Part shown: piece by piece, positions 1 to 64,000 of the stretch
Position numbering within the stretch: the stretch's first letter is position 1
How the letters are laid out: each line of letters opens with the position of its first letter
Source of the DNA: Stegostoma tigrinum
Taxonomy: Eukaryota
Reading direction: 5' to 3'
Assembly (NCBI RefSeq): GCF_030684315.1
Contig: NC_081388.1
Coordinates: 8,664,093 to 8,728,092 of the forward strand
DNA length: 64,000 nucleotides
Program-made: the position numbers and the translations under genes
The notes under the pieces: generated by a model
Told to the model about the DNA's origin: nothing
What the model saw: the letters and a program-made list of their open reading frames with translations, nothing else
The model's database searches: none

Positions 1-53
1 ATAGAACCTTCATTTCAAATTGGTTCCCCATTCCTTCATCTGTTGTCTTTCAG

Positions 54-1630
54 ATGACTGGAGACTTCTTGATCTACACCACCCACCTGACCCACATCCC
101 AAACTATCCTGGGTCTGTCATTGTGAGAACCAATGGAGCTGTCATTCCCATTGTGTCGTTATTTGAGGTGAGCCTTTGCTAGATTGTCAACATCATCTGT
201 AGCTGTCACCTGACACTAGCTTAAAATGGCTGCACTGTCTCTCCCCAGGACAGGCAATGTGAGCAGTGACCCCATCAATCCCACAGGATCCCATTCAGCT
301 CCACCAGGTCTAGAGAAGGGCACTTGTCATTCTCCCTGCGTCTAATGAATGGTATGTGAGGGCTGGCTAGGGAGGGATCGCCTGGTGTCACTCACTGGGA
401 GCTGCACCTACTATCTGTAACCCTTGTCCTCTTGTACTTCAGGTGACTGGCTTAAAGAGCACACTTCCACTGTCTACTCCCTGGGAGACCTCATTCACAT
501 TGAGGCGTCTGTTTCAATGGACAACCACTTGCCCCTGAAGCTGTACATTGACCGCTGTGTAGCTACACTGAGCCCAGGCAAGGACTCCAGCCCCAGATAC
601 AGCATCATTGACTACAATGGGTAAGGAGCTCTCTGCTTTCTCCAGCTGCTTCCATCTCAATGGCTTCACTCCGTTCACTTCATGGCCCTTTGTTCACCTG
701 CAGTTGCCTCGTAGACAGCAAAGCTGAGGACTCCTTTTCAACCTTTGTGTTGCCGAGAGACCAGCGGGAGCCAGACAAGCTCAGGTTTGACCTGGATGCC
801 TTCCGCTTCTATGGAGATGAACAATCCTTGGTAAGAGGAAGCTGCTGATTAGTCACTCCCACCCAGTGGGGAGAAGCCAAACTGACTTGTGCTGCATGTG
901 TCCCTCAGATATTCATCACCTGTCACCTGAAAGTTGCTGCAGTAGATCAGGGAGATTCCAGGAACAAAGCTTGTACTTTCCAGAAGCTGCACAAGATGTG
1001 AATGGTTTCTGACCTACCCTCTGCCCCCACTCACCGTCCCTTAGTGATGTTGTTGGTGAGGTGATGCCCCACGTGGTTCATGAGCTTTTTCTCCTGTTTA
1101 GCTGGACCCCACTAGAGGAATCAAGCAGTGACATTTGTGCCTGTTGCCATGTGGGGAACTGTGGTAGCACACGGGACATCATCCTTCCCTTCAGAGGAAG
1201 GAGAGACCTTGGAGCTGAAGCTGGTAAGTCACTGAACCACGAGATGTTCGGGCTATACACCCCTTCCTGAACCTAACCGTACTGCTCTCTCTCCTGCAGA
1301 GTGAAGCTGGATTGAAGTGGGAGGGTGAGTCCTCAGTTGGCCCCCTGCTCATTCTGGATCCTGAGCTGACCAGCCTGGCGACTGAGCCCCTGACTGAGGA
1401 TGAGCAAAGGATGCAGGAGATGTCTCCAGGCGGTGAGTTGCCTGACTGCTAGTTTGCCTCTTTGTCCCAGTTTCCATCAGTAACCATTGGTTTCTCCTTG
1501 CTGTGTAGGTGTGCAGTCTGAGCTGGTTGTGATGCTGTCCCTGACAGTGACAGCTGTCTCCCTGATCTCTGCTTCGTTGATGGCCTTGATCCTGTACAGG
1601 AAGCACCAGCGAACTCCACTCAACTATTGA
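54..1630 (+). pseudogene. zp3: ZP3-like gene copy 1 (mostly type A), exons 2-9 only; exon 1 lies upstream of the window. Three frameshifting indels.
   Basis: Exons 54-167, 249-351, 443-620, 704-830, 909-997, 1102-1223, 1300-1432 and 1509-1630, all with GT-AG boundaries. Versus intact copies, exon 2 lacks 2 bp (ATTGTGTCG vs ATTGTGTGTCG), exon 3 lacks 1 bp (CCCACAGGATC vs CCCACCTGGATC), and the exon 8 start lacks AG. The first frameshift reaches TGA early in exon 3. Confidence 0.8.
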
Positions 1631-1641
1631 TGGAATAGTCC

Positions 1642-1647
1642 AATAAA
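1642..1647 (+). terminator. Polyadenylation signal AATAAA of copy 1; the same signal is present after every complete copy, e.g. 10871-10876
   Basis: AATAAA lies ~12 nt after the stop codon and is followed by a GT/T-rich tract (TTGTCTCTTGTTTCTTG). This implies a very short 3' UTR. Confidence 0.8.
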
Positions 1648-2022
1648 GCAGTGACTCCTTGTCTCTTGTTTCTTGCACCTAGTTTGTTTCTGCATCCTCA
1701 TGCGAGTTGATATCCCTGGGGTTATGCTATGAACCCCCAGAAACCTTTTCTGGCTGTTATTTTTACTGAATGCAAGCAGTGATGCCTAAACAGTACAGTG
1801 ACTACAGGGTCTTGTTGGCAACACAAAATGGGACTTCCACATCTGAGATCAATATTCACACCATTCCCTCTATAATAGGAACACTGGTGTGAACTGTCCT
1901 GAGTTTGCTCCAATTACATCGGTCCTTTGCGAATCAGGACACCTGGGTGTTCAGAGTAAGAAACGTTGATCAGACTGGCCCTCCATGCTGTATCCCTGCC
2001 TCTTTACCTAGATGCTGGGCAT

Positions 2023-2345
2023 GGGTGGCATGGAGGCTTAGTGGCTTAGACTGTTGCAACGCAACACCAGGAGACTGAGTTCATTCCACCTGCTGGTGGT
2101 TGCATGTTATCGCTGTGACTGGGAGTGCTCAGGTATCTTTTCCCCTCCACCCAAAGGGGTGCCAGTCACCATGAATTGGCCATGGGGAAAGTGCACCAGA
2201 GTACAGGGATATGTAGGCCCTGTGGGTTATATATGGGGGATGTAGGGTTAAAGGGCATGGTCAGGACCCTCTTCAGAGGGGTTGGGGTAGCTGTGTGGAC
2301 TCAATGGGGCAATTGCACTGCTTCCATAATGTGAGAATTCTATGG
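2023..2345 (+). mobile_element. Degraded tRNA-derived SINE, HE1/V-SINE-like; copies also at ~11250-11570, 20757-21082, 29842-30165, 38925-39245, 48431-48758, 57513-57835
   Basis: Head GGGTGGCATGGAGGCTTAGTGG with A/B-box-like GAGTTCA, central GTGAATTGGCCATGGGGAAA, and tail GGACTCAATGGG...ATTCTATG. These resemble the elasmobranch HE1 SINE as I recall it; no alignment was run. Confidence 0.6.
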
Positions 2346-2792
2346 GGTGAATCAAACTGGTGCCTGAGACACATTGCTCTGTCTTCTGCTGTATTCTTCA
2401 GAAAGAATCTCAGTCCAATGTCCACCTTGTCTTGTAAATATTAGTTGTTTTTTTTCTCCACTGGGCTTTCTTCCCTGGGGTTTTGGTCTGAGGTCAGATA
2501 GTCCTGACTCAACTGAGTCAAGCATCTACTGTACAAATTGCAGCTGAATGTGAATGCAGGCTGGGGGCCCTGTTTTGGAATGTACAGGCCTTAAGACTCC
2601 TCCACACTTCAGGCCCTCATTAACAACTGGGGTCTAGAGGTGAACAATAATCAAGTGTCATCCCTTCTGCTCCAAAAACTATACCCAGTTGCTGATGACC
2701 TAATTATAAAGATGGCCACAACACACATCTGAGAGTTACTGCCCAAGCGCCTTTGTAAGCTTTAGCTGTTTAAACACTTCATTACTGTGGGT

Positions 2793-2952
2793 AATAAAAT
2801 GTGAGGCTGGATGAACGCAGCAGGCCAAGCAGCATCTCAGGAGTACAAAAGCTGACGTTTCGGGCCTAGACCCTTCACCAGAGAGGATTTTGTGCTCCTG
2901 AGATGCTGCTTGGCCTGCTGTGTTCATCCAGCCTCAGATTTTATTATCTCTC
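2793..2952. mobile_element. Unit-1-specific 160 bp fold-back insertion derived from a Penelope-like element terminus, with a 14 bp target-site duplication
   Basis: Arms 2793-2850 and 2888-2945 are reverse complements (55/58 nt). Flanks are TCATTACTGTGGGT (2779-2792) and TCATTACTATGGGT (2953-2966). The equivalent site in other units is empty (e.g. ~21520 TTCATTACGATGGGTGG). Confidence 0.8.
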
Positions 2953-3169
2953 TCATTACTATGGGTGGTGTGTTTCTCTATAATGTGTTCTCCTCCTGTA
3001 ATACCTTCACACAAATGTTCTGGGATGTTCAGTGCCTTGGAGAATTTCAGTAATCCTATTTTGATTTACATCAAGCAGTGCACCAATCATTGTCAAACAA
3101 TTTTTAATATAATTTCCTCACGGATGAGGGTGGCACAGGCTAGGTGCGTGTTTATTGTCCAGAGGGCAG

Positions 3170-3385
3170 CTGTAGTCCAGGCAAGGATGGCAGTTTCCTT
3201 CTGTGAAGGATGGTGGCGAACTAGATGGGTTTTCTCCCAACAATTGGTAACAGACTCTGTCATTATTGGACTGTTTAATCCCGGATATTTTTATTGAATT
3301 TGAATTCCAGCTCCCCGGAACATCACCTGTGTCTCTGGTTAAACTGCCCAACTATAATACCACAAGGCCATCGTAATTACCCATG
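3170..3385 (-). mobile_element. Degraded DeuSINE/SacSINE1-like tRNA-derived SINE in reverse orientation; present in every unit (~12200, 21740, 30800, 39880, 49420, 58470)
   Basis: GGCAAGGATGGCAGTTTCCTT...GAACTAGATGGGTTTT...ATAATACCACAAGGCCATCG resembles the reverse complement of a shark DeuSINE-type element as I recall it. B/C-type units keep a B-box-like GGGATTTGAC. Confidence 0.5.
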
Positions 3386-3830
3386 GCATTCAATCACAGG
3401 CAGAGAAAGAACAATACTGTTGAGCTTGGGGCTTGTCCTCTGACAGTGTTATTCAATCATTTCAGTCTGGAGGAAAAGGAAAAGGTGTTCGTAGTTTTGG
3501 GTGTGTGGAAGTATTACTGTGTTCGTCCTTTCTCTGAGAAGCCACTGGGGCTAACTTTCTATGACCTCACACCATGCTTCAGTCCCTCTTTGTGGGCAAG
3601 CACTGTTGGAGCTACGTTATGTTGGGTAAAAAGTTAAATTCATCACAATTCCGCTCACACATTTGCTTGTAAATTAAATATACTCCAGGTACTGTGTTCA
3701 AAGAAGCACAGGTGAATGTTTGCTGGCATTCTGATCACACATTTTCCCTCAGTAAGCACCTCTGTGGGATCTTTCCTGCTGCTTTTCCCTACATTACCAC
3801 AGATGCCACACTTCAAATTTCACCCCATTC

Positions 3831-4202
3831 AGGTTGGAGATGTGCTCACTGAGCGAACAGGTTTGGATGCAAACGTTTCATCACCCTGCTCGGTAACGTC
3901 GTCAGTGCACCTCTGGGGAAGCGATGGTGTTCAGTCCCACTAGTTAATTCTGTGTCTCAGCTTGCTGGAATGGTTGGGATTCCTTCCGGTTCTGTTTCTC
4001 AGTGGTTTGTATATTGGGACAGTTCAATCACTGAGGAACAGAACTGGAAGCTATACCAGCCATTCCAGCAAACAGAGACATATAAATAACAAGTGGGACA
4101 GAACACCATCGCTTCCCCAGAGGCACACTGATGATGTTATCTACCAGGGCGATGAAATGTTTGCACCCAAAGCCAACGGCTCGGCCAGCATGTCTACAAC
4201 CT
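3831..4202. repeat. ~370 bp imperfect inverted repeat of Penelope-like pseudo-LTRs, each arm with a hammerhead-like core; copies at 12915-13286, 22396-22767, 31511-31882, 40592-40963, 50071-50443, 59182-59553
   Basis: The reverse complement of 3831-4008 aligns with 4027-4202. For example CTCTGGGGAAGCGATGGTGTTC pairs with GAACACCATCGCTTCCCCAGAG, and TTCCGGTTCTGTTTCTCAGTG with CACTGAGGAACAGAACTGGAA. Confidence 0.85.
3865..3911 (-). ncRNA. Minimal type-I hammerhead ribozyme-like motif (Penelope-associated)
   Basis: The minus strand reads GGUGCA-CUGACGA-C-GUUACC-GAGCAG-GGUGAU-GAA-ACGU-U-UGCAUC. This gives a 6 bp stem I, a CUGANGA core, a 6 bp stem II (with G-U pairs), GAAA, a palindromic ACGU mini-stem III and a GUU cleavage triplet. 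Confidence 0.6.
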
Positions 4203-4247
4203 CATTCACAACCCCAACTACCAATCTCCTCAAACTTTTCACCCCAG

Positions 4248-5340
4248 TGTCTGCGAATCGCTTTCAGTACGTTCCTAACTTGAAAAGAGACAAGATCAGA
4301 ATGCATTTACTTTAAGGTGGTTTGGACAGTAACCAGTCCTTCACCACCCCTTAAAGGCTCACAGTAAGCTTGGCTCTTTGTTACATTGTTGGCTTGACAT
4401 TGGCCGGGCAGCTGTTGTTCTGGGTAGACGAGGATGCTTCAGGAAGAATGTAGACAGAAAGCAATGTCTTTTCATGGAATCAGATGGCACCAGTAACCAG
4501 CCACTGAGGACTTGGGATTGAGAGCAGGGTTGGCACTCAGTGCGTCAGCTCATCTCATCTATTGGCACGGACCCTGGCATTGCCTTATGCATGTGGATAT
4601 CTCACCTGATTCCTTTTGCCTTGCTGCTTCCAATGACTCTTTCAAAGTTTGACGCTTTCAAATCTGTTTTTACTGCGATCCTGCGACTGCACCAATCTGA
4701 AAGTAAACAGGGCCGAATGGTACATGTTGTATACATTGCCCTGCCTACCACCCTCAGATTGTGGTCAGGGCACTTCATTGCTACGAGCCTCTCGTCGTGA
4801 CCAACCCGGCTGGTGGGCAAGTAAAGTGACCAATGAGTCTCAACCAGAAGAGGCCATTTTTTTCGAAAAAACGAGGTCTCATTTAGTGAGTGACAGTGAT
4901 CACAAACCACCTAATTTACCAAGTTGCTCCCACAATGATGAGGAAATCTAGGTTAAGATCTCTAACCTCTTTGGGTTCCAAGATCCTCAAGACATGATTG
5001 GATAAAACTCTTCCTAGAGTTAAATCGTTCGAAATTATTACTTCATACAACATCTCCATCAAACCTTACCCTATTTTGCACGGACCATTAAATTAACCGT
5101 GACCCCACATTCCCCCAAGTCTCCGATTTTACAACTTCATGGCATCCTGGAGGTTTTGTAATTCTCCCTGAATTCATTCTCTTCAGACTTGGCAGATTGG
5201 TGGGTCTTTGACTTGAGGGCTATTGGCCTTGATCCTATTCTAAAGCTCTACATCAGCAGACTGCTGGAAATGCTGGTGTTTTGAGCTGAGGTTGAAACTC
5301 GTGCTACCCCAGGGGCGTTACTCTATCACCTTAGCTGGAG
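4248..5340 (-). mobile_element. Possible LTR-retrotransposon (Gypsy-like) 3' end relic: pol tail, PPT and a putative LTR at 4248-5109; present in every unit
   Basis: On the minus strand, KRMNSGRITKPP resembles the Gypsy pol C-terminal 'RSGR..KPP' motif. It is followed by the purine tract GGGGGAA, then TGTGGGG (5109), and a candidate end ...GCAGACA (4248) preceded by AGTAAA. Motif-level evidence only. Confidence 0.3.
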
Positions 5341-5769
5341 GACTCTTCATCTCCTGAATTTCTTTTGCAGCCGAACTCTTTCCTGATAACTAAGGGAGTT
5401 GCCCTATAACATCATCTCAGCAGCGTTCATCTCGTGGAATTTTCATCACGGATTCCACTGGTGAAGCTGATATGTTCTTTTACAATGTGTAGGATTCTGG
5501 GTTTTTGGACCAGGTAATCTCTTCACAATCATGTTCTGTGCCTTCATCTTTATTTAGTTGCGGTTCCTATGGAAACATGTGCAGGTCACTTTCAATCAGT
5601 GTGAACTAATCTTCACACTTACCCACTCCCCCAACCCCGATACATCTGTACTGAAGTAAGTTCGCTCTCTATGTTTACTAGTAGCTTGTTCTGAACATCG
5701 TAATTTGCCCTCAATGTTTGTCCTATTGATGAACACAATATGTTCATATCCTTGGCCACTATTGAAGAA

Positions 5770-5890
5770 TTGTTCAGAGGAAGGGTCTCTCTACCCGAAA
5801 CAGTAACTATGATTTCTCTCCACAGATGCTGCCAGCTCTGGTGAACTTTTCCAGAAATTTCTGTTTTTGTTTCTGATTCACTGCATCTGT
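5770..5890 (+). mobile_element. Second Penelope-like terminal fragment with a degenerate hammerhead core; present in every unit (~14855, 24335, 33450, 42532, 52013, 61122)
   Basis: CAGAGGA-AGGGT-CTCTCT-ACCC-GAAAC is followed by GATTTCTCTCCACAGATGCTGCCAG...TTTCTGTTTTTGTTTCTGATT, which resembles shark Penelope-type termini. The core CUGA is mutated to CAGA. Confidence 0.5.
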
Positions 5891-6099
5891 GTCTCTGTCA
5901 GTTTTTAACTGAAAAATTGTTATTGACTTTGCTCTTTCACAGACTGTCAGAGTCATGGAGTTATACAGCATGGAAGCAGGAGTAGGGAACCCTGGATGAA
6001 AAAGGCTGTTACCAGAACAAAGAAGGTGGGATTGATCAGGTACAGGCAACTGGGATCAAGGGAAGGCATGGAGGTAGAGAGGGGTTACAGGATTTAACT

Positions 6100-7782
6100 G
6101 AAGAAGGAAATCAGGATGTCTCAAGAGGGGCATGAGTCAGCTTTGACTGAAAATGTCAGGGCGAATCCAAATAGATTCTTTCCGTATGTTAAAGCCATAA
6201 AAATAACTGGAGAGAGAAATGGAACTCTGAATGGCCAGAGTGGGCATGCATGTGTGGAACTGCAGGAGATGAATGAGGTTCTCAATGAATAGTTTGCCTC
6301 TTTGTGAACTGTGAATAATGACATGAAGACATGGCAACTTTGGGAAGTTAGTGGTGATATCTTGGTGACAGTCCATGTCACAGTGGAGGAGGTGTTGGAA
6401 GTATTGGAAGTGCTGAGAAGAGAAACATGGGAATAATACACTTGCAAGCGTAACATGTGTGATAGGCAAGTTACTTGAGAAGATTCTGAGGGATAAGATA
6501 TGCATGAATATCAAAAGACAGGTTTTGATTAGGAGTAGTCAGCATGTCTTCGTGCATTAGAGATGATGCCTCACAAATTTGTCAGAGTTCTTTGATGAAG
6601 TGTTCAGGAAGTTTGATGGGAGGGCAGGAGTCATTTTCCATATGGATTTCAGTAAGGCCTTTGATAAGTTTCCATGATGCATTTTGGAAAGTGAGATCAA
6701 GGTGGGAATTTCAGGATGAACAGTAGGGCTGTAAGGAATGTAGTGGAACAGAGGGATATTGGAGTTCAGATGCACAATTCTCTGAATGCAGAGTGACGGG
6801 TAGACAGGGCAGTGAAGATGGCGTTTGGCACGCTGGGATTCGCCAATGAGGGCAATGAGCATCTAAGGTGGGAAGTTGTGTTGCAGATATGCAGGACCTA
6901 TTTGGAGTGTCAGCATGGCAAAGTGTGGATGAACACAGCAGGCCAGGCAGCTTCAGAGGAGCTGGAAAGTTGACGTTTCAGGTTGGGACCCTTCTTCAGA
7001 AATGTTAGAGGGGAAAGGGAGGTCAGAAGTTAATACAGAGGAGGGGTGGTGCTGGGGAAGATAGGTGGGATGGTGGTAGGTGAGTGCAGGGAGGGCTGAT
7101 GGGGATTAGTCAGTGCGGTGGGAGGCGCAGATAAGTGGGAGAGAACTTAGGACAGGATGTATCAGGCCAAGGAGGCCTGAGATGAGATGAGGACCGGGAG
7201 GGAAGCTTTGAAAACTGGTAAAATCCACCTTTAGGCCATTGGGCATCAGCTCCTGAGGCAGGACATGAGGTGCTTCTCCTCCAGTTTGTGGGAAGTTGTT
7301 TGTTGCAAGTCAAGTGCAGATGTTTTGCGAAACAGGCTCTGTATCTCTGCTTGGAGTATTGTGTTCAGTTTTGTTCACCTTGTTACAGGAGCAATCCGAT
7401 TAAATTGGAAAAGGTGAAACTGTTACCCTGAGATAGAGGGAGAGGTTGGACAAGCTCAGGCTAATTTCTTTACAGCATAGGAGATTGAGAGGGGATATCC
7501 TCGAAGTGTATAAGCTCATGAGAGTCTTGAAAAGACATGGCAACCTGGTCACCCTGAGGGTGGTGCGCACACGTAGTAAGGGGCCAACAGAAGTGCTTGA
7601 GGGGCTACATTAACAACATTTAATAGACATTGGGACAAATACATGGATGGGAAAGGTTTAGAAGGATAGAGGCAAGGTGCGAGGAAATGAAATTAGCACA
7701 ATGGACATTTTGATCAGCATGCACCATTCTGAGCCAAAGAACATCTCTCTGTGCCTGAACACTCTGTGACTCTATTGTACTC
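6100..7782 (+). mobile_element. Decayed CR1-type LINE 3' fragment, internally deleted form; also ~24665-26346, 33780-35462, 52340-54016, 61450-62976
   Basis: Pseudo-ORF2 pieces include ENVRANPNRFFPYVK, MDFSKAFDK and LEYCVQF. The 3' tail is ...GGGCCAAAG...CTCTGTGACTCTAT. There are many stops and frameshifts. Confidence 0.75.
6920..7290 (-). mobile_element. Penelope-like element 3' fragment nested inside the CR1 LINE; present in every unit (~16352, 25484, 34600, 44032, 53154, 62114)
   Basis: GGATGAACACAGCAGGCCAGGCAGC...GACGTTTCAGGTTGGGACCCTTCTTCAG is homologous to the left arm and loop of the 2793 insertion. The minus-strand core 6972-6999 reads CUGAAGA-AGG-gucccaa-CCU-GAA-ACGU-C. The fragment interrupts the LINE just before the LEYCVQF motif. 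Confidence 0.65.
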
Positions 7783-7819
7783 AGGGGGTCATCTCCATGA
7801 GAACTTGTGGAGCTGAATG

Positions 7820-8050
7820 CAGTCAGGTGACAGCATGGCAACTCCCAGCCATTCCTATTGGTCCAAATGAAATGGGCCCTTCTGGTAAGAAGCCAATGGA
7901 TTTAGACTTTGGTGGAATTTGCAGAGATTGGGGCTGGATCATTGGTTCATTGTTGCTGCTTCTGGTCTGATTGGTGTCAGGTGAGTGCAGGTTGTGTGTA
8001 TCAAAGGAGCTGGGTGGGGGCTGGAAGTGATGGTTGAGTTGTTTGGCATC
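7820..8050 (+). promoter_or_regulatory. zp3 proximal promoter (copy 2): E-box, five CCAAT boxes, a second E-box and a variant TATA
   Basis: CAGGTG at 7824-7829 and 7978-7983. CCAAT/ATTGG at 7857, 7893, 7927, 7941 and 7970. TATCAAA at 7999-8005, where the other copies have TATAAAA (17455, 26563, 35679, 45133, 54233, 63193), 52 nt upstream of the ATG. Confidence 0.7.
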
Positions 8051-10859
8051 ATGGGGGATTTTGTAGTGAAGGGTTTGTTTCCTGTGCTGGTGTTAGTTGG
8101 AGCTGTTTGTTGCTCTGAAACTTGGCAACAGTTTCTGAGCCAGAGGATTCCATGGAGAAGAGTGAGAGCCACCCCTGTACCTGAGAGAGTTTCTCCTCAC
8201 GGGGGTTCCATTGGTTCCAGTTTCAGAATGTCTGAGGGTGGGAGTGTGTCCCCACTGCAGACTGTGATGGTGCAGTGTGGAGAGCAGAAGCTGCAGGTCA
8301 GGGCCCAGTTGGATTTATTTGGAACCAGGCACCTAATTAATGCTGCTGACCTGACCCTGGGGACAGCAGGCTGTCAGCCAACCAGGGTCTACCCTGAGAA
8401 CCACACTGTCCTCTTTGACTATGGCCTGCATGAGTGTGGCAGCAGATTGCAGGTAATGGGAGTCCTTCATAGTTGCTGGAAGCTTTAACTGTGGTGTTTC
8501 TTGCTGTGATGCTAGCTGCAGTGCTGTTGGTATAGGGTCTAATTTCTCTTGGTCTCAAACTGAGATTCTCTCTCTTAGATTAAGACAGGTTTGGGAACCA
8601 CAGAACCATTTAAACCTGTGTCCTCAGGGCCTGTAAGTTATTTCTGGTTCTCCTGAACTTCATCAGCTCTATGTTTTGAGGCTTGTTTTCTCTTTAGTCA
8701 CTCCTCTAAACCCCATCCTGTGTGGATCATACTCTTTAACAAAAGGTTAAGAGGGGCCTTGCTCTTGAATGTCTCCAAATTCCCACTTTCATTGCCTTTG
8801 GAATAACTTGGCTCCTGGGATAAGTGTTCTGTTTCTCTATTATTAGATTATCCCCTGTTCTGTTTTGAGTACGTTGCTGATTAGTTTGGTCTTATCCTTG
8901 TGATAGACTCAAATATTGGAGCTTTGCTGATATCTGAGGAAACCAGAATGTGTCTGAGAGAATCACAACCATGTTCTAGTTCCTTCAATGTTTCTTTTCC
9001 CCACAAAACCCATCTATCTGCTTCAACAAATGTGTATTTCCAATGTAAATGCATTCCCTATCTGATCATTGCTGATCTATTGCAAGATGCACGACCTAGT
9101 CCAATTGGTCCAAAATGACTAACCCCTGAGCTATGATTTATTGCCCCTAAAACTGGTCTCACTGCTTGTGTGCAAACAAGCAGCTGGCACCTGCCAAGCT
9201 CCTGAAGGACATCATCCCATTCCCACAATTCCTTATGTTGCATAGCACCTTCAATTCCAATTGTTTCCATTCTTTAATCTGCTGTCTTTCAGATGACTGG
9301 AGACTTCCTGATCTATACCACCCATCTGACCCACATCCCAAACTATCCTGGGTCTGTCATTGTGAGAACCAATGGAGCTGTCATTCCCATTGTGTGTCGT
9401 TATTTGAGGTGAGCCTTTGCTAGATTGTCAACATCATCTGTAGCTGTCACCTGACACTAGACTAAAATGGCTGCACTGTCTCTCCCCAGGACGGGCAATG
9501 TGAGCAGTGACCCCATCAAGCCCACCTGGATCCCATTCAGCTCCACCAGGTCTGGAGAAGGGCATCTGTCATTCTCCCTGCGTCTAATGAATGGTATGTG
9601 AGGGCTGGCTGGGGAGGGATCTCCTGGTGTCACTCAGTAGGTGCAACTCACACTAACCCTTGTCCTCTTGCATGTCAGGTGACTGGCTTACAGAGCGCAC
9701 TTCCACTGTCTACTCCCTGGGAGACCTCATTCACATTGAGGCATCTGTTTCAATGGACAACCACATGCCCCTGAAGCTGTACATTGACCGCTGTGTAGCT
9801 ACACTGAGCCCAGGCAAGGACTCCAGCCCCAGATACAGCATCATTGACTACAATGGGTAAGGAGCTCTCTGCTTTCTCCAGCTGCTCCCATCTCAATGAC
9901 TTCACTCCATTCACTTCATGGCCCTTTGTTCACCTGTAGTTGCCTCGTGGACAGCAAAGCTGAGGACTCCTTTTCAACCTTTGTGTTGCTGAGAGACCAG
10001 CGGGAGCCGGACAAGCTCAGGTTTGACCTGGATGCCTTCCGCTTCTATGGAGATGAACAATCCTTGGTAAGAGGAAGCTGCTGACTTAGCTTCTCCCCAC
10101 TGGGTGGGAGTGACTAAACACTGACTGACTTGTGCTGAATGTGTCCCTCAGATGTTCATCACCTGTCACCTGAAAGTTGTTGCGGTGGATCAGGGAGATT
10201 CCAGGAACAAAGCTTGTACTTTCCAGAAGCTGCACAAGATGTGTGTGTTTATCCCACTTGCTGCCCCTTAGTGATGTTGTTGGGGAGAGGTGATGCTCCA
10301 TGTGGTTGATGGGCTTTTTGTCTTGTTTAGCTGGAGCCCACTGGAGGAATCAACCAGTGACATTTGTGCCTGTTGCCATGTGGGGAACTGTGGTAGCACA
10401 AGGGAGATCATCTTCTCCTCCAGAGGAAGGAGAGACCTTGGACCTGAAGCTGGTAAGTCACTGACTCATGAGACTCTGGGGCTTTTCACGCTTTCCCTGA
10501 CCATGACCGTACTGTTCTTCCTGCAGAGAGTGAAGGTGGATTGAAGTGGGAGGGTGAGGCCTCGCTTGGCCCCCTGCTCATTCTGGATCCTGAGCTGACC
10601 AGCCTGGCAACTGAGCCCCTGACTGAGGATGAGCAAAGGATGCAGGAGATGTCTCCAGGCGGTGAGTTGCCTGACTGCTAGTTTGCCTCTTTGTCCCAGT
10701 TTCCATCAGTAACCATTGGTTTCTCCTTGCTGTGTAGGTGTGCAGTCTGAGCTGGTTGTGATGCTGTCCCTGACAGTGACAGCTGTCTCCCTGATCTCTG
10801 CTTCGTTGATGGCCTTGTTCCTCTACAGGAAGCACCAGCAAACTCTACTCAACTATTGA
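8051..10859 (+). CDS. zp3: Zona pellucida sperm-binding protein 3-like (ZPC), copy 2 (type B), apparently intact, 464 aa
   Basis: Exons 8051-8452, 9293-9408, 9490-9593, 9679-9856, 9940-10066, 10152-10240, 10331-10452, 10527-10661 and 10738-10859 sum to 1395 nt in frame. Kozak context ATCATGG and a signal peptide. ZP-N Cys in VQCGE, GCQP, HECGS and IVCRY; linker GNVSS/KPTW; ZP-C motifs [39 protein letters not shown] and NKACTF. Then [20 protein letters not shown] and a TM helix. Confidence 0.92.
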
Positions 10860-13800
10860 TGGAATAGTCCAATAAAGCAGTGACTCCTTGTCTCTTGTTT
10901 CTTGTGTCTAGTTTGTCTCTGCATCATCATGAGTCGATACCCCTGGGGTTATGCTATGAACCCCCAGAAAACCTTCTCAATCCATTTTTATTGAATGTAC
11001 TGTTTAGGCTTCACTGCTTGCAGTGACCACAGGGTCTTGTTGGCAACACAAAATGGGACTTCCACGCCTGAGATCACTGTTCAGACCATTTCCCTCTATA
11101 ATAGGAACACTGGTGTGAACTGTTCTGGGTTTGCTCCCATTACATCTGGTCCTTTGTGAATAAGGATGCCTGGGTCTTCAGAGTAAGAAACATGGATCAG
11201 ACTGACCCTCCATGCTGTATCTGTGCCTCTTTACCTGGCTACTGGGCATGGGTGGCATGGAGGCTTAGTGGTTTACACTGCTGCAATGCCACACCAGGAA
11301 CCAGAGTTCAATCTGCCTGCTGGTGGTTGCACACTCACCCTGTGACTGGGTTTAGTGCTCAGGTGTTTTCCCCTAGCCCAAAGGTGCGCCAGTCCTGGTG
11401 AATTTTCCGTGGGGAAAGTGCCCCAGAGTACAGGGATGTATATGCACTCTGGGTCAGAGATGGGGGGACGTAGGGTTAAAGGGTGTTGGGCTGTTCTTCG
11501 GAATGTTTGGGGTAGCAGTGTGGACTAAAGGGGACATTTGGGCTGCTTACATACTGGTGAGAATTCTAAGGGGTAAATCAAACTGGTGCATGACACACAT
11601 TGCTCTGGCTCTATCTTGTTAATATTTTAAAAAAATCTCAGTTCAATATCCGCCTTCTCTTCTAAATGCTTGTTTTTTCTCTCCACTGGGCTTTCTCCTG
11701 GGAGTTTTGGTCTGATATCAGATAGTCCTGACTCAAGCATCTACTCTGCAAATCGCATCTGAATGTGAGTGCAGGATGGGGGCCCTGTTTTGGAAAGTAG
11801 AGGCCTGAAGATGCCTTCAGGCCCTCGTTAACAACTGGGGCCTGAAGGTGAACAATATCAAGTATCACCCCTTCTGCTCCAAAAACTACACCCAGTTGCT
11901 GATGACCTAATTAGAAAGATGGCCGTAACACACATCTGAGAGTTACTGCCCAAGCACCTTTGTAAGCTTTAGCTGTTTAAAAACTCCATTACTGTGGTGG
12001 TGTGTTTCTCTATAATGTGTTCTCCTCCTGTAATATCTTCACACAAATGTTCTAAGATGTTTAGTGCCCTGGAGCGTTTCAGTAATCCTGTTTTGATTTA
12101 CATCAAGCTGGGCACCATCCATTGTGAAACAATTTTTAAAATAATTTCCTCACGGATGAGGGTGGCACAGGCTAGGTGCGTGTTTATTGGCCAGAGGCCA
12201 GCTGTAGTCCAGGCAAGGATGGCAGTTTCCTTCTGTAAAGGATGTTGGTGAACTAGATGGGTTTTCTCCCAACAATTGGTTACAGACTCTGTCATTATTG
12301 GACAGGTTAATCACTGATATTTTCAATGAATTTGCATTCCAGCATCTGCTGTGGTGGGATTTGACTCCAGCTCCTCAGAAAATCACCTGTTGTGTCTCTC
12401 GTTTAACTATAATACCACAAGGCCATCGTAATTACCCACGGCATTCTATCGCAGGCAGAGAAAGAACAATATTGTTGAGCTTGGAGCTTGTCCTCTGACA
12501 GTGTTATTCAATCATTTCAGTCTGGAGGAAAACGAAAGGGTGTTCTGTGCATCTGAGCACTTAGTTTTGGGTGTGTGGAAGTATTACTGTGTTCATCCTT
12601 TCTCTGAGAAGCCACTGGGGCTAACTTTCTATGATCTCGCACCATGCTTCAGTACCTCTTTGTGGGCAAGCACTGTTGGAGCTACGTTATGTTGGGTAAA
12701 AAGTTAAATTCATCACCATTCCGCTCACATATTTGCTTGTAAATTAAATATACTCCAGGCACTGTGTTCAAAGAAGCACAGGTGAATGTTTGCTGGCATT
12801 CTGATCAGTCGTTTTCCCTCAGTGAGCACCCCTGTAGGATCTTGCTGTGCCCAGCTTTCCTGCTGCTTCTCCCTACATTACCACAGATGCCACACTTCAA
12901 ATTTCACCCCATTCAGGTTGGAGATGTGCTCACTGAGCGAACAGGTTTGGATGCAAACGTTTCATCACCCTGCTCGGTAACGTCGTCAGTGCACCTCTGG
13001 GGAAGCGATGGTGTTCTGTCCTACTAGTTAATTCTGTGTCTCGGCTTGCTGGAATGGTTGGGATTCCTTCCGGTTCTGTTTCTCAGTGGTTTGTACATTG
13101 GGACAGTTCAATCACTGAGGAACAGAACTGGAAGCTATACCAGCCATTCCAGCAAACAGAGACATATAAATAACAAGTGGGACAGAACACCATCGCTTCC
13201 CCAGAGGCACACTGATGATATTATCTACCAGGGCGATGAAATGTTTGCACCCAAAGCCAACGGCTCGGCCAGCATGTCTACAACCTCATTCACAACCCCA
13301 ACTACCAATCTCCTCAAACTTTTCACCCCAGTGTCTGCGAATCGCTTTCAGCACGTTCTTAACTTGAAAAGAGACACGATCAGAATGCATTTACTTTAAG
13401 GTGGTTTGGACAGTAACCAGTCCTTCACCACCCCTGAAAGGCTCACAGTAAGCTTGGCTCTTTGTTACATTGTTGGCTTGACATTGGCCGGGCAGCTGTT
13501 GTTCTGGGCAGATGAGGAAGCAGCAGGAAGAATGTAGACAGAAAGCAATGTCTTTTCATGGAATCAGATGGCACCAGTAACCAGCCACTGAGGACTTGGG
13601 ATTGAGAGCAGGGTTGGCACTCAGTGCGTCAGCTCATCTCATCTATTGGCACGGACCCTGGCATTGCCTTATGCATGTGGATATCTCACCTGATTCCTTT
13701 TGCCTTGCTGCTTCCAATGACTCTTTCAAAGTTTGACGCTTTCAAATCTGTTTTTACTGCGATCCTGCGACTGCACCAATCTGAAAGTAAACAGGGCCGA

Positions 13801-15184
13801 ATGGTACATGTTGTATACATTGCCCTGCCTACCACCCTCAGATTGTGGTCAGGGCACTTCATTGCTACGAGCCTCTCGTCGTGACCAACCCGGCTGGTGG
13901 GCAAGTAAAGTGACCAATGAGTCTCAACCAGAAGAGGCCATTTTTTTCGAAAAAACAAGGTCTCATTTAGTGAGTGACAGTGATCACAAACCACCTAATT
14001 TACCAAGTTGCTCCCACAATGATGAGGAAATCTAGGTTAAGATCTCTAACCTCTTTGGGTTCCAAGATCCTCAAGACATGATTGGATAAAACTCTTCCGA
14101 GAGTTAAACCGTTCAAAATTATTACTTCATACAGCATCTCCATCAAACCTTACCCTATTTTGCACGGACCATTAAATTAACCGTGACCCCACATTCCCCC
14201 AAGCCTCCGATTTTACAACTTCATGGCATCCTGGAGGTTTTGCAATTCTCCCTGAATTCATTCTCTTCAGACTTGGCAGATTGGTGGGTCTTTGACTTGA
14301 GGGCTATTGGCCTTGATCCTATTCTAAAGCTCACATCAGCAGACTACTTGAAATGCTGGTGTTTTGAGCTGAGGTTGAAACTCGTGCTACCCCAGGGGCG
14401 TTACTCTATCACCTTAGCTGGAGAACTCTTCATCTCCTGAATTTCTTTTGCAGCTGAACTCTTTCCTGATAACTATGGTAGTTGCCACATAACATCATCT
14501 CAGGAACGTTCATCTCGTGGAATTTTCATCATGGACTCCTCTGGTGAAGCCTCTATTTTCTTTTACAATGTATAGGATTCTGGGTTTATGGACCAGATAA
14601 TCTCTTCACAATCATGTTCTGTGCCTTCATCTTTATTTAGTTGCGGTTCCTATGGAAACATGTGCAGGTCACTTTCAATCAGTGTGAACTAATCTTTACA
14701 CTTACCCACTCCCCCAACCCCGATACATCTGTACTGAAGCAAGTCCGCTCTCTATGTTAACTAATAGCTTGTTCTGAACATCTTAATTTGCCCTCAATGT
14801 TTGTCCTATTGATGAACACAATATGTTCATATCCTTGGTCACTGTTGAAGAATTGTTCAGAGGAAGGGTCTCTCTACCCGAAACAGTAACTGTGATTTCT
14901 CCCCACAGATGCTGCCAGCTCTGGTGAGCTTTTCCAGAAATTTCTGTTTTTGTTTCTGATTCACTGCACCTGTGGCTCTGTCAGTTTTTAACTGAAAAAT
15001 TGTTATTGACTTTGCTCTTTCACAGACTGTCAGAGTCATGGAGTTATACAGCATGGAAGCAGGAGTAGGGAACCCTGGATGAAAAAGGCTGTTACCAGAA
15101 CAAAGAAGGTGGGATTGATCAGGTACAGGCAACTGGGATCAAGGGAAGGCATGGAGGTAGAGAGGGGTTACAGGATTTAACTGA

Positions 15185-17238
15185 AGAAGGAAATCAGGAT
15201 GTCTCAAGAGGGGCATGAGTCAGCTTTGACTGAAAATGTCAGGGCGAATCCAAATAGATTCTTTCCGTATGTTAAAGCCATAAAAATAACTGGAGAGAGA
15301 ATAGGAACTCTGAATGGCCAGAGTGGACATGCATGTGTGGAACTGCAGGAGATGAATGAGGTTCTCAATGAATAGTTTGCCTCTTTGTGAACTGTGGATA
15401 ATGACATGAAGACATGGCAACTTTGGGAAGTCAGTGGTGATATCTTGGTGACAGTCCATGTCACAGTGGAGGAGGTGTTGGAAGTATTGGAAGTGCTGAG
15501 AAGAGAAATCTGGGAATTATAGACTTGTAAGCATAACGTGTGTGATAGGCATGTTACTTGAGAAGATTCTGAGGGATAAGATATGCATGCATATGAAAAG
15601 ACAGGGTTTGATTAGGAGTAGTCAGTGTGGCTTTGTGCATTAGAGATGATGCCAAACAAAGTTGTCAGAGTTCTTTGATGAAATGTTCAGGAAGTGTGAT
15701 GGCAGCACAGGAGGCGTCGTCCGTATGGATTTCAGTGAGGCCTTTGATAAGTTTCCATGTTTTAGGCAGCTCTGGAAGGTTAGCTTGAATAGAATCCAGT
15801 AAACGAGATACATAATTGGCTTGATGGGTGGAAGCAGAGAGTAATAGTGAAAGGATGCTTGTCGGAGTGGAGGCCTGTGACTCGTGGTGTGCCTCAGGGG
15901 TCAGTGCTGGGCCTATTGCTGTTTGTTATCTATATCAATGCTGTAGATGAGGGTGTACAAGGCATGATTAGTCAGTTGGCAGATGACACTGAAATAGATA
16001 GTATTGTGGATAGTGAGGAAAGTTTTCAGAAATTGCAACATGATGTTGATCAGCTGTGGAAGTGGGCCGATAAATGGCAAATGGATTTGATTCTAGATAA
16101 GTGTGAGGTGTTGCATTGTGGAAAGCGAAATCAAGGTGGGAATTTCAGGGTGAACGGTACGGCTGTAAGGAGTGTAGTGGAACAGAGGGACATTGGAGTT
16201 CAGGCGCACAATTCTCTGACAGCTGAGTGACGGCTAGACAGGGCAGTGAAGATGGCGTTTGACAAACTGGCTTTCGTCTATGTGTGCATTGAGTATCGAA
16301 GGTGGGAATTTGTGTTGCAGATGAGGACGACACATTTGGCGTATCAGCCTAACAAAGTGTGGATGAACACAGCAGGCCAGGCAGCATGTGGGGAGCAGGA
16401 AAGTTGATGTTTCAGGTCGGGACTCTTCTTCAGAAATTGGAGAAGGGGAAGGAAGCTCAGAAGTTAATAGAAAGAGGAGGGGTTGAACTGGGGAAGGTAG
16501 ATGGGATGGTGACAGGTGAGTGCAGGTAGGGGTGGTGGGGATTAGTCAGTGAGGTGGGAGGCGCAGATAGGTGGGAGAGAAGGTGGACAGGTTGTATCAG
16601 GTCAAGGAGGTAGGGATGAGAGGTAGGGTTGATCACGAGATGAGGCCGGGCAAGGGGAGATTTTAAAACTGGTAAAATCCACGTTTAGGCCATTGGGCTG
16701 TCAGCTCCTGAGGCAGGACATGAGGTGCTTCTCGTCCAGTTTGTGGCAAGTAGTTTGTTGCAAGTCAAGTGCAGATCCTCCACAAAACAGGCTCTGTATC
16801 TCCTCTTGCAGTATTGTGTTCAGATTTGGTCACCTTGTTACAGGAACAATCCTATTAAATTGGAAAAGATGAAACAGTTGCCCTGAGATAGAGGTAGAGG
16901 TTGGACAAGCTCAGGCTAATTTCTTTAGAGTGTAGGAGACTGAGAGGAGATCTCCTCGAAGTGTATAAGCTCATGAGAGTCTTGTAAATACATGGAAACC
17001 TGGTCACCCTGAGAGTGGTACACACATGTAGTAAGGGGCCAACAGAAGTGCTTGAGGGGCTACATTAACAACATTTAACAGGCATTGGGACAAATACATG
17101 GATGGGAAAGGTTTAGAAGGACAGGGTCCTGGTGCAAGGAAATGATTTTAGCACGGATAGGCATTTTGGTCAGCGTGCATCATTCCGGGCCAAAGGACCT
17201 CTCTCTAAGCCAGAAGACTCTGTGACTCTATTGTTCTC
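15185..17238 (+). mobile_element. Decayed CR1-type LINE, longer form retaining the RT core; twin at ~42860-44915
   Basis: ORF 15847-16230 contains GVPQGSVLGLLLFVIYIN, QLADDTEI (a FADD-like motif), LQHDVDQLWKWADKWQM and KCEVLH, all typical non-LTR RT motifs. Confidence 0.85.
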
Positions 17239-17506
17239 AGGGGGCCATCACCATGAGAACCTGTGGAGCTGAATGCAGTCAGGTGACAGCATGGCAACTC
17301 CCAGCCATTCCCATTGGTCCAAATGAAATGGGCCCTCCTGGTAAGAAGCCAATGGATGTAGACATTGGTGGAATTTCCAGAGTTTAGGACTGGATCATTT
17401 GTTCAATGTTGCTGCTTCTGGTCTGATTGGTGTCAGGTGAGTGCAGGTTGTGTGTATAAAAGGAGCTGGGTGGGGGCTGGAGGGGATGGTTGAAGTGTTT
17501 GTGATC

Positions 17507-20363
17507 ATGGGGGATTTTGTAGTGAGGGGTTTATTCCCTGTGTTGTTATTTGGAGCTGTTTGTTGCTTGGAAACTCAGCAACTGAACCTGAGGCATCCAT
17601 GGAGAGGAGTGAGAGCCACCCCTGGACCTGAGAGAGTCCCTCCTCATGGGAGTCCCATTGGTTCCAGTTTCAGAATGTCTGAGGGTGGGAGTGTGTCCCC
17701 ACTGCAGACTGTGATGGTGCAGTGTGGAGAGCAGAAGCTGCAGGTCAGGGCCCAGTTGGATTTATTTGGAACCAGGCACCCAATTAATGCTGCTGACCTG
17801 ACCCTGGGGACAGCAGGCTGTCAGCCAACCAGGGTCTACCCTGAGAACCACACTGTCCTCTTTGACTATGGCCTGCATGAGTGTGGTAGCAGATTGCAGG
17901 TAATGGGAGTCCTCCATAGTTGTGGGAAGCTTGGTCTATAGTGTTCCTTGCTGTAATGCTGGCTCCAATGCTGTGGTTATTGAGGTCTACTTTCTCTTGT
18001 TCTCAAACTGAGATTGTCTCTTCTAGATTTGACTGTGGCTGAAGTGGTTCTGTGGGCCCCCAAACCCCTCTGTTGTCCCTATGGCATTGAGATTATTTCT
18101 GGTTCTCCTGGATATGATTAGCTTTCGATGTTTGAGTCTTGTTTCTCCTTAGTCAGCTCTACTGACATTCTCATCCCTTGAGGGTGACACTGCTAAAAAC
18201 AACATTACCTTTGAGCTGCCTTGTTCTTGAAGGGCTCCAAATTCCCACTTTCCTTGCCTTTGGAACAACTGGGCTTTTGGGATATGTGCTCTGTTTCTGC
18301 ATTATTAGATTATCCCCTGGTCTATTTACTGAAGCTGACTTTATTCAATCACTTTGCTGAATAGTTTAGCCTTGTCCTCTCAAGATGCTCAAATGTTAGG
18401 TTTGCTGATGACTGAGGAAACCAAAATGTCTGAGAGAATCGGGGTCATGTGACTGTTCCCTCAGTGATTTCTATTGCTAGTTTCTACAAAAACCATCCAT
18501 CTGTTTCAACAACTGTGTTTTTCCACTGTAAATGCATTCCCTATCTGATCATTGCTGATCAATTGATTGATGCACTACCTTGTCAAATTGGTCCAAAATG
18601 ATGAACCTCTGAGCTATGATGTATTGCCGGTAAAACTGGTGTCACTGCTTGTGAGCAAACAAGAGGCTGGCACTGAGCCTGTCAACTCCCTAAGTAATTG
18701 TGGGAATGGGATGATGTCCTTGTGTTGCATAGAACCTTCATTTCAAATTGGTTCCCCATTCCTTCATCTGTTGTCTTTCAGATGACTGGAGACTTCCTGA
18801 TCTACACCACCCACCTGACCCACATCCCAAACTATCCTGGGTCTGTCATTGTGAGAACCAATGGAGCTGTCATTCCCATTGTGTGTCGTTATTTGAGGTG
18901 AGCCTTTGCTAGATTGTCAACATCATCTGTAGCTGTCACCTGACACTAGCCTAAAATGGCTGCACTGTCTCTCCCCAGGACGGGCAATGTGAGCAGTGAC
19001 CCCATCAAGCCCACCTGGATCCCATTCAGCTCCACCAGGTCTGGAGAAGGGCATCTGTCATTCTCCCTGCGTCTAATGAATGGTATGTGAGGGCTGGCTG
19101 GGGAGGGATCTCCTGGTGTCACTCACTGGGAGCTGCACCTACTATCTGTAACCCTTGTCCTCTTGTACTTCAGGTGACTGGCTCACAGAGCGCACTTCCA
19201 CTGTCTACTCCCTGGGAGACCTCATTCACATTGAGGCATCTGTTTCAATGGACAACCACTTGCCCCTGAAGCTGTACATTGACCGCTGTGTAGCTACACT
19301 GAGCCCAGACAAGGACTCCAGCCCCAGATACAGCATCGTTGACTACAATGGGTAAGGAGCTCTCTGCTTTCTCCAGCTGCTTCCATCTCAATGGCTTCAC
19401 TCCGTTCACTTCATGGCCCTTTGTTCACCTGCAGTTGCCTCGTAGACAGCAAAGCTGAGGACTCCTTTTCAACCTTTGTGTTGCTGAGAGACCAGCGGGA
19501 GCCGGACAAGCTCAGGTTTGACCTGGATGCCTTCCGCTTCTATTGAGATGAACAATCCTTGGTAAGAGGAAGCTGCTGATTAGTCACTCCCACCCAGTGG
19601 GGAGAAGCCAAACTGACTTGTGCTGAATGTGTCCCTCAGATATTCATCACCTGTCACCTGAAAGTTGCTGCAGTAGATCAGGGAGATTCCAGGAACAAAG
19701 CTTGTACTTTCCAGAAGCTGCACAAGATGTGAGTGGTTTCTGACCTACCCTCTGCCCCCACTCACTGTCCCTTAGTGATGTTGTTGGTGAGGTGATGCCC
19801 CACGTGGTTCATGAGCTTTTTCTCCTGTTTAGCTGGACCCCACTAGAGGAATCAAGCAGTGACATTTGTGCCTGTTGCCATGTGGGGAACTGTGGTAGCA
19901 CACGGGACATCATCCTTCCCTTCAGAGGAAGGAGAGACCTTGGAGCTGAAGCTGGTAAGTCACTGACCCACGAGATGTTCGGGCTATACACCCCTTCCTG
20001 AACCTAACCGTACTGCTCTCTCTCCTGCAGAGAGTGAAGCTGGATTGAAGTGGGAGGGTGTGTCCTCTGTTGGCCCCCTGCTCATTCTGGATCCTGAGCT
20101 GACCAGCCTGGCGACTGAGCCCCTGACTGAGGATGAGCAAAGGATGCAGGAGATGTCTCCAGGTGGTGAGTTGCCTGACTGCTAGTTTGCCTCTTTGTCC
20201 CAGTTTCCCTCAGTAACCATTGGTTTCTCCTTGCTGTGTAGGTGTGCAGTCTGAGCTGGTTGTGATGCTGTCCCTGACAGTGACAGCTGTCTCCCTGATC
20301 TCTGCTTTGTTGATGGCCCTGTTCCTGTACAGGAAGCACCAGCGAACTCCACTCAGCTATTGA
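17507..20363 (+). pseudogene. zp3: ZP3-like copy 3 (type A) with a nonsense codon in exon 5
   Basis: Same 9-exon layout. TTC TAT TGA at 19544-19546, where all other copies have TAT GGA, truncates ZP-C before the furin site and TM helix. Confidence 0.8.
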
Positions 20364-23300
20364 TGGAATAGTCCAATAAAAGAGTGACTCCTTGTCTCTT
20401 GTTTCTTGCACCTAGTTTGTTTCTGCATCCTCACGCGAGTTGTTATCCCTGGGGTTATGCTATGAACCCCCAGAAAGCTTTTCTGGCTGCTATTTTTACT
20501 GAATGCAAACAGTGATGCCTAAACAGTACAGTGACTACAGGGTCTTGTTGTCAACACAAAATGGGACTTCCACATCTGAGATCACTATTCACACCATTCC
20601 CTCTATAATAGGAACACTGGTGTGAACTGTCCTGAGTTTGCTCCAATTACATCTGGTCCTTTGCGAATAAGGACACCTGGGTGTTCAGAGTAAGAAACGT
20701 TGATCAGACTGGCCTTCCATGCTGTATCCCTGCCTCTTTACTTAGATGCTAGGCAGGGGTGGCATGGAGGCTTAGTGGCTTACACTGTTGCAACGCAACA
20801 CCAGGAGCCTGAGTACATTCTGCCTGCTGGTTGTTGCACATTATTGCTGTGACTGGGAGTGCTCAGGTATCTTTTCCCCTCCGCCCAAAGGGGTGCCAGT
20901 CACAGTGAATTGGCCATGGGGAAAGTGCACCAGAGTACAGGGATATTAGGCCCTGTGGGTTAGATATGGGGGATGTAGGGTTAAAGGGCATGGGCCTGGT
21001 CAGGCCCCTCTTCAGAGGGGTTGGGGCAGCTGTGTGGACTCAATGGGGCAATTGCACTGCTTCCATAATGTGAGAATTCTATGGGGTAAATCAAACTGGT
21101 GCCTGAGACACATTGCTCTGTCTCGTATTGTATTCTTCAGAAAGAATCTCAGTCCAATGTCCACCTTCTCTTCGAAATGTTAGTTTTGTCTTTTTCTCCA
21201 CTGGGCTTTCTTCCCTGGGGTTTTGGTCTGAGGTCAGATAGTCCTGACTCAACTGAGTCAAGCATCTACTGTACAAATTGCAGCTGAATGTGAATGCGGG
21301 CTGGGGGCCCTGTTTTGGAATGTACAGGCCTTAAGACTCCTCCACACTTCAGGCCCTCATTAACAACTGGGGTCTAGAGGTGAACAATAATCAAGTGTCA
21401 TCCCTTCTGCTCCAAAAACAATACCCAGTTGCTGATGACCTAATTATAAAGATGGCCACAACACACATCTGAAAGTTACTGCCCAAGCACCTTTGTAAGC
21501 TTTAGCTGTTTAAACACTTCATTACGATGGGTGGTGTGTTTCTCTATAATGTGTTCTCCTCCTGTATACCTTCACACAAATGTTCTGGGATGTTCAGTGC
21601 ACTGGAGCGTTTCAGTAATCCTGTTTTGATTTACATCAAGCAGTGCACCAATCATTGTCAAACAATTTTTAAAATAATTTCCTCATGGATGAGGGTGGCA
21701 CAGGCTAGGTGCGTGTTTATTGTCCAGAGGGCAGCTGTAGTCCAGGCAAGGATGGCAGTTTCATTCTGTAAAGGATGTTGGCGAACTAGATGGGTTTTCT
21801 CCCAACAATTGGTAACAGTCTCTGTCATTATTGGACTGTTTAATCCCGGATATTTTCATTGAATTTGAATTCCAGCTCCCCGGAACATCACCTGTGTCTC
21901 TGGTTAAACTGCCCAACTATAATACCACAAGGCCATCGTAATTACCCACGGCATTCAATCACAGGCAGAGAAAGAACAATACTGTTGAGCTTGGGGCTTG
22001 TCCTCTGACAGTGTTATTCAATCATTTCAGTCTGGAGGAAAAGAAAAAGGTGTTCTTAGTTTTGGGTGTGTGGAAGTATGACTGTGTTCGTCCTTTCTCT
22101 GAGAAGCCACTGGGGCTAACTTTCTATGACCTCGCACCATGCTTCAGTACCTCTTTGTGGGCGAGCACTGTTGGAGCTACATTATGTTGGGTAAAAAGTT
22201 AAATTCATCACCATTCCGCTCACATATTTGCTTGTAAATTAAATATACTCCAGGCACTGTGCTCAAAGAAGCACAGGTGAATGTTTGCTGGCATTCTGAT
22301 CACACATTTTCCCTCAGTGAGCACCACTGTGGGATCTTTCCTGCTGCTTTTCCCTACATTACCACAGATGCCACACTTCAAATTTCACCCCATTCAGGTT
22401 GGAGATGTGCTCACTGAGCTAACAGGTTTGGATGCAAACGGTTCATCACCCTGCTCGGTAACGTCGTCAGTGCACCTCTGGGGAAGCGATGGTGTTCTGT
22501 CCTACTAGTTAATTTTGTGTCTCGGCTTGCTGGAATGGTTGGGATTCCTTCCGGTTCTGTTTCTCAGTGGTTTGTATATTGGGACAGTTCAATCACTGAG
22601 GAACAGAACTGGAAGCTATACCAGCCATTCCAGCAAACAGAGACATATAAATAACAAGTGGGACAGAACACCATCGCTTCCCCAGAGGCACACTGATGAT
22701 GTTATCTACCAGGGCAATGAAATGTTTGCACCCAAAGCCAACGGCTCGGCCAGCATGTCTACAACCTCATTCACAACCCCAACTACCAATCTCCTCAAAC
22801 TTTTCACCCCAGTGTCTGCGAATCGCTTTCAGCACGTTCCTAACTTGAAAAGAGACACGATCAGAATGCATTTGCTTTAAGGTGGTTTGGACAGTAACCA
22901 GTCCTTCACCACCCCTTAAAGGCTCACAGTAAGCTTGGCTCTTTGTTACATTGTTGGCTTGACATTGTCCGGGCAGCTGTTGTTCTGGGCAGATGAGGAA
23001 GCTTCAGGAAGAATGTAGACAGAAAGCAATGTCTTTTCATGGAATCAGATGGCACCAGTAACCAGCCACTGAGGACTTGGGATTGAGAGCAGGGTTGGCA
23101 CTCAGTGCGTCAGCTCATCTCATCTATTGGCACGGACCCTGGCATTGCCTTATGCATGTGGATATCTCACCTGATTCCTTTTGCCTTGCTGCTTCCAATG
23201 ACTCTTTCAAAGTTTGACGCTTTCAAATCTGTTTTTACTGCGATCCTGCGACTGCACCAATCTGAAAGTAAACAGGGCCGAATGGTACATGTTGTATACA

Positions 23301-26300
23301 TTGCCCTGCCTACCACCCTCAGATTGTGGTCAGGGCACTTCATTGCTACGAGCCTCTCGTCGTGACCAACCCGGCTGGTGGGCAAGTAAAGTGACCAATG
23401 AGTCTCAACCAGAAGAGGCCATTTTTTTCGAAAAAACGAGGTCTCATTTAGTGAGTGACAGTGATCACAAACCACCTAATTTACCAAGTTGCTCCCACAA
23501 TGATGAGGAAATCTAGGTTAAGATCTCTAACGTCTTTGGGTTCCAAGATCCTCAAGACATGATTGGATAAAACTCTTCCTAGAGTTAAACCGTTCAAAAT
23601 TATTACTTCATACAACATCTCCATCAAACCTTACCCTATTTTGAATGGACCATTAAATTAACCAGACCCCACATTCCCCCAAGTCTCCGATTTTACAACT
23701 TCATGGCATCCTGGAGGTTTTGTAATTCTCCCTGAATTCATTCTCTTCAGACTTGGCAGATTGGTGGGTCTTTGACTTGAGGGCTATTGGCCTCGATCCT
23801 ATTCTAAAGCTCTACATCAGCAGACTGCTGGAAATGCTGGTGTTTTGAGCTGAGGTTGAAACTCGTGCTACCCCAGGGGCGTTACTCTATCACCTTAGCT
23901 GGAGGACTCTTCATCTCCTGAATTTCTTTTGCAGCTGAACTCTTTCCTGATAACTAAGGTAGTTGCCCTATAACATCATCTCAGGGGCGTTCATCTCGTG
24001 GAATTTTCATCACGGATTCCACTGGTGAAACTGATATGTTCTTTTACAATGTGTAGGATTCTCGGTTTTTGGACCAGGTAATCTCTTCACAATCATGTTC
24101 TGTGCCTTCATCTTTATTTAGTTGCGGTTCCTATGGAAACATGTGCAGGTCACTTTCAATCAGTGTGAACTAATCTTCACACTTACCCACTCCCCCAACC
24201 CCGATACATCTGTACTGAAGTAAGTTCGCTCTCTATGTTTACTAGTAGCTTGTTCTGAACATCGTAATTTGCCCTCAATGTTTGTCCTATTGATGAACAC
24301 AATATGTTCATATCCTTGGCCACTATTGAAGAATTGTTCAGAGGAAGGGTCTCTCTACACAAAACAGTAACTATGATTTCTCTCCACAGATGCTGCCAGC
24401 TCTGGTGAGCTTTTCCAGAAATTTCTGTTTTTGTTTCTGATTCACTGCATCTGTGGCTCTGTCAGTTTTTAACTGAAAAATTGCTATTGACTTTGCTCTT
24501 TCACAGACTCACAGAGTCATGGAGTTATACAGCATGGAAGCAGGAGTAGGGAACCCTGGATGAAAAAGGCTGTTACCAGAACAAAGAAGGTGGGATTGAT
24601 CAGGTACAGGCAACTGGGATCAAGGGAAGCCATGGAGGTAGAGAGGGGTTACAGGATTTAACTGAAGAAGGAAATCAGGATGTCTCAAGAGGGGCATGAG
24701 TCAGCTTTGACTGAAAATGTCAGGGCGAATCCAAATAGATTCTTTCCGTATGTGAAAGCCATAAAAATAACTGGAGAGAGAAATGGAACTCTGAATGGCC
24801 AGAGTGGACATGCATGTGTGGAACTGCAGGAGATGAATGAGGTTCTCAATGAATAGTTTGCCTCTTTGTGAACTGTGAATAATGACATGAAGACATGGCA
24901 ACTTTGGGAAGTTAGTGGTGATATCTTGGTGACAGTCCATGTCACAGTGGAGGAGGTGTTGGAAGTATTGGAAGTGCTGAGAAGAGAAACCTGGGAATAA
25001 TACAATTGTAAGCGTAACATGTGTGATAGGCAAGTTACTTGAGAAGATTCTGAGGGATAAGATATGCATGCATATGAAAAGACAGGTTTTGATTAGGAGT
25101 AGTCAGCATGTCTTCGTGCATTAGAGATGATGCCTCACAAATTTGTCAGAGTTCTTTGATGAAGTGTTCAGGAAGTTTGATGGGAGGGCAGGAGTCATTT
25201 TCCATATGGATTTCAGTCAGGCCTTTGATAAGTTTCCATGATGCATTTTGGAAAGTGAGATCAAGGTGGGAATTTCAGGATGAACAGTAGGGCTGTAAGG
25301 AATGTAGTGGAACAGAGGGATATTGGAGTTCAGATGCACAATTCTCTGAATGCAGAGTGACGGGTAGACAGGGCAGTGAAGATGGCGTTTGGCACGCTGG
25401 GATTCGCCAATATGAGCAATGAGCATCTAAGGTGGGAAGTTGTGTTGCAGATATGCAGGACCTATTTGGAGTGTCAGCATGGCAAAGTGTGGATGAACAC
25501 AGCAGGCCAGGCAGCTTCAGAGGAGCTGGAAAGTTGACGTTTCAGGTTGGGACCCAACTTCAGAAATGTTAGAGGGGAAAGGGAGGTCAGAAGTTAATAC
25601 AGAGGAGGGGTGGTGCTGGGGAAGATAGGTGGGATGGTGGTAGGTGAGTGCAGGGAGGGCTGATAGGGATTAGTCAGAGCGGTGGGAGGCGCAGATAAAT
25701 GGGAGAGAACTTAGGACAGGATGTATCAGGCCAAGGAGGCCTGAGATGAGATGAGGACCGGGAGGGAAGCTTTGAAAACTGGTAAAATCCACCTTTAGGC
25801 CATTGGGCGTCAGCTCCTGAGGCAGGACATGAGGTGCTTCTCCTCCAGTTTGTGGGAAGTTGTTTGTTGCAAGTCAAGTGCAGATGTTTTGCAAAACAGG
25901 CTCTGTATCTCTGCTTGGAGTATTGTGTTCAGTTTTGTTCACCTTGTTACAGGAGCAATCCGATTAAATTGGAAAAGGTGAAACTGTTACCCTGAGATAG
26001 AGGTAGAGGTTGGACAAGCTCAGGCGAATTTCTTTACAGCATAGGAGACTGAGAGGGGATATCCTCGAAGTGTATAAGCTCATGAGAGTCTTGAAAAGAC
26101 ATGGCAACCTGGTCACCCTGAGGGTGGTGCGCACACGTAGTAAGGGGCCAACAGAAGTGCTTGAGGGGCTACATTAACAACATTTAATAGGCATTGGGAC
26201 AAATACATGGATGGGAAAGGTTTAGAAGGATAGGGGCAAGGTGCGAGGAAATGAAATTAGCACAATGGACATTTTGATCAGCATGCACCGTTCTGGGCCA

Positions 26301-26614
26301 AAGAACATCTCTCTGTGCCTGAACACTCTCTGACTCTATTGTACTCAGGGGGCCATCACCAGAAGAACTTGTGGAGCTGAATGCAGTCAGGTGACAGCAT
26401 GGCAACTCTCAGCCATTCCTATTGGTCCAAATGAAATGGGCCCTTCTGGTAAGAAGCCAATGGATTTAGACTTTGGTGGAATTTGCAGAGATTGGGGCTG
26501 GATCATTGGTTCATTGTTGCTGCTTCTGGTCTGATTGGTGTCAGGTGAGTGCAGGTTGTGTGTATAAAAGGAGCTGGGTGGGGGCTGGAGGGGATGTTTG
26601 AGGTGTTTGTGATC

Positions 26615-29433
26615 ATGGGGGATTTTGTCGTGATGGGTTTATTCCCTGTGTTGTTATTTGGAGCTGTTTGTTGCTCTGAAACCTGGCAGCCGTTTCTGAG
26701 CCAGAGGTATCTATGGAGAAGAGTGAGAGCCACCCCTGTACCTGAGAGAGTCCCTCCTCACGGGGGTCCCATTGGTTCCAGTTTCAGAATGTCTGAGGGT
26801 GGGAGTGTGTCTCCACTGCAGACTGTGATGGTGCAGTGTGGAGAGCAGAAGCTACAGGTCAGGGCCCAGTTGGATTTATTTGGAACCAGGCACCTAATTA
26901 ATGCTGCTGACCTGACCCTGGGGACAGCAGGCTGTCAGCCAACCAGTTTCTACCCTGAGAACCACACTGTCCTCTTTGACTATGGCCTGCATGAGTGTGG
27001 CAGCAGATTGCAGGTAATGGGAGTCCTTCATAGTTGCTGGAAGCTTGGTCTAAAGTGATCCTTACTGTACTGCTGACTCCAATTCTGTGGTTATTGGGGT
27101 CTACTTTCTCTTGTTCTCAAACTGAGATTGTCTCTTCTGGATTAGTCTGTGGCTGAAGGGGTTCTAAGTCCCAAGCCCCTCTGTTGTCCCCATGGCCTGT
27201 AGACTATTTCTGGTTCTCCCTGAACTTGACCAGCTCTGTTTTGAGGCTTGTTTCTCCTTAGTCAGCTCCTCTGATCCCTGTCCTGTGGGGGTGTCACTCC
27301 TCCTAAACAAGAGTTTTCAGAGTTGCCTTGCTATTGAAAGACTCCAAATTCCCACTTTCCTCACCTTTGGAATAACTGGGCTTGAGATAAGTGTTCTATT
27401 TCTCTATTAGATTATTTCCTGTTCTGTTTTCTGAAACTAATTTTATTGAGGTCACTTTGGTTTGGTCTTGTATTCCTGATATACTCAAATATTGGAGGAT
27501 TGATGACTGAGGCAACCAAAATGTGCCTGCAGTGCCTGAGAATCAGGATTATGTTCCTGTTCCTTCAGTGATTCTACTGTCTCTTTCTACAAAACCCATC
27601 CATCTGTTTCAACAAAAGTGTATTTCCAGTGTAAGTGTTCTGTCTGATCTATTGATGCACTAGCTTGTCAAATTGGTCCAAAATGATTAACCCCTGAGCA
27701 TGATGTATTGCCAATAAACTGGTCTCACTCTTTCTGTGAGCCAACAGGAGGCTGGCACTGAGCCTGCCAAGCTCCCTGAGGAAGTGTGGAAAAAGGATGT
27801 TATGTTGCATAGAACCTTCATTTCAAATTGGTTCCCCATTCCTTCATCTGCTGTCTTTCAGATGACTGGAGATTTCCTGATCTATGCCACCCACCTGACC
27901 CACATCCCAAACTATCCTGGGTCTGTCATTGTGAGAACCAATGGAGCTGTCATTCCCATTGTGTGTCGTTATTTGAGGTGAGAATCTTTATTTGATTATA
28001 AACATTATTTATAGCTGTCACCTGACACTAGCCTAAAATGGCTGCACTGTCTCTCCCCAGGACGGGCAATGTGAGCAGTGACCCCATCAAGCCCACCTGG
28101 ATCCCATTCAGCTCCACCAGGTCTGGAGAAGGGCATCTGTCATTCTCCCTGCGTCTAATGAATGGTATGTGAGGGCTGGCTGGAGAGGGATCTCCTGGTG
28201 TCACTCACTGGGAGCTGCATCTACTATCTGTAACCCTTGTCCTCTTGTACTTCAGGTGACTGGCTTAAAGAGCGCACTTCCACTGTCTACTCCCTGGGAG
28301 ACCTCATTCACATTGAGGCATCTGTTTCAATGGACAACCACATGCCCCTGAAGCTGTACATTGACCGCTGTGTAGCTACACTGAGCCCAGACAAGGACTC
28401 CAGCCCCAGATACAGCATCATTGACTACAATGGGTAAGGAGATCTCTGCTTTCTCCAGCTGCTCCCATCTTAATGGCTTCACTCCATTCACTTCATGGTC
28501 CTTTGTTCACCTGCAGTTGCCTCATGGACAGCAAAGCTGAGGACTCCTTTTCAACCTTTGTGTTGCTGAGAGACCAGCGGGAGCCGGACAAGCTCAGGTT
28601 TGACCTGGATGCCTTCCGCTTCTATGGAGATGAACTCTCCTTGGTAAGAGGAAACTGCTGACTTAGCTTCTCCCCACTGGGTGGGAGTGACTAAACACTG
28701 ACTGACTTGTGCTGAATGTGTCCCTCAGATTTTCATCACTTGTCACCTGAAAGTTGCTGCAGTAGATCAGGCAAATTCCAGGAACAAAGCTTGTACTTTC
28801 CAGAAGCTGCACCAGATGTGAGCATGTTTTTTTCTTCCTCCCCTTCCCCCACCTCAGTCCCTTCGTGATGTTGTTGGGAGAGGTGATGCTCCATGTGGTT
28901 GATGGGCTGTTTCTGTTGTTTAGCTGGACCCCACTGGAGGAATCGACCAGTGACATTTGTGCCTGTTGTCATGTGGGGAACTGTGGTAGCACAGGGGAGA
29001 TCATCTTCTCCTCCAGAGGAAGGAGAGACCTTGGACCTGAAGCTGGTAGGTCACTGACCCCTGAGATGATGGGGCTATACAACCTTTCCCTGAACCTGAC
29101 TACTGTTCTCTCCTGCAGAGAGTGAAGGTGGATTGAAGTGGGAGGGTGAGGCCTCGCTTGGCCCCCTGCTCATTGTGGATCCTGAGCTGACCAGCCTGGC
29201 GACTGAGCCCCTGACTGAGGTTGAGCAAAGGATGCAGGAGATGTCTCCAGGCGGTGAGTTGTCTGACTGCTAGTTTGCCTCTTTGTCCCAGTTTCCCTCA
29301 GTAACCATTGGTTTCTCCTTGCTGTGTAGGTGTGCAGTCTGAGCTGGTTGTGATGCTGTCCCTGACCGTGACAGCTGTCTCCCTGATCTCTGCTTTGTTG
29401 ATGGCTTTGTTCCTGTCCAGGAAGCACGAGTGA
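26615..29433 (+). CDS. zp3: ZP3-like copy 4 (type C), apparently intact, ~457 aa, cytoplasmic tail 6 aa shorter
   Basis: ATG at 26615; exon 1 ends at 27013; all ZP motifs and splice sites are present. Ends ...LFLSRKHE* with TGA at 29431-29433. Confidence 0.85.
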
Positions 29434-32400
29434 ACTCTACTCAACGATTGATGGAATAGTCCAATAAAGCAGTGACTCCTTGTCTCTTGTTTCTTGTGTC
29501 TAGTTTGTCTCTGCATCATCATGAGTCGCTACCCCGGGGGTTATGCTATGAACCCCCAGAAAACCTTCTGAATCTATTTTTATTGAATGTACTGTTTAGG
29601 CTTCACTGCTTGCAGTGACCACAGGGTCTTGTTGGCAACACAAAATGGGACTTCCACGTCTGAGATCACTGTTCAGACCATTTCCCTCTATAATAGGAAC
29701 ACTGGTGTGAACTGTCCTGGGTTTGCTCCCATTACATCTGGTCCTTTGTGAATAAGGATGCCTGGGTGTTCAGAGTAAGAAACATGGATCAGACTCACCC
29801 TCCATGCTGTATCTGTGCCTCTTTACCTGGCTGCTGGGCATGGGTGGCATGGAGGCTTAGTGGTTTACACTGCTGCAATGCCACACCAGGAACCAGAGTT
29901 CAATCTGCCTGCTGGTGGTTGCACACTCACCCTGTGACTGGGTTTAGTGCTCAGGTGTTTTCCTCCAGCCCAAAGGTGCGCCAGTCCTGGTGAATTTTCC
30001 GTGGGGAAAGTGCACCAGAGTACAGGGATGTATCGGCACACTGGGTCAGAGACGGCGTGGGACGTAGGGTTAAAGCGTGTTGGGCTGTTCTTTGGAATGT
30101 TTGGGGTAGCAGTGTGGACTAAAGGGGACAATTGGGCTGCTTACATACTGGTGAGAATTCTAAGGGGTAAATCAAACTGGTGCATGACACACATTGCTCT
30201 GGCTCTATCTTGTTAATATTAAAAAAAAATCTCAGTTCAATATCTGCCTTCTCTTCTAAATGCTTGTTTTTTCTCTCCACTGGGCTTTCTCCTGGGAGTT
30301 TTGGTCTGATATCAGATAGTCCTGACTCAAGCATCTACTCTGCAAATCGCATCTGAATGTGAGTGCAGGATGGGGGCCCTGTTTTGGAAAGTCGAGGCCT
30401 GAAGATGCCTTCAGGCCCTCGTTAACAACTGGGGCCTGAAGGTGAACAATAATCAAGTGTCATCCCTTCTGCTCCAAAAACTACACCCAGTTGCTGATGA
30501 CCTAATTATAAAGATGGCCACTACACACATCTGAGAGTTACTGCCCAAGCACCTTTGTAAGCTTTAGCTGTTTAAAAACTCCATTACTGTGGTGGTGTGT
30601 TTTTCTATAATGTGTTCTCCTCCTGTAATACCTTCACACAAATGTTCTAAGATGTTTAGTGCCCTTGAGCGTTTCAGTAATCCTGTTTTGATTTACATCA
30701 AGCTGGGCACCATCCATTGTCAAACAATTTTTAAAATAATTTCCTCATGGATGAGGGTGGCACAGGCTAGGTGCGTGTTTATTTTCCAGAGGGCAGCTGT
30801 AGTCCAGGCAAGGATGGCAGTTTCATTCTGTAAAGGATGTTGGTGAACGAGATGGGTTTTCTTCCCAACAATTGGTAACAGACTCTGTCATTATTGGACA
30901 GGTTAATGACTGATATTTTCAATGAATTTGCATTCCAGCATCTGCTGTGGTGGGATTTGACACCAGCTCCTCAGAAAATCACCTGTTGTGTCTCTGGTTT
31001 AACTATAATACCACAAGGCCATCGTAATTACCCACGGCATTCAATCACAGGCAGAGAAAGAACAATATTGTTCAGCTTGGAGCTTGTCCTCTGACAGTGT
31101 TATTCAATCATTTCAGTCTGGAGGAAAACGAAAGGGTGTTCTGTGCTTCTGAGCACTTCGTTTTGGGTGTGTGGAAGTATTACTGTGTTCATCCTTTCTC
31201 TGAGAAGCCACTGGGGCTAACTTTCTATGATCTCGCACCATGCTTCAGTCCCTCTTTGTGGGCAAGCACTGTTGGAGCTACGTTATGTTGGGTAAAAAGT
31301 TAAATTCATCACCATTCCGCTCACATATTTGCTTGTAAATTAAATATACTCCAGGCACTGTGTTCAAAGAAGCACAGGTGAATGTTGGCTGGCATTCTGA
31401 TCACTCATTATCCCTCAGTGAGCACCTCTGTGGGATATTGCTGTGCCCAGCTTTCCTGCTGCTTCTCCCTACATTACCACAGATGCCACACTTCAAATTT
31501 CACCCCATTCAGGTTGGAGATGTGCTCACTGAGCTAACAGGTTTGGATGCAAACGTTTCATCACCCTGCTCGGTAACGTCGTCAGTGCACCTCTGGGGAA
31601 GCGATGGTGTTCTGTCCTACTAGTTAATTCTGTGTCTCGGCTTGCTGGAATGGTTGGGATTCCTTCCGGTTCTGTTTCTCAGTGGTTTGTACATTGCGAC
31701 AGTTCAATCACTGAGGAACAGAACTGGAAGCTATACCAGCCATTCCAGCAAACAGAGACATATAAATAACAAGTGGGACAGAACACCATCGCTTCCCCAG
31801 AGGCACACTGATGATGTTATCTACCAGGGCGATGAAATGTTTGCACCCAAAGCCAACGGCTCGGCCAGCATGTCTACAACCTCATTCACAACCCCAACTA
31901 CCAATCTCCTCAAACTTTTCACCCCAGTGTCTGCGAATCGCTTTCAGCACGTTCCTAACTTGAAAAGAGACACGATCAGAATGCATTTACTTTAAGGTGG
32001 TTTGGACAGTAACCAGTCCTTCACCACCCCTTAAAGGCTCACAGTAAGCTTGGCTCTTTGTTACATTGTTGGCTTGACATTGGCCGGGCAGCTGTTGTTC
32101 TGGGCAGATGAGGAAGCAGCAGGAAGAATGTAGACAGAAAGCAATGTCTTTTCATGGAATCAGATGGCACCAGTAACCAGCCACTGAGGACTTGGGATTG
32201 AGAGCAGGGTTGGCACTCAGTGCGTCAGCTCATCTCATCTATTGGCACGGACCCTGGCATTGCCTTATGCATGTGGATATCTCACCTGATTCCTTTTGCC
32301 TTGCTGCTTCCAATGACTCTTTCAAAGTTTGACGCTTTCAAATCTGTTTTTACTGCGATCCTGCGACTGCACCAATCTGAAAGTAAACAGGGCCGAATGG

Positions 32401-35400
32401 TACATGTTGTATACATTGCCCTGCCTACCACCCTCAGATTGTGGTCAGGGCACTTCATTGCTACGAGCCTCTCGTCGTGACCAACCCGGCTGGTGGGCAA
32501 GTAAAGTGACCAATGAGTCTCAACCAGAAGAGGCCATTTTTTTCGAAAAAACGAGGTCTCATTTAGTGAGTGATAGTGATCGCAAACCACCTAATTTACC
32601 AAGTTGCTCCCACAATGATGAGGAAATCTAGGTTAAGATCTCTAACCTCTTTGGGTTCCAAGATCTTCAAGACATGATTGGATAAAACTCTTCCTAGAGT
32701 TAAACCGTTCAAAATTATTACTTCATACAGCATCTCCATCAAACCTTACCCTATTTTGCATGGACCATTAAATTAACCGTGACCCCACATTCCCCCAAGC
32801 CTCCGATTTTACAACTTCATGGCATCCTGGAGGTTTTGCAATTCTCCCTGAATTCATTCTCTTCAGACTTGGCAGATTGGTGGGTCTTTGACTTGAGGGC
32901 TATTGGCCTCGATCCTATTCTAAAGCTCTACATCAGCAGACTGCTTGAAATGCTGGTGTTTTGAGCTGAGGTTGAAACTCGTGCTACCCCAGGGGCGTTA
33001 CTCTATCACCTTAGCTGGAGGACTCTTCATCTCCTGAATTTCTTTTGCAGCCGAACTCTTTCCTGATAACTAAGGTAGTTGCCCTATAACATCATCTCAG
33101 CAGCGTTCATCTCGTGGAATTTTCATCACGGATTCCACTGGTGAGGCTGATATGTTCTTTTACAATGTGTAGGATTCTGGGTTTTTGGACCAGGTAATCT
33201 CTTCACAATCATGTTCTGTGCCTTCATCTTTATTTAGTTGCGGTTCCTATGGAAACATGTGCAGGTCACTTTCAATCAGTGTGAACTAATCTTCACACTT
33301 ACCCACTCCCCCAACCCCGATACATCTGTACTGAAGTAAGTTCGCTCTCTATGTTTACTAGTAGCTTGTTCTGAACATCGTAATTTGCCCTCAATGTTTG
33401 TCCTATTGATGAACACAATATGTTCATATCCTTGGCCACTATTGAAGAATTGTTCAGAGGAAGGGTCTCTCTACCCGAAACAGTAACTATGATTTCTCTC
33501 CACAGATGCTGCCAGCTCTGGTGAACTTTTCCAGAAATTTCTGTTTTTGTTTCTGATTCACTGCATCTGTGTCTCTGTCAGTTTTTAACTGAAAAATTGT
33601 TATTGACTTTGCTCTTTCACAGACTCACAGAGTCATGGAGTTATACAGCATGGAAGCAGGAGTAGGGGACCCTGGATGAAAAAGGTTGTTACCAGAACAA
33701 AGAAGGTGGGATTGATCAGGCACAGGCAACTGGGATCAAGGGAAGCCATGGAGGTAGAGAGGGGTTACAGGATTTAACTGAAGAAGGAAATCAGGATGTC
33801 TCAAGAGGGGCATGAGTCAGCTTTGACTGAAAATGTCAGGGCGAATCCAAATAGATTCTTTCCGTATGTTAAAGCCATAAAAATAACTGGAGAGAGAAAT
33901 GGAACTCTGAATGGCCAGAGTGGGCATGCATGTGTGGAACTGCAGGAGATGAATGAGGTTCTCAATGAATAGTTTGCCTCTTTGTGAACTGTGAATAATG
34001 ACATGAAGACATGGCAACTTTGGGAAGTTAGTGGTGATATCTTGGTGACAGTCCATGTCACAGTGGAGGAGGTGTTGGAAGTATTGGAAGTGCTGAGAAG
34101 AGAAACATGGGAATAATACACTTGCAAGCGTAACATGTGTGATAGGCAAGTTACTTGAGAAGATTCTGAGGGATAAGATATGCATGAATATCAAAAGACA
34201 GGTTTTGATTAGGAGTAGTCAGCATGTCTTCGTGCATTAGAGATGATGCCTCACAAATTTGTCAGAGTTCTTTGATGAAGTGTTCAGGAAGTTTGATGGG
34301 AGGGCAGGAGTCATGTTCCATATGGATTTCAGTAAGGCCTTTGATAAGTTTCCATGATGCATTTTGGAAAGTGAGTTCAAGGTTGGAATTTCAGGATGAA
34401 CAGTAGGGCTGTAAGGAATGTAGTGGAACAGAGGGATATTGGAGTTCAGATGCACAATTCTCTGAATGCAGAGTGACGGGTAGACAGGGCAGTGAAGATG
34501 GCGTTTGGCACGCTGGGATTCGCCAATGAGGGCAATGAGCATCTAAGGTGGGAAGTTGTGTTGCAGATATGCAGGACCTATTTGGAGTGTCAGCATGGCA
34601 AAGTGTGGATGAACACAGCAGGCCAGGCAGCTTCAGAGGAGCTGGAAAGTTGACGTTTCAGGTTGGGACCCTTCTTCAGAAATGTCAGAGGGGAAAGGGA
34701 GGTCAGAAGTTAATACAGAGGAGGGGTGGTGCTGGGGAAGATAGGTGGGATGGTGGTAGGTGAGTGCAGGGAGGGCTGATAGGGATTAGTCAGTGCGGTG
34801 GGAGGCGCAGATAAGTGGGAGAGAACTTAGGACAGGATGTATCAGGCCAAGGAGGCCTGAGATGAGATGAGGACCGGGAGGGAAGCTTTGAAAACTGGTA
34901 AAATCCACCTTTAGGCCATTGGGCGTCAGCTCCTGAGGCAGGACATGAGGTGCTTCTCCTCCAGTTTGTGGGAAGTTGTTTGTTGCAAGTCAAGTGCAGA
35001 TGTTTTGCAAAACAGGCTCTGTATCTCTGCTTGGAGTATTGTGTTCAGTTTTGTTCACCTTGTTACAGGAGCAATCCGATTAAATTGGAAAAGGTGAAAC
35101 TGTTACCCTGAGATAGAGGTAGAGGTTGGACAAGCTCAGGCTAATTTCTTTACAGCATAGGAGACTGAGAGGGGATATCCTCGAAGTGTATAAGCTCATG
35201 AGAGTCTTGAAAAGACATGGCAACCTGGTCACCCTGAGGATGGTGCACACACGTAGTAAGGGGCCAACAGAAGTGCTTGAGGGGCTACATTAACAACATT
35301 TAATAGGCATTGGGACAAATACATGGATGGGAAAGGTTTAGAAGGATAGGGGCAAGGTGCGAGGAAATGAAATTAGCACAATGGACATTTTGATCAGCAT

Positions 35401-35730
35401 GCACCGTTCTGGGCCAAAGAACATCTCTCTGTGCCTGAACACTCTGTGACTCTATTGTACTCAGGGGGCCATCACCAGAAGAACTTGTGGAGCTGAATGC
35501 AGTCAGGTGACAGCATGGCAACTCTCAGCCATTCCTATTGGTCCAAATGAAATGGGCCCTTCTGGTAAGAAGCCAATGGATTTAGACTTTTTTGGAATTT
35601 GCAGAGATTGGGGCTGGATCATTGGTTCATTGTTGCTGCTTCTGGTCTGATTGGTGTCAGGTGAGTGCAGGTTGTGTGTATAAAAGGAGCTGGGTGGGGG
35701 CTGGAGGGGATGTTTGAGGTGTTTGTGATC

Positions 35731-38533
35731 ATGGGGGATTTTGTCGTGATGGGTTTATTCCCTGTGTTGTTATTTGGAGCTGTTTGTTGCTCTGAAACCT
35801 GGCAACAGTTTCTGAGCCAGAGGTATCCATGGAGAAGAGTGAGAGCCACCCCAGTACCTGAGGGAGTCCCTCCTCACGGGGGTCCCATTGGTTCCAATTT
35901 CAGAATGTCTGAGGGTGGGAGTGTGTCTCCACTGCAGACTGTGATGGTGCAGTGTGGAGAGCAGAAGCTACAGGTCAGGGCCCAGTTGGATTTATTTGGA
36001 ACCAGGCACCTAATTAATGCTGCTGACCTGACCCTGGGGACAGCAGGCTGTCAGCCAACCAGGATCTACCCTGAGAACCACACTGTCCTCTTTGACTATG
36101 GCCTGCATGAGTGTGGCAGCAGATTGCAGGTAATGGGAGTCCTTCATAGTTGCTGGAAGCTTTAACTGTGGTGTTTCTTGCTGTGATGCTAGCTGCAGTG
36201 CTGTTGGTATAGGGTCTAATTTCTCTTGGTCTCAAACTGAGATTCTCTCTCTTAGATTAAGACAGGTTTGGGAACCACAGAACCATTTAAACCTGTGTCC
36301 TCATGGCCTGTAAGTTATTTCTGGTTCTCCTGAGCTTCATCAGCTCTATGTTTTGAGGCTTGTTTTCTCTTTAGTCACTCCTCTAAACCCCATCCTGTGT
36401 GGATCATACCCTTTAACAAAAGGTTAAGAGGGGCCTTGCTCTTGAATGTCTCCAAATTCCCACTTTCATTGCCTTTGGAATAACTTGGCTCCTGGGATAA
36501 GTGTTCTGTTTCTCTATTATTAGATTATCCCCTGTTCTGTTTTGAGTACGTTGCTGATTAGTTTGGTCTTATCCTTGTGATAGACTCAAATATTGGAGCT
36601 TTGCTGATATCTGAGGAAACCAGAATGTGTCTGAGAGAATCACAACCATGTTCTAGTTCCTTCAATGTTTCTTTTCCCCACAAAACCCATCTATCTGCTT
36701 CAACAAATGTGTATTTCCAATGTAAATGCATTCCCTATCTGATCATTGCTGATCTATTGCAAGATGCATGACCTAGTCAAATTGGTCCAAAATGACTAAC
36801 CCCTGAGCTATGATTTATTGCCCCTAAAACTGGTCTCACTGCTTGTGTGCAAACAAGCAGCTGGCACCTGCCAAGCTCCTGAAGGACATCATCCCATTCC
36901 CACAATTCCTTATGTTGCATAGCACCTTCAATTCCAATTGTTTCCATTCTTTAATCTGCTGTCTTTCAGATGACTGGAGACTTCCTGATCTATACCACCC
37001 ATCTGACCCACATCCCAAACTATCCTGGGTCTGTCATTGTGAGAACCAATGGAGCTGTCATTCCCATTGTGTCGTTATTTGAGGTGAACCTTTGCTAGAT
37101 TGTCAACATCATCTGTAGCTGTCACCTGACACTAGACTAAAATGGCTGCACTGTCTCTCCCCAGGACGGGCAACGTGAGCAGTGACCCCATCAAGCCCAC
37201 CTGGATCCCATTCAGCTCCACCAGGTCTGGAGAAGGGCATCTGTCATTCTCCCTGCGTCTAATGAATGGTATGTGAGGGCTGGCTGGGGAGGGATCTCCT
37301 GGTGTCACTCAGTAGGTGCAACTCACACTAACCCTTGTCCTCTTGCATGTCAGGTGACTGGCTTACAGAGCGCACTTCCACTGTCTACTCCCTGGGAGAC
37401 CTCATTCACATTGAGGCATCTGTTTCAATGGACAACCACATGCCCCTGAAGCTGTACATTGACCGCTGTGTAGCTACACTGAGCCCAGACAAGGACTCCA
37501 GCCCCAGATACAGCATCATTGACTACAATGGGTAAGGAGCTCTCTGCTTTCTCCAGCTGCTCCCATCTCAATGACTTCACTCCATTCACTTCATGGCCCT
37601 TTGTTCACCTGTAGTTGCCTCGTGGACAGCAAAGCTGAGGACTCCTTTTCAACCTTTGTGTTGCCGAGAGACCAGCGGGAGCCGGACAAGCTCAGGTTTG
37701 ACCTGGATGCCTTCCGCTTCTATGGAGATGAACAATCCTTGGTAAGAGGAAGCTGCTGAGTGGCTTCTCCCCACTGGGTGGGAGTGACTAAACACTGACT
37801 GACTTGTGCTGAATGTGTCCCTCAGATGTTCATCACCTGTCACCTGAAAGTTGTTGCGGTGGATCAGGGAGATTCCAGGAACAAAGCTTGTACTTTCCAG
37901 AAGCTGCACAAGATGTGAGTGTTTTTCCCACTTGCTGCCCCTTAGTGATGTTGTTGGGGAGAGGTGATGCTCCATGTGGTTGATGGGCTTTTTGTCTTGT
38001 TTAGCTGGAGCCCACTGGAGGAATCAACCAGTGACATTTGTGCCTGTTGCCATGTGGGGAACTGTGGTAGCACAAGGGAGATCATCTTCTCCTCCAGAGG
38101 AAGGAGAGACCTTGGACCTGAAGCTGGTAAGTCACTGACTCATGAGACTCTGGGGCTTTTCACGCTTTCCCTGACCATGACCGTACTGTTCTTCCTGCAG
38201 AGAGTGAAGGTGGATTGAAGTGGGAGGGTGAGGCCTCGCTTGGCCCCCTGCTCATTCTGGATCCTGAGCTGACCAGCCTGGCAACTGAGCCCCTGACTGA
38301 GGATGAGCAAAGGATGCAGGAGATGTCTCCAGGCGGTGAGTTGCCTGACTGCTAGTTTGCCTCTTTGTCCCAGTTCCCATCAGTAACCATTGGTTTCTCC
38401 TTGCTGTGTAGGTGTGCAGTCTGAGCTGGTTGTGATGCTGTCCCTGACAGTGACAGCTGTCTCCCTGATCTCTGCTTCGTTGATGGCCTTGTTCCTGTAC
38501 AGGAAGCACCAGCAAACTCTACTCAACTATTGA
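35731..38533 (+). pseudogene. zp3: ZP3-like copy 5 (type B body, C-like exon 1) with a 2 bp frameshift in exon 2
   Basis: At 37063-37083, CCCATTGTGTCGTTATTTGAG lacks one GT relative to intact copies. This gives a TGA early in exon 3. Confidence 0.75.
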
Positions 38534-41500
38534 TGGAATAGTCCAATAAAGCAGTGACTCCTTGTCTCTTGTTTCTTGTGTCTAGTTTGTCTCTGCATCA
38601 TCATGAGTCGATACCCCTGGGGTTATGCTATGAACCCCCCAGAAAACCTTCTAAATCCATTTTTATTGAATGTACTGTTTAGGCTTCACTGCTTGCAGTG
38701 ACCACAGGGTCTTGTTGGCAACACAAAATGGGACTTCCACGCCTGAGATCACTGTTCAGACCATTTCCCTCTATAATAGGAACACTGGTGTGAACTGTCC
38801 TGGGTTTGCTCCCATTACATCTGGTCCTTTGTGAATAAGGATGCCTGGGTGTTCAGAGTAAGAAACATGGATCAGACTGACCCTCCATGCTGTATCTGTG
38901 CCTCTTTACCTGGCTACTGGGCATGGGTGGCATGGAGGCTTAGTGGTTTACACTGCTGCAATGCCACACCAGGAACCAGAGTTCAATCTGCCTGCTGGTG
39001 GTTGCACACTCACCCTGTGACTGGGTTTAGTGCTCAGGTGTTTTCCCCTAGCCCAAAGGTGCGCCAGTCCTGGTGAATTTTCCGTGGGGAAAGTGCACCA
39101 GAGTACAGGGATGTATATGCACTCTGGGTCAGAGATGGGGGGACGTAGGGTTAAAGGGTGTTGGGCTGTTCTTCGGAATGTTTGGGGTAGCAGTGTGGAC
39201 TAAAGGGGACATTTGGGCTGCTTACATACTGGTGAGAATTCTAAGGGGTAAATCAAACTGGTGCATGACACACATTGCTCTGGCTCTATCTTGTTAATAT
39301 TCAAAAAAAATCTCAGTTCAATATCCGCCTTCTCTTCTAAATGCTTGTTTTTTTCTCTCCACTGGGCTTTCTCCTGGGAGTTTTGGTCTGATATCAGATA
39401 GTCCTGACTCAAGCATCTACTCTGCAAATCGCATCTGAATGTGAGTGCAGGATGGGGGCCCTGTTTTGGAAAGTAGAGGCCTGAAGATGCCTTCAGGCCC
39501 TCGTTAACAACTGGGGCCTGAAGGTGAACAATAATCAAGCGTCATCCCTTCTGCTCCAAAAACTACACCCAGTTGCTGATGACCTAATTACAAAGATAGC
39601 CACAACACACATTTGACAGTTACTGCCCAAGCACCTTTGTAAGCTTTAGCTGTTTAAAAACTCCATTACTGTGGTGGTGTGTTTCTCTATAATGTGTTCT
39701 CCTCCTGTAATATCTTCACACAAATGTTCTACGATGTTTAGTGCCCTGGAGCGTTTCAGTAATCCTGTTTTGATTTACATCAAGCAGGGCACCAACCATT
39801 GTCAAACAATTTTTATAATAATTTCCTCATGGATGAGGGTGGCACAGGCTAGGTGCGTGTTTATTGTCCAGAGGGCAGCTGTAGTCCAGGCAAGGATGGC
39901 AGTTTCCTTCTGTAAAGGATGTTGGTGAACTAGATGGGTTTTCTCCCAACAATTGGTTACAGACTCTGTCATTATTGGACAGGTTAATGACTGATATTTT
40001 CAATGAATTTGCATTCCAGCATCTGCTATGGTGGGATTTGACACCAGCTCCTCAGAAAATCACCTGTTGTGTCTCTGGTTTAACTATGATACCACAAGGC
40101 CATCGTAATTACCCACGGCATTCAATCACAGGCAGAGAAAGAACAATATTGTTGAGCTTGGAGCTTGTCCTCTGACAGTGTTATTCAATCATTTCAGTCT
40201 GGAGGATAACGAAGGGGTGTTCTGTGCATCTGAGCACTTAGTTTTGGGTGTGTGGAAGTATTACTGTGTTCATCCTTTCTCTGAGAAGCCACTGGGGCTA
40301 ACTTTCTATGATCTCGCACCATGCTTCAGTACCTCTTTGTGGGCAAGCACTGTTGGAGCTACGTTATGTTGGGTAAAAAGTTAAATTCATCACCATTCCA
40401 CTCACATATTTGCTTGTAAATTAAATATACTCCAGGCACTGTGTTCAAAGAAGCACAGGTGAATGTTTGCTGGCATTCTGATCAGTCGTTTTCCCTCAGT
40501 GAGCACCTCTGTGGGATCTTGCTGTGCCCAGCTTTCCTGCTGCTTCTCTCTACATTACCACAGATGCAACACTTCAAATTTCACCCCATTCAGGTTGGAG
40601 ATGTGCTCACTGAGCGAACAGGTTTGGATGCAAACGTTTCATCACCCTGCTCGGTAACGTCGTCAGTGCACCTCTGGGGAAGCGATGGTGTTCTGTCCTA
40701 CTAGTTAATTCTGTGTCTCAGCTTGCTGGAATGGTTGGGATTCCTTCCGGTTCTGTTTCTCAGTGGTTTGTACATTGCGACAGTTCAATCACTGAGGAAC
40801 AGAACTGGAAGCTATACCAGCCATTCCAGCAAACAGAGACATATAAATAACAAGTGGGACAGAACACCATCGCTTCCCCAGAGGCACACTGATGATGTTA
40901 TCTACCAGGGCGATGAAATGTTTGCACCCAAAGCCAACGGCTCGGCCAGCATGTCTACAACCTCATTCACAACCCCAACTACCAATCTCCTCAAACTTTT
41001 CACCCCAGTGTCTGCGAATCGCTTTCAGCACGTTCTTAACTTGAAAAGAGACACGATCAGAATGCATTTACTTTAAGGTAGTTTGGACAGTAACCAGCCC
41101 TTCACCACCCCTTAAAGGCTCACAGTAAGCTTGGCTCTTTGTTACATTGTTGGCTTGACATTGTCCGGGCAGCTGTTGTTCTGGGTAGATGAGGAAGCTT
41201 CAGGAAGAATGTAGACAGAAAGCAATGTCTTTTCATGGAATCAGATGGCACCAGTAACCAGCCACTGAGGACTTGGGATTGAGAGCAGGGTTGGCACTCA
41301 GTGCGTCAGCTCATCTCATCTATTGGCACGGACCCTGGCATTGCCTTATGCATGTGGATATCTCACCTGATTCCTTTTGCCTTGCTGCTTCCAATGACTC
41401 TTTCAAAGTTTGACGCTTTCAAATCTGTTTTTACTGCGATCCTGCGACTGCACCAATCTGAAAGTAAACAGGGCCGAATGGTACATGTTGTATACATTGC

Positions 41501-42859
41501 CCTGCCTACCACCCTCAGATTGTGGTCAGGGCACTTCATTGCTACGAGCCTCTCGTCGTGACCAACCCGGCTGGTGGGCAAGTAAAGTAACCAATGAGTC
41601 TCAACCAGAAGAGGCCATTTTTTTCGAAAAAACAAGGTCTCATTTAGTGAGTGACAGTGATCACAAACCACCTAATTTACCAAGTTGCTCCCACAATGAT
41701 GAGGAAATCTAGGTTAAGATCTCTAACCTCTTTGGGTTCCAAGATCCTCAAGACATGATTGGATAAAACTCTTCCTAGAGTTAAACCGTTCAAAATTATT
41801 ACTTCATACAACATCTCCATCAAACCTTACCCTATTTTGCACGGACCATTAAATTAACCGTGACCCCACATTCCCCCAAGTCTCCGATTTTACAACTTCA
41901 TGGCATCCTGGAGGTTTTGTAATTCTCCCTGAATTCATTCTCTTCAGACTTGGCAGATTGGTGGGTCTTTGACTTGAGGGCTATTGGCCTCGATCCTATT
42001 CTAAAGCTCTACATCAGCAGACTGCTTGAAATGTTGGTGTTTTGAGCTGAGGTTGAAACTCGTGCTACCCCAGGGGCGTTACTCTATCACGTTAGCTGGA
42101 GAACTCTTCATCTCCTGAATTTCTTTTGCAGCTGAACTCTTTCCTGATAACTAAGGTAGTTGCCCCATAACATCATCTCAGGAACGTTCATCTCGTGGAA
42201 TTTTCATCATGGACTCCTCTGGTGAAGCCGCTATTTTCTTTTACAATGTATAGGATTCTGGGTTTTTGGACCAGGTAATCTCTTCACAATCATGTTCTGT
42301 GTCTTCATCTTTATTTAGTTACGGTTCCTATGGAAACAAGTGCAGGTCACTTTCAATCAGTGTGAACTAATCTTTACACTTACCCACTCCCCCAACCCCG
42401 ATACATCTGTACTGAAGCAAGTCCGCTCTCTATGTTAACTAGGAGCTTGTTCTGAACATCTCAATTTGCCCTCAATGTTTGTCCTATTGATGAACGCAAT
42501 ATGTTCATATCCTTGGTCACTGTTGAAGAATTGTTCAGAGGAAGGGTCTCTCTACCCGAAACAGTAACTGTGATTTCTCCCCACAGATGCTGCCAGCTCT
42601 GGTGAGCTTTTCCAGAAATTTCTGTTTTTGTTTCTGATTCACTGCATCTGTGGCTCTATCAGTTTTTAACTGAAAAATTGTTATTGACTTTGCTCTTTCA
42701 CAGACTGTCAGAGTCATGGAGTTATACAGGATTGAAGCAGGAGTAGGGAACCCTGGATGAAAACGGCTGTTACCAGAACAAAGAAGGTGGGATTGATCAG
42801 GTACAGGCAACTGGGATCAAGGGAAGCCATGGAGGTAGAGAGGGGTTACAGGATTTAAC

Positions 42860-44915
42860 TGAAGAAGGAAATCAGGATGTCTCAAGAGGGGCATGAGTCA
42901 GCTTTGACTGAAAATGTCAGGGCGAATCCAAATAGATTCTTTCCGTATGTTAAAGCCATAAAAATAACTGGAGAGAGAATAGGAACTCTGAATGGCCAGA
43001 GTGGGCATGCATGTGTGGAACTGCAGGAGACGAATGAGGTTCTCAATGAATAGTTTGCCTCTTTGTGAACTGTGGATAATGACATGAAGACATGGCAACT
43101 TTGGGAAGTCAGTGGTGATATCTTGGTGACAGTCCATGTCACAGTGGAGGAGGTGTTGGAAGTATTGGAAGTGCTGAGAAGAGAAATCTGGGAATTATAG
43201 ACTTGTAAGCATAACATGTGTGATAGGCATGTTACTTGAGAAGATTCTGAGGGATAAGATATGCATGCATATGAAAAGACAGGGTTTGATTAGGAGTAGT
43301 CAGTGTGGCTTTGTGCATTAGAGATGATGCCAAACAAAGTTGTCAGAGTTCTTTGATGAAATGTTCAGGAAGTGTGATGGCAGCACAGGAGGCGTAGTCC
43401 GTATGGATTTCAGTAAGGCCTTTGATAAGTTTCCATGTTTTAGGCAGCTCTGGAAAGTTAGCTCGAATAGTATCCAGTAAACGAGATACATAATTGGCTT
43501 GATGGGTGGAAGCAGAGAGTAATAGTGAAAGGATGCTTGTCGGAGTGGAGGTCTGTGACTCGTGGTGTGCCTCAGGGGTCAGTGCTGGGCCTATTGCTGT
43601 TTGTTATCTATATCAATGCTGTAGATGAGGGTGTACAAGGCATGATTAGTCAGTTGGCAGATGACACTAAAATAGATAGTATTGTGGATAGTGAGGAAAT
43701 TTTTCAGAAATTGCAACATGATGTTGATCAGCTGTGGAAGTGGGCCGATAAATGGCAAATGGATTTGATTATAGATAAGTGTGAGGTGTTGCATTGTGGA
43801 AAGCGAAATCAAGGTGGGAATTTCAGGGTGAACGGTACGGCTGTAAGGAGTGTAGTGGAACAGACGGACATTGGAGTTCAGGCGCACAATTCTCTGACAG
43901 CTGAGTGACGGCTAGACAGGGCAGTGAAGATGGCGTTTGACAAACTGGCTTTCGTCTATGTGTGCATTGAGTATCGAAGGTGGGAAGTTGTGTTGCAGAT
44001 GAGGACGACACATTTGGCGTATCAGCCTAACAAAGTGTGGATGAACACAGCAGGCCAGGCAGCATGTGGGGAGCAGGAAAGTTGATGTTTCAGGTCGGGA
44101 CTCTTCTTTAGAAATTGGAGAAGGGGAAGGAAGCTCAGAAGTTAATAGAAAGAGGAGGGGTTGAACTGGGGAAGGTAGATGGGATGGTGACAGGTGAGTG
44201 CAGGTAGGGGTGGTGGGGATTAGTCAGTGAGGTGGGAGGCGCAGATAGGTGGGAGAGAAGGTGGACAGGTTGTATCAGGTCAAGGAGGTAGGGATGAGAG
44301 GTAGGGTTGATCATGAGATGAGGCCGGGCAAGGGGAGATTTTAAAACTGGTAAAATCCACGTTTAGGCCATTGGGCTGTCAGCTCCTGAGGCAGGACATG
44401 AGGTGCTTCTCGTCCAGTTTGTGGCAAGTAGTTTGTTGCAAGTCAAGTGCAGATCCTCCACAAAACAGGCTCTGTATCTCCTCTTGCAGTATTGTGTTCA
44501 GATTTGGTCACCTTGTTACAGGAACAATCCTATTAAATTGGAAAAGATGAAACAGTTGCCCTGAGATAGAGGTAGAGGTTGGACAAGCTCAGGCTAATTT
44601 CTTTAGAGTGTAGGAGACTGAGAGGAGATCTCCTCGAAGTGTATAAGCTCATGAGAGTCTTGTAAATACATGGAAACCTGGTCACCCTGAGAGTGGTACA
44701 CACATGGAGTAAGGGGCCAACGGAAGTGCTTGAGGGGCTACATTAACAACATTTAATAGGCATTGGGACAAATACATGGATGGGAAAGGTTTAGAAGGAC
44801 AGGGTCCTGGTGCAAGGAAATGATTTTAGCACGGATAGGCATTTTGGTCAGCGTGCATCATTCCGGGCCAAAGGACCTCTCTCTAAGCCAGAAGACTCTG
44901 TGACTCTATTGTTCT
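42860..44915 (+). mobile_element. Decayed CR1-type LINE, longer form with RT core
   Basis: ORF 43525-43908 contains GVPQGSVLG...LADDTKI and is near-identical to 15847-16230. Confidence 0.85.
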
Positions 44916-45184
44916 CAGGGGGCCATCACCATGAGAACCTGTGGAGCTGAATGCAGTCAGGTGACAGCATGGCAACTCCCAGCCATTCCCATTGGTCCAA
45001 ATGAAATGGGCCCTCCTGGTAAGAAGCCAATGGATGTAGACATTGGTGGAATTTCCAGAGATTGGGGCTGGATCATTGGTTCATTGTTGCTGCTTCTGGT
45101 CTGATTGGTGTCAGGTGAGTGCAGGTTGTGTGTATAAAAGGAGCTGGGTGGGGGCTGGAGGGGATGGTTGAAGTGTTTGTGATC

Positions 45185-48037
45185 ATGGGGGATTTTGTAG
45201 TGAGGGGTTTATTCCCTGTGTTGTTATTTGGAGCTGTTTGTTGCTTGGAAACTCAGCAACTGAACCTGAGGCATCCATGGAGAGGAGTGAGAGCCACCCC
45301 TGTACCTGAGAGAGTCCCTCCTCATGGGGGTCCCATTGGTTCCAGTTTCAGAATGTCTGAGGGTGGGAGTGTGTCCCCACTGCAGACTGTGATGGTGCAG
45401 TGTGGAGAGCAGAAGCTGCAGGTCAGGGCCCAGTTGGATTTATTTGGAACCAGGCACCCAATTAATGCTGCTGACCTGACCCTGGGGACAGCAGGCTGTC
45501 AGCCAACCAGGGTCTACCCTGAGAACCACACTGTCCTCTTTGACTATGGCCTGCATGAGTGTGGTAGCAGATTGCAGGTAATGGGAGTCCTCCATAGTTG
45601 TGGGAAGCTTGGTCTATAGTGTTCCTTGCTGTAATGCTGGCTCCAATGCTGTGGTTATTGAGGTCTACTTTCTCTTGTTCTCAAACTGAGATTGTCTCTT
45701 CTAGATTTGACTGTGGCTGAAGTGGTTCTGTGGGCCCCAAACCCCTCTGTCCCTATGGCATTGAGATTATTTCTGGTTCTCCTGGATATGATTAGCTTTC
45801 GATGTTTGAGTCTTGTTTCTCCTTAGTCAGCTCTACTGACATTCTCATCCCTTGAGGGTGACACTGCTAAAAACAACATTACCTTTGAGCTGCCTTGTTC
45901 TTGAAGGGCTCCAAATTCCCACTTTCCTTGCCTTTGGAACAACTGGGCTTTTGGGATATGTGCTCTGTTTCTGCATTATTAGATTATCCCCTGGTCTATT
46001 TACTGAAGCTGACTTTATTCAATCACTTTGCTGAATAGTTTAGCCTTGTCCTCTCAAGATGCTCAAATGTTAGGTTTGCTGATGACTGAGGAAACCAAAA
46101 TGTCTGAGAGAATTGGGGTCACGTGACTGTTCCCTCAGTGATTTCTATTGCTAGTTTCTACAAAAACCATCCATCTGTTTCAACAACTGTTCATTTCCAC
46201 TGTAAATGCATTCCCTATCTGATCATTGCTGATCAATTGATTGATGCACTACCTTGTCAAATTGGTCCAAAATGATGAACCTCTGAGCTATGATGTATTG
46301 CCTGTAAAACTGGTGTCACTGCTTGTGAGCAAACAAGAGGCTGGCACTGAGCCTGTCAACTCCCTAAGTAATTGTGGGAATGGGATGATGTCCTTGTGTT
46401 GCATAGAACCTTCATTTCAAATTGGTTCCCCATTCCTTCATCTGTTGTCTTTCAGATGACTGGAGACTTCCTGATCTACACCACCCACCTGACCCACATC
46501 CCAAACTATCCTGGGTCTGTCATTGTGAGAACCAATGGAGCTGTCATTCCCATTGTGTGTCGTTATTTGAGGTGAGCCTTTGCTAGATTGTCAACATCAT
46601 CTGTAGCTGTCACCTGACACTAGCCTAAAATGGCTGCACTGTCTCTCCCCAGGACGGGCAATGTGAGCAGTGACCCCATCAAGCCCACCTGGATCCCATT
46701 CAGCTCCACCAGGTCTGGAGAAGGGCATCTGTCATTCTCCCTGCGTCTAATGAATGGTATGTGAGGGCTGGCTGGGGAGGGATCTCCTGGTGTCACTCAC
46801 TGGGAGCTGCACCTACTATCTGTAACCCTTGTCCTCTTGTACTTCAGGTGACTGGCACACAGAGCGCACTTCCACTGTCTACTCCCTGGGAGACCTCATT
46901 CACATTGAGGCATCTGTTTCAATGGACAACCACTTGCCCCTGAAGCTGTACATTGACCGCTGTGTAGCTACACTGAGCCCAGACAAGGGCTCCAGCCCCA
47001 GATACAGCATCATTGACTACAATGGGTAAGGAGCTCTCTGCTTTCTCCAGCTGCTTCCATCTCAATGGCTTCACTCCATTCACTTCATGGCCCTTTGTTC
47101 ACCTGCAGTTGCCTCGTAGACAGCAAAGCTGAGGACTCCTTTTCAACCTTTGTGTTGCTGAGAGACCAGCGGGAGCCGGACAAGCTCAGGTTTGACCTGG
47201 ATGCCTTCCGCTTCTATGGAGATGAACAATCCTTGGTAAGAGGAAGCTGCTGATTAGTCACTCCCACCCAGTGGGGTGAAGCCAAACTGACTTGTGCTGA
47301 ATGTGTCCCTCAGATATTCATCACCTGTCACCTGAAAGTTGCTGCAGTAGATCAGGGAGATTCCAGGAACAAAGCTTGTACTTTCCAGAAGCTGCACAAG
47401 ATGTGAGTGGTTTCTGACCTACCCTCTGCCCCCACTCACTGTCCCTGAGTGATGTTGTTGGTGAGGTGATGCCCCATGTGGTTCATGAGCTTTTTCTCCT
47501 GTTTAGCTGGACCCCACTGGAGGAATCAAGCAGTGACATTTGTGCCTGTTGCCATGTGGGGAACTGTGGTAGCACACGGGACATCATCCTTCCCTTCAGA
47601 GGAAGGAGAGACCTTGGAGCTGAAGCTGGTAAGTCACTGACCCACGAGATGTTCGGGCTATACACCCCTTCCTGAACCTAACCGTACTGCTCTCTCTCCT
47701 GCAGAGAGTGAAGCTGGATTGAAGTGGGAGGGTGAGTCCTCTGTTGGCCCCCTGCTCATTCTGGATCCTGAGCTGACCAGCCTGGCAACTGAGCCCCTGA
47801 CTGAGGATGAGCAAAGGATGCAGGAGATGTCTCCAGGCGGTGAGTTGCCTGACTGCTAGTTTGCCTCTTTGTCCCAGTTTCCCTCAGTAACCATTGGTAT
47901 TTCCTTGTTGTGTAGGTGTGCAGTCTGAGCTGGTTGTGATGCTGTCCCTGACAGTGACAGCTGTCTCCCTGATCTCTGCTTTGTTGATGGCCTTGTTCCT
48001 GTACAGGAAGCACCAGCGAACTCCACTCAGCTATTGA
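45185..48037 (+). CDS. zp3: ZP3-like copy 6 (type A), apparently intact, ~461 aa
   Basis: ATG at 45185. Exon 2 is intact (ATTGTGTGTCG), exon 5 has TAT GGA, and the exon 8 acceptor is intact. Stop TGA at 48035-48037 is followed by AATAAA. Confidence 0.87.
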
Positions 48038-51000
48038 TGGAATACTCCAATAAAAGAGTGACTCCTTGTCTCTTGTTTCTTGCACCTAGTTTGTTTCTGC
48101 ATCCTCACGCGAGTTGTTATCCCTGGGGTTATGCTATGAACCCCCAGAAAGCTTTTCTGGCTGCTATTTTTACTGAATGCAAGCAGTGATGCCTAAACAG
48201 TACAGTGACTACAGGGTCTTGTTGGCAACACAAAATGGGACTTCCACATCTGAGATCACTATTCACACCATTCCCTCTATAATAGGAACACTGGTGTGAA
48301 CTGTCCTGAGTTTGCTCCAATTACATCTGGTCCTTTGCGAATAAGGACACCTGGGTGTTCAGCGTAAGAAACGTTGATCAGACTGGCCTTCCATGCTGTA
48401 TCCCTGCCTCTTTACTTAGATGCTAGGCAGGGGTGGCATGGAGGCTTAGTGGCTTACACTGTTGCAACGCAACACCAGGAGCCTGAGTACATTCTGCCTG
48501 CTGGTTGTTGCACATTATTGCTGTGACTGGGAGTGCTCAGGTATCTTTTCCCCTCCGCCCAAAGGGGTGCCAGTCACAGTGAATTGGCCATGGGGAAAGT
48601 GCACCAGAGTACAGGGATATGTAGGCCCTGTGGGTTAGATATGGGGGATGTAGGGTTAAAGGGCATGGGCCTGGTCAGGACCCTCTTCAGAGGGGTTGGG
48701 GCAGCTGTGTGGACTCAATGGGGCAATTGCACTGCTTCCATAAAGTGAGAATTCTATGGGGTAAATCAAACTGGTGCCTGAGACACATTGCTCTGTCTCG
48801 TATTGTATTCTTCAGAAAGAATCTCAGTCTAATGTCCACCTTCTCTTCGAAATATTAGTTTTGTCTTTTTCTCCACTGGGCTTTCTTCCCTGGGGTTTTG
48901 GTCTGAGGTCAGATAGTCCTGACTCAACTGAGTCAAGCATCTACTGTACAAATTGCAGCTGAATGTGAATGCGGGCTGGGGGCCCTGTTTTGGAATGTAC
49001 AGGCCTTAAGACTCCTCCACACTTCAGGCCCTCATTAACAACTGGGGTCTAGAGGTGAACAATAATCAAGTGTCATCCCTTCTGCTCCAAAAACTACACC
49101 CAGTTGCAGATGACCTAATTATAAAGATGGCCACAACACACATCTGAGAGTTACTGCCCAAGCACCTTTGTACGCTTTAGCTGTTTAAACACTTCATTAC
49201 GATGGGTGGTGTGTTTCTCTATAATGTGTTCTCCTCCTGTATACCTTCACACAAATGTTCTGGGATGTTCAGTGCCCTGGAGCGTTTCAGTAATCCTGTT
49301 TTGATTTACATCAAGCAGTGCACCAATCATTGTCAAACAATTTTTAAAATAATTTCCTCATGGATGAGGGTGGCACAGGCTAGGTGCGTGTTTATTGTCC
49401 AGAGGGCAGCTGTAGTCCAGGCAAGGATGGCAGTTTCATTCTGTAAAGGATGTTGGCGAACTAGATGGGTTTTCTCCCAACAATTGGTAACAGTCTCTGT
49501 CATTATTGGACTGTTTAATCCCGGATATTTTCATTGAATTTGAATTCCAGCTCCCCGGAACATCACCTGTGTCTCTGGTTAAACTGCCCAACTATAATAC
49601 CACAAGGCCATCGTAATTACCCACGGCATTCAATCACAGGCAGAGAAAGAACAATACTGTTGAGCTTGGGGCTTGTCCTCTGACCGTGTTATTCAATCAT
49701 TTCAGTCTGGAGGAAAAGAAAAAGGTGTTCTTAGTTTTGGGTGTGTGGAAGTATGACTGTGTTCGTCCTTTCTCTGAGAAGCCACTGGGGATAACTTTCT
49801 ATGATCTCGCACCATGCTTCAGTACCTCTTTGTGGGCGAGCACTGTTGGAGCTACATTATGTTGGGTAAAAAGTTAAATTCATCACCATTCCGCTCACAT
49901 ATTTGCTTGTAAATTAAATATACTCCAGGCACTGTGCTCAAAGAAGCACAGGTGAATGTTTGCTGGCATTCTGATCACTCATTTTCCCTCAGTGAGCACC
50001 ACTGTGGGATCTTTCCTGCTGCTTTTCCCTACATTACCACAGATGCCACACTTCAAATTTCACCCCATTCAGGTTGGAGATGTGCTCACTGAGCTAACAG
50101 GTTTGGATGCAAACGGTTCATCACCCTGCTCGGTAACGTCGTCAGTGCACCTCTGGGGAAGCCAATGGTGTTCTGTCCTACTAGTTAATTCTGTGTCTCA
50201 GCTTGCTGGAATGGTTGGGATTCCTTCCGGTTCTGTTTCTCAGTGGTTTGTACATTGGGACAGTTCAATCACTGAGGAACAGAACTGGAAGCTATACCAG
50301 CCATTCCAGCAAACAGAGACATATAAATAACAAGTGGGACAGAACACCATCGCTTCCCAAGAGGCACACTGATGATGTTATCTACCAGGGCAATGAAATG
50401 TTTGCACCCAAAGCCAACGGCTCGGCCAGCATGTCTACAACCTCATTCACAACCCCAACTACCAATCTCCTCAAACTTTTCACCCCAGTGTCTGCGAATC
50501 GCTTTCAGCACGTTCTTAACTTGAAAAGAGACACGATCAGAATGCATTTACTTTAAGGTGGTTTGGACAGTAACCAGCCCTTCACCACCCCTGAAAGGCT
50601 CACAGTAAGCTTGGCTCTTTGTTCCATTGTTGGCTTGACATTGTCCGGGCAGCTGTTGTTCTGGGTAGATGAGGAAGCTTCAGGAAGAATGTAGACAGAA
50701 AGCAATGTCTTTTCATGGAATCAGATGGCACCAGTAACCAGCCACTGAGGACTTGGGATTGAGAGCAGGGTTGGCACTCAGTGCGTCAGCTCATCTCATC
50801 TATTGGCACGGACCCTGGCATTGCCTTATGCATGTGGATATCTCACCTGATTCCTTTTGCCTTGCTGCTTCCAATGACTCTTTCAAAGTTTGACGCTTTC
50901 AAATCTGTTTTTACTGCGATCCTGCGACTGCACCAATCTGAAAGTAAACAGGGCCGAATGGTACATGTTGTATACATTGCCCTGCCTACCACCCTCAGAT

Positions 51001-54000
51001 TGTGGTCAGGGCACATCATTGCTACGAGCCTCTCGTCGTGACCAACCCGGCTGGTGGGCAAGTAAAGTGACCAATGAGTCTCAACCAGAAGAGGCCATTT
51101 TTTTCGAAAAAACAAGGTCTCATTTAGTGAGTGACAGTGATCACAAACCACCTAATTTACCAAGTTGCTCCCACAATGATGAGGAAATCTAGGTTAAGAT
51201 CTCTAACCTCTTTGGGTTCCAAGATCCTCAAGACATGATTGGATAAAACTCTTCCTAGAGTTAAACCGTTCAAAATTATTACTTCATACAGCATCTCCAT
51301 CAAACCTTACCCTATTTTGCATGGACCATTAAATTAACCGTGACCCCACATTCCCCCAAGTCTCCGATTTTACAACTTCATGGCATCCTGGAGGTTTTGT
51401 AATTCTCCCTGAATTCATTCTCTTCAGACTTGGCAGATTGGTGGGTCTTTGACTTGAGGGCTATTGGCCTCGATCCTATTTTAAAGCTCTACATCAGCAG
51501 ACTGCTGGAAATGCTGGTGTTTTGAGCTGAGGTTGAAACTCGTGCTACCCCAGGGGAGTTACTCTATCACCTTAGCTGGAGGACTCTTCATCTCCTGAAT
51601 TTCTTTTGCAGCTGAACTCTTTCCTGATAACTAAGGTAGTTGCCCAATAACATCATCTCAGGGGCGTTCATCTCGTGGAATTTTCATCACGGATTCCACT
51701 GGTGAAACCGATATGTTCTTTTACAATGTGTAGGATTCTCGGTTTTTGGACCAGGTAATCTCTTCACAATCATGTTCCGTGCCTTCATCTTTATTTATTT
51801 GCGGTTCCTATGGAAACATGTGCAGGTCACTTTCAATCAGTGTGAACTAATCTTCACACTTACCCACTCCCCCAACCCCGATACATCTGTACTGAAGTAA
51901 GTTCGCTCTCTATGTTTACTAGTAGCTTGTTCTGAACATCGTAATTTGCCCTCAATGTTTGTCCTATTGATGAACACAATATGTTCATATCCTTGGCCAC
52001 TATTGAAGAATTGTTCAGAGGAAGGGTCTCTGTACACAAAACAGTAACTATGATTTCTCTCCACAGATGCTGCCAGCTCTGGTGAGCTTTTCCAGAAATT
52101 TCTGTTTTTGTTTCTGATTCACTGCATCTGTGGCTCTGTCAGTTTTTAACTGAAAAATTGCTATTGACTTTGCTCTTTCACAGACTCACAGAGTCATGGA
52201 GTTATACAGCATGGAAGCAGGAGTAGGGAACCCTGGATGAAAAAGGCTGTTACCAGAACAAAGAAGGTGGGATTGATCAGGTACAGGCAACTGGGATCAA
52301 GGGAAGCCATGGAGGTAGAGAGGGGTTACAGGATTTAACTGAAGAAGGAAATCAGGATGTCTCAAGAGGGGCATGAGTCAGCTTTGACTGAAAATGTCAG
52401 GGCGAATCCAAATAGATTCTTTCCGTATGTGAAAGCCATAAAAATAACTGGAGAGAGAAATGGAACTCTGAATGGCCAGAGTGGACATGCATGTGTGGAA
52501 CTGCAGGAGATGAATGAGGTTCTCAATGAATAGTTTGCCTCTTTGTGAACTGTGAATAATGACATGAAGACATGGCAACTTTGGGAAGTTAGTGGTGATA
52601 TCTTGGTGACAGTCCATGTCACAGTGGAGGAGGTGTTGGAAGTATTGGAAGTGCTGAGAAGAGAAACATGGGAATAATACACTTGTAAGCGTATTATTGA
52701 GAAGATTCTTGAGAAGATTCTGAGGGATAAGATATGCATGAATATCAAAAGACAGGTTTTGATTAGGAGTAGTCAGCATGTCTTCGTGCATTAGAGATGA
52801 TGCCTCACAAATTTGTCAGAGTTCTTTGATGAAGTGTTCAGGAAGTTTGATGGGAGGGCAGGAGTCATTTTCCATATGGATTTCAGTAAGGCCTTTGATA
52901 AGTTTCCATGATGCATTTTGGAAAGTGAGATCAAGGTGGGAATTTCAGGATGAACAGTAGGGCTGTAAGGAATGTAGTGGAACAGAGGGATATTGGAGTT
53001 CAGATGCACAATTCTCTGAATGCAGAGTGACGGGTAGACAGGGCAGTGAAGATGGCGTTTGGCACGCTGGGATTCGCCAATGAGGGCAATGAGCATCTAA
53101 GGTGGGAAGTTGTGTTGCAGATATGCAGGACCTATTTGGAGTGTCAGCATGGCAAAGTGTGGATGAACACAGCAGGCCAGGCAGCTTCAGAGGAGCTGGA
53201 AAGTTGACGTTTCAGGTTGGGACCCTTCTTCAGAAATGTCAGAGGGGAAAGGGAGGTCAGAAGTTAATACAGAGGAGGGGTGGTGCTGGGGAAGATAGGT
53301 GGGATGGTGGTAGGTGAGTGCAGGGAGGGCTGATAGGGATTAGTCAGAGCGGTGGGAGGCGCAGATAAATGGGAGAGAACTTAGGACAGGATGTATCAGG
53401 CCAAGGAGGCCTGAGATGAGATGAGGACCGGGAGGGAAGCTTTGAAAACTGGTAAAATCCACCTTTAGGCCATTGGGCGTCAGCTCCTGAGGCAGGACAT
53501 GAGGTGCTTCTCCTCCAGTTTGTGGGAAGTTGTTTGTTGCAAGTCAAGTGCAGATGTTTTGCAAAACAGGCTCTGTATCTCTGCTTGGAGTATTGTGTTC
53601 AGTTTTGTTCACCTTGTTACAGGAGCAATCCGATTAAATTGGAAAAGGTGAAACTGTTACCCTGAGATAGAGGTAGAGGTTGGACAAGCTCAGGCTAATT
53701 TCTTTACAGCATAGGAGACTGAGAGGGGATATCCTCGAAGTGTATAAGCTCATGAGAGTCTTGAAAAGACATGGCAACCTGGTCACCCTGAGGATGGTGC
53801 GCACACGTAGTAAGGGGCCAACAGAAGTGCTTGAGGGGCTACATTAACAACATTTAATAGGCATTGGGACAAATACATGGATGGGAAAGGTTTAGAAGGA
53901 TAGGGGCAAGGTGCGAGGAAATGAAATTAGCACAATGGACATTTTGATCAGCATGCACCGTTCTGGGCCAAAGAACATCTCTCTGTGCCTGAACACTCTC

Positions 54001-54284
54001 TGACTCTATTGCACTCAGGGCGCCATCATCAGAAGAACTTGTGGAGCTGAATGCAGTCAGGTGACAGCATGGCAACTCTCAGCCATTCCCATTGGTCCAA
54101 ATGAAATGGGCCCTTCTGGTAAGAAGCCAATGGATTTAGACTTTGGTGGAATTTGCAGAGATTGGGGCTGGATCATTGGTTCATTGTTGCTGCTTCTGGT
54201 CTGATTGGTGTCAGGTGAGTGCAGGTTGTGTGTATAAAAGGAGCTGGGTGGGGGCTGGAGGGGATGTTTGAGGTGTTTGTGATC

Positions 54285-57103
54285 ATGGGGGATTTTGTCG
54301 TGATGGGTTTATTCCCTGTGTTGTTATTTGGAGCTGTTTGTTGCTCTGAAACCTGGCAGCCGTTTCTGAGCCAGAGGTATCCATGGAGAAGAGTGAGAGC
54401 CACCCCTGTACCTGAGAGAGTCCCTCCTCACGGGGGTCCCATTGGTTCCAGTTTCAGAATGTCTGAGGGTGGGAGTGTGTCTCCACTGCAGACTGTGATG
54501 GTGCAGTGTGGAGAGCAGAAGCTACAGGTCAGGGCCCAGTTGGATTTATTTGGAACCAGGCACCTAATTAATGCTGCTGACCTGACCCTGGGGACAGCAG
54601 GCTGTCAGCCAACCAGTTTCTACCCTGAGAACCACACTGTCCTCTTTGACTATGGCCTGCATGAGTGTGGCAGCAGATTGCAGGTAATGGGAGTCCTTCA
54701 TAGTTGCTGGAAGCTTGGTCTAAAGTGATCCTTACTGTACTGCTGACTCCAATTCTGTGGTTATTGGGGTCTACTTTCTCTTGTTCTCAAACTGAGATTG
54801 TCTCTTCTGGATTAGTCTGTGGCTGAAGGGGTTCTAAGTCCCAAGCCCCTCTGTTGTCCCCATGGCCTGTAGACTATTTCTGGTTCTCCCTGAACTTGAC
54901 CAGCTCTGTTTTGAGGCTTGTTTCTCCTTAGTCAGCTCCTCTGATCCCTGTCCTGTGGGGGTGTCACTCCTCCTAAACAAGAGTTTTCAGAGTTGCCTTG
55001 CTCTTGAAAGACTCCAAATTCCCACTTTCCTTGCCTTTGGAATAACTGGGCTTGAGATAAGTGTTCTATTTCTCTATTAGATTATTTCCTGTTCTGTTTT
55101 CTGAAACTAATTTTATTGAGGTCACTTTGGTTTGGTCTTGTATTCCTGATATACTCAAATATTGGAGGATTGATGACTGAGGCAACCAAAATGTGCCTGC
55201 AGTGCCTGAGAATCAGGATTATGTTCCTGTTCCTTCAGTGATTCTACTGTCTCTTTCTACAAAACCCATCCATCTGTTTCAACAAAAGTGTATTTCCAGT
55301 GTAAGTGTTCTGTCTGATCTATTGATGCACTAGCTTGTCAAATTGGTCCAAAATGATTAACCCCTGAGCATGATGTATTGCCAATAAACTGGTCTCACTC
55401 TTTCTGTGAGCCAACAGGAGGCTGGCACTGAGCCTGCCAAGCTCCCTGAGGAAGTGTGGAAAAAGGATGTTATGTTGCATAGAACCTTCATTTCAAATTG
55501 GTTCCCCATTCCTTCATCTGCTGTCTTTCAGATGACTGGAGATTTCCTGATCTATGCCACCCACCTGACCCACATCCCAAACTATCCTGGGTCTGTCATT
55601 GTGAGAACCAATGGAGCTGTCATTCCCATTGTGTGTCGTTATTTGAGGTGAGAATCTTTATTTGATTATAAACATTATTTATAGCTGTCACCTGACACTA
55701 GCCTAAAATGGCTGCACTGTCTCTCCCCAGGACGGGCAATGTGAGCAGTGACCCCATCAAGCCCACCTGGATCCCATTCAGCTCCACCAGGTCTGGAGAA
55801 GGGCATCTGTCATTCTCCCTGCGTCTAATGAATGGTATGTGAGGGCTGGCTGGAGAGGGATCTCCTGGTGTCACTCACTGGGAGCTGCATCTACTATCTG
55901 TAACCCTTGTCCTCTTGTACTTCAGGTGACTGGCTTAAAGAGCGCACTTCCACTGTCTACTCCCTGGGAGACCTCATTCACATTGAGGCATCTGTTTCAA
56001 TGGACAACCACATGCCCCTGAAGCTGTACATTGACCGCTGTGTAGCTACACTGAGCCCAGACAAGGACTCCAGCCCCAGATACAGCATCATTGACTACAA
56101 TGGGTAAGGAGATCTCTGCTTTCTCCAGCTGCTCCCATCTTAATGGCTTCACTCCATTCACTTCATGGTCCTTTGTTCACCTGCAGTTGCCTCATGGACA
56201 GCAAAGCTGAGGACTCCTTTTCAACCTTTGTGTTGCTGAGAGACCAGCGGGAGCCGGACAAGCTCAGGTTTGACCTGGATGCCTTCCGCTTCTATGGAGA
56301 TGAACTCTCCTTGGTAAGAGGAAACTGCTGACTTAGCTTCTCCCCACTGGGTGGGAGTGACTAAACACTGACTGACTTGTGCTGAATGTGTCCCTCAGAT
56401 TTTCATCACTTGTCACCTGAAAGTTGCTGCAGTAGATCAGGCAAATTCCAGGAACAAAGCTTGTACTTTCCAGAAGCTGCACCAGATGTGAGCATGTTTT
56501 TTTCTTCCTCCCCTTCCCCCACCTCAGTCCCTTCGTGATGTTGTTGGGAGAGGTGATGCTCCATGTGGTTGATGGGCTGTTTCTGTTGTTTAGCTGGACC
56601 CCACTGGAGGAATCGACCAGTGACATTTGTGCCTGTTGTCATGTGGGGAACTGTGGTAGCACAGGGGAGATCATCTTCTCCTCCAGAGGAAGGAGAGACC
56701 TTGGACCTGAAGCTGGTAGGTCACTGACCCCTGAGATGATGGGGCTATACAACCTTTCCCTGAACCTGACTACTGTTCTCTCCTGCAGAGAGTGAAGGTG
56801 GATTGAAGTGGGAGGGTGAGGCCTCGCTTGGCCCCCTGCTCATTGTGGATCCTGAGCTGACCAGCCTGGCGACTGAGCCCCTGACTGAGGTTGAGCAAAG
56901 GATGCAGGAGATGTCTCCAGGCGGTGAGTTGTCTGACTGCTAGTTTGCCTCTTTGTCCCAGTTTCCCTCAGTAACCATTGGTTTCTCCTTGCTGTGTAGG
57001 TGTGCAGTCTGAGCTGGTTGTGATGCTGTCCCTGACCGTGACAGCTGTCTCCCTGATCTCTGCTTTGTTGATGGCTTTGTTCCTGTCCAGGAAGCACGAG
57101 TGA
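54285..57103 (+). CDS. zp3: ZP3-like copy 7 (type C), apparently intact, ~457 aa
   Basis: Near-identical to copy 4 (offset 27670). Ends ...SRKHE* at 57101-57103. Confidence 0.85.
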
Positions 57104-60100
57104 ACTCTACTCAACGATTGATGGAATAGTCCAATAAAGCAGTGACTCCTTGTCTCTTGTTTCTTGTGTCTAGTTTGTCTCTGCATCATCATGAGTCGAT
57201 ACCCCTGGGGGTTATGCTATGAACCCCCAGAAAACCTTCTGAATCTATTTGTATTGAATGTACTGTTTAGGCTTCACTGCTTGCAGTGACCACAGGGTCT
57301 TGTTGGCAACACAAAATGGGACTTCCACGCCTGAGATCACTGTTCAGACCATTTCCCTCTATAATAGGAACACTGGTGTGAACTGTCCTGGGTTTGCTCC
57401 CATTACATCTGGTCCTTTGTGAATAAGGATGCCTGGGTGTTCAGAGTAAGAAACATGGATCAGACTGACCCTCCATGCTGTATCTGTGCCTCTTTACCTG
57501 GCTGCTGGGTATGGGTGGCATGGAGGCTTAGTGGTTTACATGGCAGCAATGCCACACTAGGAACCAGAGTTCAAATTGCTGTGGGGTGGTAGTACACTCA
57601 CCCTGTGACTGGGTTTAGTGCTCAGGTGTTTTCCTCCAGCCCAAAGGTGCGCCAGTCCTGGTGAATTTTCCGTGGGGAAAGTGCACCAGAGTACAGGGAT
57701 GTATAGGCACTCTGGGTCAGAGACGGGGGGGACGTAGGGTTAAAGCGTGTTGGGCTGTTCTTTGGAATGTTTGGGGTAGCAGTGTGGACTAAAGGGGACA
57801 ATTGGGCTGCTTACATACTGGTGAGAATTCTAAGGGGTAAATCAAACTGGTGCATGACACACATTGCTCTGGCTCTATCTTGTTAATATTCAAAAAAAAT
57901 CTCAGTTCAATATCCGCCTTCTCTTCTAAATGCTTGTTTTTTTCTCTCTGCTGGGCTTTCTCCTGGGAGTTTTGGTCTGATATCAGCTAGTCCTGACTCA
58001 AGCATCTACTCTGCAAATCGCATCTGAATGTGAGTGCAGGATGGGGGCCCTGTTTTGGAAAGTAGAGGCCTGAAGATGCCTTCAGGCCCTCGTTAACAAC
58101 TGGGGCCTGAAGGTGAACAATAATCAAGTGTCATCCCTTCTGCTCCAAAAACTACACCCAGTTGCTGATGACCTAATTATAAAGATGGCCACAACACACA
58201 TCTGAGAGTTACTGCCCAAGCACCTTTGTAAGCTTTAGCTGTTTAAAAACTCCATTACTGTGGTGGTGTGTTTCTCTATAATGTGTTCTCCTCCTGTAAT
58301 ACCTTCACACAAATGTTCTAAGATGTTTAGTGCCCTGGAGCGTTTCAGTAATCCTGTTTTGATTTACATCAAGCTGGGCACCAACCATTGTCAAACAATT
58401 TTTAAAATAATTTCCTCATGGATGAGGTTGGCACAGGCTAGGTGCGTGTTTATTGTCCAGAGGGCAGCTGTAGTCCAGGCAAGGATGGCAGTTTCATTCT
58501 GTAAAGGATGTTGGTGAACGAGATGGGTTTTCTTCCCAACAATTGGTAACAGACTCTGTCATTATTGGACAGGTTAATGACTGATATTTTCAATGAATTT
58601 GCATTCCAGCATCTGCTGTGGTGGGATTTGACACCAGCTCCTCAGAAAATCACCTGTTGTGTCTCTGGTTTAACTATAATACCACAAGGCCATCGTAATT
58701 ACCCACGGCATTAAATCACAGGCAGAGAAAGAACAATATTGTTGAGCTTGGAGCTTGTCCTCTGACAGTGTTATTCAATCATTTCAGTCTGGAGGAAAAC
58801 GAAAGGGTGTTCTGTGCTTCTGAGCACTTCGTTTTGGGTGTGTGGAAGTATTACTGTGTTCATCCTTTCTCTGAGAAGCCACTGGGGCTAACTTTCTATG
58901 ATCTCGCACCATGCTTCAGTCCCTCTTTGTGGGCAAGCACTGTTGGAGCTACGTTATGTTGGGTAAAAAGTTAAATTCATCACCATCCCGCTCACATATT
59001 TGCTTGTAAATTAAATATACTCCAGGCACTGTGTTCAAAGAAGCACAGGTTAATGTTGGCTGGCATTCTGATCACTCATTATCCCTCAGTGAGCACCTCT
59101 GTGGGATATTGCTGTGCCCAGCTTTCCTGCTGCTTCTCCCTACATTACCACAGATGCCACACTTCAAATTTCACCCCATTCAGGTTGGAGATGTGCTCAC
59201 TGAGCGAACAGGTTTGGATGCAAACGGTTCATCACCCTGCTCGGTAACGTCGTCAGTGAACCTCTGGGGAAGCGATGGTGTTCTGTCCTACTAGTTAATT
59301 CTGTGTCTCGGCTTGCTGGAATGGTTGGGATTCCTTCCGGTTCTGTTTCTCAGTGGTTTGTATATTGGGACAGTTCAATCACTGAGGAACAGAACTGGAA
59401 GCTATACCAGCCATTCAAGCAAACAGACACATATAAATAACAAGTGGGACAGAACACCATCGCTCACCAAGAGGCACACTGATGATGTTATCTACCAGGG
59501 CGATGAAATGTTTGCACCCAAAGCCAACGGCTCGGCCAGCATGTCTACAACCTCATTCACAACCCCAACTACCAATCTCCTCAAACTTTTCACCCCAGTG
59601 TCTGCGAATCGCTTTCAGCACGTTCTTAACTTGAAAAGAGACACGATCAGAATGCATTTACTTTAAGGTGGTTTGGACAGTAACCAGCCCTTCACCACCC
59701 CTTAAAGGCTCACAGTAAGCTTGGCTCTTTGTTACATTGTTGGCTTGACATTGTCCGGGCAGCTGTTGTTCTGGGTAGACGAGGAAGCTTCAGGAAGAAT
59801 GTAGACAGAAAGCAATGTCTTTTCATGGAATCAGATGGCACCAGTAACCAGCCACTGAGGACTTGGGATTGAGAGCAGGGTTGGCACTCAGTGCGTCAGC
59901 TCATCTCATCTATTGGCACGGACCCTGGCATTGCCTTATGCATGTGGATATCTCACCTGATTCCTTTTGCCTTGCTGCTTCCAATGACTCTTTCAAAGTT
60001 TGACGCTTTCAAATCTGTTTTTACTGCGATCCTGCGACTGCACCAATCTGAAAGTAAACAGGGCCGAATGGTACATGTTGTATACATTGCCCTGCCTACC

Positions 60101-63100
60101 ACCCTCAGATTGTGGTCAGGGCACTTCATTGCTACGAGCCTCTCGTCGTGACCAACCCGGCTGGTGGGCAAGTAAAGTGACCAATGAGTCTCAACCAGAA
60201 GAGGCCATTTTTTTCGAAAAAACAAGGTCTCATTTAGTGAGTGACAGTGATCACAAACCACCTAATTTACCAAGTTGCTCCCACAATGATGAGGAAATCT
60301 AGGTTAAGATCTCTAACCTCTTTGGGTTCCAAGATCCTCAAGACATGATTGGATAAAACTCTTCCTAGAGTTAAACCGTTCAAAATTATTACTTCATACA
60401 GCATCTCCATCAAACCTTACCCTATTTTGAATGGACCATTAAATTAACCGTGACCCCACATTCCCCCAAGTCTCCGATTTTACAACTTCATGGCATCCTG
60501 GAGGTTTTGTAATTCTCCCTGAATTCATTCTCTTCAGACTTGGCAGATTGGTGGGTCTTTGACTTGAGGGCTCTTGGCCTTGATCCTATTCTAAAGCTCT
60601 ACATCAGCAGACTGCTGGAAATGCTGGTGTTTTGAGCTGAGGTTGAAACTCGTGCTACCCCAGGGGCGTTACTCTATCACCTTAGCTGGAGAACTCTTCA
60701 TCTCCTGAATTTCTTTTGCAGCTGAACTCTTTCCTGATAACTAAGGTAGTTGCCCCATAACATCATCTCAGGAGCGTTCATCTCGTGGAATTTTCATCAT
60801 GGACTCCTCTGGTGAAGCCGCTATTTTCTTTTACAATGTGTAGGATTCTGGGTTTTTGGACCAGGTAATCTCTTCACAATCATGTTCTGTGTCTTCATCT
60901 TTATTTAGTTGCGGTTCCTATGGAAACATGTGCAGGTCACTTTCAATCAGTGTGAACTAATCTTCACACTTACCCACTCCCCCAACCCCGATACATCTGT
61001 ACTGAAGTAAGTTCGCTCTCTATGTTTACTAGTAGCTTGTTCTGAACATCGTAATTTGCCCTCAATGTTTGTCCTATTGATGAACACAATATGTTCATAT
61101 CCTTGGCCACTATTGAAGAATTGTTCAGAGGAAGGGTCTCTCTACCCGAAACAGTAACTATGATTTCACTCCACAGATGCTGCCAGCTCTGGTGAACTTT
61201 TCCAGAAATTTCCGTTTTTGTTTCTGATTCACTGCATTTGTGGCTCTGTCAGTTTTTAACTGAAAAATTGCTATTGACTTTGCTCTTTCACAGACTCACA
61301 GAGTCATGGAGTTATACAGCATGGAAGCAGGAGTAGGGAACCCTGGATGAAAAAGGCTGTTACCAGAACAAAGAAGGTGGGATTGATCAGGTACAGGCAA
61401 CTGGGATCAAGGGAAGCCATGGAGGGAGAGAGGGGTTACAGGATTTAACTGAAGAAGGAAATCAGGATGTCTCAAGAGGGGCATGAGTCAGCTTTGACTG
61501 AAAATGTCAGGGCGAATCCAAATAGATTCTTTCCGTATGTTAAAGCCATAAAAATAACTGGAGAGAGAAATGGAACTCTGAATGGCCAGAGTGGACATGC
61601 ATGTGTGCAACTGCAGGAGATGAATGAGGTTCTCAATGAATAGTTTGCCTCTTTGTGAACTGTGAATAATGACATGAAGACATGGCAACTTTGGGAAGTT
61701 AGTGGTGATATCTTGGTGACAGTCCATGTCACAGTGGAGGAGGTGTTGGAAGTATTGGAAGTGCTGAGAAGAGAAATCTGGGAATAATACACTTGTAAGC
61801 GTAACATGTGTGATAGGCAAGTTACTTGAGAAGATTCTGAGGGATAAGATAACTTTGATAAGTTTCCATGATGCATTTTGAAAAGTGAGATCAAGGTGGG
61901 AATTTCAGGATGAACAGTAGGGCTGTAAGGAATGTAGTGGAACAGAGGGATATTGGAGTTCAGATGCACAATTCTCTGAATGCAGAGTGACGGGTAGACA
62001 GGGCAGTGAAGATGGCGTTTGGCACGCTGGGATTCGCCAATATGGGCAATGAGCATCTAAGGTGGGAAGTTGTGTTGCAGATATGCAGGACCTATTTGGA
62101 GTGTCAGCATGGCAAAGTGTGGATGAACACAGCAGGCCAGGCAGCTTCAGAGGAGCTGGAAAGTTGACGTTTCAGGTTGGGACCCTTCTTCAGAAATGTC
62201 AGAGGGGAAAGGGAGGTCAGAAGTTAATACAGAGGAGGGGTGGTGCTGGGGAAGATAGGTGGGATGGTGGTAGGTGAGTGCAGGGAGGGCTGATAGGGAT
62301 TAGTCAGTGCGGTGGGAGGCGCAGATAAATGGGAGAGAACTTAGGACAGGATGTATCAGGCCAAGGAGGCCTGAGATGAGATGAGGACCGGGAGGGAAGC
62401 TTTGAAAACTGGTAAAATCCACCTTTAGGCCATTGGGCGTCAGCTCCTGAGGCAGGACATGAGGTGCTTCTCCTCCAGTTTGTGGGAAGTTGTTTGTTGC
62501 AAGTCAAGTGCAGATGTTTTGCAAAACAGGCTCTGTATCTCTGCTTGGAGTATTGTGTTCAGTTTTGTTCACCTTGTTACAGGAGCAATCCGATTAAATT
62601 GGAAAAGGTGAAACTGTTACCCTGAGATAGAGGTAGAGGTTGGACAAGCTCAGGCTAATTTCTTTACAGCATAGGAGATTGAGAGGGGATATCCTCGAAG
62701 TGTATAAGCTCATGAGAGTCTTGAAAAGACATGGCAACCTGGTCACCCTGAGGGTGGTGTGCACACATAGTAAGGGGCCAACAGAAGTGCTTGACGGGCT
62801 ACATTAACAACATTTAATAGGCTTTGGGACAAATACATGGATGGGAAAGGTTTAGAAGGATAGGGGCAAGGTGCGAGGAAATGAAATTAGCACAATGGAC
62901 ATTTTGATCAGCATGCACCGTTCTGGGCCAAAGAACATCTCTCTGTGCCTGAACACTCTCTGACTCTATTGTACTCAGGAGGTCATCACCAGAAGAACTT
63001 GTGGAGCTGAATGCAGTCAGGTGACAGCATGGCAACTCCCAGCCATTCCTATTGGTCCAAATGAAATGGGCCCTTCTGGTAAGAAGCCAATGGATTTAGA

Positions 63101-63244
63101 CTTTGGTGGAATTTGCTGAGATTGGGGCTGGATCATTGGTTCATTGTTGCTGCTTCTGGTCTGATTGGTGTCAGGTGAGTGCAGGTTGTGTGTATAAAAG
63201 GAGCTGGGTGGGGGCTGGAAGTGGTGGTTGAGTTGTTTGGGATC

Positions 63245-63646
63245 ATGGGGGATTTTGTAGTGAAGGGTTTGTTCCCTGTGCTGGTGTGTGTTGGAGCTGT
63301 TTGTTGCTCTGAAACTTGGCAACAGTTTCTGAGCCAGAGGATTCCATGGAGAAGAGTGAGAGCCACCCCTGTACCTGAGAGAGTTTCTCCTCACGGGGGT
63401 CCCATTGGTTCCAGTTTCAGAATGTCTGAGGGTGCGAATGTGTCTCCACTGCAGACTGTGATGGTGCAGTGTGGAGAGCAGAAGCTGCAGGTCAGGGCCC
63501 AGTTGGATTTATTTGGAACCAGGCACCTAATTAATGCTGCTGACCTGACCCTGGGGACAGCAGGCTGTCAGCCAACCAGGGTCTACCCTGAGAACCACAC
63601 TGTCCTCTTTGACTATGGCCTGCATGAGTGTGGCAGCAGATTGCAG
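63245..63646 (+). CDS. zp3: ZP3-like copy 8 (type B), exon 1 only; the gene continues beyond the window
   Basis: TATAAAA at 63193 and ATG at 63245. Translates as [23 protein letters not shown]...HECGSRLQ with donor GTAATG, followed by a B-type intron 1. Confidence 0.85.
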
Positions 63647-64000
63647 GTAATGGGAGTCCTCCATAGTTGCTGGAAGCTTGAACTATGGTGTATCTTGCTG
63701 TGATGCTAGCTGTAGTGCTGTTGGTATAGGGTCTAATTTCTTTTGGTCTCAAACTGAGATTCTCTCTCTTAGATTAAGACAGGTTTGGGAACCACAGAAC
63801 CATTTAAACCTGTGTCCTCATGGCCTGTCAGTTATTTCTGGTTCTCCTGAACTTCATCAGCTCTCAATGTTTTGAGGCTCGTTTCTCTTTAGCCACTCCT
63901 CTAATCCCCATCCTGTGTGGATCATACTCTTTAACAAAAGGTTAAGAGGTGCCTTGCTCTTGAATGTCTCCAAATTCCCACTTTCATTGCCTTTGGAATA

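What the first reader, a model, noticed from the sequence alone, without database searches (positions are those of the whole stretch)
1..64000. Satellite-like array of at least 8 ZP3 egg-coat genes organised as a three-paralog higher-order repeat
Seen: eight head-to-tail zp3 copies of three types, defined by intron 1, the N-terminus, exon 7 and the 3' end, in the order A-B-A-C-B-A-C-B. B-A-C triplets recur at ~27.68 kb. Known: ZP3 is single-copy in mammals, while tandem zp3 expansions are reported in some teleosts. Inference: an older triplication was re-amplified as a block, like an alpha-satellite HOR built from genes. This could give high dosage and a fixed paralog ratio for the envelope of a very large egg, apparently in a cartilaginous fish.
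Basis: partly seen in the sequence, partly recalled or inferred. Interest (0 to 1): 0.75.

Follow-up and report, generated by a model that had tools for sequence, protein, structure and literature searches.

The report
Shark egg-coat array, one triplet doubled
This stretch, matching the zebra shark, holds eight head-to-tail copies of the egg-coat gene ZP3, three of them broken, and its three-gene block occurs only twice, likely from one recent duplication in a kind of gene array common in sharks that likely raises egg-coat protein output.

Summary
The array is real: eight zp3 copies on a 9.0-9.5 kb unit, intron-1 types in the order A-B-A-C-B-A-C-B, and a B-A-C block repeated at 27.67 kb (98.3% identity). 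Proteins match RefSeq zebra shark ZP3-like models (up to 100%), and an RNA-like run joins all eight introns. The satellite-like, fixed-ratio reading is not supported. The triplet occurs twice only; copy 1 breaks the period, copy 8 is a diverged B, and neighbouring RefSeq models read B-C-B-C. Three of seven readable copies are broken (the A of triplet 1, the B of triplet 2, copy 1), so intact copies are 1A:1B:2C. The types are recombinant mosaics: intron 1 differs 17-24%, coding dS is only 0.02-0.04, and copy 5 has a C head on a B body. Best reading: one unequal crossover in a birth-and-death array whose exons are homogenised. Multi-copy zp3 is annotated in most sharks checked and clusters by species; teleost zp3 arrays are published. 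I found no paper on the shark arrays; this scan noted them before in other sharks. False duplication is unlikely but not excluded.

The parts
54..1631 (+). zp3 copy 1, type A, exons 2-9 (exon 1 upstream of the window); broken: 2-bp loss in exon 2, net 1-bp loss in exon 3, 2-bp loss at the exon 8 start
8051..10860 (+). zp3 copy 2, type B, intact, 464 aa
   Evidence: tail identical to XP_059495976; all 8 introns joined in run X5
17507..20364 (+). zp3 copy 3, type A; in-frame stop at 19544-19546 in exon 5 (ZP-C)
   Evidence: 232-base contig of X5 identical to its 3' end
26615..29452 (+). zp3 copy 4, type C, intact ZP module and membrane anchor, stop six codons early in the cytoplasmic tail, 457 aa
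35731..38534 (+). zp3 copy 5, C-type promoter and N-terminus on a B-type body; broken by the same 2-bp loss in exon 2 as copy 1
45185..48038 (+). zp3 copy 6, type A, intact, 461 aa
54285..57122 (+). zp3 copy 7, type C, 457 aa; shares a 2,165-base identical run with copy 4
63245..64000 (+). zp3 copy 8, exon 1 and start of intron 1, diverged B type
3900..31500 (+). first copy of the B-A-C block (ends approximate, inside the homogenised spacer)
31500..59200 (+). second copy of the B-A-C block; the spacer before copy 5 follows unit 8 for about 900 bases, then mostly unit 2
3831..5400 (.). spacer core, 97.4-99.5% alike among all seven units; begins with an imperfect 370-base inverted repeat (3831-4202)
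7721..8050 (+). promoter-like region: two CAGGTG E-boxes (-227, -73), 4-6 CCAAT boxes, TATA-like site at -52 from the ATG, kept in all 7 copies that have it
   Evidence: motif scan only
15759..16230 (+). LINE reverse-transcriptase fragment; a 351-base piece is kept only upstream of A-type genes
   Evidence: Pfam RVT_1, E 7.9e-11
2791..2953 (.). about 175-base hairpin insertion found only after copy 1 (MITE-like)

Best explanation
The window is a slice of a tandem zp3 array, matching zebra shark proteins, in which a B-A-C block stands twice, likely because of one recent unequal crossover in the near-identical spacer cores; coding exons are likely kept alike by gene conversion while copies die at random, and the array likely serves bulk ZP3 output for the egg envelope. 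Shown: copy order, lesions, mosaic structure, spliced transcripts, species-wise clustering of shark copies. Inferred: crossover and conversion as the mechanisms, oocyte expression, dosage as the benefit.
For: Only two blocks: copy 1 is A, copy 8 a diverged B; RefSeq models numbered just before the window's copies read B, C-like, B, C-like (XP_059495972-975; order taken from accession numbers). Divergence is a continuum: 4/7 0.93%, 3/6 1.26%, 2/5 1.80%, 5/8 2.11%, 2/8 2.59%, 1/3 2.70%. Spacer core is 97.4-99.5% alike in all units and the spacer before copy 5 switches allegiance there. Mosaicism: incompatibility between neighbouring sites 0.038 against a shuffled mean 0.068, 0 of 300 shuffles as low; copy 5 head is C. 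Exon homogenisation: dS between types 0.024-0.044 over late exon 1 to exon 5 against 141/828 to 197/827 differences in intron 1. Death: 3 of 7 copies broken. Weak purifying selection, dN/dS 0.44-0.58 between types on small counts. Shark copies cluster by species: 17 label changes on a 92-row tree, minimum 13, shuffled mean 66.2; the window's types form one clade (SH-aLRT 99) without the whale shark protein. Run X5 joins all 8 GT..AG introns and has pieces best fitting A, B and C copies.
Against: No flanking DNA was available, so the order outside the window rests on accession numbers; unannotated A-type pseudogenes between those models could restore a longer B-A-C period. After the first 900 bases the junction spacer is mixed, not cleanly unit 2, so the breakpoint is approximate. 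Only 21 of the 41 listed variant letters in sample S1 match the partner copy in the other triplet, and the lesions were not seen in the rows shown (tables were cut), so they are unconfirmed; the 2-bp loss lies in a short TG run where errors occur. Tissue of X5 is not given. Trees are quick searches without bootstrap, one whale shark row only.
Confidence: 0.75

Rival explanations
1. True gene-scale higher-order repeat: B-A-C is the amplified unit over a longer stretch (or in other individuals) and selection keeps the three paralogs near a set ratio.
For: 703 of 774 informative sites respect the k/k+3 pairing. Summed contig depths over type-specific intron 1 in sample S1 are of one order: B 19.9/39.2, A 13.8/30.5, C 18.0/34.4 in X1/X4 (the tool says depth is no copy number). 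A sister sub-array has alternating identical proteins (XP_059495879/881/883/885 and 880/882/884/886) and Mustelus accessions repeat as a trio on small scaffolds, so multi-gene blocks do recur.
Against: Two blocks only; period broken at both ends; one member of each triplet broken; ZP modules of the types are 95.4-97.3% identical and are shuffled into mosaics, including upstream models 973 and 975. At 5 listed intron-1 sites the S1 contigs differ from both C copies of the window, so the window's 4/7 pair may be private to this haplotype.
Confidence: 0.12
2. Assembly artefact: the second triplet is the other haplotype, placed in tandem.
For: Copies 4 and 7 share 2,165 identical bases; no spanning read was available; false tandem duplications are a known assembly error (title in the reference list of PMC6262864).
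Against: No N or gap in the window; triplets differ by 366 substitutions and 23 indel events over 27.6 kb, in line with other paralog pairs in the array; different lesions and a C-type head in copy 5 only; the junction spacer is recombinant as a crossover predicts. A copy-3-identical 232-base contig is in study P2. None of this is decisive, since haplotypes of tandem arrays can differ this much.
Confidence: 0.08
3. Neutral drift in copy number: the array expands and decays by unequal crossover with no dosage benefit beyond a few copies.
For: 3 of 7 copies broken; dN/dS about 0.5; ray clusters hold 1-3 members. In catfish-based comparisons ZP copy number and chorion thickness were not significantly correlated (rho 0.286, p 0.493; PMC13704971 discussion).
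Against: Multi-copy sets are seen in at least nine shark species; promoters keep their motifs in all 7 copies; dN/dS below 1.
Confidence: 0.25

Closest known systems
Tandem ZP3/ZP4 amplification in channel and blue catfish (PMC13704971; abstract and discussion read)
   Same: About 20 ZP3-like copies from tandem and segmental duplication, with pseudogenes, proposed to meet bulk demand; oocyte-only expression.
   Different: Teleost, independent expansion; the parts read do not treat conversion or block periodicity; ovary expression is shown there and only inferred here.
Vertebrate ZP3 (ZPC), chicken ZP3 PDB 3NK3/3NK4 and 8BQU/8RKI
   Same: All 3 PDB matches are ZP3 (best E 5.8e-100); signal peptide, ZP-N, ZP-C with ZP3 cysteine cluster, RGRR furin site, C-terminal hydrophobic anchor.
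   Different: Nine exons here (eight in mammals, recalled); at least 29 RefSeq models on one zebra shark contig instead of one gene.
Vertebrate ZP family survey (Feng et al. 2018, PMC6262864; passages and section 7 read)
   Same: Lineage- and species-specific tandem duplication and pseudogenes in ZP subfamilies.
   Different: The word shark does not occur in its main text; no elasmobranch array described.
Alpha-satellite higher-order repeat (recalled)
   Same: Diverged monomers inside a block, near-identical blocks, unequal crossover as likely motor.
   Different: Two blocks rather than hundreds; blocks 98-99% alike with internal conversion; units are 9-kb genes; no centromeric feature tested.
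RefSeq ZP3-like sets of other sharks (Heptranchias, Scyliorhinus, Mustelus, Heterodontus, Pristiophorus, Chiloscyllium, Hemiscyllium)
   Same: Many near-identical copies on one contig, clustering by species.
   Different: Their unit order could not be read here.

Membership tests
ZP3 (ZPC) subfamily | Single ZP module, ZP-N plus ZP-C | tested here: met
   Pfam PF23344 and PF00100 above cut-off on P0076 (99% like copy 2) and on window exons
ZP3 (ZPC) subfamily | Closest solved structures are ZP3; conserved cysteines including the C-terminal cluster | tested here: met
   3 of 3 PDB hits are ZP3; 12 module cysteines in all 4 intact copies
ZP3 (ZPC) subfamily | Signal peptide, furin site, transmembrane anchor | tested here: met
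   Hydropathy peaks at both ends and RGRR in 4 of 4 intact copies (hydropathy only, no dedicated predictor)
ZP3 (ZPC) subfamily | Oocyte or ovary expression and incorporation into the egg coat | not testable with these tools
   Spliced in run X5, tissue not given
ZP3 (ZPC) subfamily | Placement in ZP3.1, ZP3.2 or ZP3.3 | not tested
   No reference set fetched
Higher-order repeat (alpha-satellite type; features recalled) | Units inside a block more diverged than matching units of different blocks | tested here: met
   Overall 91-95% between types, 98.2-99.1% between partners, though not in the spacer core or copy 5's head
Higher-order repeat (alpha-satellite type; features recalled) | Block iterated many times with unbroken period | tested here: not met
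   Two blocks; copy 1 breaks the period, copy 8 is diverged; only 64 kb seen
Higher-order repeat (alpha-satellite type; features recalled) | Stable monomer types | tested here: not met
   Type depends on the segment; mosaic copies
Concertedly evolving, birth-and-death tandem gene family | Paralogs cluster by species | tested here: met
   (quick trees; Chiloscyllium and Hemiscyllium share two older lineages)
Concertedly evolving, birth-and-death tandem gene family | Recombination tracts and pseudogenes | tested here: met
Concertedly evolving, birth-and-death tandem gene family | Copy-number variation among individuals | tested here: inconclusive
   Contigs of sample S1 differ from the window but give no copy number

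The most novel reading that the evidence does not exclude
Shark zp3 arrays repeatedly amplify multi-gene blocks (a trimer twice here, an apparent dimer four times in the sister sub-array, a trimer in Mustelus), forming gene-scale higher-order repeats that turn over between individuals; conversion homogenises the ZP-N/ZP-C core while heads and exons 6-9 stay distinct, giving a shuffled set of ZP3 isoforms in one egg coat of an internally fertilising vertebrate.
Probability: 0.15. Interest if true: 0.6.

Novelty: new member of a known kind. Interest (0 to 1): 0.3.

Why it matters
It removes an apparent 'satellite made of genes' and replaces it with an ordinary but clean snapshot of tandem-array dynamics: one block duplication, exon-focused homogenisation (intron 1 five to eight times more diverged than synonymous sites) and rapid gene death. 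The shark-wide zp3 expansion seems undescribed in the open literature searched and offers a test of whether ZP3 dosage follows egg size or reproductive mode (egg-laying versus live-bearing sharks, few copies in rays).

Tried and rejected
No genome is held, so flanks could not be read. No RNA holder is listed as such among 19 runs. Run X18 (same study as X5) gave no cover of the exons; tissue unknown, not used as evidence. Contig depth as copy number: low-depth contigs (4.6 in X1, 8.7-10.1 in X4) would imply about 3-4 copies per type and 22-24 in the family, but no single-copy control exists, so it is not relied on. Confirming the lesions in reads failed: tables were cut (19 indel rows and 212 variant rows hidden). 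Organism B covers parts of B-type intron 1 at 85% likeness, a hint that intron types predate a species split; not followed. Tandem Repeats Finder found one trivial repeat: no satellite DNA. Rfam: 12 matches, all below gathering score, on hairpins. The careful tree did not finish; 9 short rows, both whale shark rows among them, were dropped and one was added. Positive selection between types: not seen (dN/dS under 1), low power. Structure prediction and complex prediction were not used: the fold is not in question.
Full report
Observation. Self-BLAST shows a 9.0-9.5 kb unit across the whole window, with no N, and a best long match at an offset of about 27.6 kb (2954-34180 against 30582-61851, 98.3%). 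Exon mapping gives eight same-strand copies of a nine-exon gene; copy 1 lacks exon 1 in the window and copy 8 has only exon 1. 703 of 774 informative sites among copies 2-7 respect that pairing, and 10 of 560 label orders match period 3 as well. The pattern is real.

Identity. Exon 1 found 62 proteins, all ZP3-like and, apart from one bacterial-labelled record, from sharks and rays. Stegostoma tigrinum models match up to 100% over 352 residues, and models XP_059495976, 978, 979, 980 and 981 match the tails of copies 2, 4, 5, 6 and 7 without mismatch over the aligned part. At least 29 zebra shark accessions lie on one 25.36-Mb contig (15 of 19 members of the main cluster were listed). All 3 PDB hits are ZP3; Pfam ZP-N and ZP-C, 12 module cysteines, an RGRR site and two hydrophobic ends are present. 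Run X5, not on record as RNA, joins all eight GT..AG introns and at 98% likeness has pieces best fitting A (a 232-base contig identical to copy 3's 3' end, 3 differences from copy 6), B (exon 6-7 joint) and C copies (exon 1-2 joint). The family is therefore transcribed; the tissue is not given.

Not all copies work. Copy 1 has three frame-breaking indels, copy 3 a stop in exon 5, copy 5 a 2-bp loss in exon 2. That is 3 of 7 readable copies; intact are 2 (B), 4 and 7 (C, tail six residues short) and 6 (A). Triplet 1 lacks a working A and triplet 2 a working B, so the block does not deliver 1:1:1. The lesions could not be confirmed in reads, and the 2-bp loss shared by copies 1 and 5 lies in a TG run.

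The types are mosaics. The 3' flank and the upstream LINE have two types only (A against B/C); the spacer core is 97.4-99.5% alike in all units; copy 5 has a C-type promoter and head (29 of 32 sites) on a B body. A neighbour-incompatibility test supports recombination (0.038 against 0.068; 0 of 300 shuffles). Synonymous divergence between types is 0.024-0.044 from late exon 1 to exon 5 and 0.058-0.099 in exons 6-9, against 17-24% differences in intron 1; dN/dS is 0.44-0.58 on small counts. I infer old paralogs whose coding cores have been homogenised by conversion. In protein trees shark copies cluster by species (17 changes, minimum 13, shuffled mean 66.2; 92 rows, 9 short rows dropped, quick search), and A, B and C form one clade apart from the whale shark protein and from a sister sub-array.

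The higher-order repeat is one event. The block occurs twice. Copy 1 is A where C is due and carries a private insertion; copy 8's intron 1 is 96.3-96.6% like copies 2 and 5, against 99.4% between those two. Pair distances grade from 0.93% (4/7) to 2.95% (1/6), as expected from successive events. The spacer before copy 5 follows unit 8 for about 900 bases and then mostly unit 2, switching at the inverted repeat that opens the homogenised core, which fits an unequal crossover between chromatids misaligned by three units. RefSeq models numbered just before the window's copies are B, C-like, B, C-like, with mixed tails; this rests on accession order and would miss pseudogenes. An earlier unchecked note reports that the upstream window holds more copies and folds into a palindrome (e1-9091049).

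Artefact. The triplets differ by 366 substitutions and 23 indel events, have different lesions, and sit in gap-free sequence. Public contigs hold a copy-3-identical piece in one study and an A-type contig four letters from copy 3 in another, the same count as copy 6 (sites not compared). Only spanning reads can settle it; I give it 8%. Type-specific contig depths in sample S1 are of one order (B 19.9/39.2, A 13.8/30.5, C 18.0/34.4), a weak hint that does not separate the readings.

Literature. Eight searches (listings seen) gave no paper on shark zp3 arrays. Catfish carry about 20 tandem ZP3-like copies with oocyte-only expression, and copy number did not correlate significantly with chorion thickness (PMC13704971, abstract and discussion). 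Feng et al. describe tandem and lineage-specific ZP duplication with no mention of sharks (PMC6262864, passages and section 7). Term searches in the whale shark, zebra shark and Squalomix papers and two reviews found no zp3 array (PMC8455134, PMC10620051, 10.1101/2025.06.08.657570, PMC8830517, PMC13361971; passages only). The Squalomix tandem-cluster figure and supplement, which I could not see, may list ZP clusters in rays. Subscription papers, such as those on zebrafish and notothenioid zp arrays (recalled), were not searchable. Earlier notes of this scan describe similar arrays in horn shark, bamboo shark and sawshark; they are unchecked and not counted as support.

Verdict. A real, transcribed shark zp3 array with one recent three-gene duplication; an ordinary birth-and-death and conversion system, annotated in RefSeq, apparently not yet described in print for sharks. 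New member of a known kind; interest 0.3. The bolder reading, recurrent multi-gene block amplification as a feature of shark zp3 arrays, keeps 15%, chiefly on the alternating identical proteins of the sister sub-array and the Mustelus trio.

Noticed in passing
RefSeq XP_059495874-891 (P0063, P0066 and neighbours), same contig: A sister zp3 sub-array with two alternating proteins, each identical four times (879/881/883/885; 880/882/884/886): a better candidate for a true multi-gene repeat than this window.
   Followed up: partly
P0119, P0120, P0121 (Mustelus asterias): Three proteins recur as consecutive accessions on at least three small scaffolds: amplified trimer or redundant haplotigs.
   Followed up: no
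window 2791-2953: About 175-base near-perfect hairpin insertion (z -14.75) only after copy 1, MITE-like; related half elements lie near 6921 and 16360.
   Followed up: partly
window 3831-4202 and its six homologues: Imperfect 370-base inverted repeat at the start of the most homogenised spacer part, where the junction spacer switches; a possible recombination hotspot.
   Followed up: partly
   Followed up: no
window 8577-8632: Run X5 has one contig splicing a cryptic 56-base exon in B-type intron 1.
   Followed up: no
window 20350-20699: RNA-like contigs identical to copy 3, the copy with a stop codon, run past the poly(A) signal.
   Followed up: partly
P0007, P0147: Shark-like ZP3 sequences labelled Salmonella and Aeromonas in NCBI, probably contamination.
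   Followed up: no
P0022, P0026, P0036: Ray clusters hold 1-3 members against 8-38 in shark clusters (members include isoforms), hinting at a shark-biased expansion.
   Followed up: partly

What the first reader, a model, noticed from the sequence alone, without database searches (positions are those of the whole stretch)
3831..4202. Each unit carries a ~370 bp hairpin with hammerhead-ribozyme-like cores on opposite strands
Seen: a long inverted repeat. The minus-strand arm has a complete minimal type-I hammerhead fold (GGUGCA/UGCAUC stem I, CUGACGA, GUUACC/GGUGAU stem II, GAA-ACGU-U). The plus-strand arm (4128-4161, CUGAUGA...GAAAUGUU) is more decayed. The minus-strand core is intact in units 1, 2, 4 and 5 but GAAA is changed to GAAC in units 3, 6 and 7. 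Known: Penelope pLTR hammerheads with a palindromic ACGU stem III are thought to cleave as dimers. Inference: array amplification placed this module ~2.2-2.5 kb downstream of every zp3 gene. Read-through would form long dsRNA (endo-siRNA or ADAR substrate in oocytes), and antisense transcripts could self-cleave before reaching the gene. It may equally be a passenger.
Basis: partly seen in the sequence, partly recalled or inferred. Interest (0 to 1): 0.7.

Follow-up and report, generated by a model that had tools for sequence, protein, structure and literature searches.

The report
Old Penelope insertion in shark zp3 array
The hairpin is real and has the known head-to-head layout of a jumping-gene (likely Penelope-type) insertion; it likely landed once, long ago, beside a shark egg-coat gene and was copied along as a passenger when that gene multiplied, so it is ordinary.

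Summary
The hairpin and both hammerhead cores are real in 7 of 7 units, and the GAAA-to-GAAC change is in units 3, 6 and 7. That is the published layout of Penelope-like insertions (inverted pLTR, 31-bp tail, 9-bp TSD; PMC3846280). The arms differ by 20%, the array copies by 1.6%, so it likely predates the zp3 amplification. No sign of selection: 10 of 15 variants break pairs, none compensate, 3 of 7 cores are broken, with no link to gene integrity. The two cores lie on opposite strands, and the hairpin is predicted to abolish the ribozyme fold. A younger insertion of the same design sits in unit 1 only. This scan has noted this type often on other DNA (336 findings, at least 26 genomes). Verdict: passenger; a low-level double-stranded RNA role is not excluded.

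The parts
3818..3827 (+). left copy of 10-bp direct repeat (likely target-site duplication)
   Evidence: exact 10-bp repeat with 4237-4246, in 7 of 7 units; 44 of 5000 control pairs reach 10 bp
3828..4028 (-). inverted arm: 5'-truncated retroelement end, from about -129 to +72 relative to hammerhead A9; its 5' end makes up the apparent loop
   Evidence: extension through the 'loop' read by hand from the X9 loose-end row at 4018
3866..3911 (-). minimal type-I hammerhead, stems I and II of 6 pairs, ACGU, predicted cut 3872/3871; A15.1-to-C in units 3, 6, 7
4026..4236 (+). direct arm: 5'-truncated retroelement end, from -108 to +103 relative to A9
4122..4167 (+). decayed minimal hammerhead; ATG at 4134-4136 at the start of stem II
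4206..4236 (+). 31-nt one-sided extension ('tail'), 81% A+C
4237..4246 (+). right copy of the 10-bp direct repeat
12912..13320 (.). copy of the insertion, unit 2 (minus core intact)
22393..22801 (.). copy, unit 3 (A15.1-to-C)
31508..31916 (.). copy, unit 4 (minus core intact)
40589..40997 (.). copy, unit 5 (minus core intact)
50068..50477 (.). copy, unit 6 (A15.1-to-C)
59179..59587 (.). copy, unit 7 (A15.1-to-C and broken stem-I closing pair)
8051..10859 (+). context: ZP3-like gene of unit 2, 9 exons, open frame of 464 codons; six further copies upstream of the other hairpins
2793..2952 (.). internal control: younger insertion of the same design from another family, unit 1 only, between 14-bp repeats (2779-2792, 2953-2966; 13 of 14 alike); empty site in 6 of 6 other units

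Best explanation
The 409-bp hairpin is two head-to-head truncated ends of a high-copy shark repeat between 10-bp direct repeats; it is likely a single old Penelope-like retroelement insertion that was likely copied passively into every unit when the zp3 gene was amplified, and it likely has no selected function. How it was likely made (inferred): the element's enzyme cut both DNA strands about 10 bp apart and copied the same RNA region from each cut end, starting at two internal sites 31 nt apart; both copies stopped early (about 108 and 129 nt upstream of the ribozyme core) and were joined at their 5' ends with a 2-3 nt overlap. The hammerheads are there because the motif lies about 70-100 nt inside the copied end. 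Since then the arms have drifted 20% apart. Shown: anatomy, repeat status, divergence, variants. Inferred: Penelope identity of the parent, the two-strand priming route (about 0.6 given the insertion reading), order of events, neutrality.
For: Anatomy: 10-bp flanking repeat, one-sided 31-nt extension, head-to-head arms; PMC3846280 describes Pen2a_Av with inverted pLTR, 31-bp tail, 9-bp TSD (passages) and PMC8557442 gives this as typical (passages). Repeat status: in run X1 summed contig depth is 1,850-29,462 in the 7 bins over 3816-4263 against 37-44 in the adjoining bins, with the same rise in X6 and X9 (not a copy number); 4 of the 12 phmmer hits to the right-arm peptide are whale-shark gene models, and all 4 match both arms at 45-67% identity, E 1e-9 to 1e-16. 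One template: at 4116/3917 both arms carry a letter that 76-99% of the family depth lacks. Layout like Anolis Poseidon: ATG at the start of stem II, cut 28 nt on (26 there), A+C-rich tail; that enzyme cuts and extends both strands and starts at two internal sites in vitro (PMC11167929). Age: arms differ at 36 of 177 sites, array copies by 1.6%. Neutrality: of 15 variable arm sites 10 break a pair, 1 restores, 4 are neutral, 0 compensate (classified by hand; p 0.17 against the neutral share); hammerhead 2 of 46 variable against 15 of 363 in the rest (p 1.0); core state unlinked to gene state (2, 2, 2, 1; p 1.0). Control: a second such insertion in unit 1 only, with empty sites.
Against: No full-length parent with RT and GIY-YIG domains was found: Pfam gave nothing for the family peptides and the Atlas only leads at 0.84-0.89. 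No empty site was seen for this insertion, so its TSD rests on a repeat that 0.9% of control pairs match. All 11 core letters agree between the arms (p 0.08) and the left arm keeps 12 of 12 stem pairs. The insertion is less variable than its left flank (17 of 409 against 44 of 482, p 0.003), though not than its right flank. Seven closely related copies give little power to detect weak selection. A spliced zp3-expressing run has contigs past the poly(A) signal and one that ends 12 nt inside the left arm.
Confidence: 0.86

Rival explanations
1. Same origin, but now used: read-through from the strongly expressed zp3 copies folds into about 150 bp of imperfect double-stranded RNA in oocytes, feeding Dicer or ADAR, and either silences this repeat family or trims zp3 read-through.
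For: Predicted fold is very stable, 154 pairs, helices up to 25-32 bp on the + strand. Present in 7 of 7 units. Run X5 has spliced zp3 contigs, contigs at 10893-11191 beyond the poly(A) signal, and one 153-nt contig at 12757-12923.
Against: No compensatory change among 15 variable arm sites; 10 break pairs. Arms have drifted to 80%. The hairpin starts about 2.0 kb past the poly(A) signal. Presence in every unit is expected of anything older than the amplification. The X5 contig enters the insertion by only 12 letters, under the tool's 31-letter bar for bridging, and has no strand.
Confidence: 0.07
2. The hairpin is itself a non-autonomous fold-back element (MITE-like or retro-mobilised) that moved as a ready-made unit, rather than being built at this site.
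For: Flanked as a whole by one 10-bp repeat. Other fold-back contigs of the family exist in X1, X5, X6, X9 (opposite-strand joints).
Against: The 6 opposite-strand joints listed over this hairpin fall at different places (169 further joint rows not shown), the ends are asymmetric by 31 nt, and both arms are pieces of a longer coding-type element that continues upstream in other copies.
Confidence: 0.05
3. The minus-strand hammerhead is an active guard that cuts antisense RNA before it reaches zp3, helped by a partner ribozyme in trans.
For: Core complete in 4 of 7 units; stems I and II form in the isolated arm with probability 0.75-1.0.
Against: Broken in 3 of 7 units, 2 of them beside open genes. 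G-U at 10.1-11.1. In the isolated motif the core is predicted to mispair with the cleavage strand (-18.9 against -13.3 kcal/mol), and the double-hammerhead form (-26.3) is less stable than two mispaired monomers (-37.8) (tertiary contacts not modelled). An antisense RNA coming from downstream makes the complementary arm first, and the stems drop to 0.000. Published motifs of this kind cut poorly, and the Anolis one needs its protein (PMC4209133; PMC11167929).
Confidence: 0.02

Closest known systems
Inverted-pLTR insertions of endonuclease-bearing Penelope-like elements (Adineta Pen2a_Av, PMC3846280; typical layout in PMC8557442 Fig. 2 legend)
   Same: Head-to-head inverted 5'-truncated copy, 31-nt tail on one end only, 9-10 bp target-site duplication, minimal hammerhead in the repeat.
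   Different: Here both arms are truncated to about 200 nt, so no ORF is left; the insertion is old and multiplied by a host gene array.
Poseidon of Anolis carolinensis (PAc; PMC11167929)
   Same: ATG at the start of hammerhead stem II, cut site 26-28 nt downstream, A+C-rich tail between two end points.
   Different: The longer end lies at +103 here against +111 to +118; no protein-level link to PAc was tested.
Minimal hammerheads of metazoan PLEs (PMC4209133), including dual motifs 100-700 bp apart on opposite strands in Schistosoma
   Same: Core, extra nucleotide after A9, palindromic ACGU, long stem II; two motifs about 260 bp apart on opposite strands.
   Different: G-U instead of the conserved G10.1-C11.1 pair; plus-strand copy decayed; no shark example turned up in the listing.
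Non-LTR retrozymes (bioRxiv 10.64898/2026.07.22.740005)
   Same: Short, non-coding, type-I hammerhead, PLE-derived; reported in one chondrichthyan.
   Different: Retrozymes are head-to-tail tandem units; this is head-to-head, and its 9-kb repeat is the host gene array.
Amplified ZP3/ZP4 clusters of catfish (PMC13704971, abstract)
   Same: Tandemly amplified egg-coat genes with some pseudogenes.
   Different: Context only; the abstract says nothing of hairpins.

Membership tests
EN+ Penelope-like element insertion | inverted 5'-truncated copy joined head to head | tested here: met
   both arms read outward from the centre and match the same family region
EN+ Penelope-like element insertion | 30-40 bp tail at one end only | tested here: met
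   ends at +72 and +103 from A9, 31 nt apart
EN+ Penelope-like element insertion | short target-site duplication | tested here: met
   10-bp exact repeat at both ends, 44 of 5000 controls; no empty site seen
EN+ Penelope-like element insertion | hammerhead motif in the pLTR | tested here: met
EN+ Penelope-like element insertion | dispersed multi-copy family | tested here: met
   depth contrast in 3 large runs; 4 whale-shark gene models match both arms
EN+ Penelope-like element insertion | parent ORF with telomerase-like RT and GIY-YIG endonuclease | tested here: inconclusive
   no parent fetched; no Pfam hit for the family peptides; Atlas GIY-YIG leads at 0.84-0.89, family on 11-17% of members
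Minimal type-I hammerhead of PLEs | conserved core letters | tested here: met
   minus strand 4 of 7 units, plus strand 7 of 7
Minimal type-I hammerhead of PLEs | extra nucleotide between 9 and 10.1; palindromic 15.2-16.2 | tested here: met
   minus arm has both; plus arm has the extra letter but AUGU
Minimal type-I hammerhead of PLEs | G10.1-C11.1 pair | tested here: not met
   G-U in both arms
Minimal type-I hammerhead of PLEs | second same-strand motif near enough to form the dimer | tested here: not met
   partner in the hairpin is on the other strand; next same-strand copy 9.08-9.48 kb away
Minimal type-I hammerhead of PLEs | self-cleavage | not testable with these tools
   needs an in vitro assay or raw stranded reads
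Non-LTR retrozyme | head-to-tail tandem units each with a hammerhead | tested here: not met
   no tandem array up to period 500 here; arms are head to head
MITE (recalled definition) | symmetric terminal inverted repeats around a spacer, same ends in all copies | tested here: not met
   ends differ by 31 nt and the arms meet with no foreign spacer; other loci show other junctions

The most novel reading that the evidence does not exclude
A retroelement fold-back caught downstream of zp3 was multiplied with the gene, so that the oocyte's egg-coat array became an amplified, ovary-timed source of double-stranded RNA against that retroelement family: a host gene array doubling as a transposon-silencing locus.
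Probability: 0.06. Interest if true: 0.6.

Novelty: new member of a known kind. Interest (0 to 1): 0.14.

Why it matters
As a passenger it matters little: it is one of very many such shark insertions. It has two modest uses. It is a marker for dating and ordering the zp3 amplification across carpet sharks. And the two insertions in this window, with outer ends offset by 31 nt and 6-7 nt, fit the idea that Penelope-type enzymes copy one RNA from both cut strands, a step the field lists as unresolved (PMC11167929, PMC8557442). If the novel case were true it would link gene-array expansion to germ-line transposon defence.

Tried and rejected
Rfam scan: no hammerhead family up to E 1; 1 chance-level hit, Plant_SRP, 20.7 bits against a cut-off of 105, on the unit-1 insertion. 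No whole genome is held, so no genome-wide copy count or empty-site search. One search aligned the wrong segments for units 3 and 6; its diversity figures were dropped and redone. No RNA holder was listed by label; X5 and X20 proved spliced when laid. No X5 contig was listed across the hairpin, and bins 11198-12167 had no X5 cover: contigs show presence only, so this is not used as evidence. DNA patterns: 0 matches in metagenome contigs and viral contigs. Word-index protein search with the right-arm peptide: 0 of 6 candidates; with P0073 residues 1-62: 1 of 1, another chimeric gene model. 8 of the 12 phmmer hits were long proteins with short or repeated matches; the 4 of these that I scanned were bacterial-type repeat or cytochrome proteins, and all 8 were set aside. 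Related-locus scans: none confirmed; plasmids: none. The bacterial promoter scan does not apply to a shark and is not used. Whether organism B has the insertion at the same site could not be read: both flanks are covered, but no bridging contig or skipping joint was among the rows shown. Lunse et al. 2017 is not held; known only through the passage in PMC6765202. Earlier-findings look-ups by place and by sequence gave nothing. Rejected: assembly artefact (arms 20% apart; X1 contigs run from each flank far into an arm), retrozyme, MITE.

Full report
Setting. The window is a tandem array of 9.1-9.5 kb units, each with a nine-exon ZP3-like gene on the + strand (Pfam ZP-N and ZP-C; exon model from the spliced joints, applied). 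All but one of the 68 hits to exon 1 are named elasmobranch ZP3-like proteins; the closest are from whale shark (89%), bamboo shark (87%) and, over part of the query, Stegostoma (97-100%). The host is therefore a carpet shark, and ZP3 multiplication is common across sharks and rays. Penelope-like elements are reported as expanded in the whale shark (10.1101/443036, passages).

Observation. The inverted repeat is real: arms 3831-4007 and 4026-4202, 80% complementary, in 7 of 7 units, folding at -249 kcal/mol, z = -21. The minus-strand minimal hammerhead (3911-3866) has the stems described; 0 strict matches arose in 1000 simulated units. A15.1 is changed to C in units 3, 6 and 7, and unit 7 also loses the stem-I closing pair. 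The plus-strand core has 3 mismatches in 12 stem pairs and does not fold as a hammerhead. The hairpin starts 2.03-2.06 kb after the stop codon (2.20 kb in unit 1).

The hairpin is bracketed by an exact 10-bp direct repeat, 3818-3827 and 4237-4246, in 7 of 7 units; 44 of 5000 control pairs reach that length. The right arm runs on past the left: measured from hammerhead A9 the arms end at +103 and +72, a 31-nt one-sided extension that is 81% A+C. Both arms read outward from the centre. The 18-nt 'loop' appears not to be foreign DNA: the family's continuation beyond 4018 (X9 loose end, 43 records, agreement 0.77) matches 4020-4028 over 9 letters after a small gap, read by hand, so the left arm likely runs to 4028 and overlaps the right arm's start by 2-3 nt. 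Read backwards by hand, that loose end gives the residues that precede the left arm's peptide in the whale-shark models P0073, P0074 and P0077.

It is a dispersed repeat. In run X1 the summed contig depth is 1,850-29,462 in the 7 bins over 3816-4263 and 37-44 in the bins on either side; X6 and X9, of a second organism, show the same rise. The tool warns that this is no copy number; I use only the contrast and its edges. A phmmer search with the right-arm peptide gave 12 hits; 4 are whale-shark gene models, and all 4 match both arms at 45-67% identity. At 4116 and its mirror 3917 both arms share a letter that 76-99% of the laid family depth lacks, which points to one template or subfamily for both arms.

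Comparison with published Penelope insertions. PMC3846280 (passages) describes Pen2a_Av: an inverted pLTR, a 31-bp tail on one end, a 9-bp TSD, and head-to-head as the usual junction. PMC8557442 (passages) calls the inverted 5'-truncated copy and the one-sided 30-40 bp tail typical. PMC4209133 (parts 1-2 of 4) defines the minimal hammerhead, with the extra letter after A9, palindromic 15.2-16.2 and a conserved G10.1-C11.1 pair; it reports dual motifs 100-700 bp apart on opposite strands in Schistosoma, thousands of motifs in vertebrate genomes, no cleavage of a monomer and low cleavage of dimers. PMC11167929 (parts 1-2 of 4) shows that Anolis Poseidon protein cuts and extends both strands, starts copying at two internal sites that bound the tail, has its ATG at the start of stem II with the cut 26 nt on, and that its hammerhead does not cut without the protein. 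[quoted passage not shown] What I could not show is the parent ORF: Pfam is silent on the family peptides, and the Atlas offers GIY-YIG only as a lead, 0.84-0.89. Filing as Penelope-like thus rests on anatomy and ribozyme, not on RT or endonuclease.

Mechanism, inferred. Staggered cuts about 10 bp apart; copying of one RNA region from each cut strand, starting at +72 and +103; early stops at about -129 and -108; joining of the two 5' ends. This explains the TSD, the tail, the head-to-head layout, the unequal truncation and the shared letters. The 'twin-primed' wording is reused from earlier notes of this scan, which are not evidence; self-priming on an antisense template, proposed in PMC3846280, is a live alternative. 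A search for Penelope with 'twin priming' and 'inverted' listed 2 papers, neither on this by title and abstract.

Internal control. Unit 1 alone carries a second insertion of the same design from another, far more abundant family: 2793-2952, arms 95% alike, 14-bp flanking repeat (13 of 14), empty site in 6 of 6 other units, and a skipping contig in X1. Such fold-backs therefore land in this intergenic space by chance. The scan's index holds 336 findings with these words in at least 26 genomes.

Age and selection. The arms differ at 36 of 177 sites (21 transitions, 6 CpG-type; corrected distance 0.24), while the 7 array copies differ by 1.6%, so the insertion is likely much older than the common ancestor of these copies; homogenisation among units would blur the array's own age. 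Among units, 17 of 409 sites vary, against 14 of 500 in the right flank (p 0.28), 121 of 2245 in the longer right flank (p 0.33) and 44 of 482 in the left flank (p 0.003); the lowest diversity, 0 of 200, lies outside it at 4570-4769. Of 15 variable arm sites, 10 break a pair, 1 turns G-U into G-C, 4 are neutral and none compensate (classified by hand). The minus hammerhead varies like the rest of the insertion (2 of 46 against 15 of 363). Genes 2, 4, 6 and 7 are open; gene 3 has a stop at codon 301, gene 5 a 2-nt loss in exon 2, and the partial gene 1 has small exon losses and a changed acceptor. Core state is unlinked to gene state (open gene: 2 intact, 2 broken; damaged gene: 2 intact, 1 broken; p 1.0). 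Against neutrality: all 11 core letters agree between arms (p 0.08), the left arm keeps all 12 stem pairs, the left-flank contrast is significant, and seven near-identical copies have little power.

Could the ribozyme work? The two cores are on opposite strands, so they cannot dimerise in one RNA; the next same-strand core is over 9 kb away. On either strand the ribozyme-sense arm is the second one made, after its complement; in the whole hairpin the stem probabilities are 0.000, against 0.75-1.0 in the left arm alone. Even alone the core is predicted to mispair with the cleavage strand (-18.9 against -13.3 kcal/mol), and a double hammerhead (-26.3) is less stable than two such monomers (-37.8) (secondary structure only).

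RNA. No run was labelled RNA, but X5 and X20 hold spliced zp3 contigs: GT..AG joints at 8 of 8 introns in X5 (the exon model was taken from these joints, so the count is not independent). Tissue is not on record. X5 has contigs at 10893-11191, past the poly(A) signal at 10871, and one 153-nt contig at 12757-12923 that enters the insertion by 12 letters. This shows some sequence from the region in an RNA-type run; contigs give no strand, level or end, so read-through through both arms is neither shown nor excluded. Searches for shark with hammerhead ribozyme and retrotransposon, shark with zp3 and tandem, and Penelope with endo-siRNA, inverted repeat and ovary listed nothing on this locus by title and abstract; the library lacks most subscription papers, and no supplements were read. 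The retrozyme preprint was seen as part 1 of 5 and passages, PMC6765202 as passages, PMC13704971 as abstract.

Verdict. Observation confirmed; interpretation partly supported. Old Penelope-type fold-back insertion carried along by zp3 amplification, 0.86; co-opted dsRNA source, 0.07; mobile hairpin unit, 0.05; active antisense guard, 0.02. New member of a known kind; interest 0.14.

Noticed in passing
window 2793-2952 (unit 1 only): Younger fold-back insertion of a second, extremely abundant family; 14-bp TSD, empty sites in the other six units; one minus-strand minimal hammerhead with A6 changed to G (2878); the direct arm starts 3 nt after the predicted cut site and the inverted arm stops at the 5' edge of the motif; overhang only 6-7 nt.
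   Followed up: partly
window zp3 genes 1, 3 and 5: 3 of 7 gene copies examined look damaged: stop at codon 301 (gene 3), 2-nt loss in exon 2 (gene 5), small exon losses and a changed acceptor (partial gene 1); genes 4 and 7 end six codons early. Assembly errors not excluded.
   Followed up: partly
window 4570-4769 and equivalents: 0 of 200 sites vary among the seven units while stretches nearer the gene vary at 9-12%; a patchy pattern that suggests recent gene conversion.
   Followed up: no
window 8450-8632 (run X5): One contig splices in an extra short exon inside intron 1 (joints 8450-8577 and 8632-9293, both GT..AG).
   Followed up: no
proteins P0070, P0073, P0074, P0077, P0082: Predicted gene models (four named as whale shark) that contain pieces of this repeat family fused to PDZ, HEAT or receptor-L exons; likely gene-prediction artefacts.
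   Followed up: partly
protein P0008: A shark-like ZP3 (77% to exon 1) labelled Salmonella enterica on a 1.4-kb contig; likely contamination of a bacterial assembly.
   Followed up: no
window 3176-3239 (12168-12361 in unit 2): Another short high-copy repeat fragment between the gene and the hairpin, also present in runs X20 and X21.
   Followed up: no
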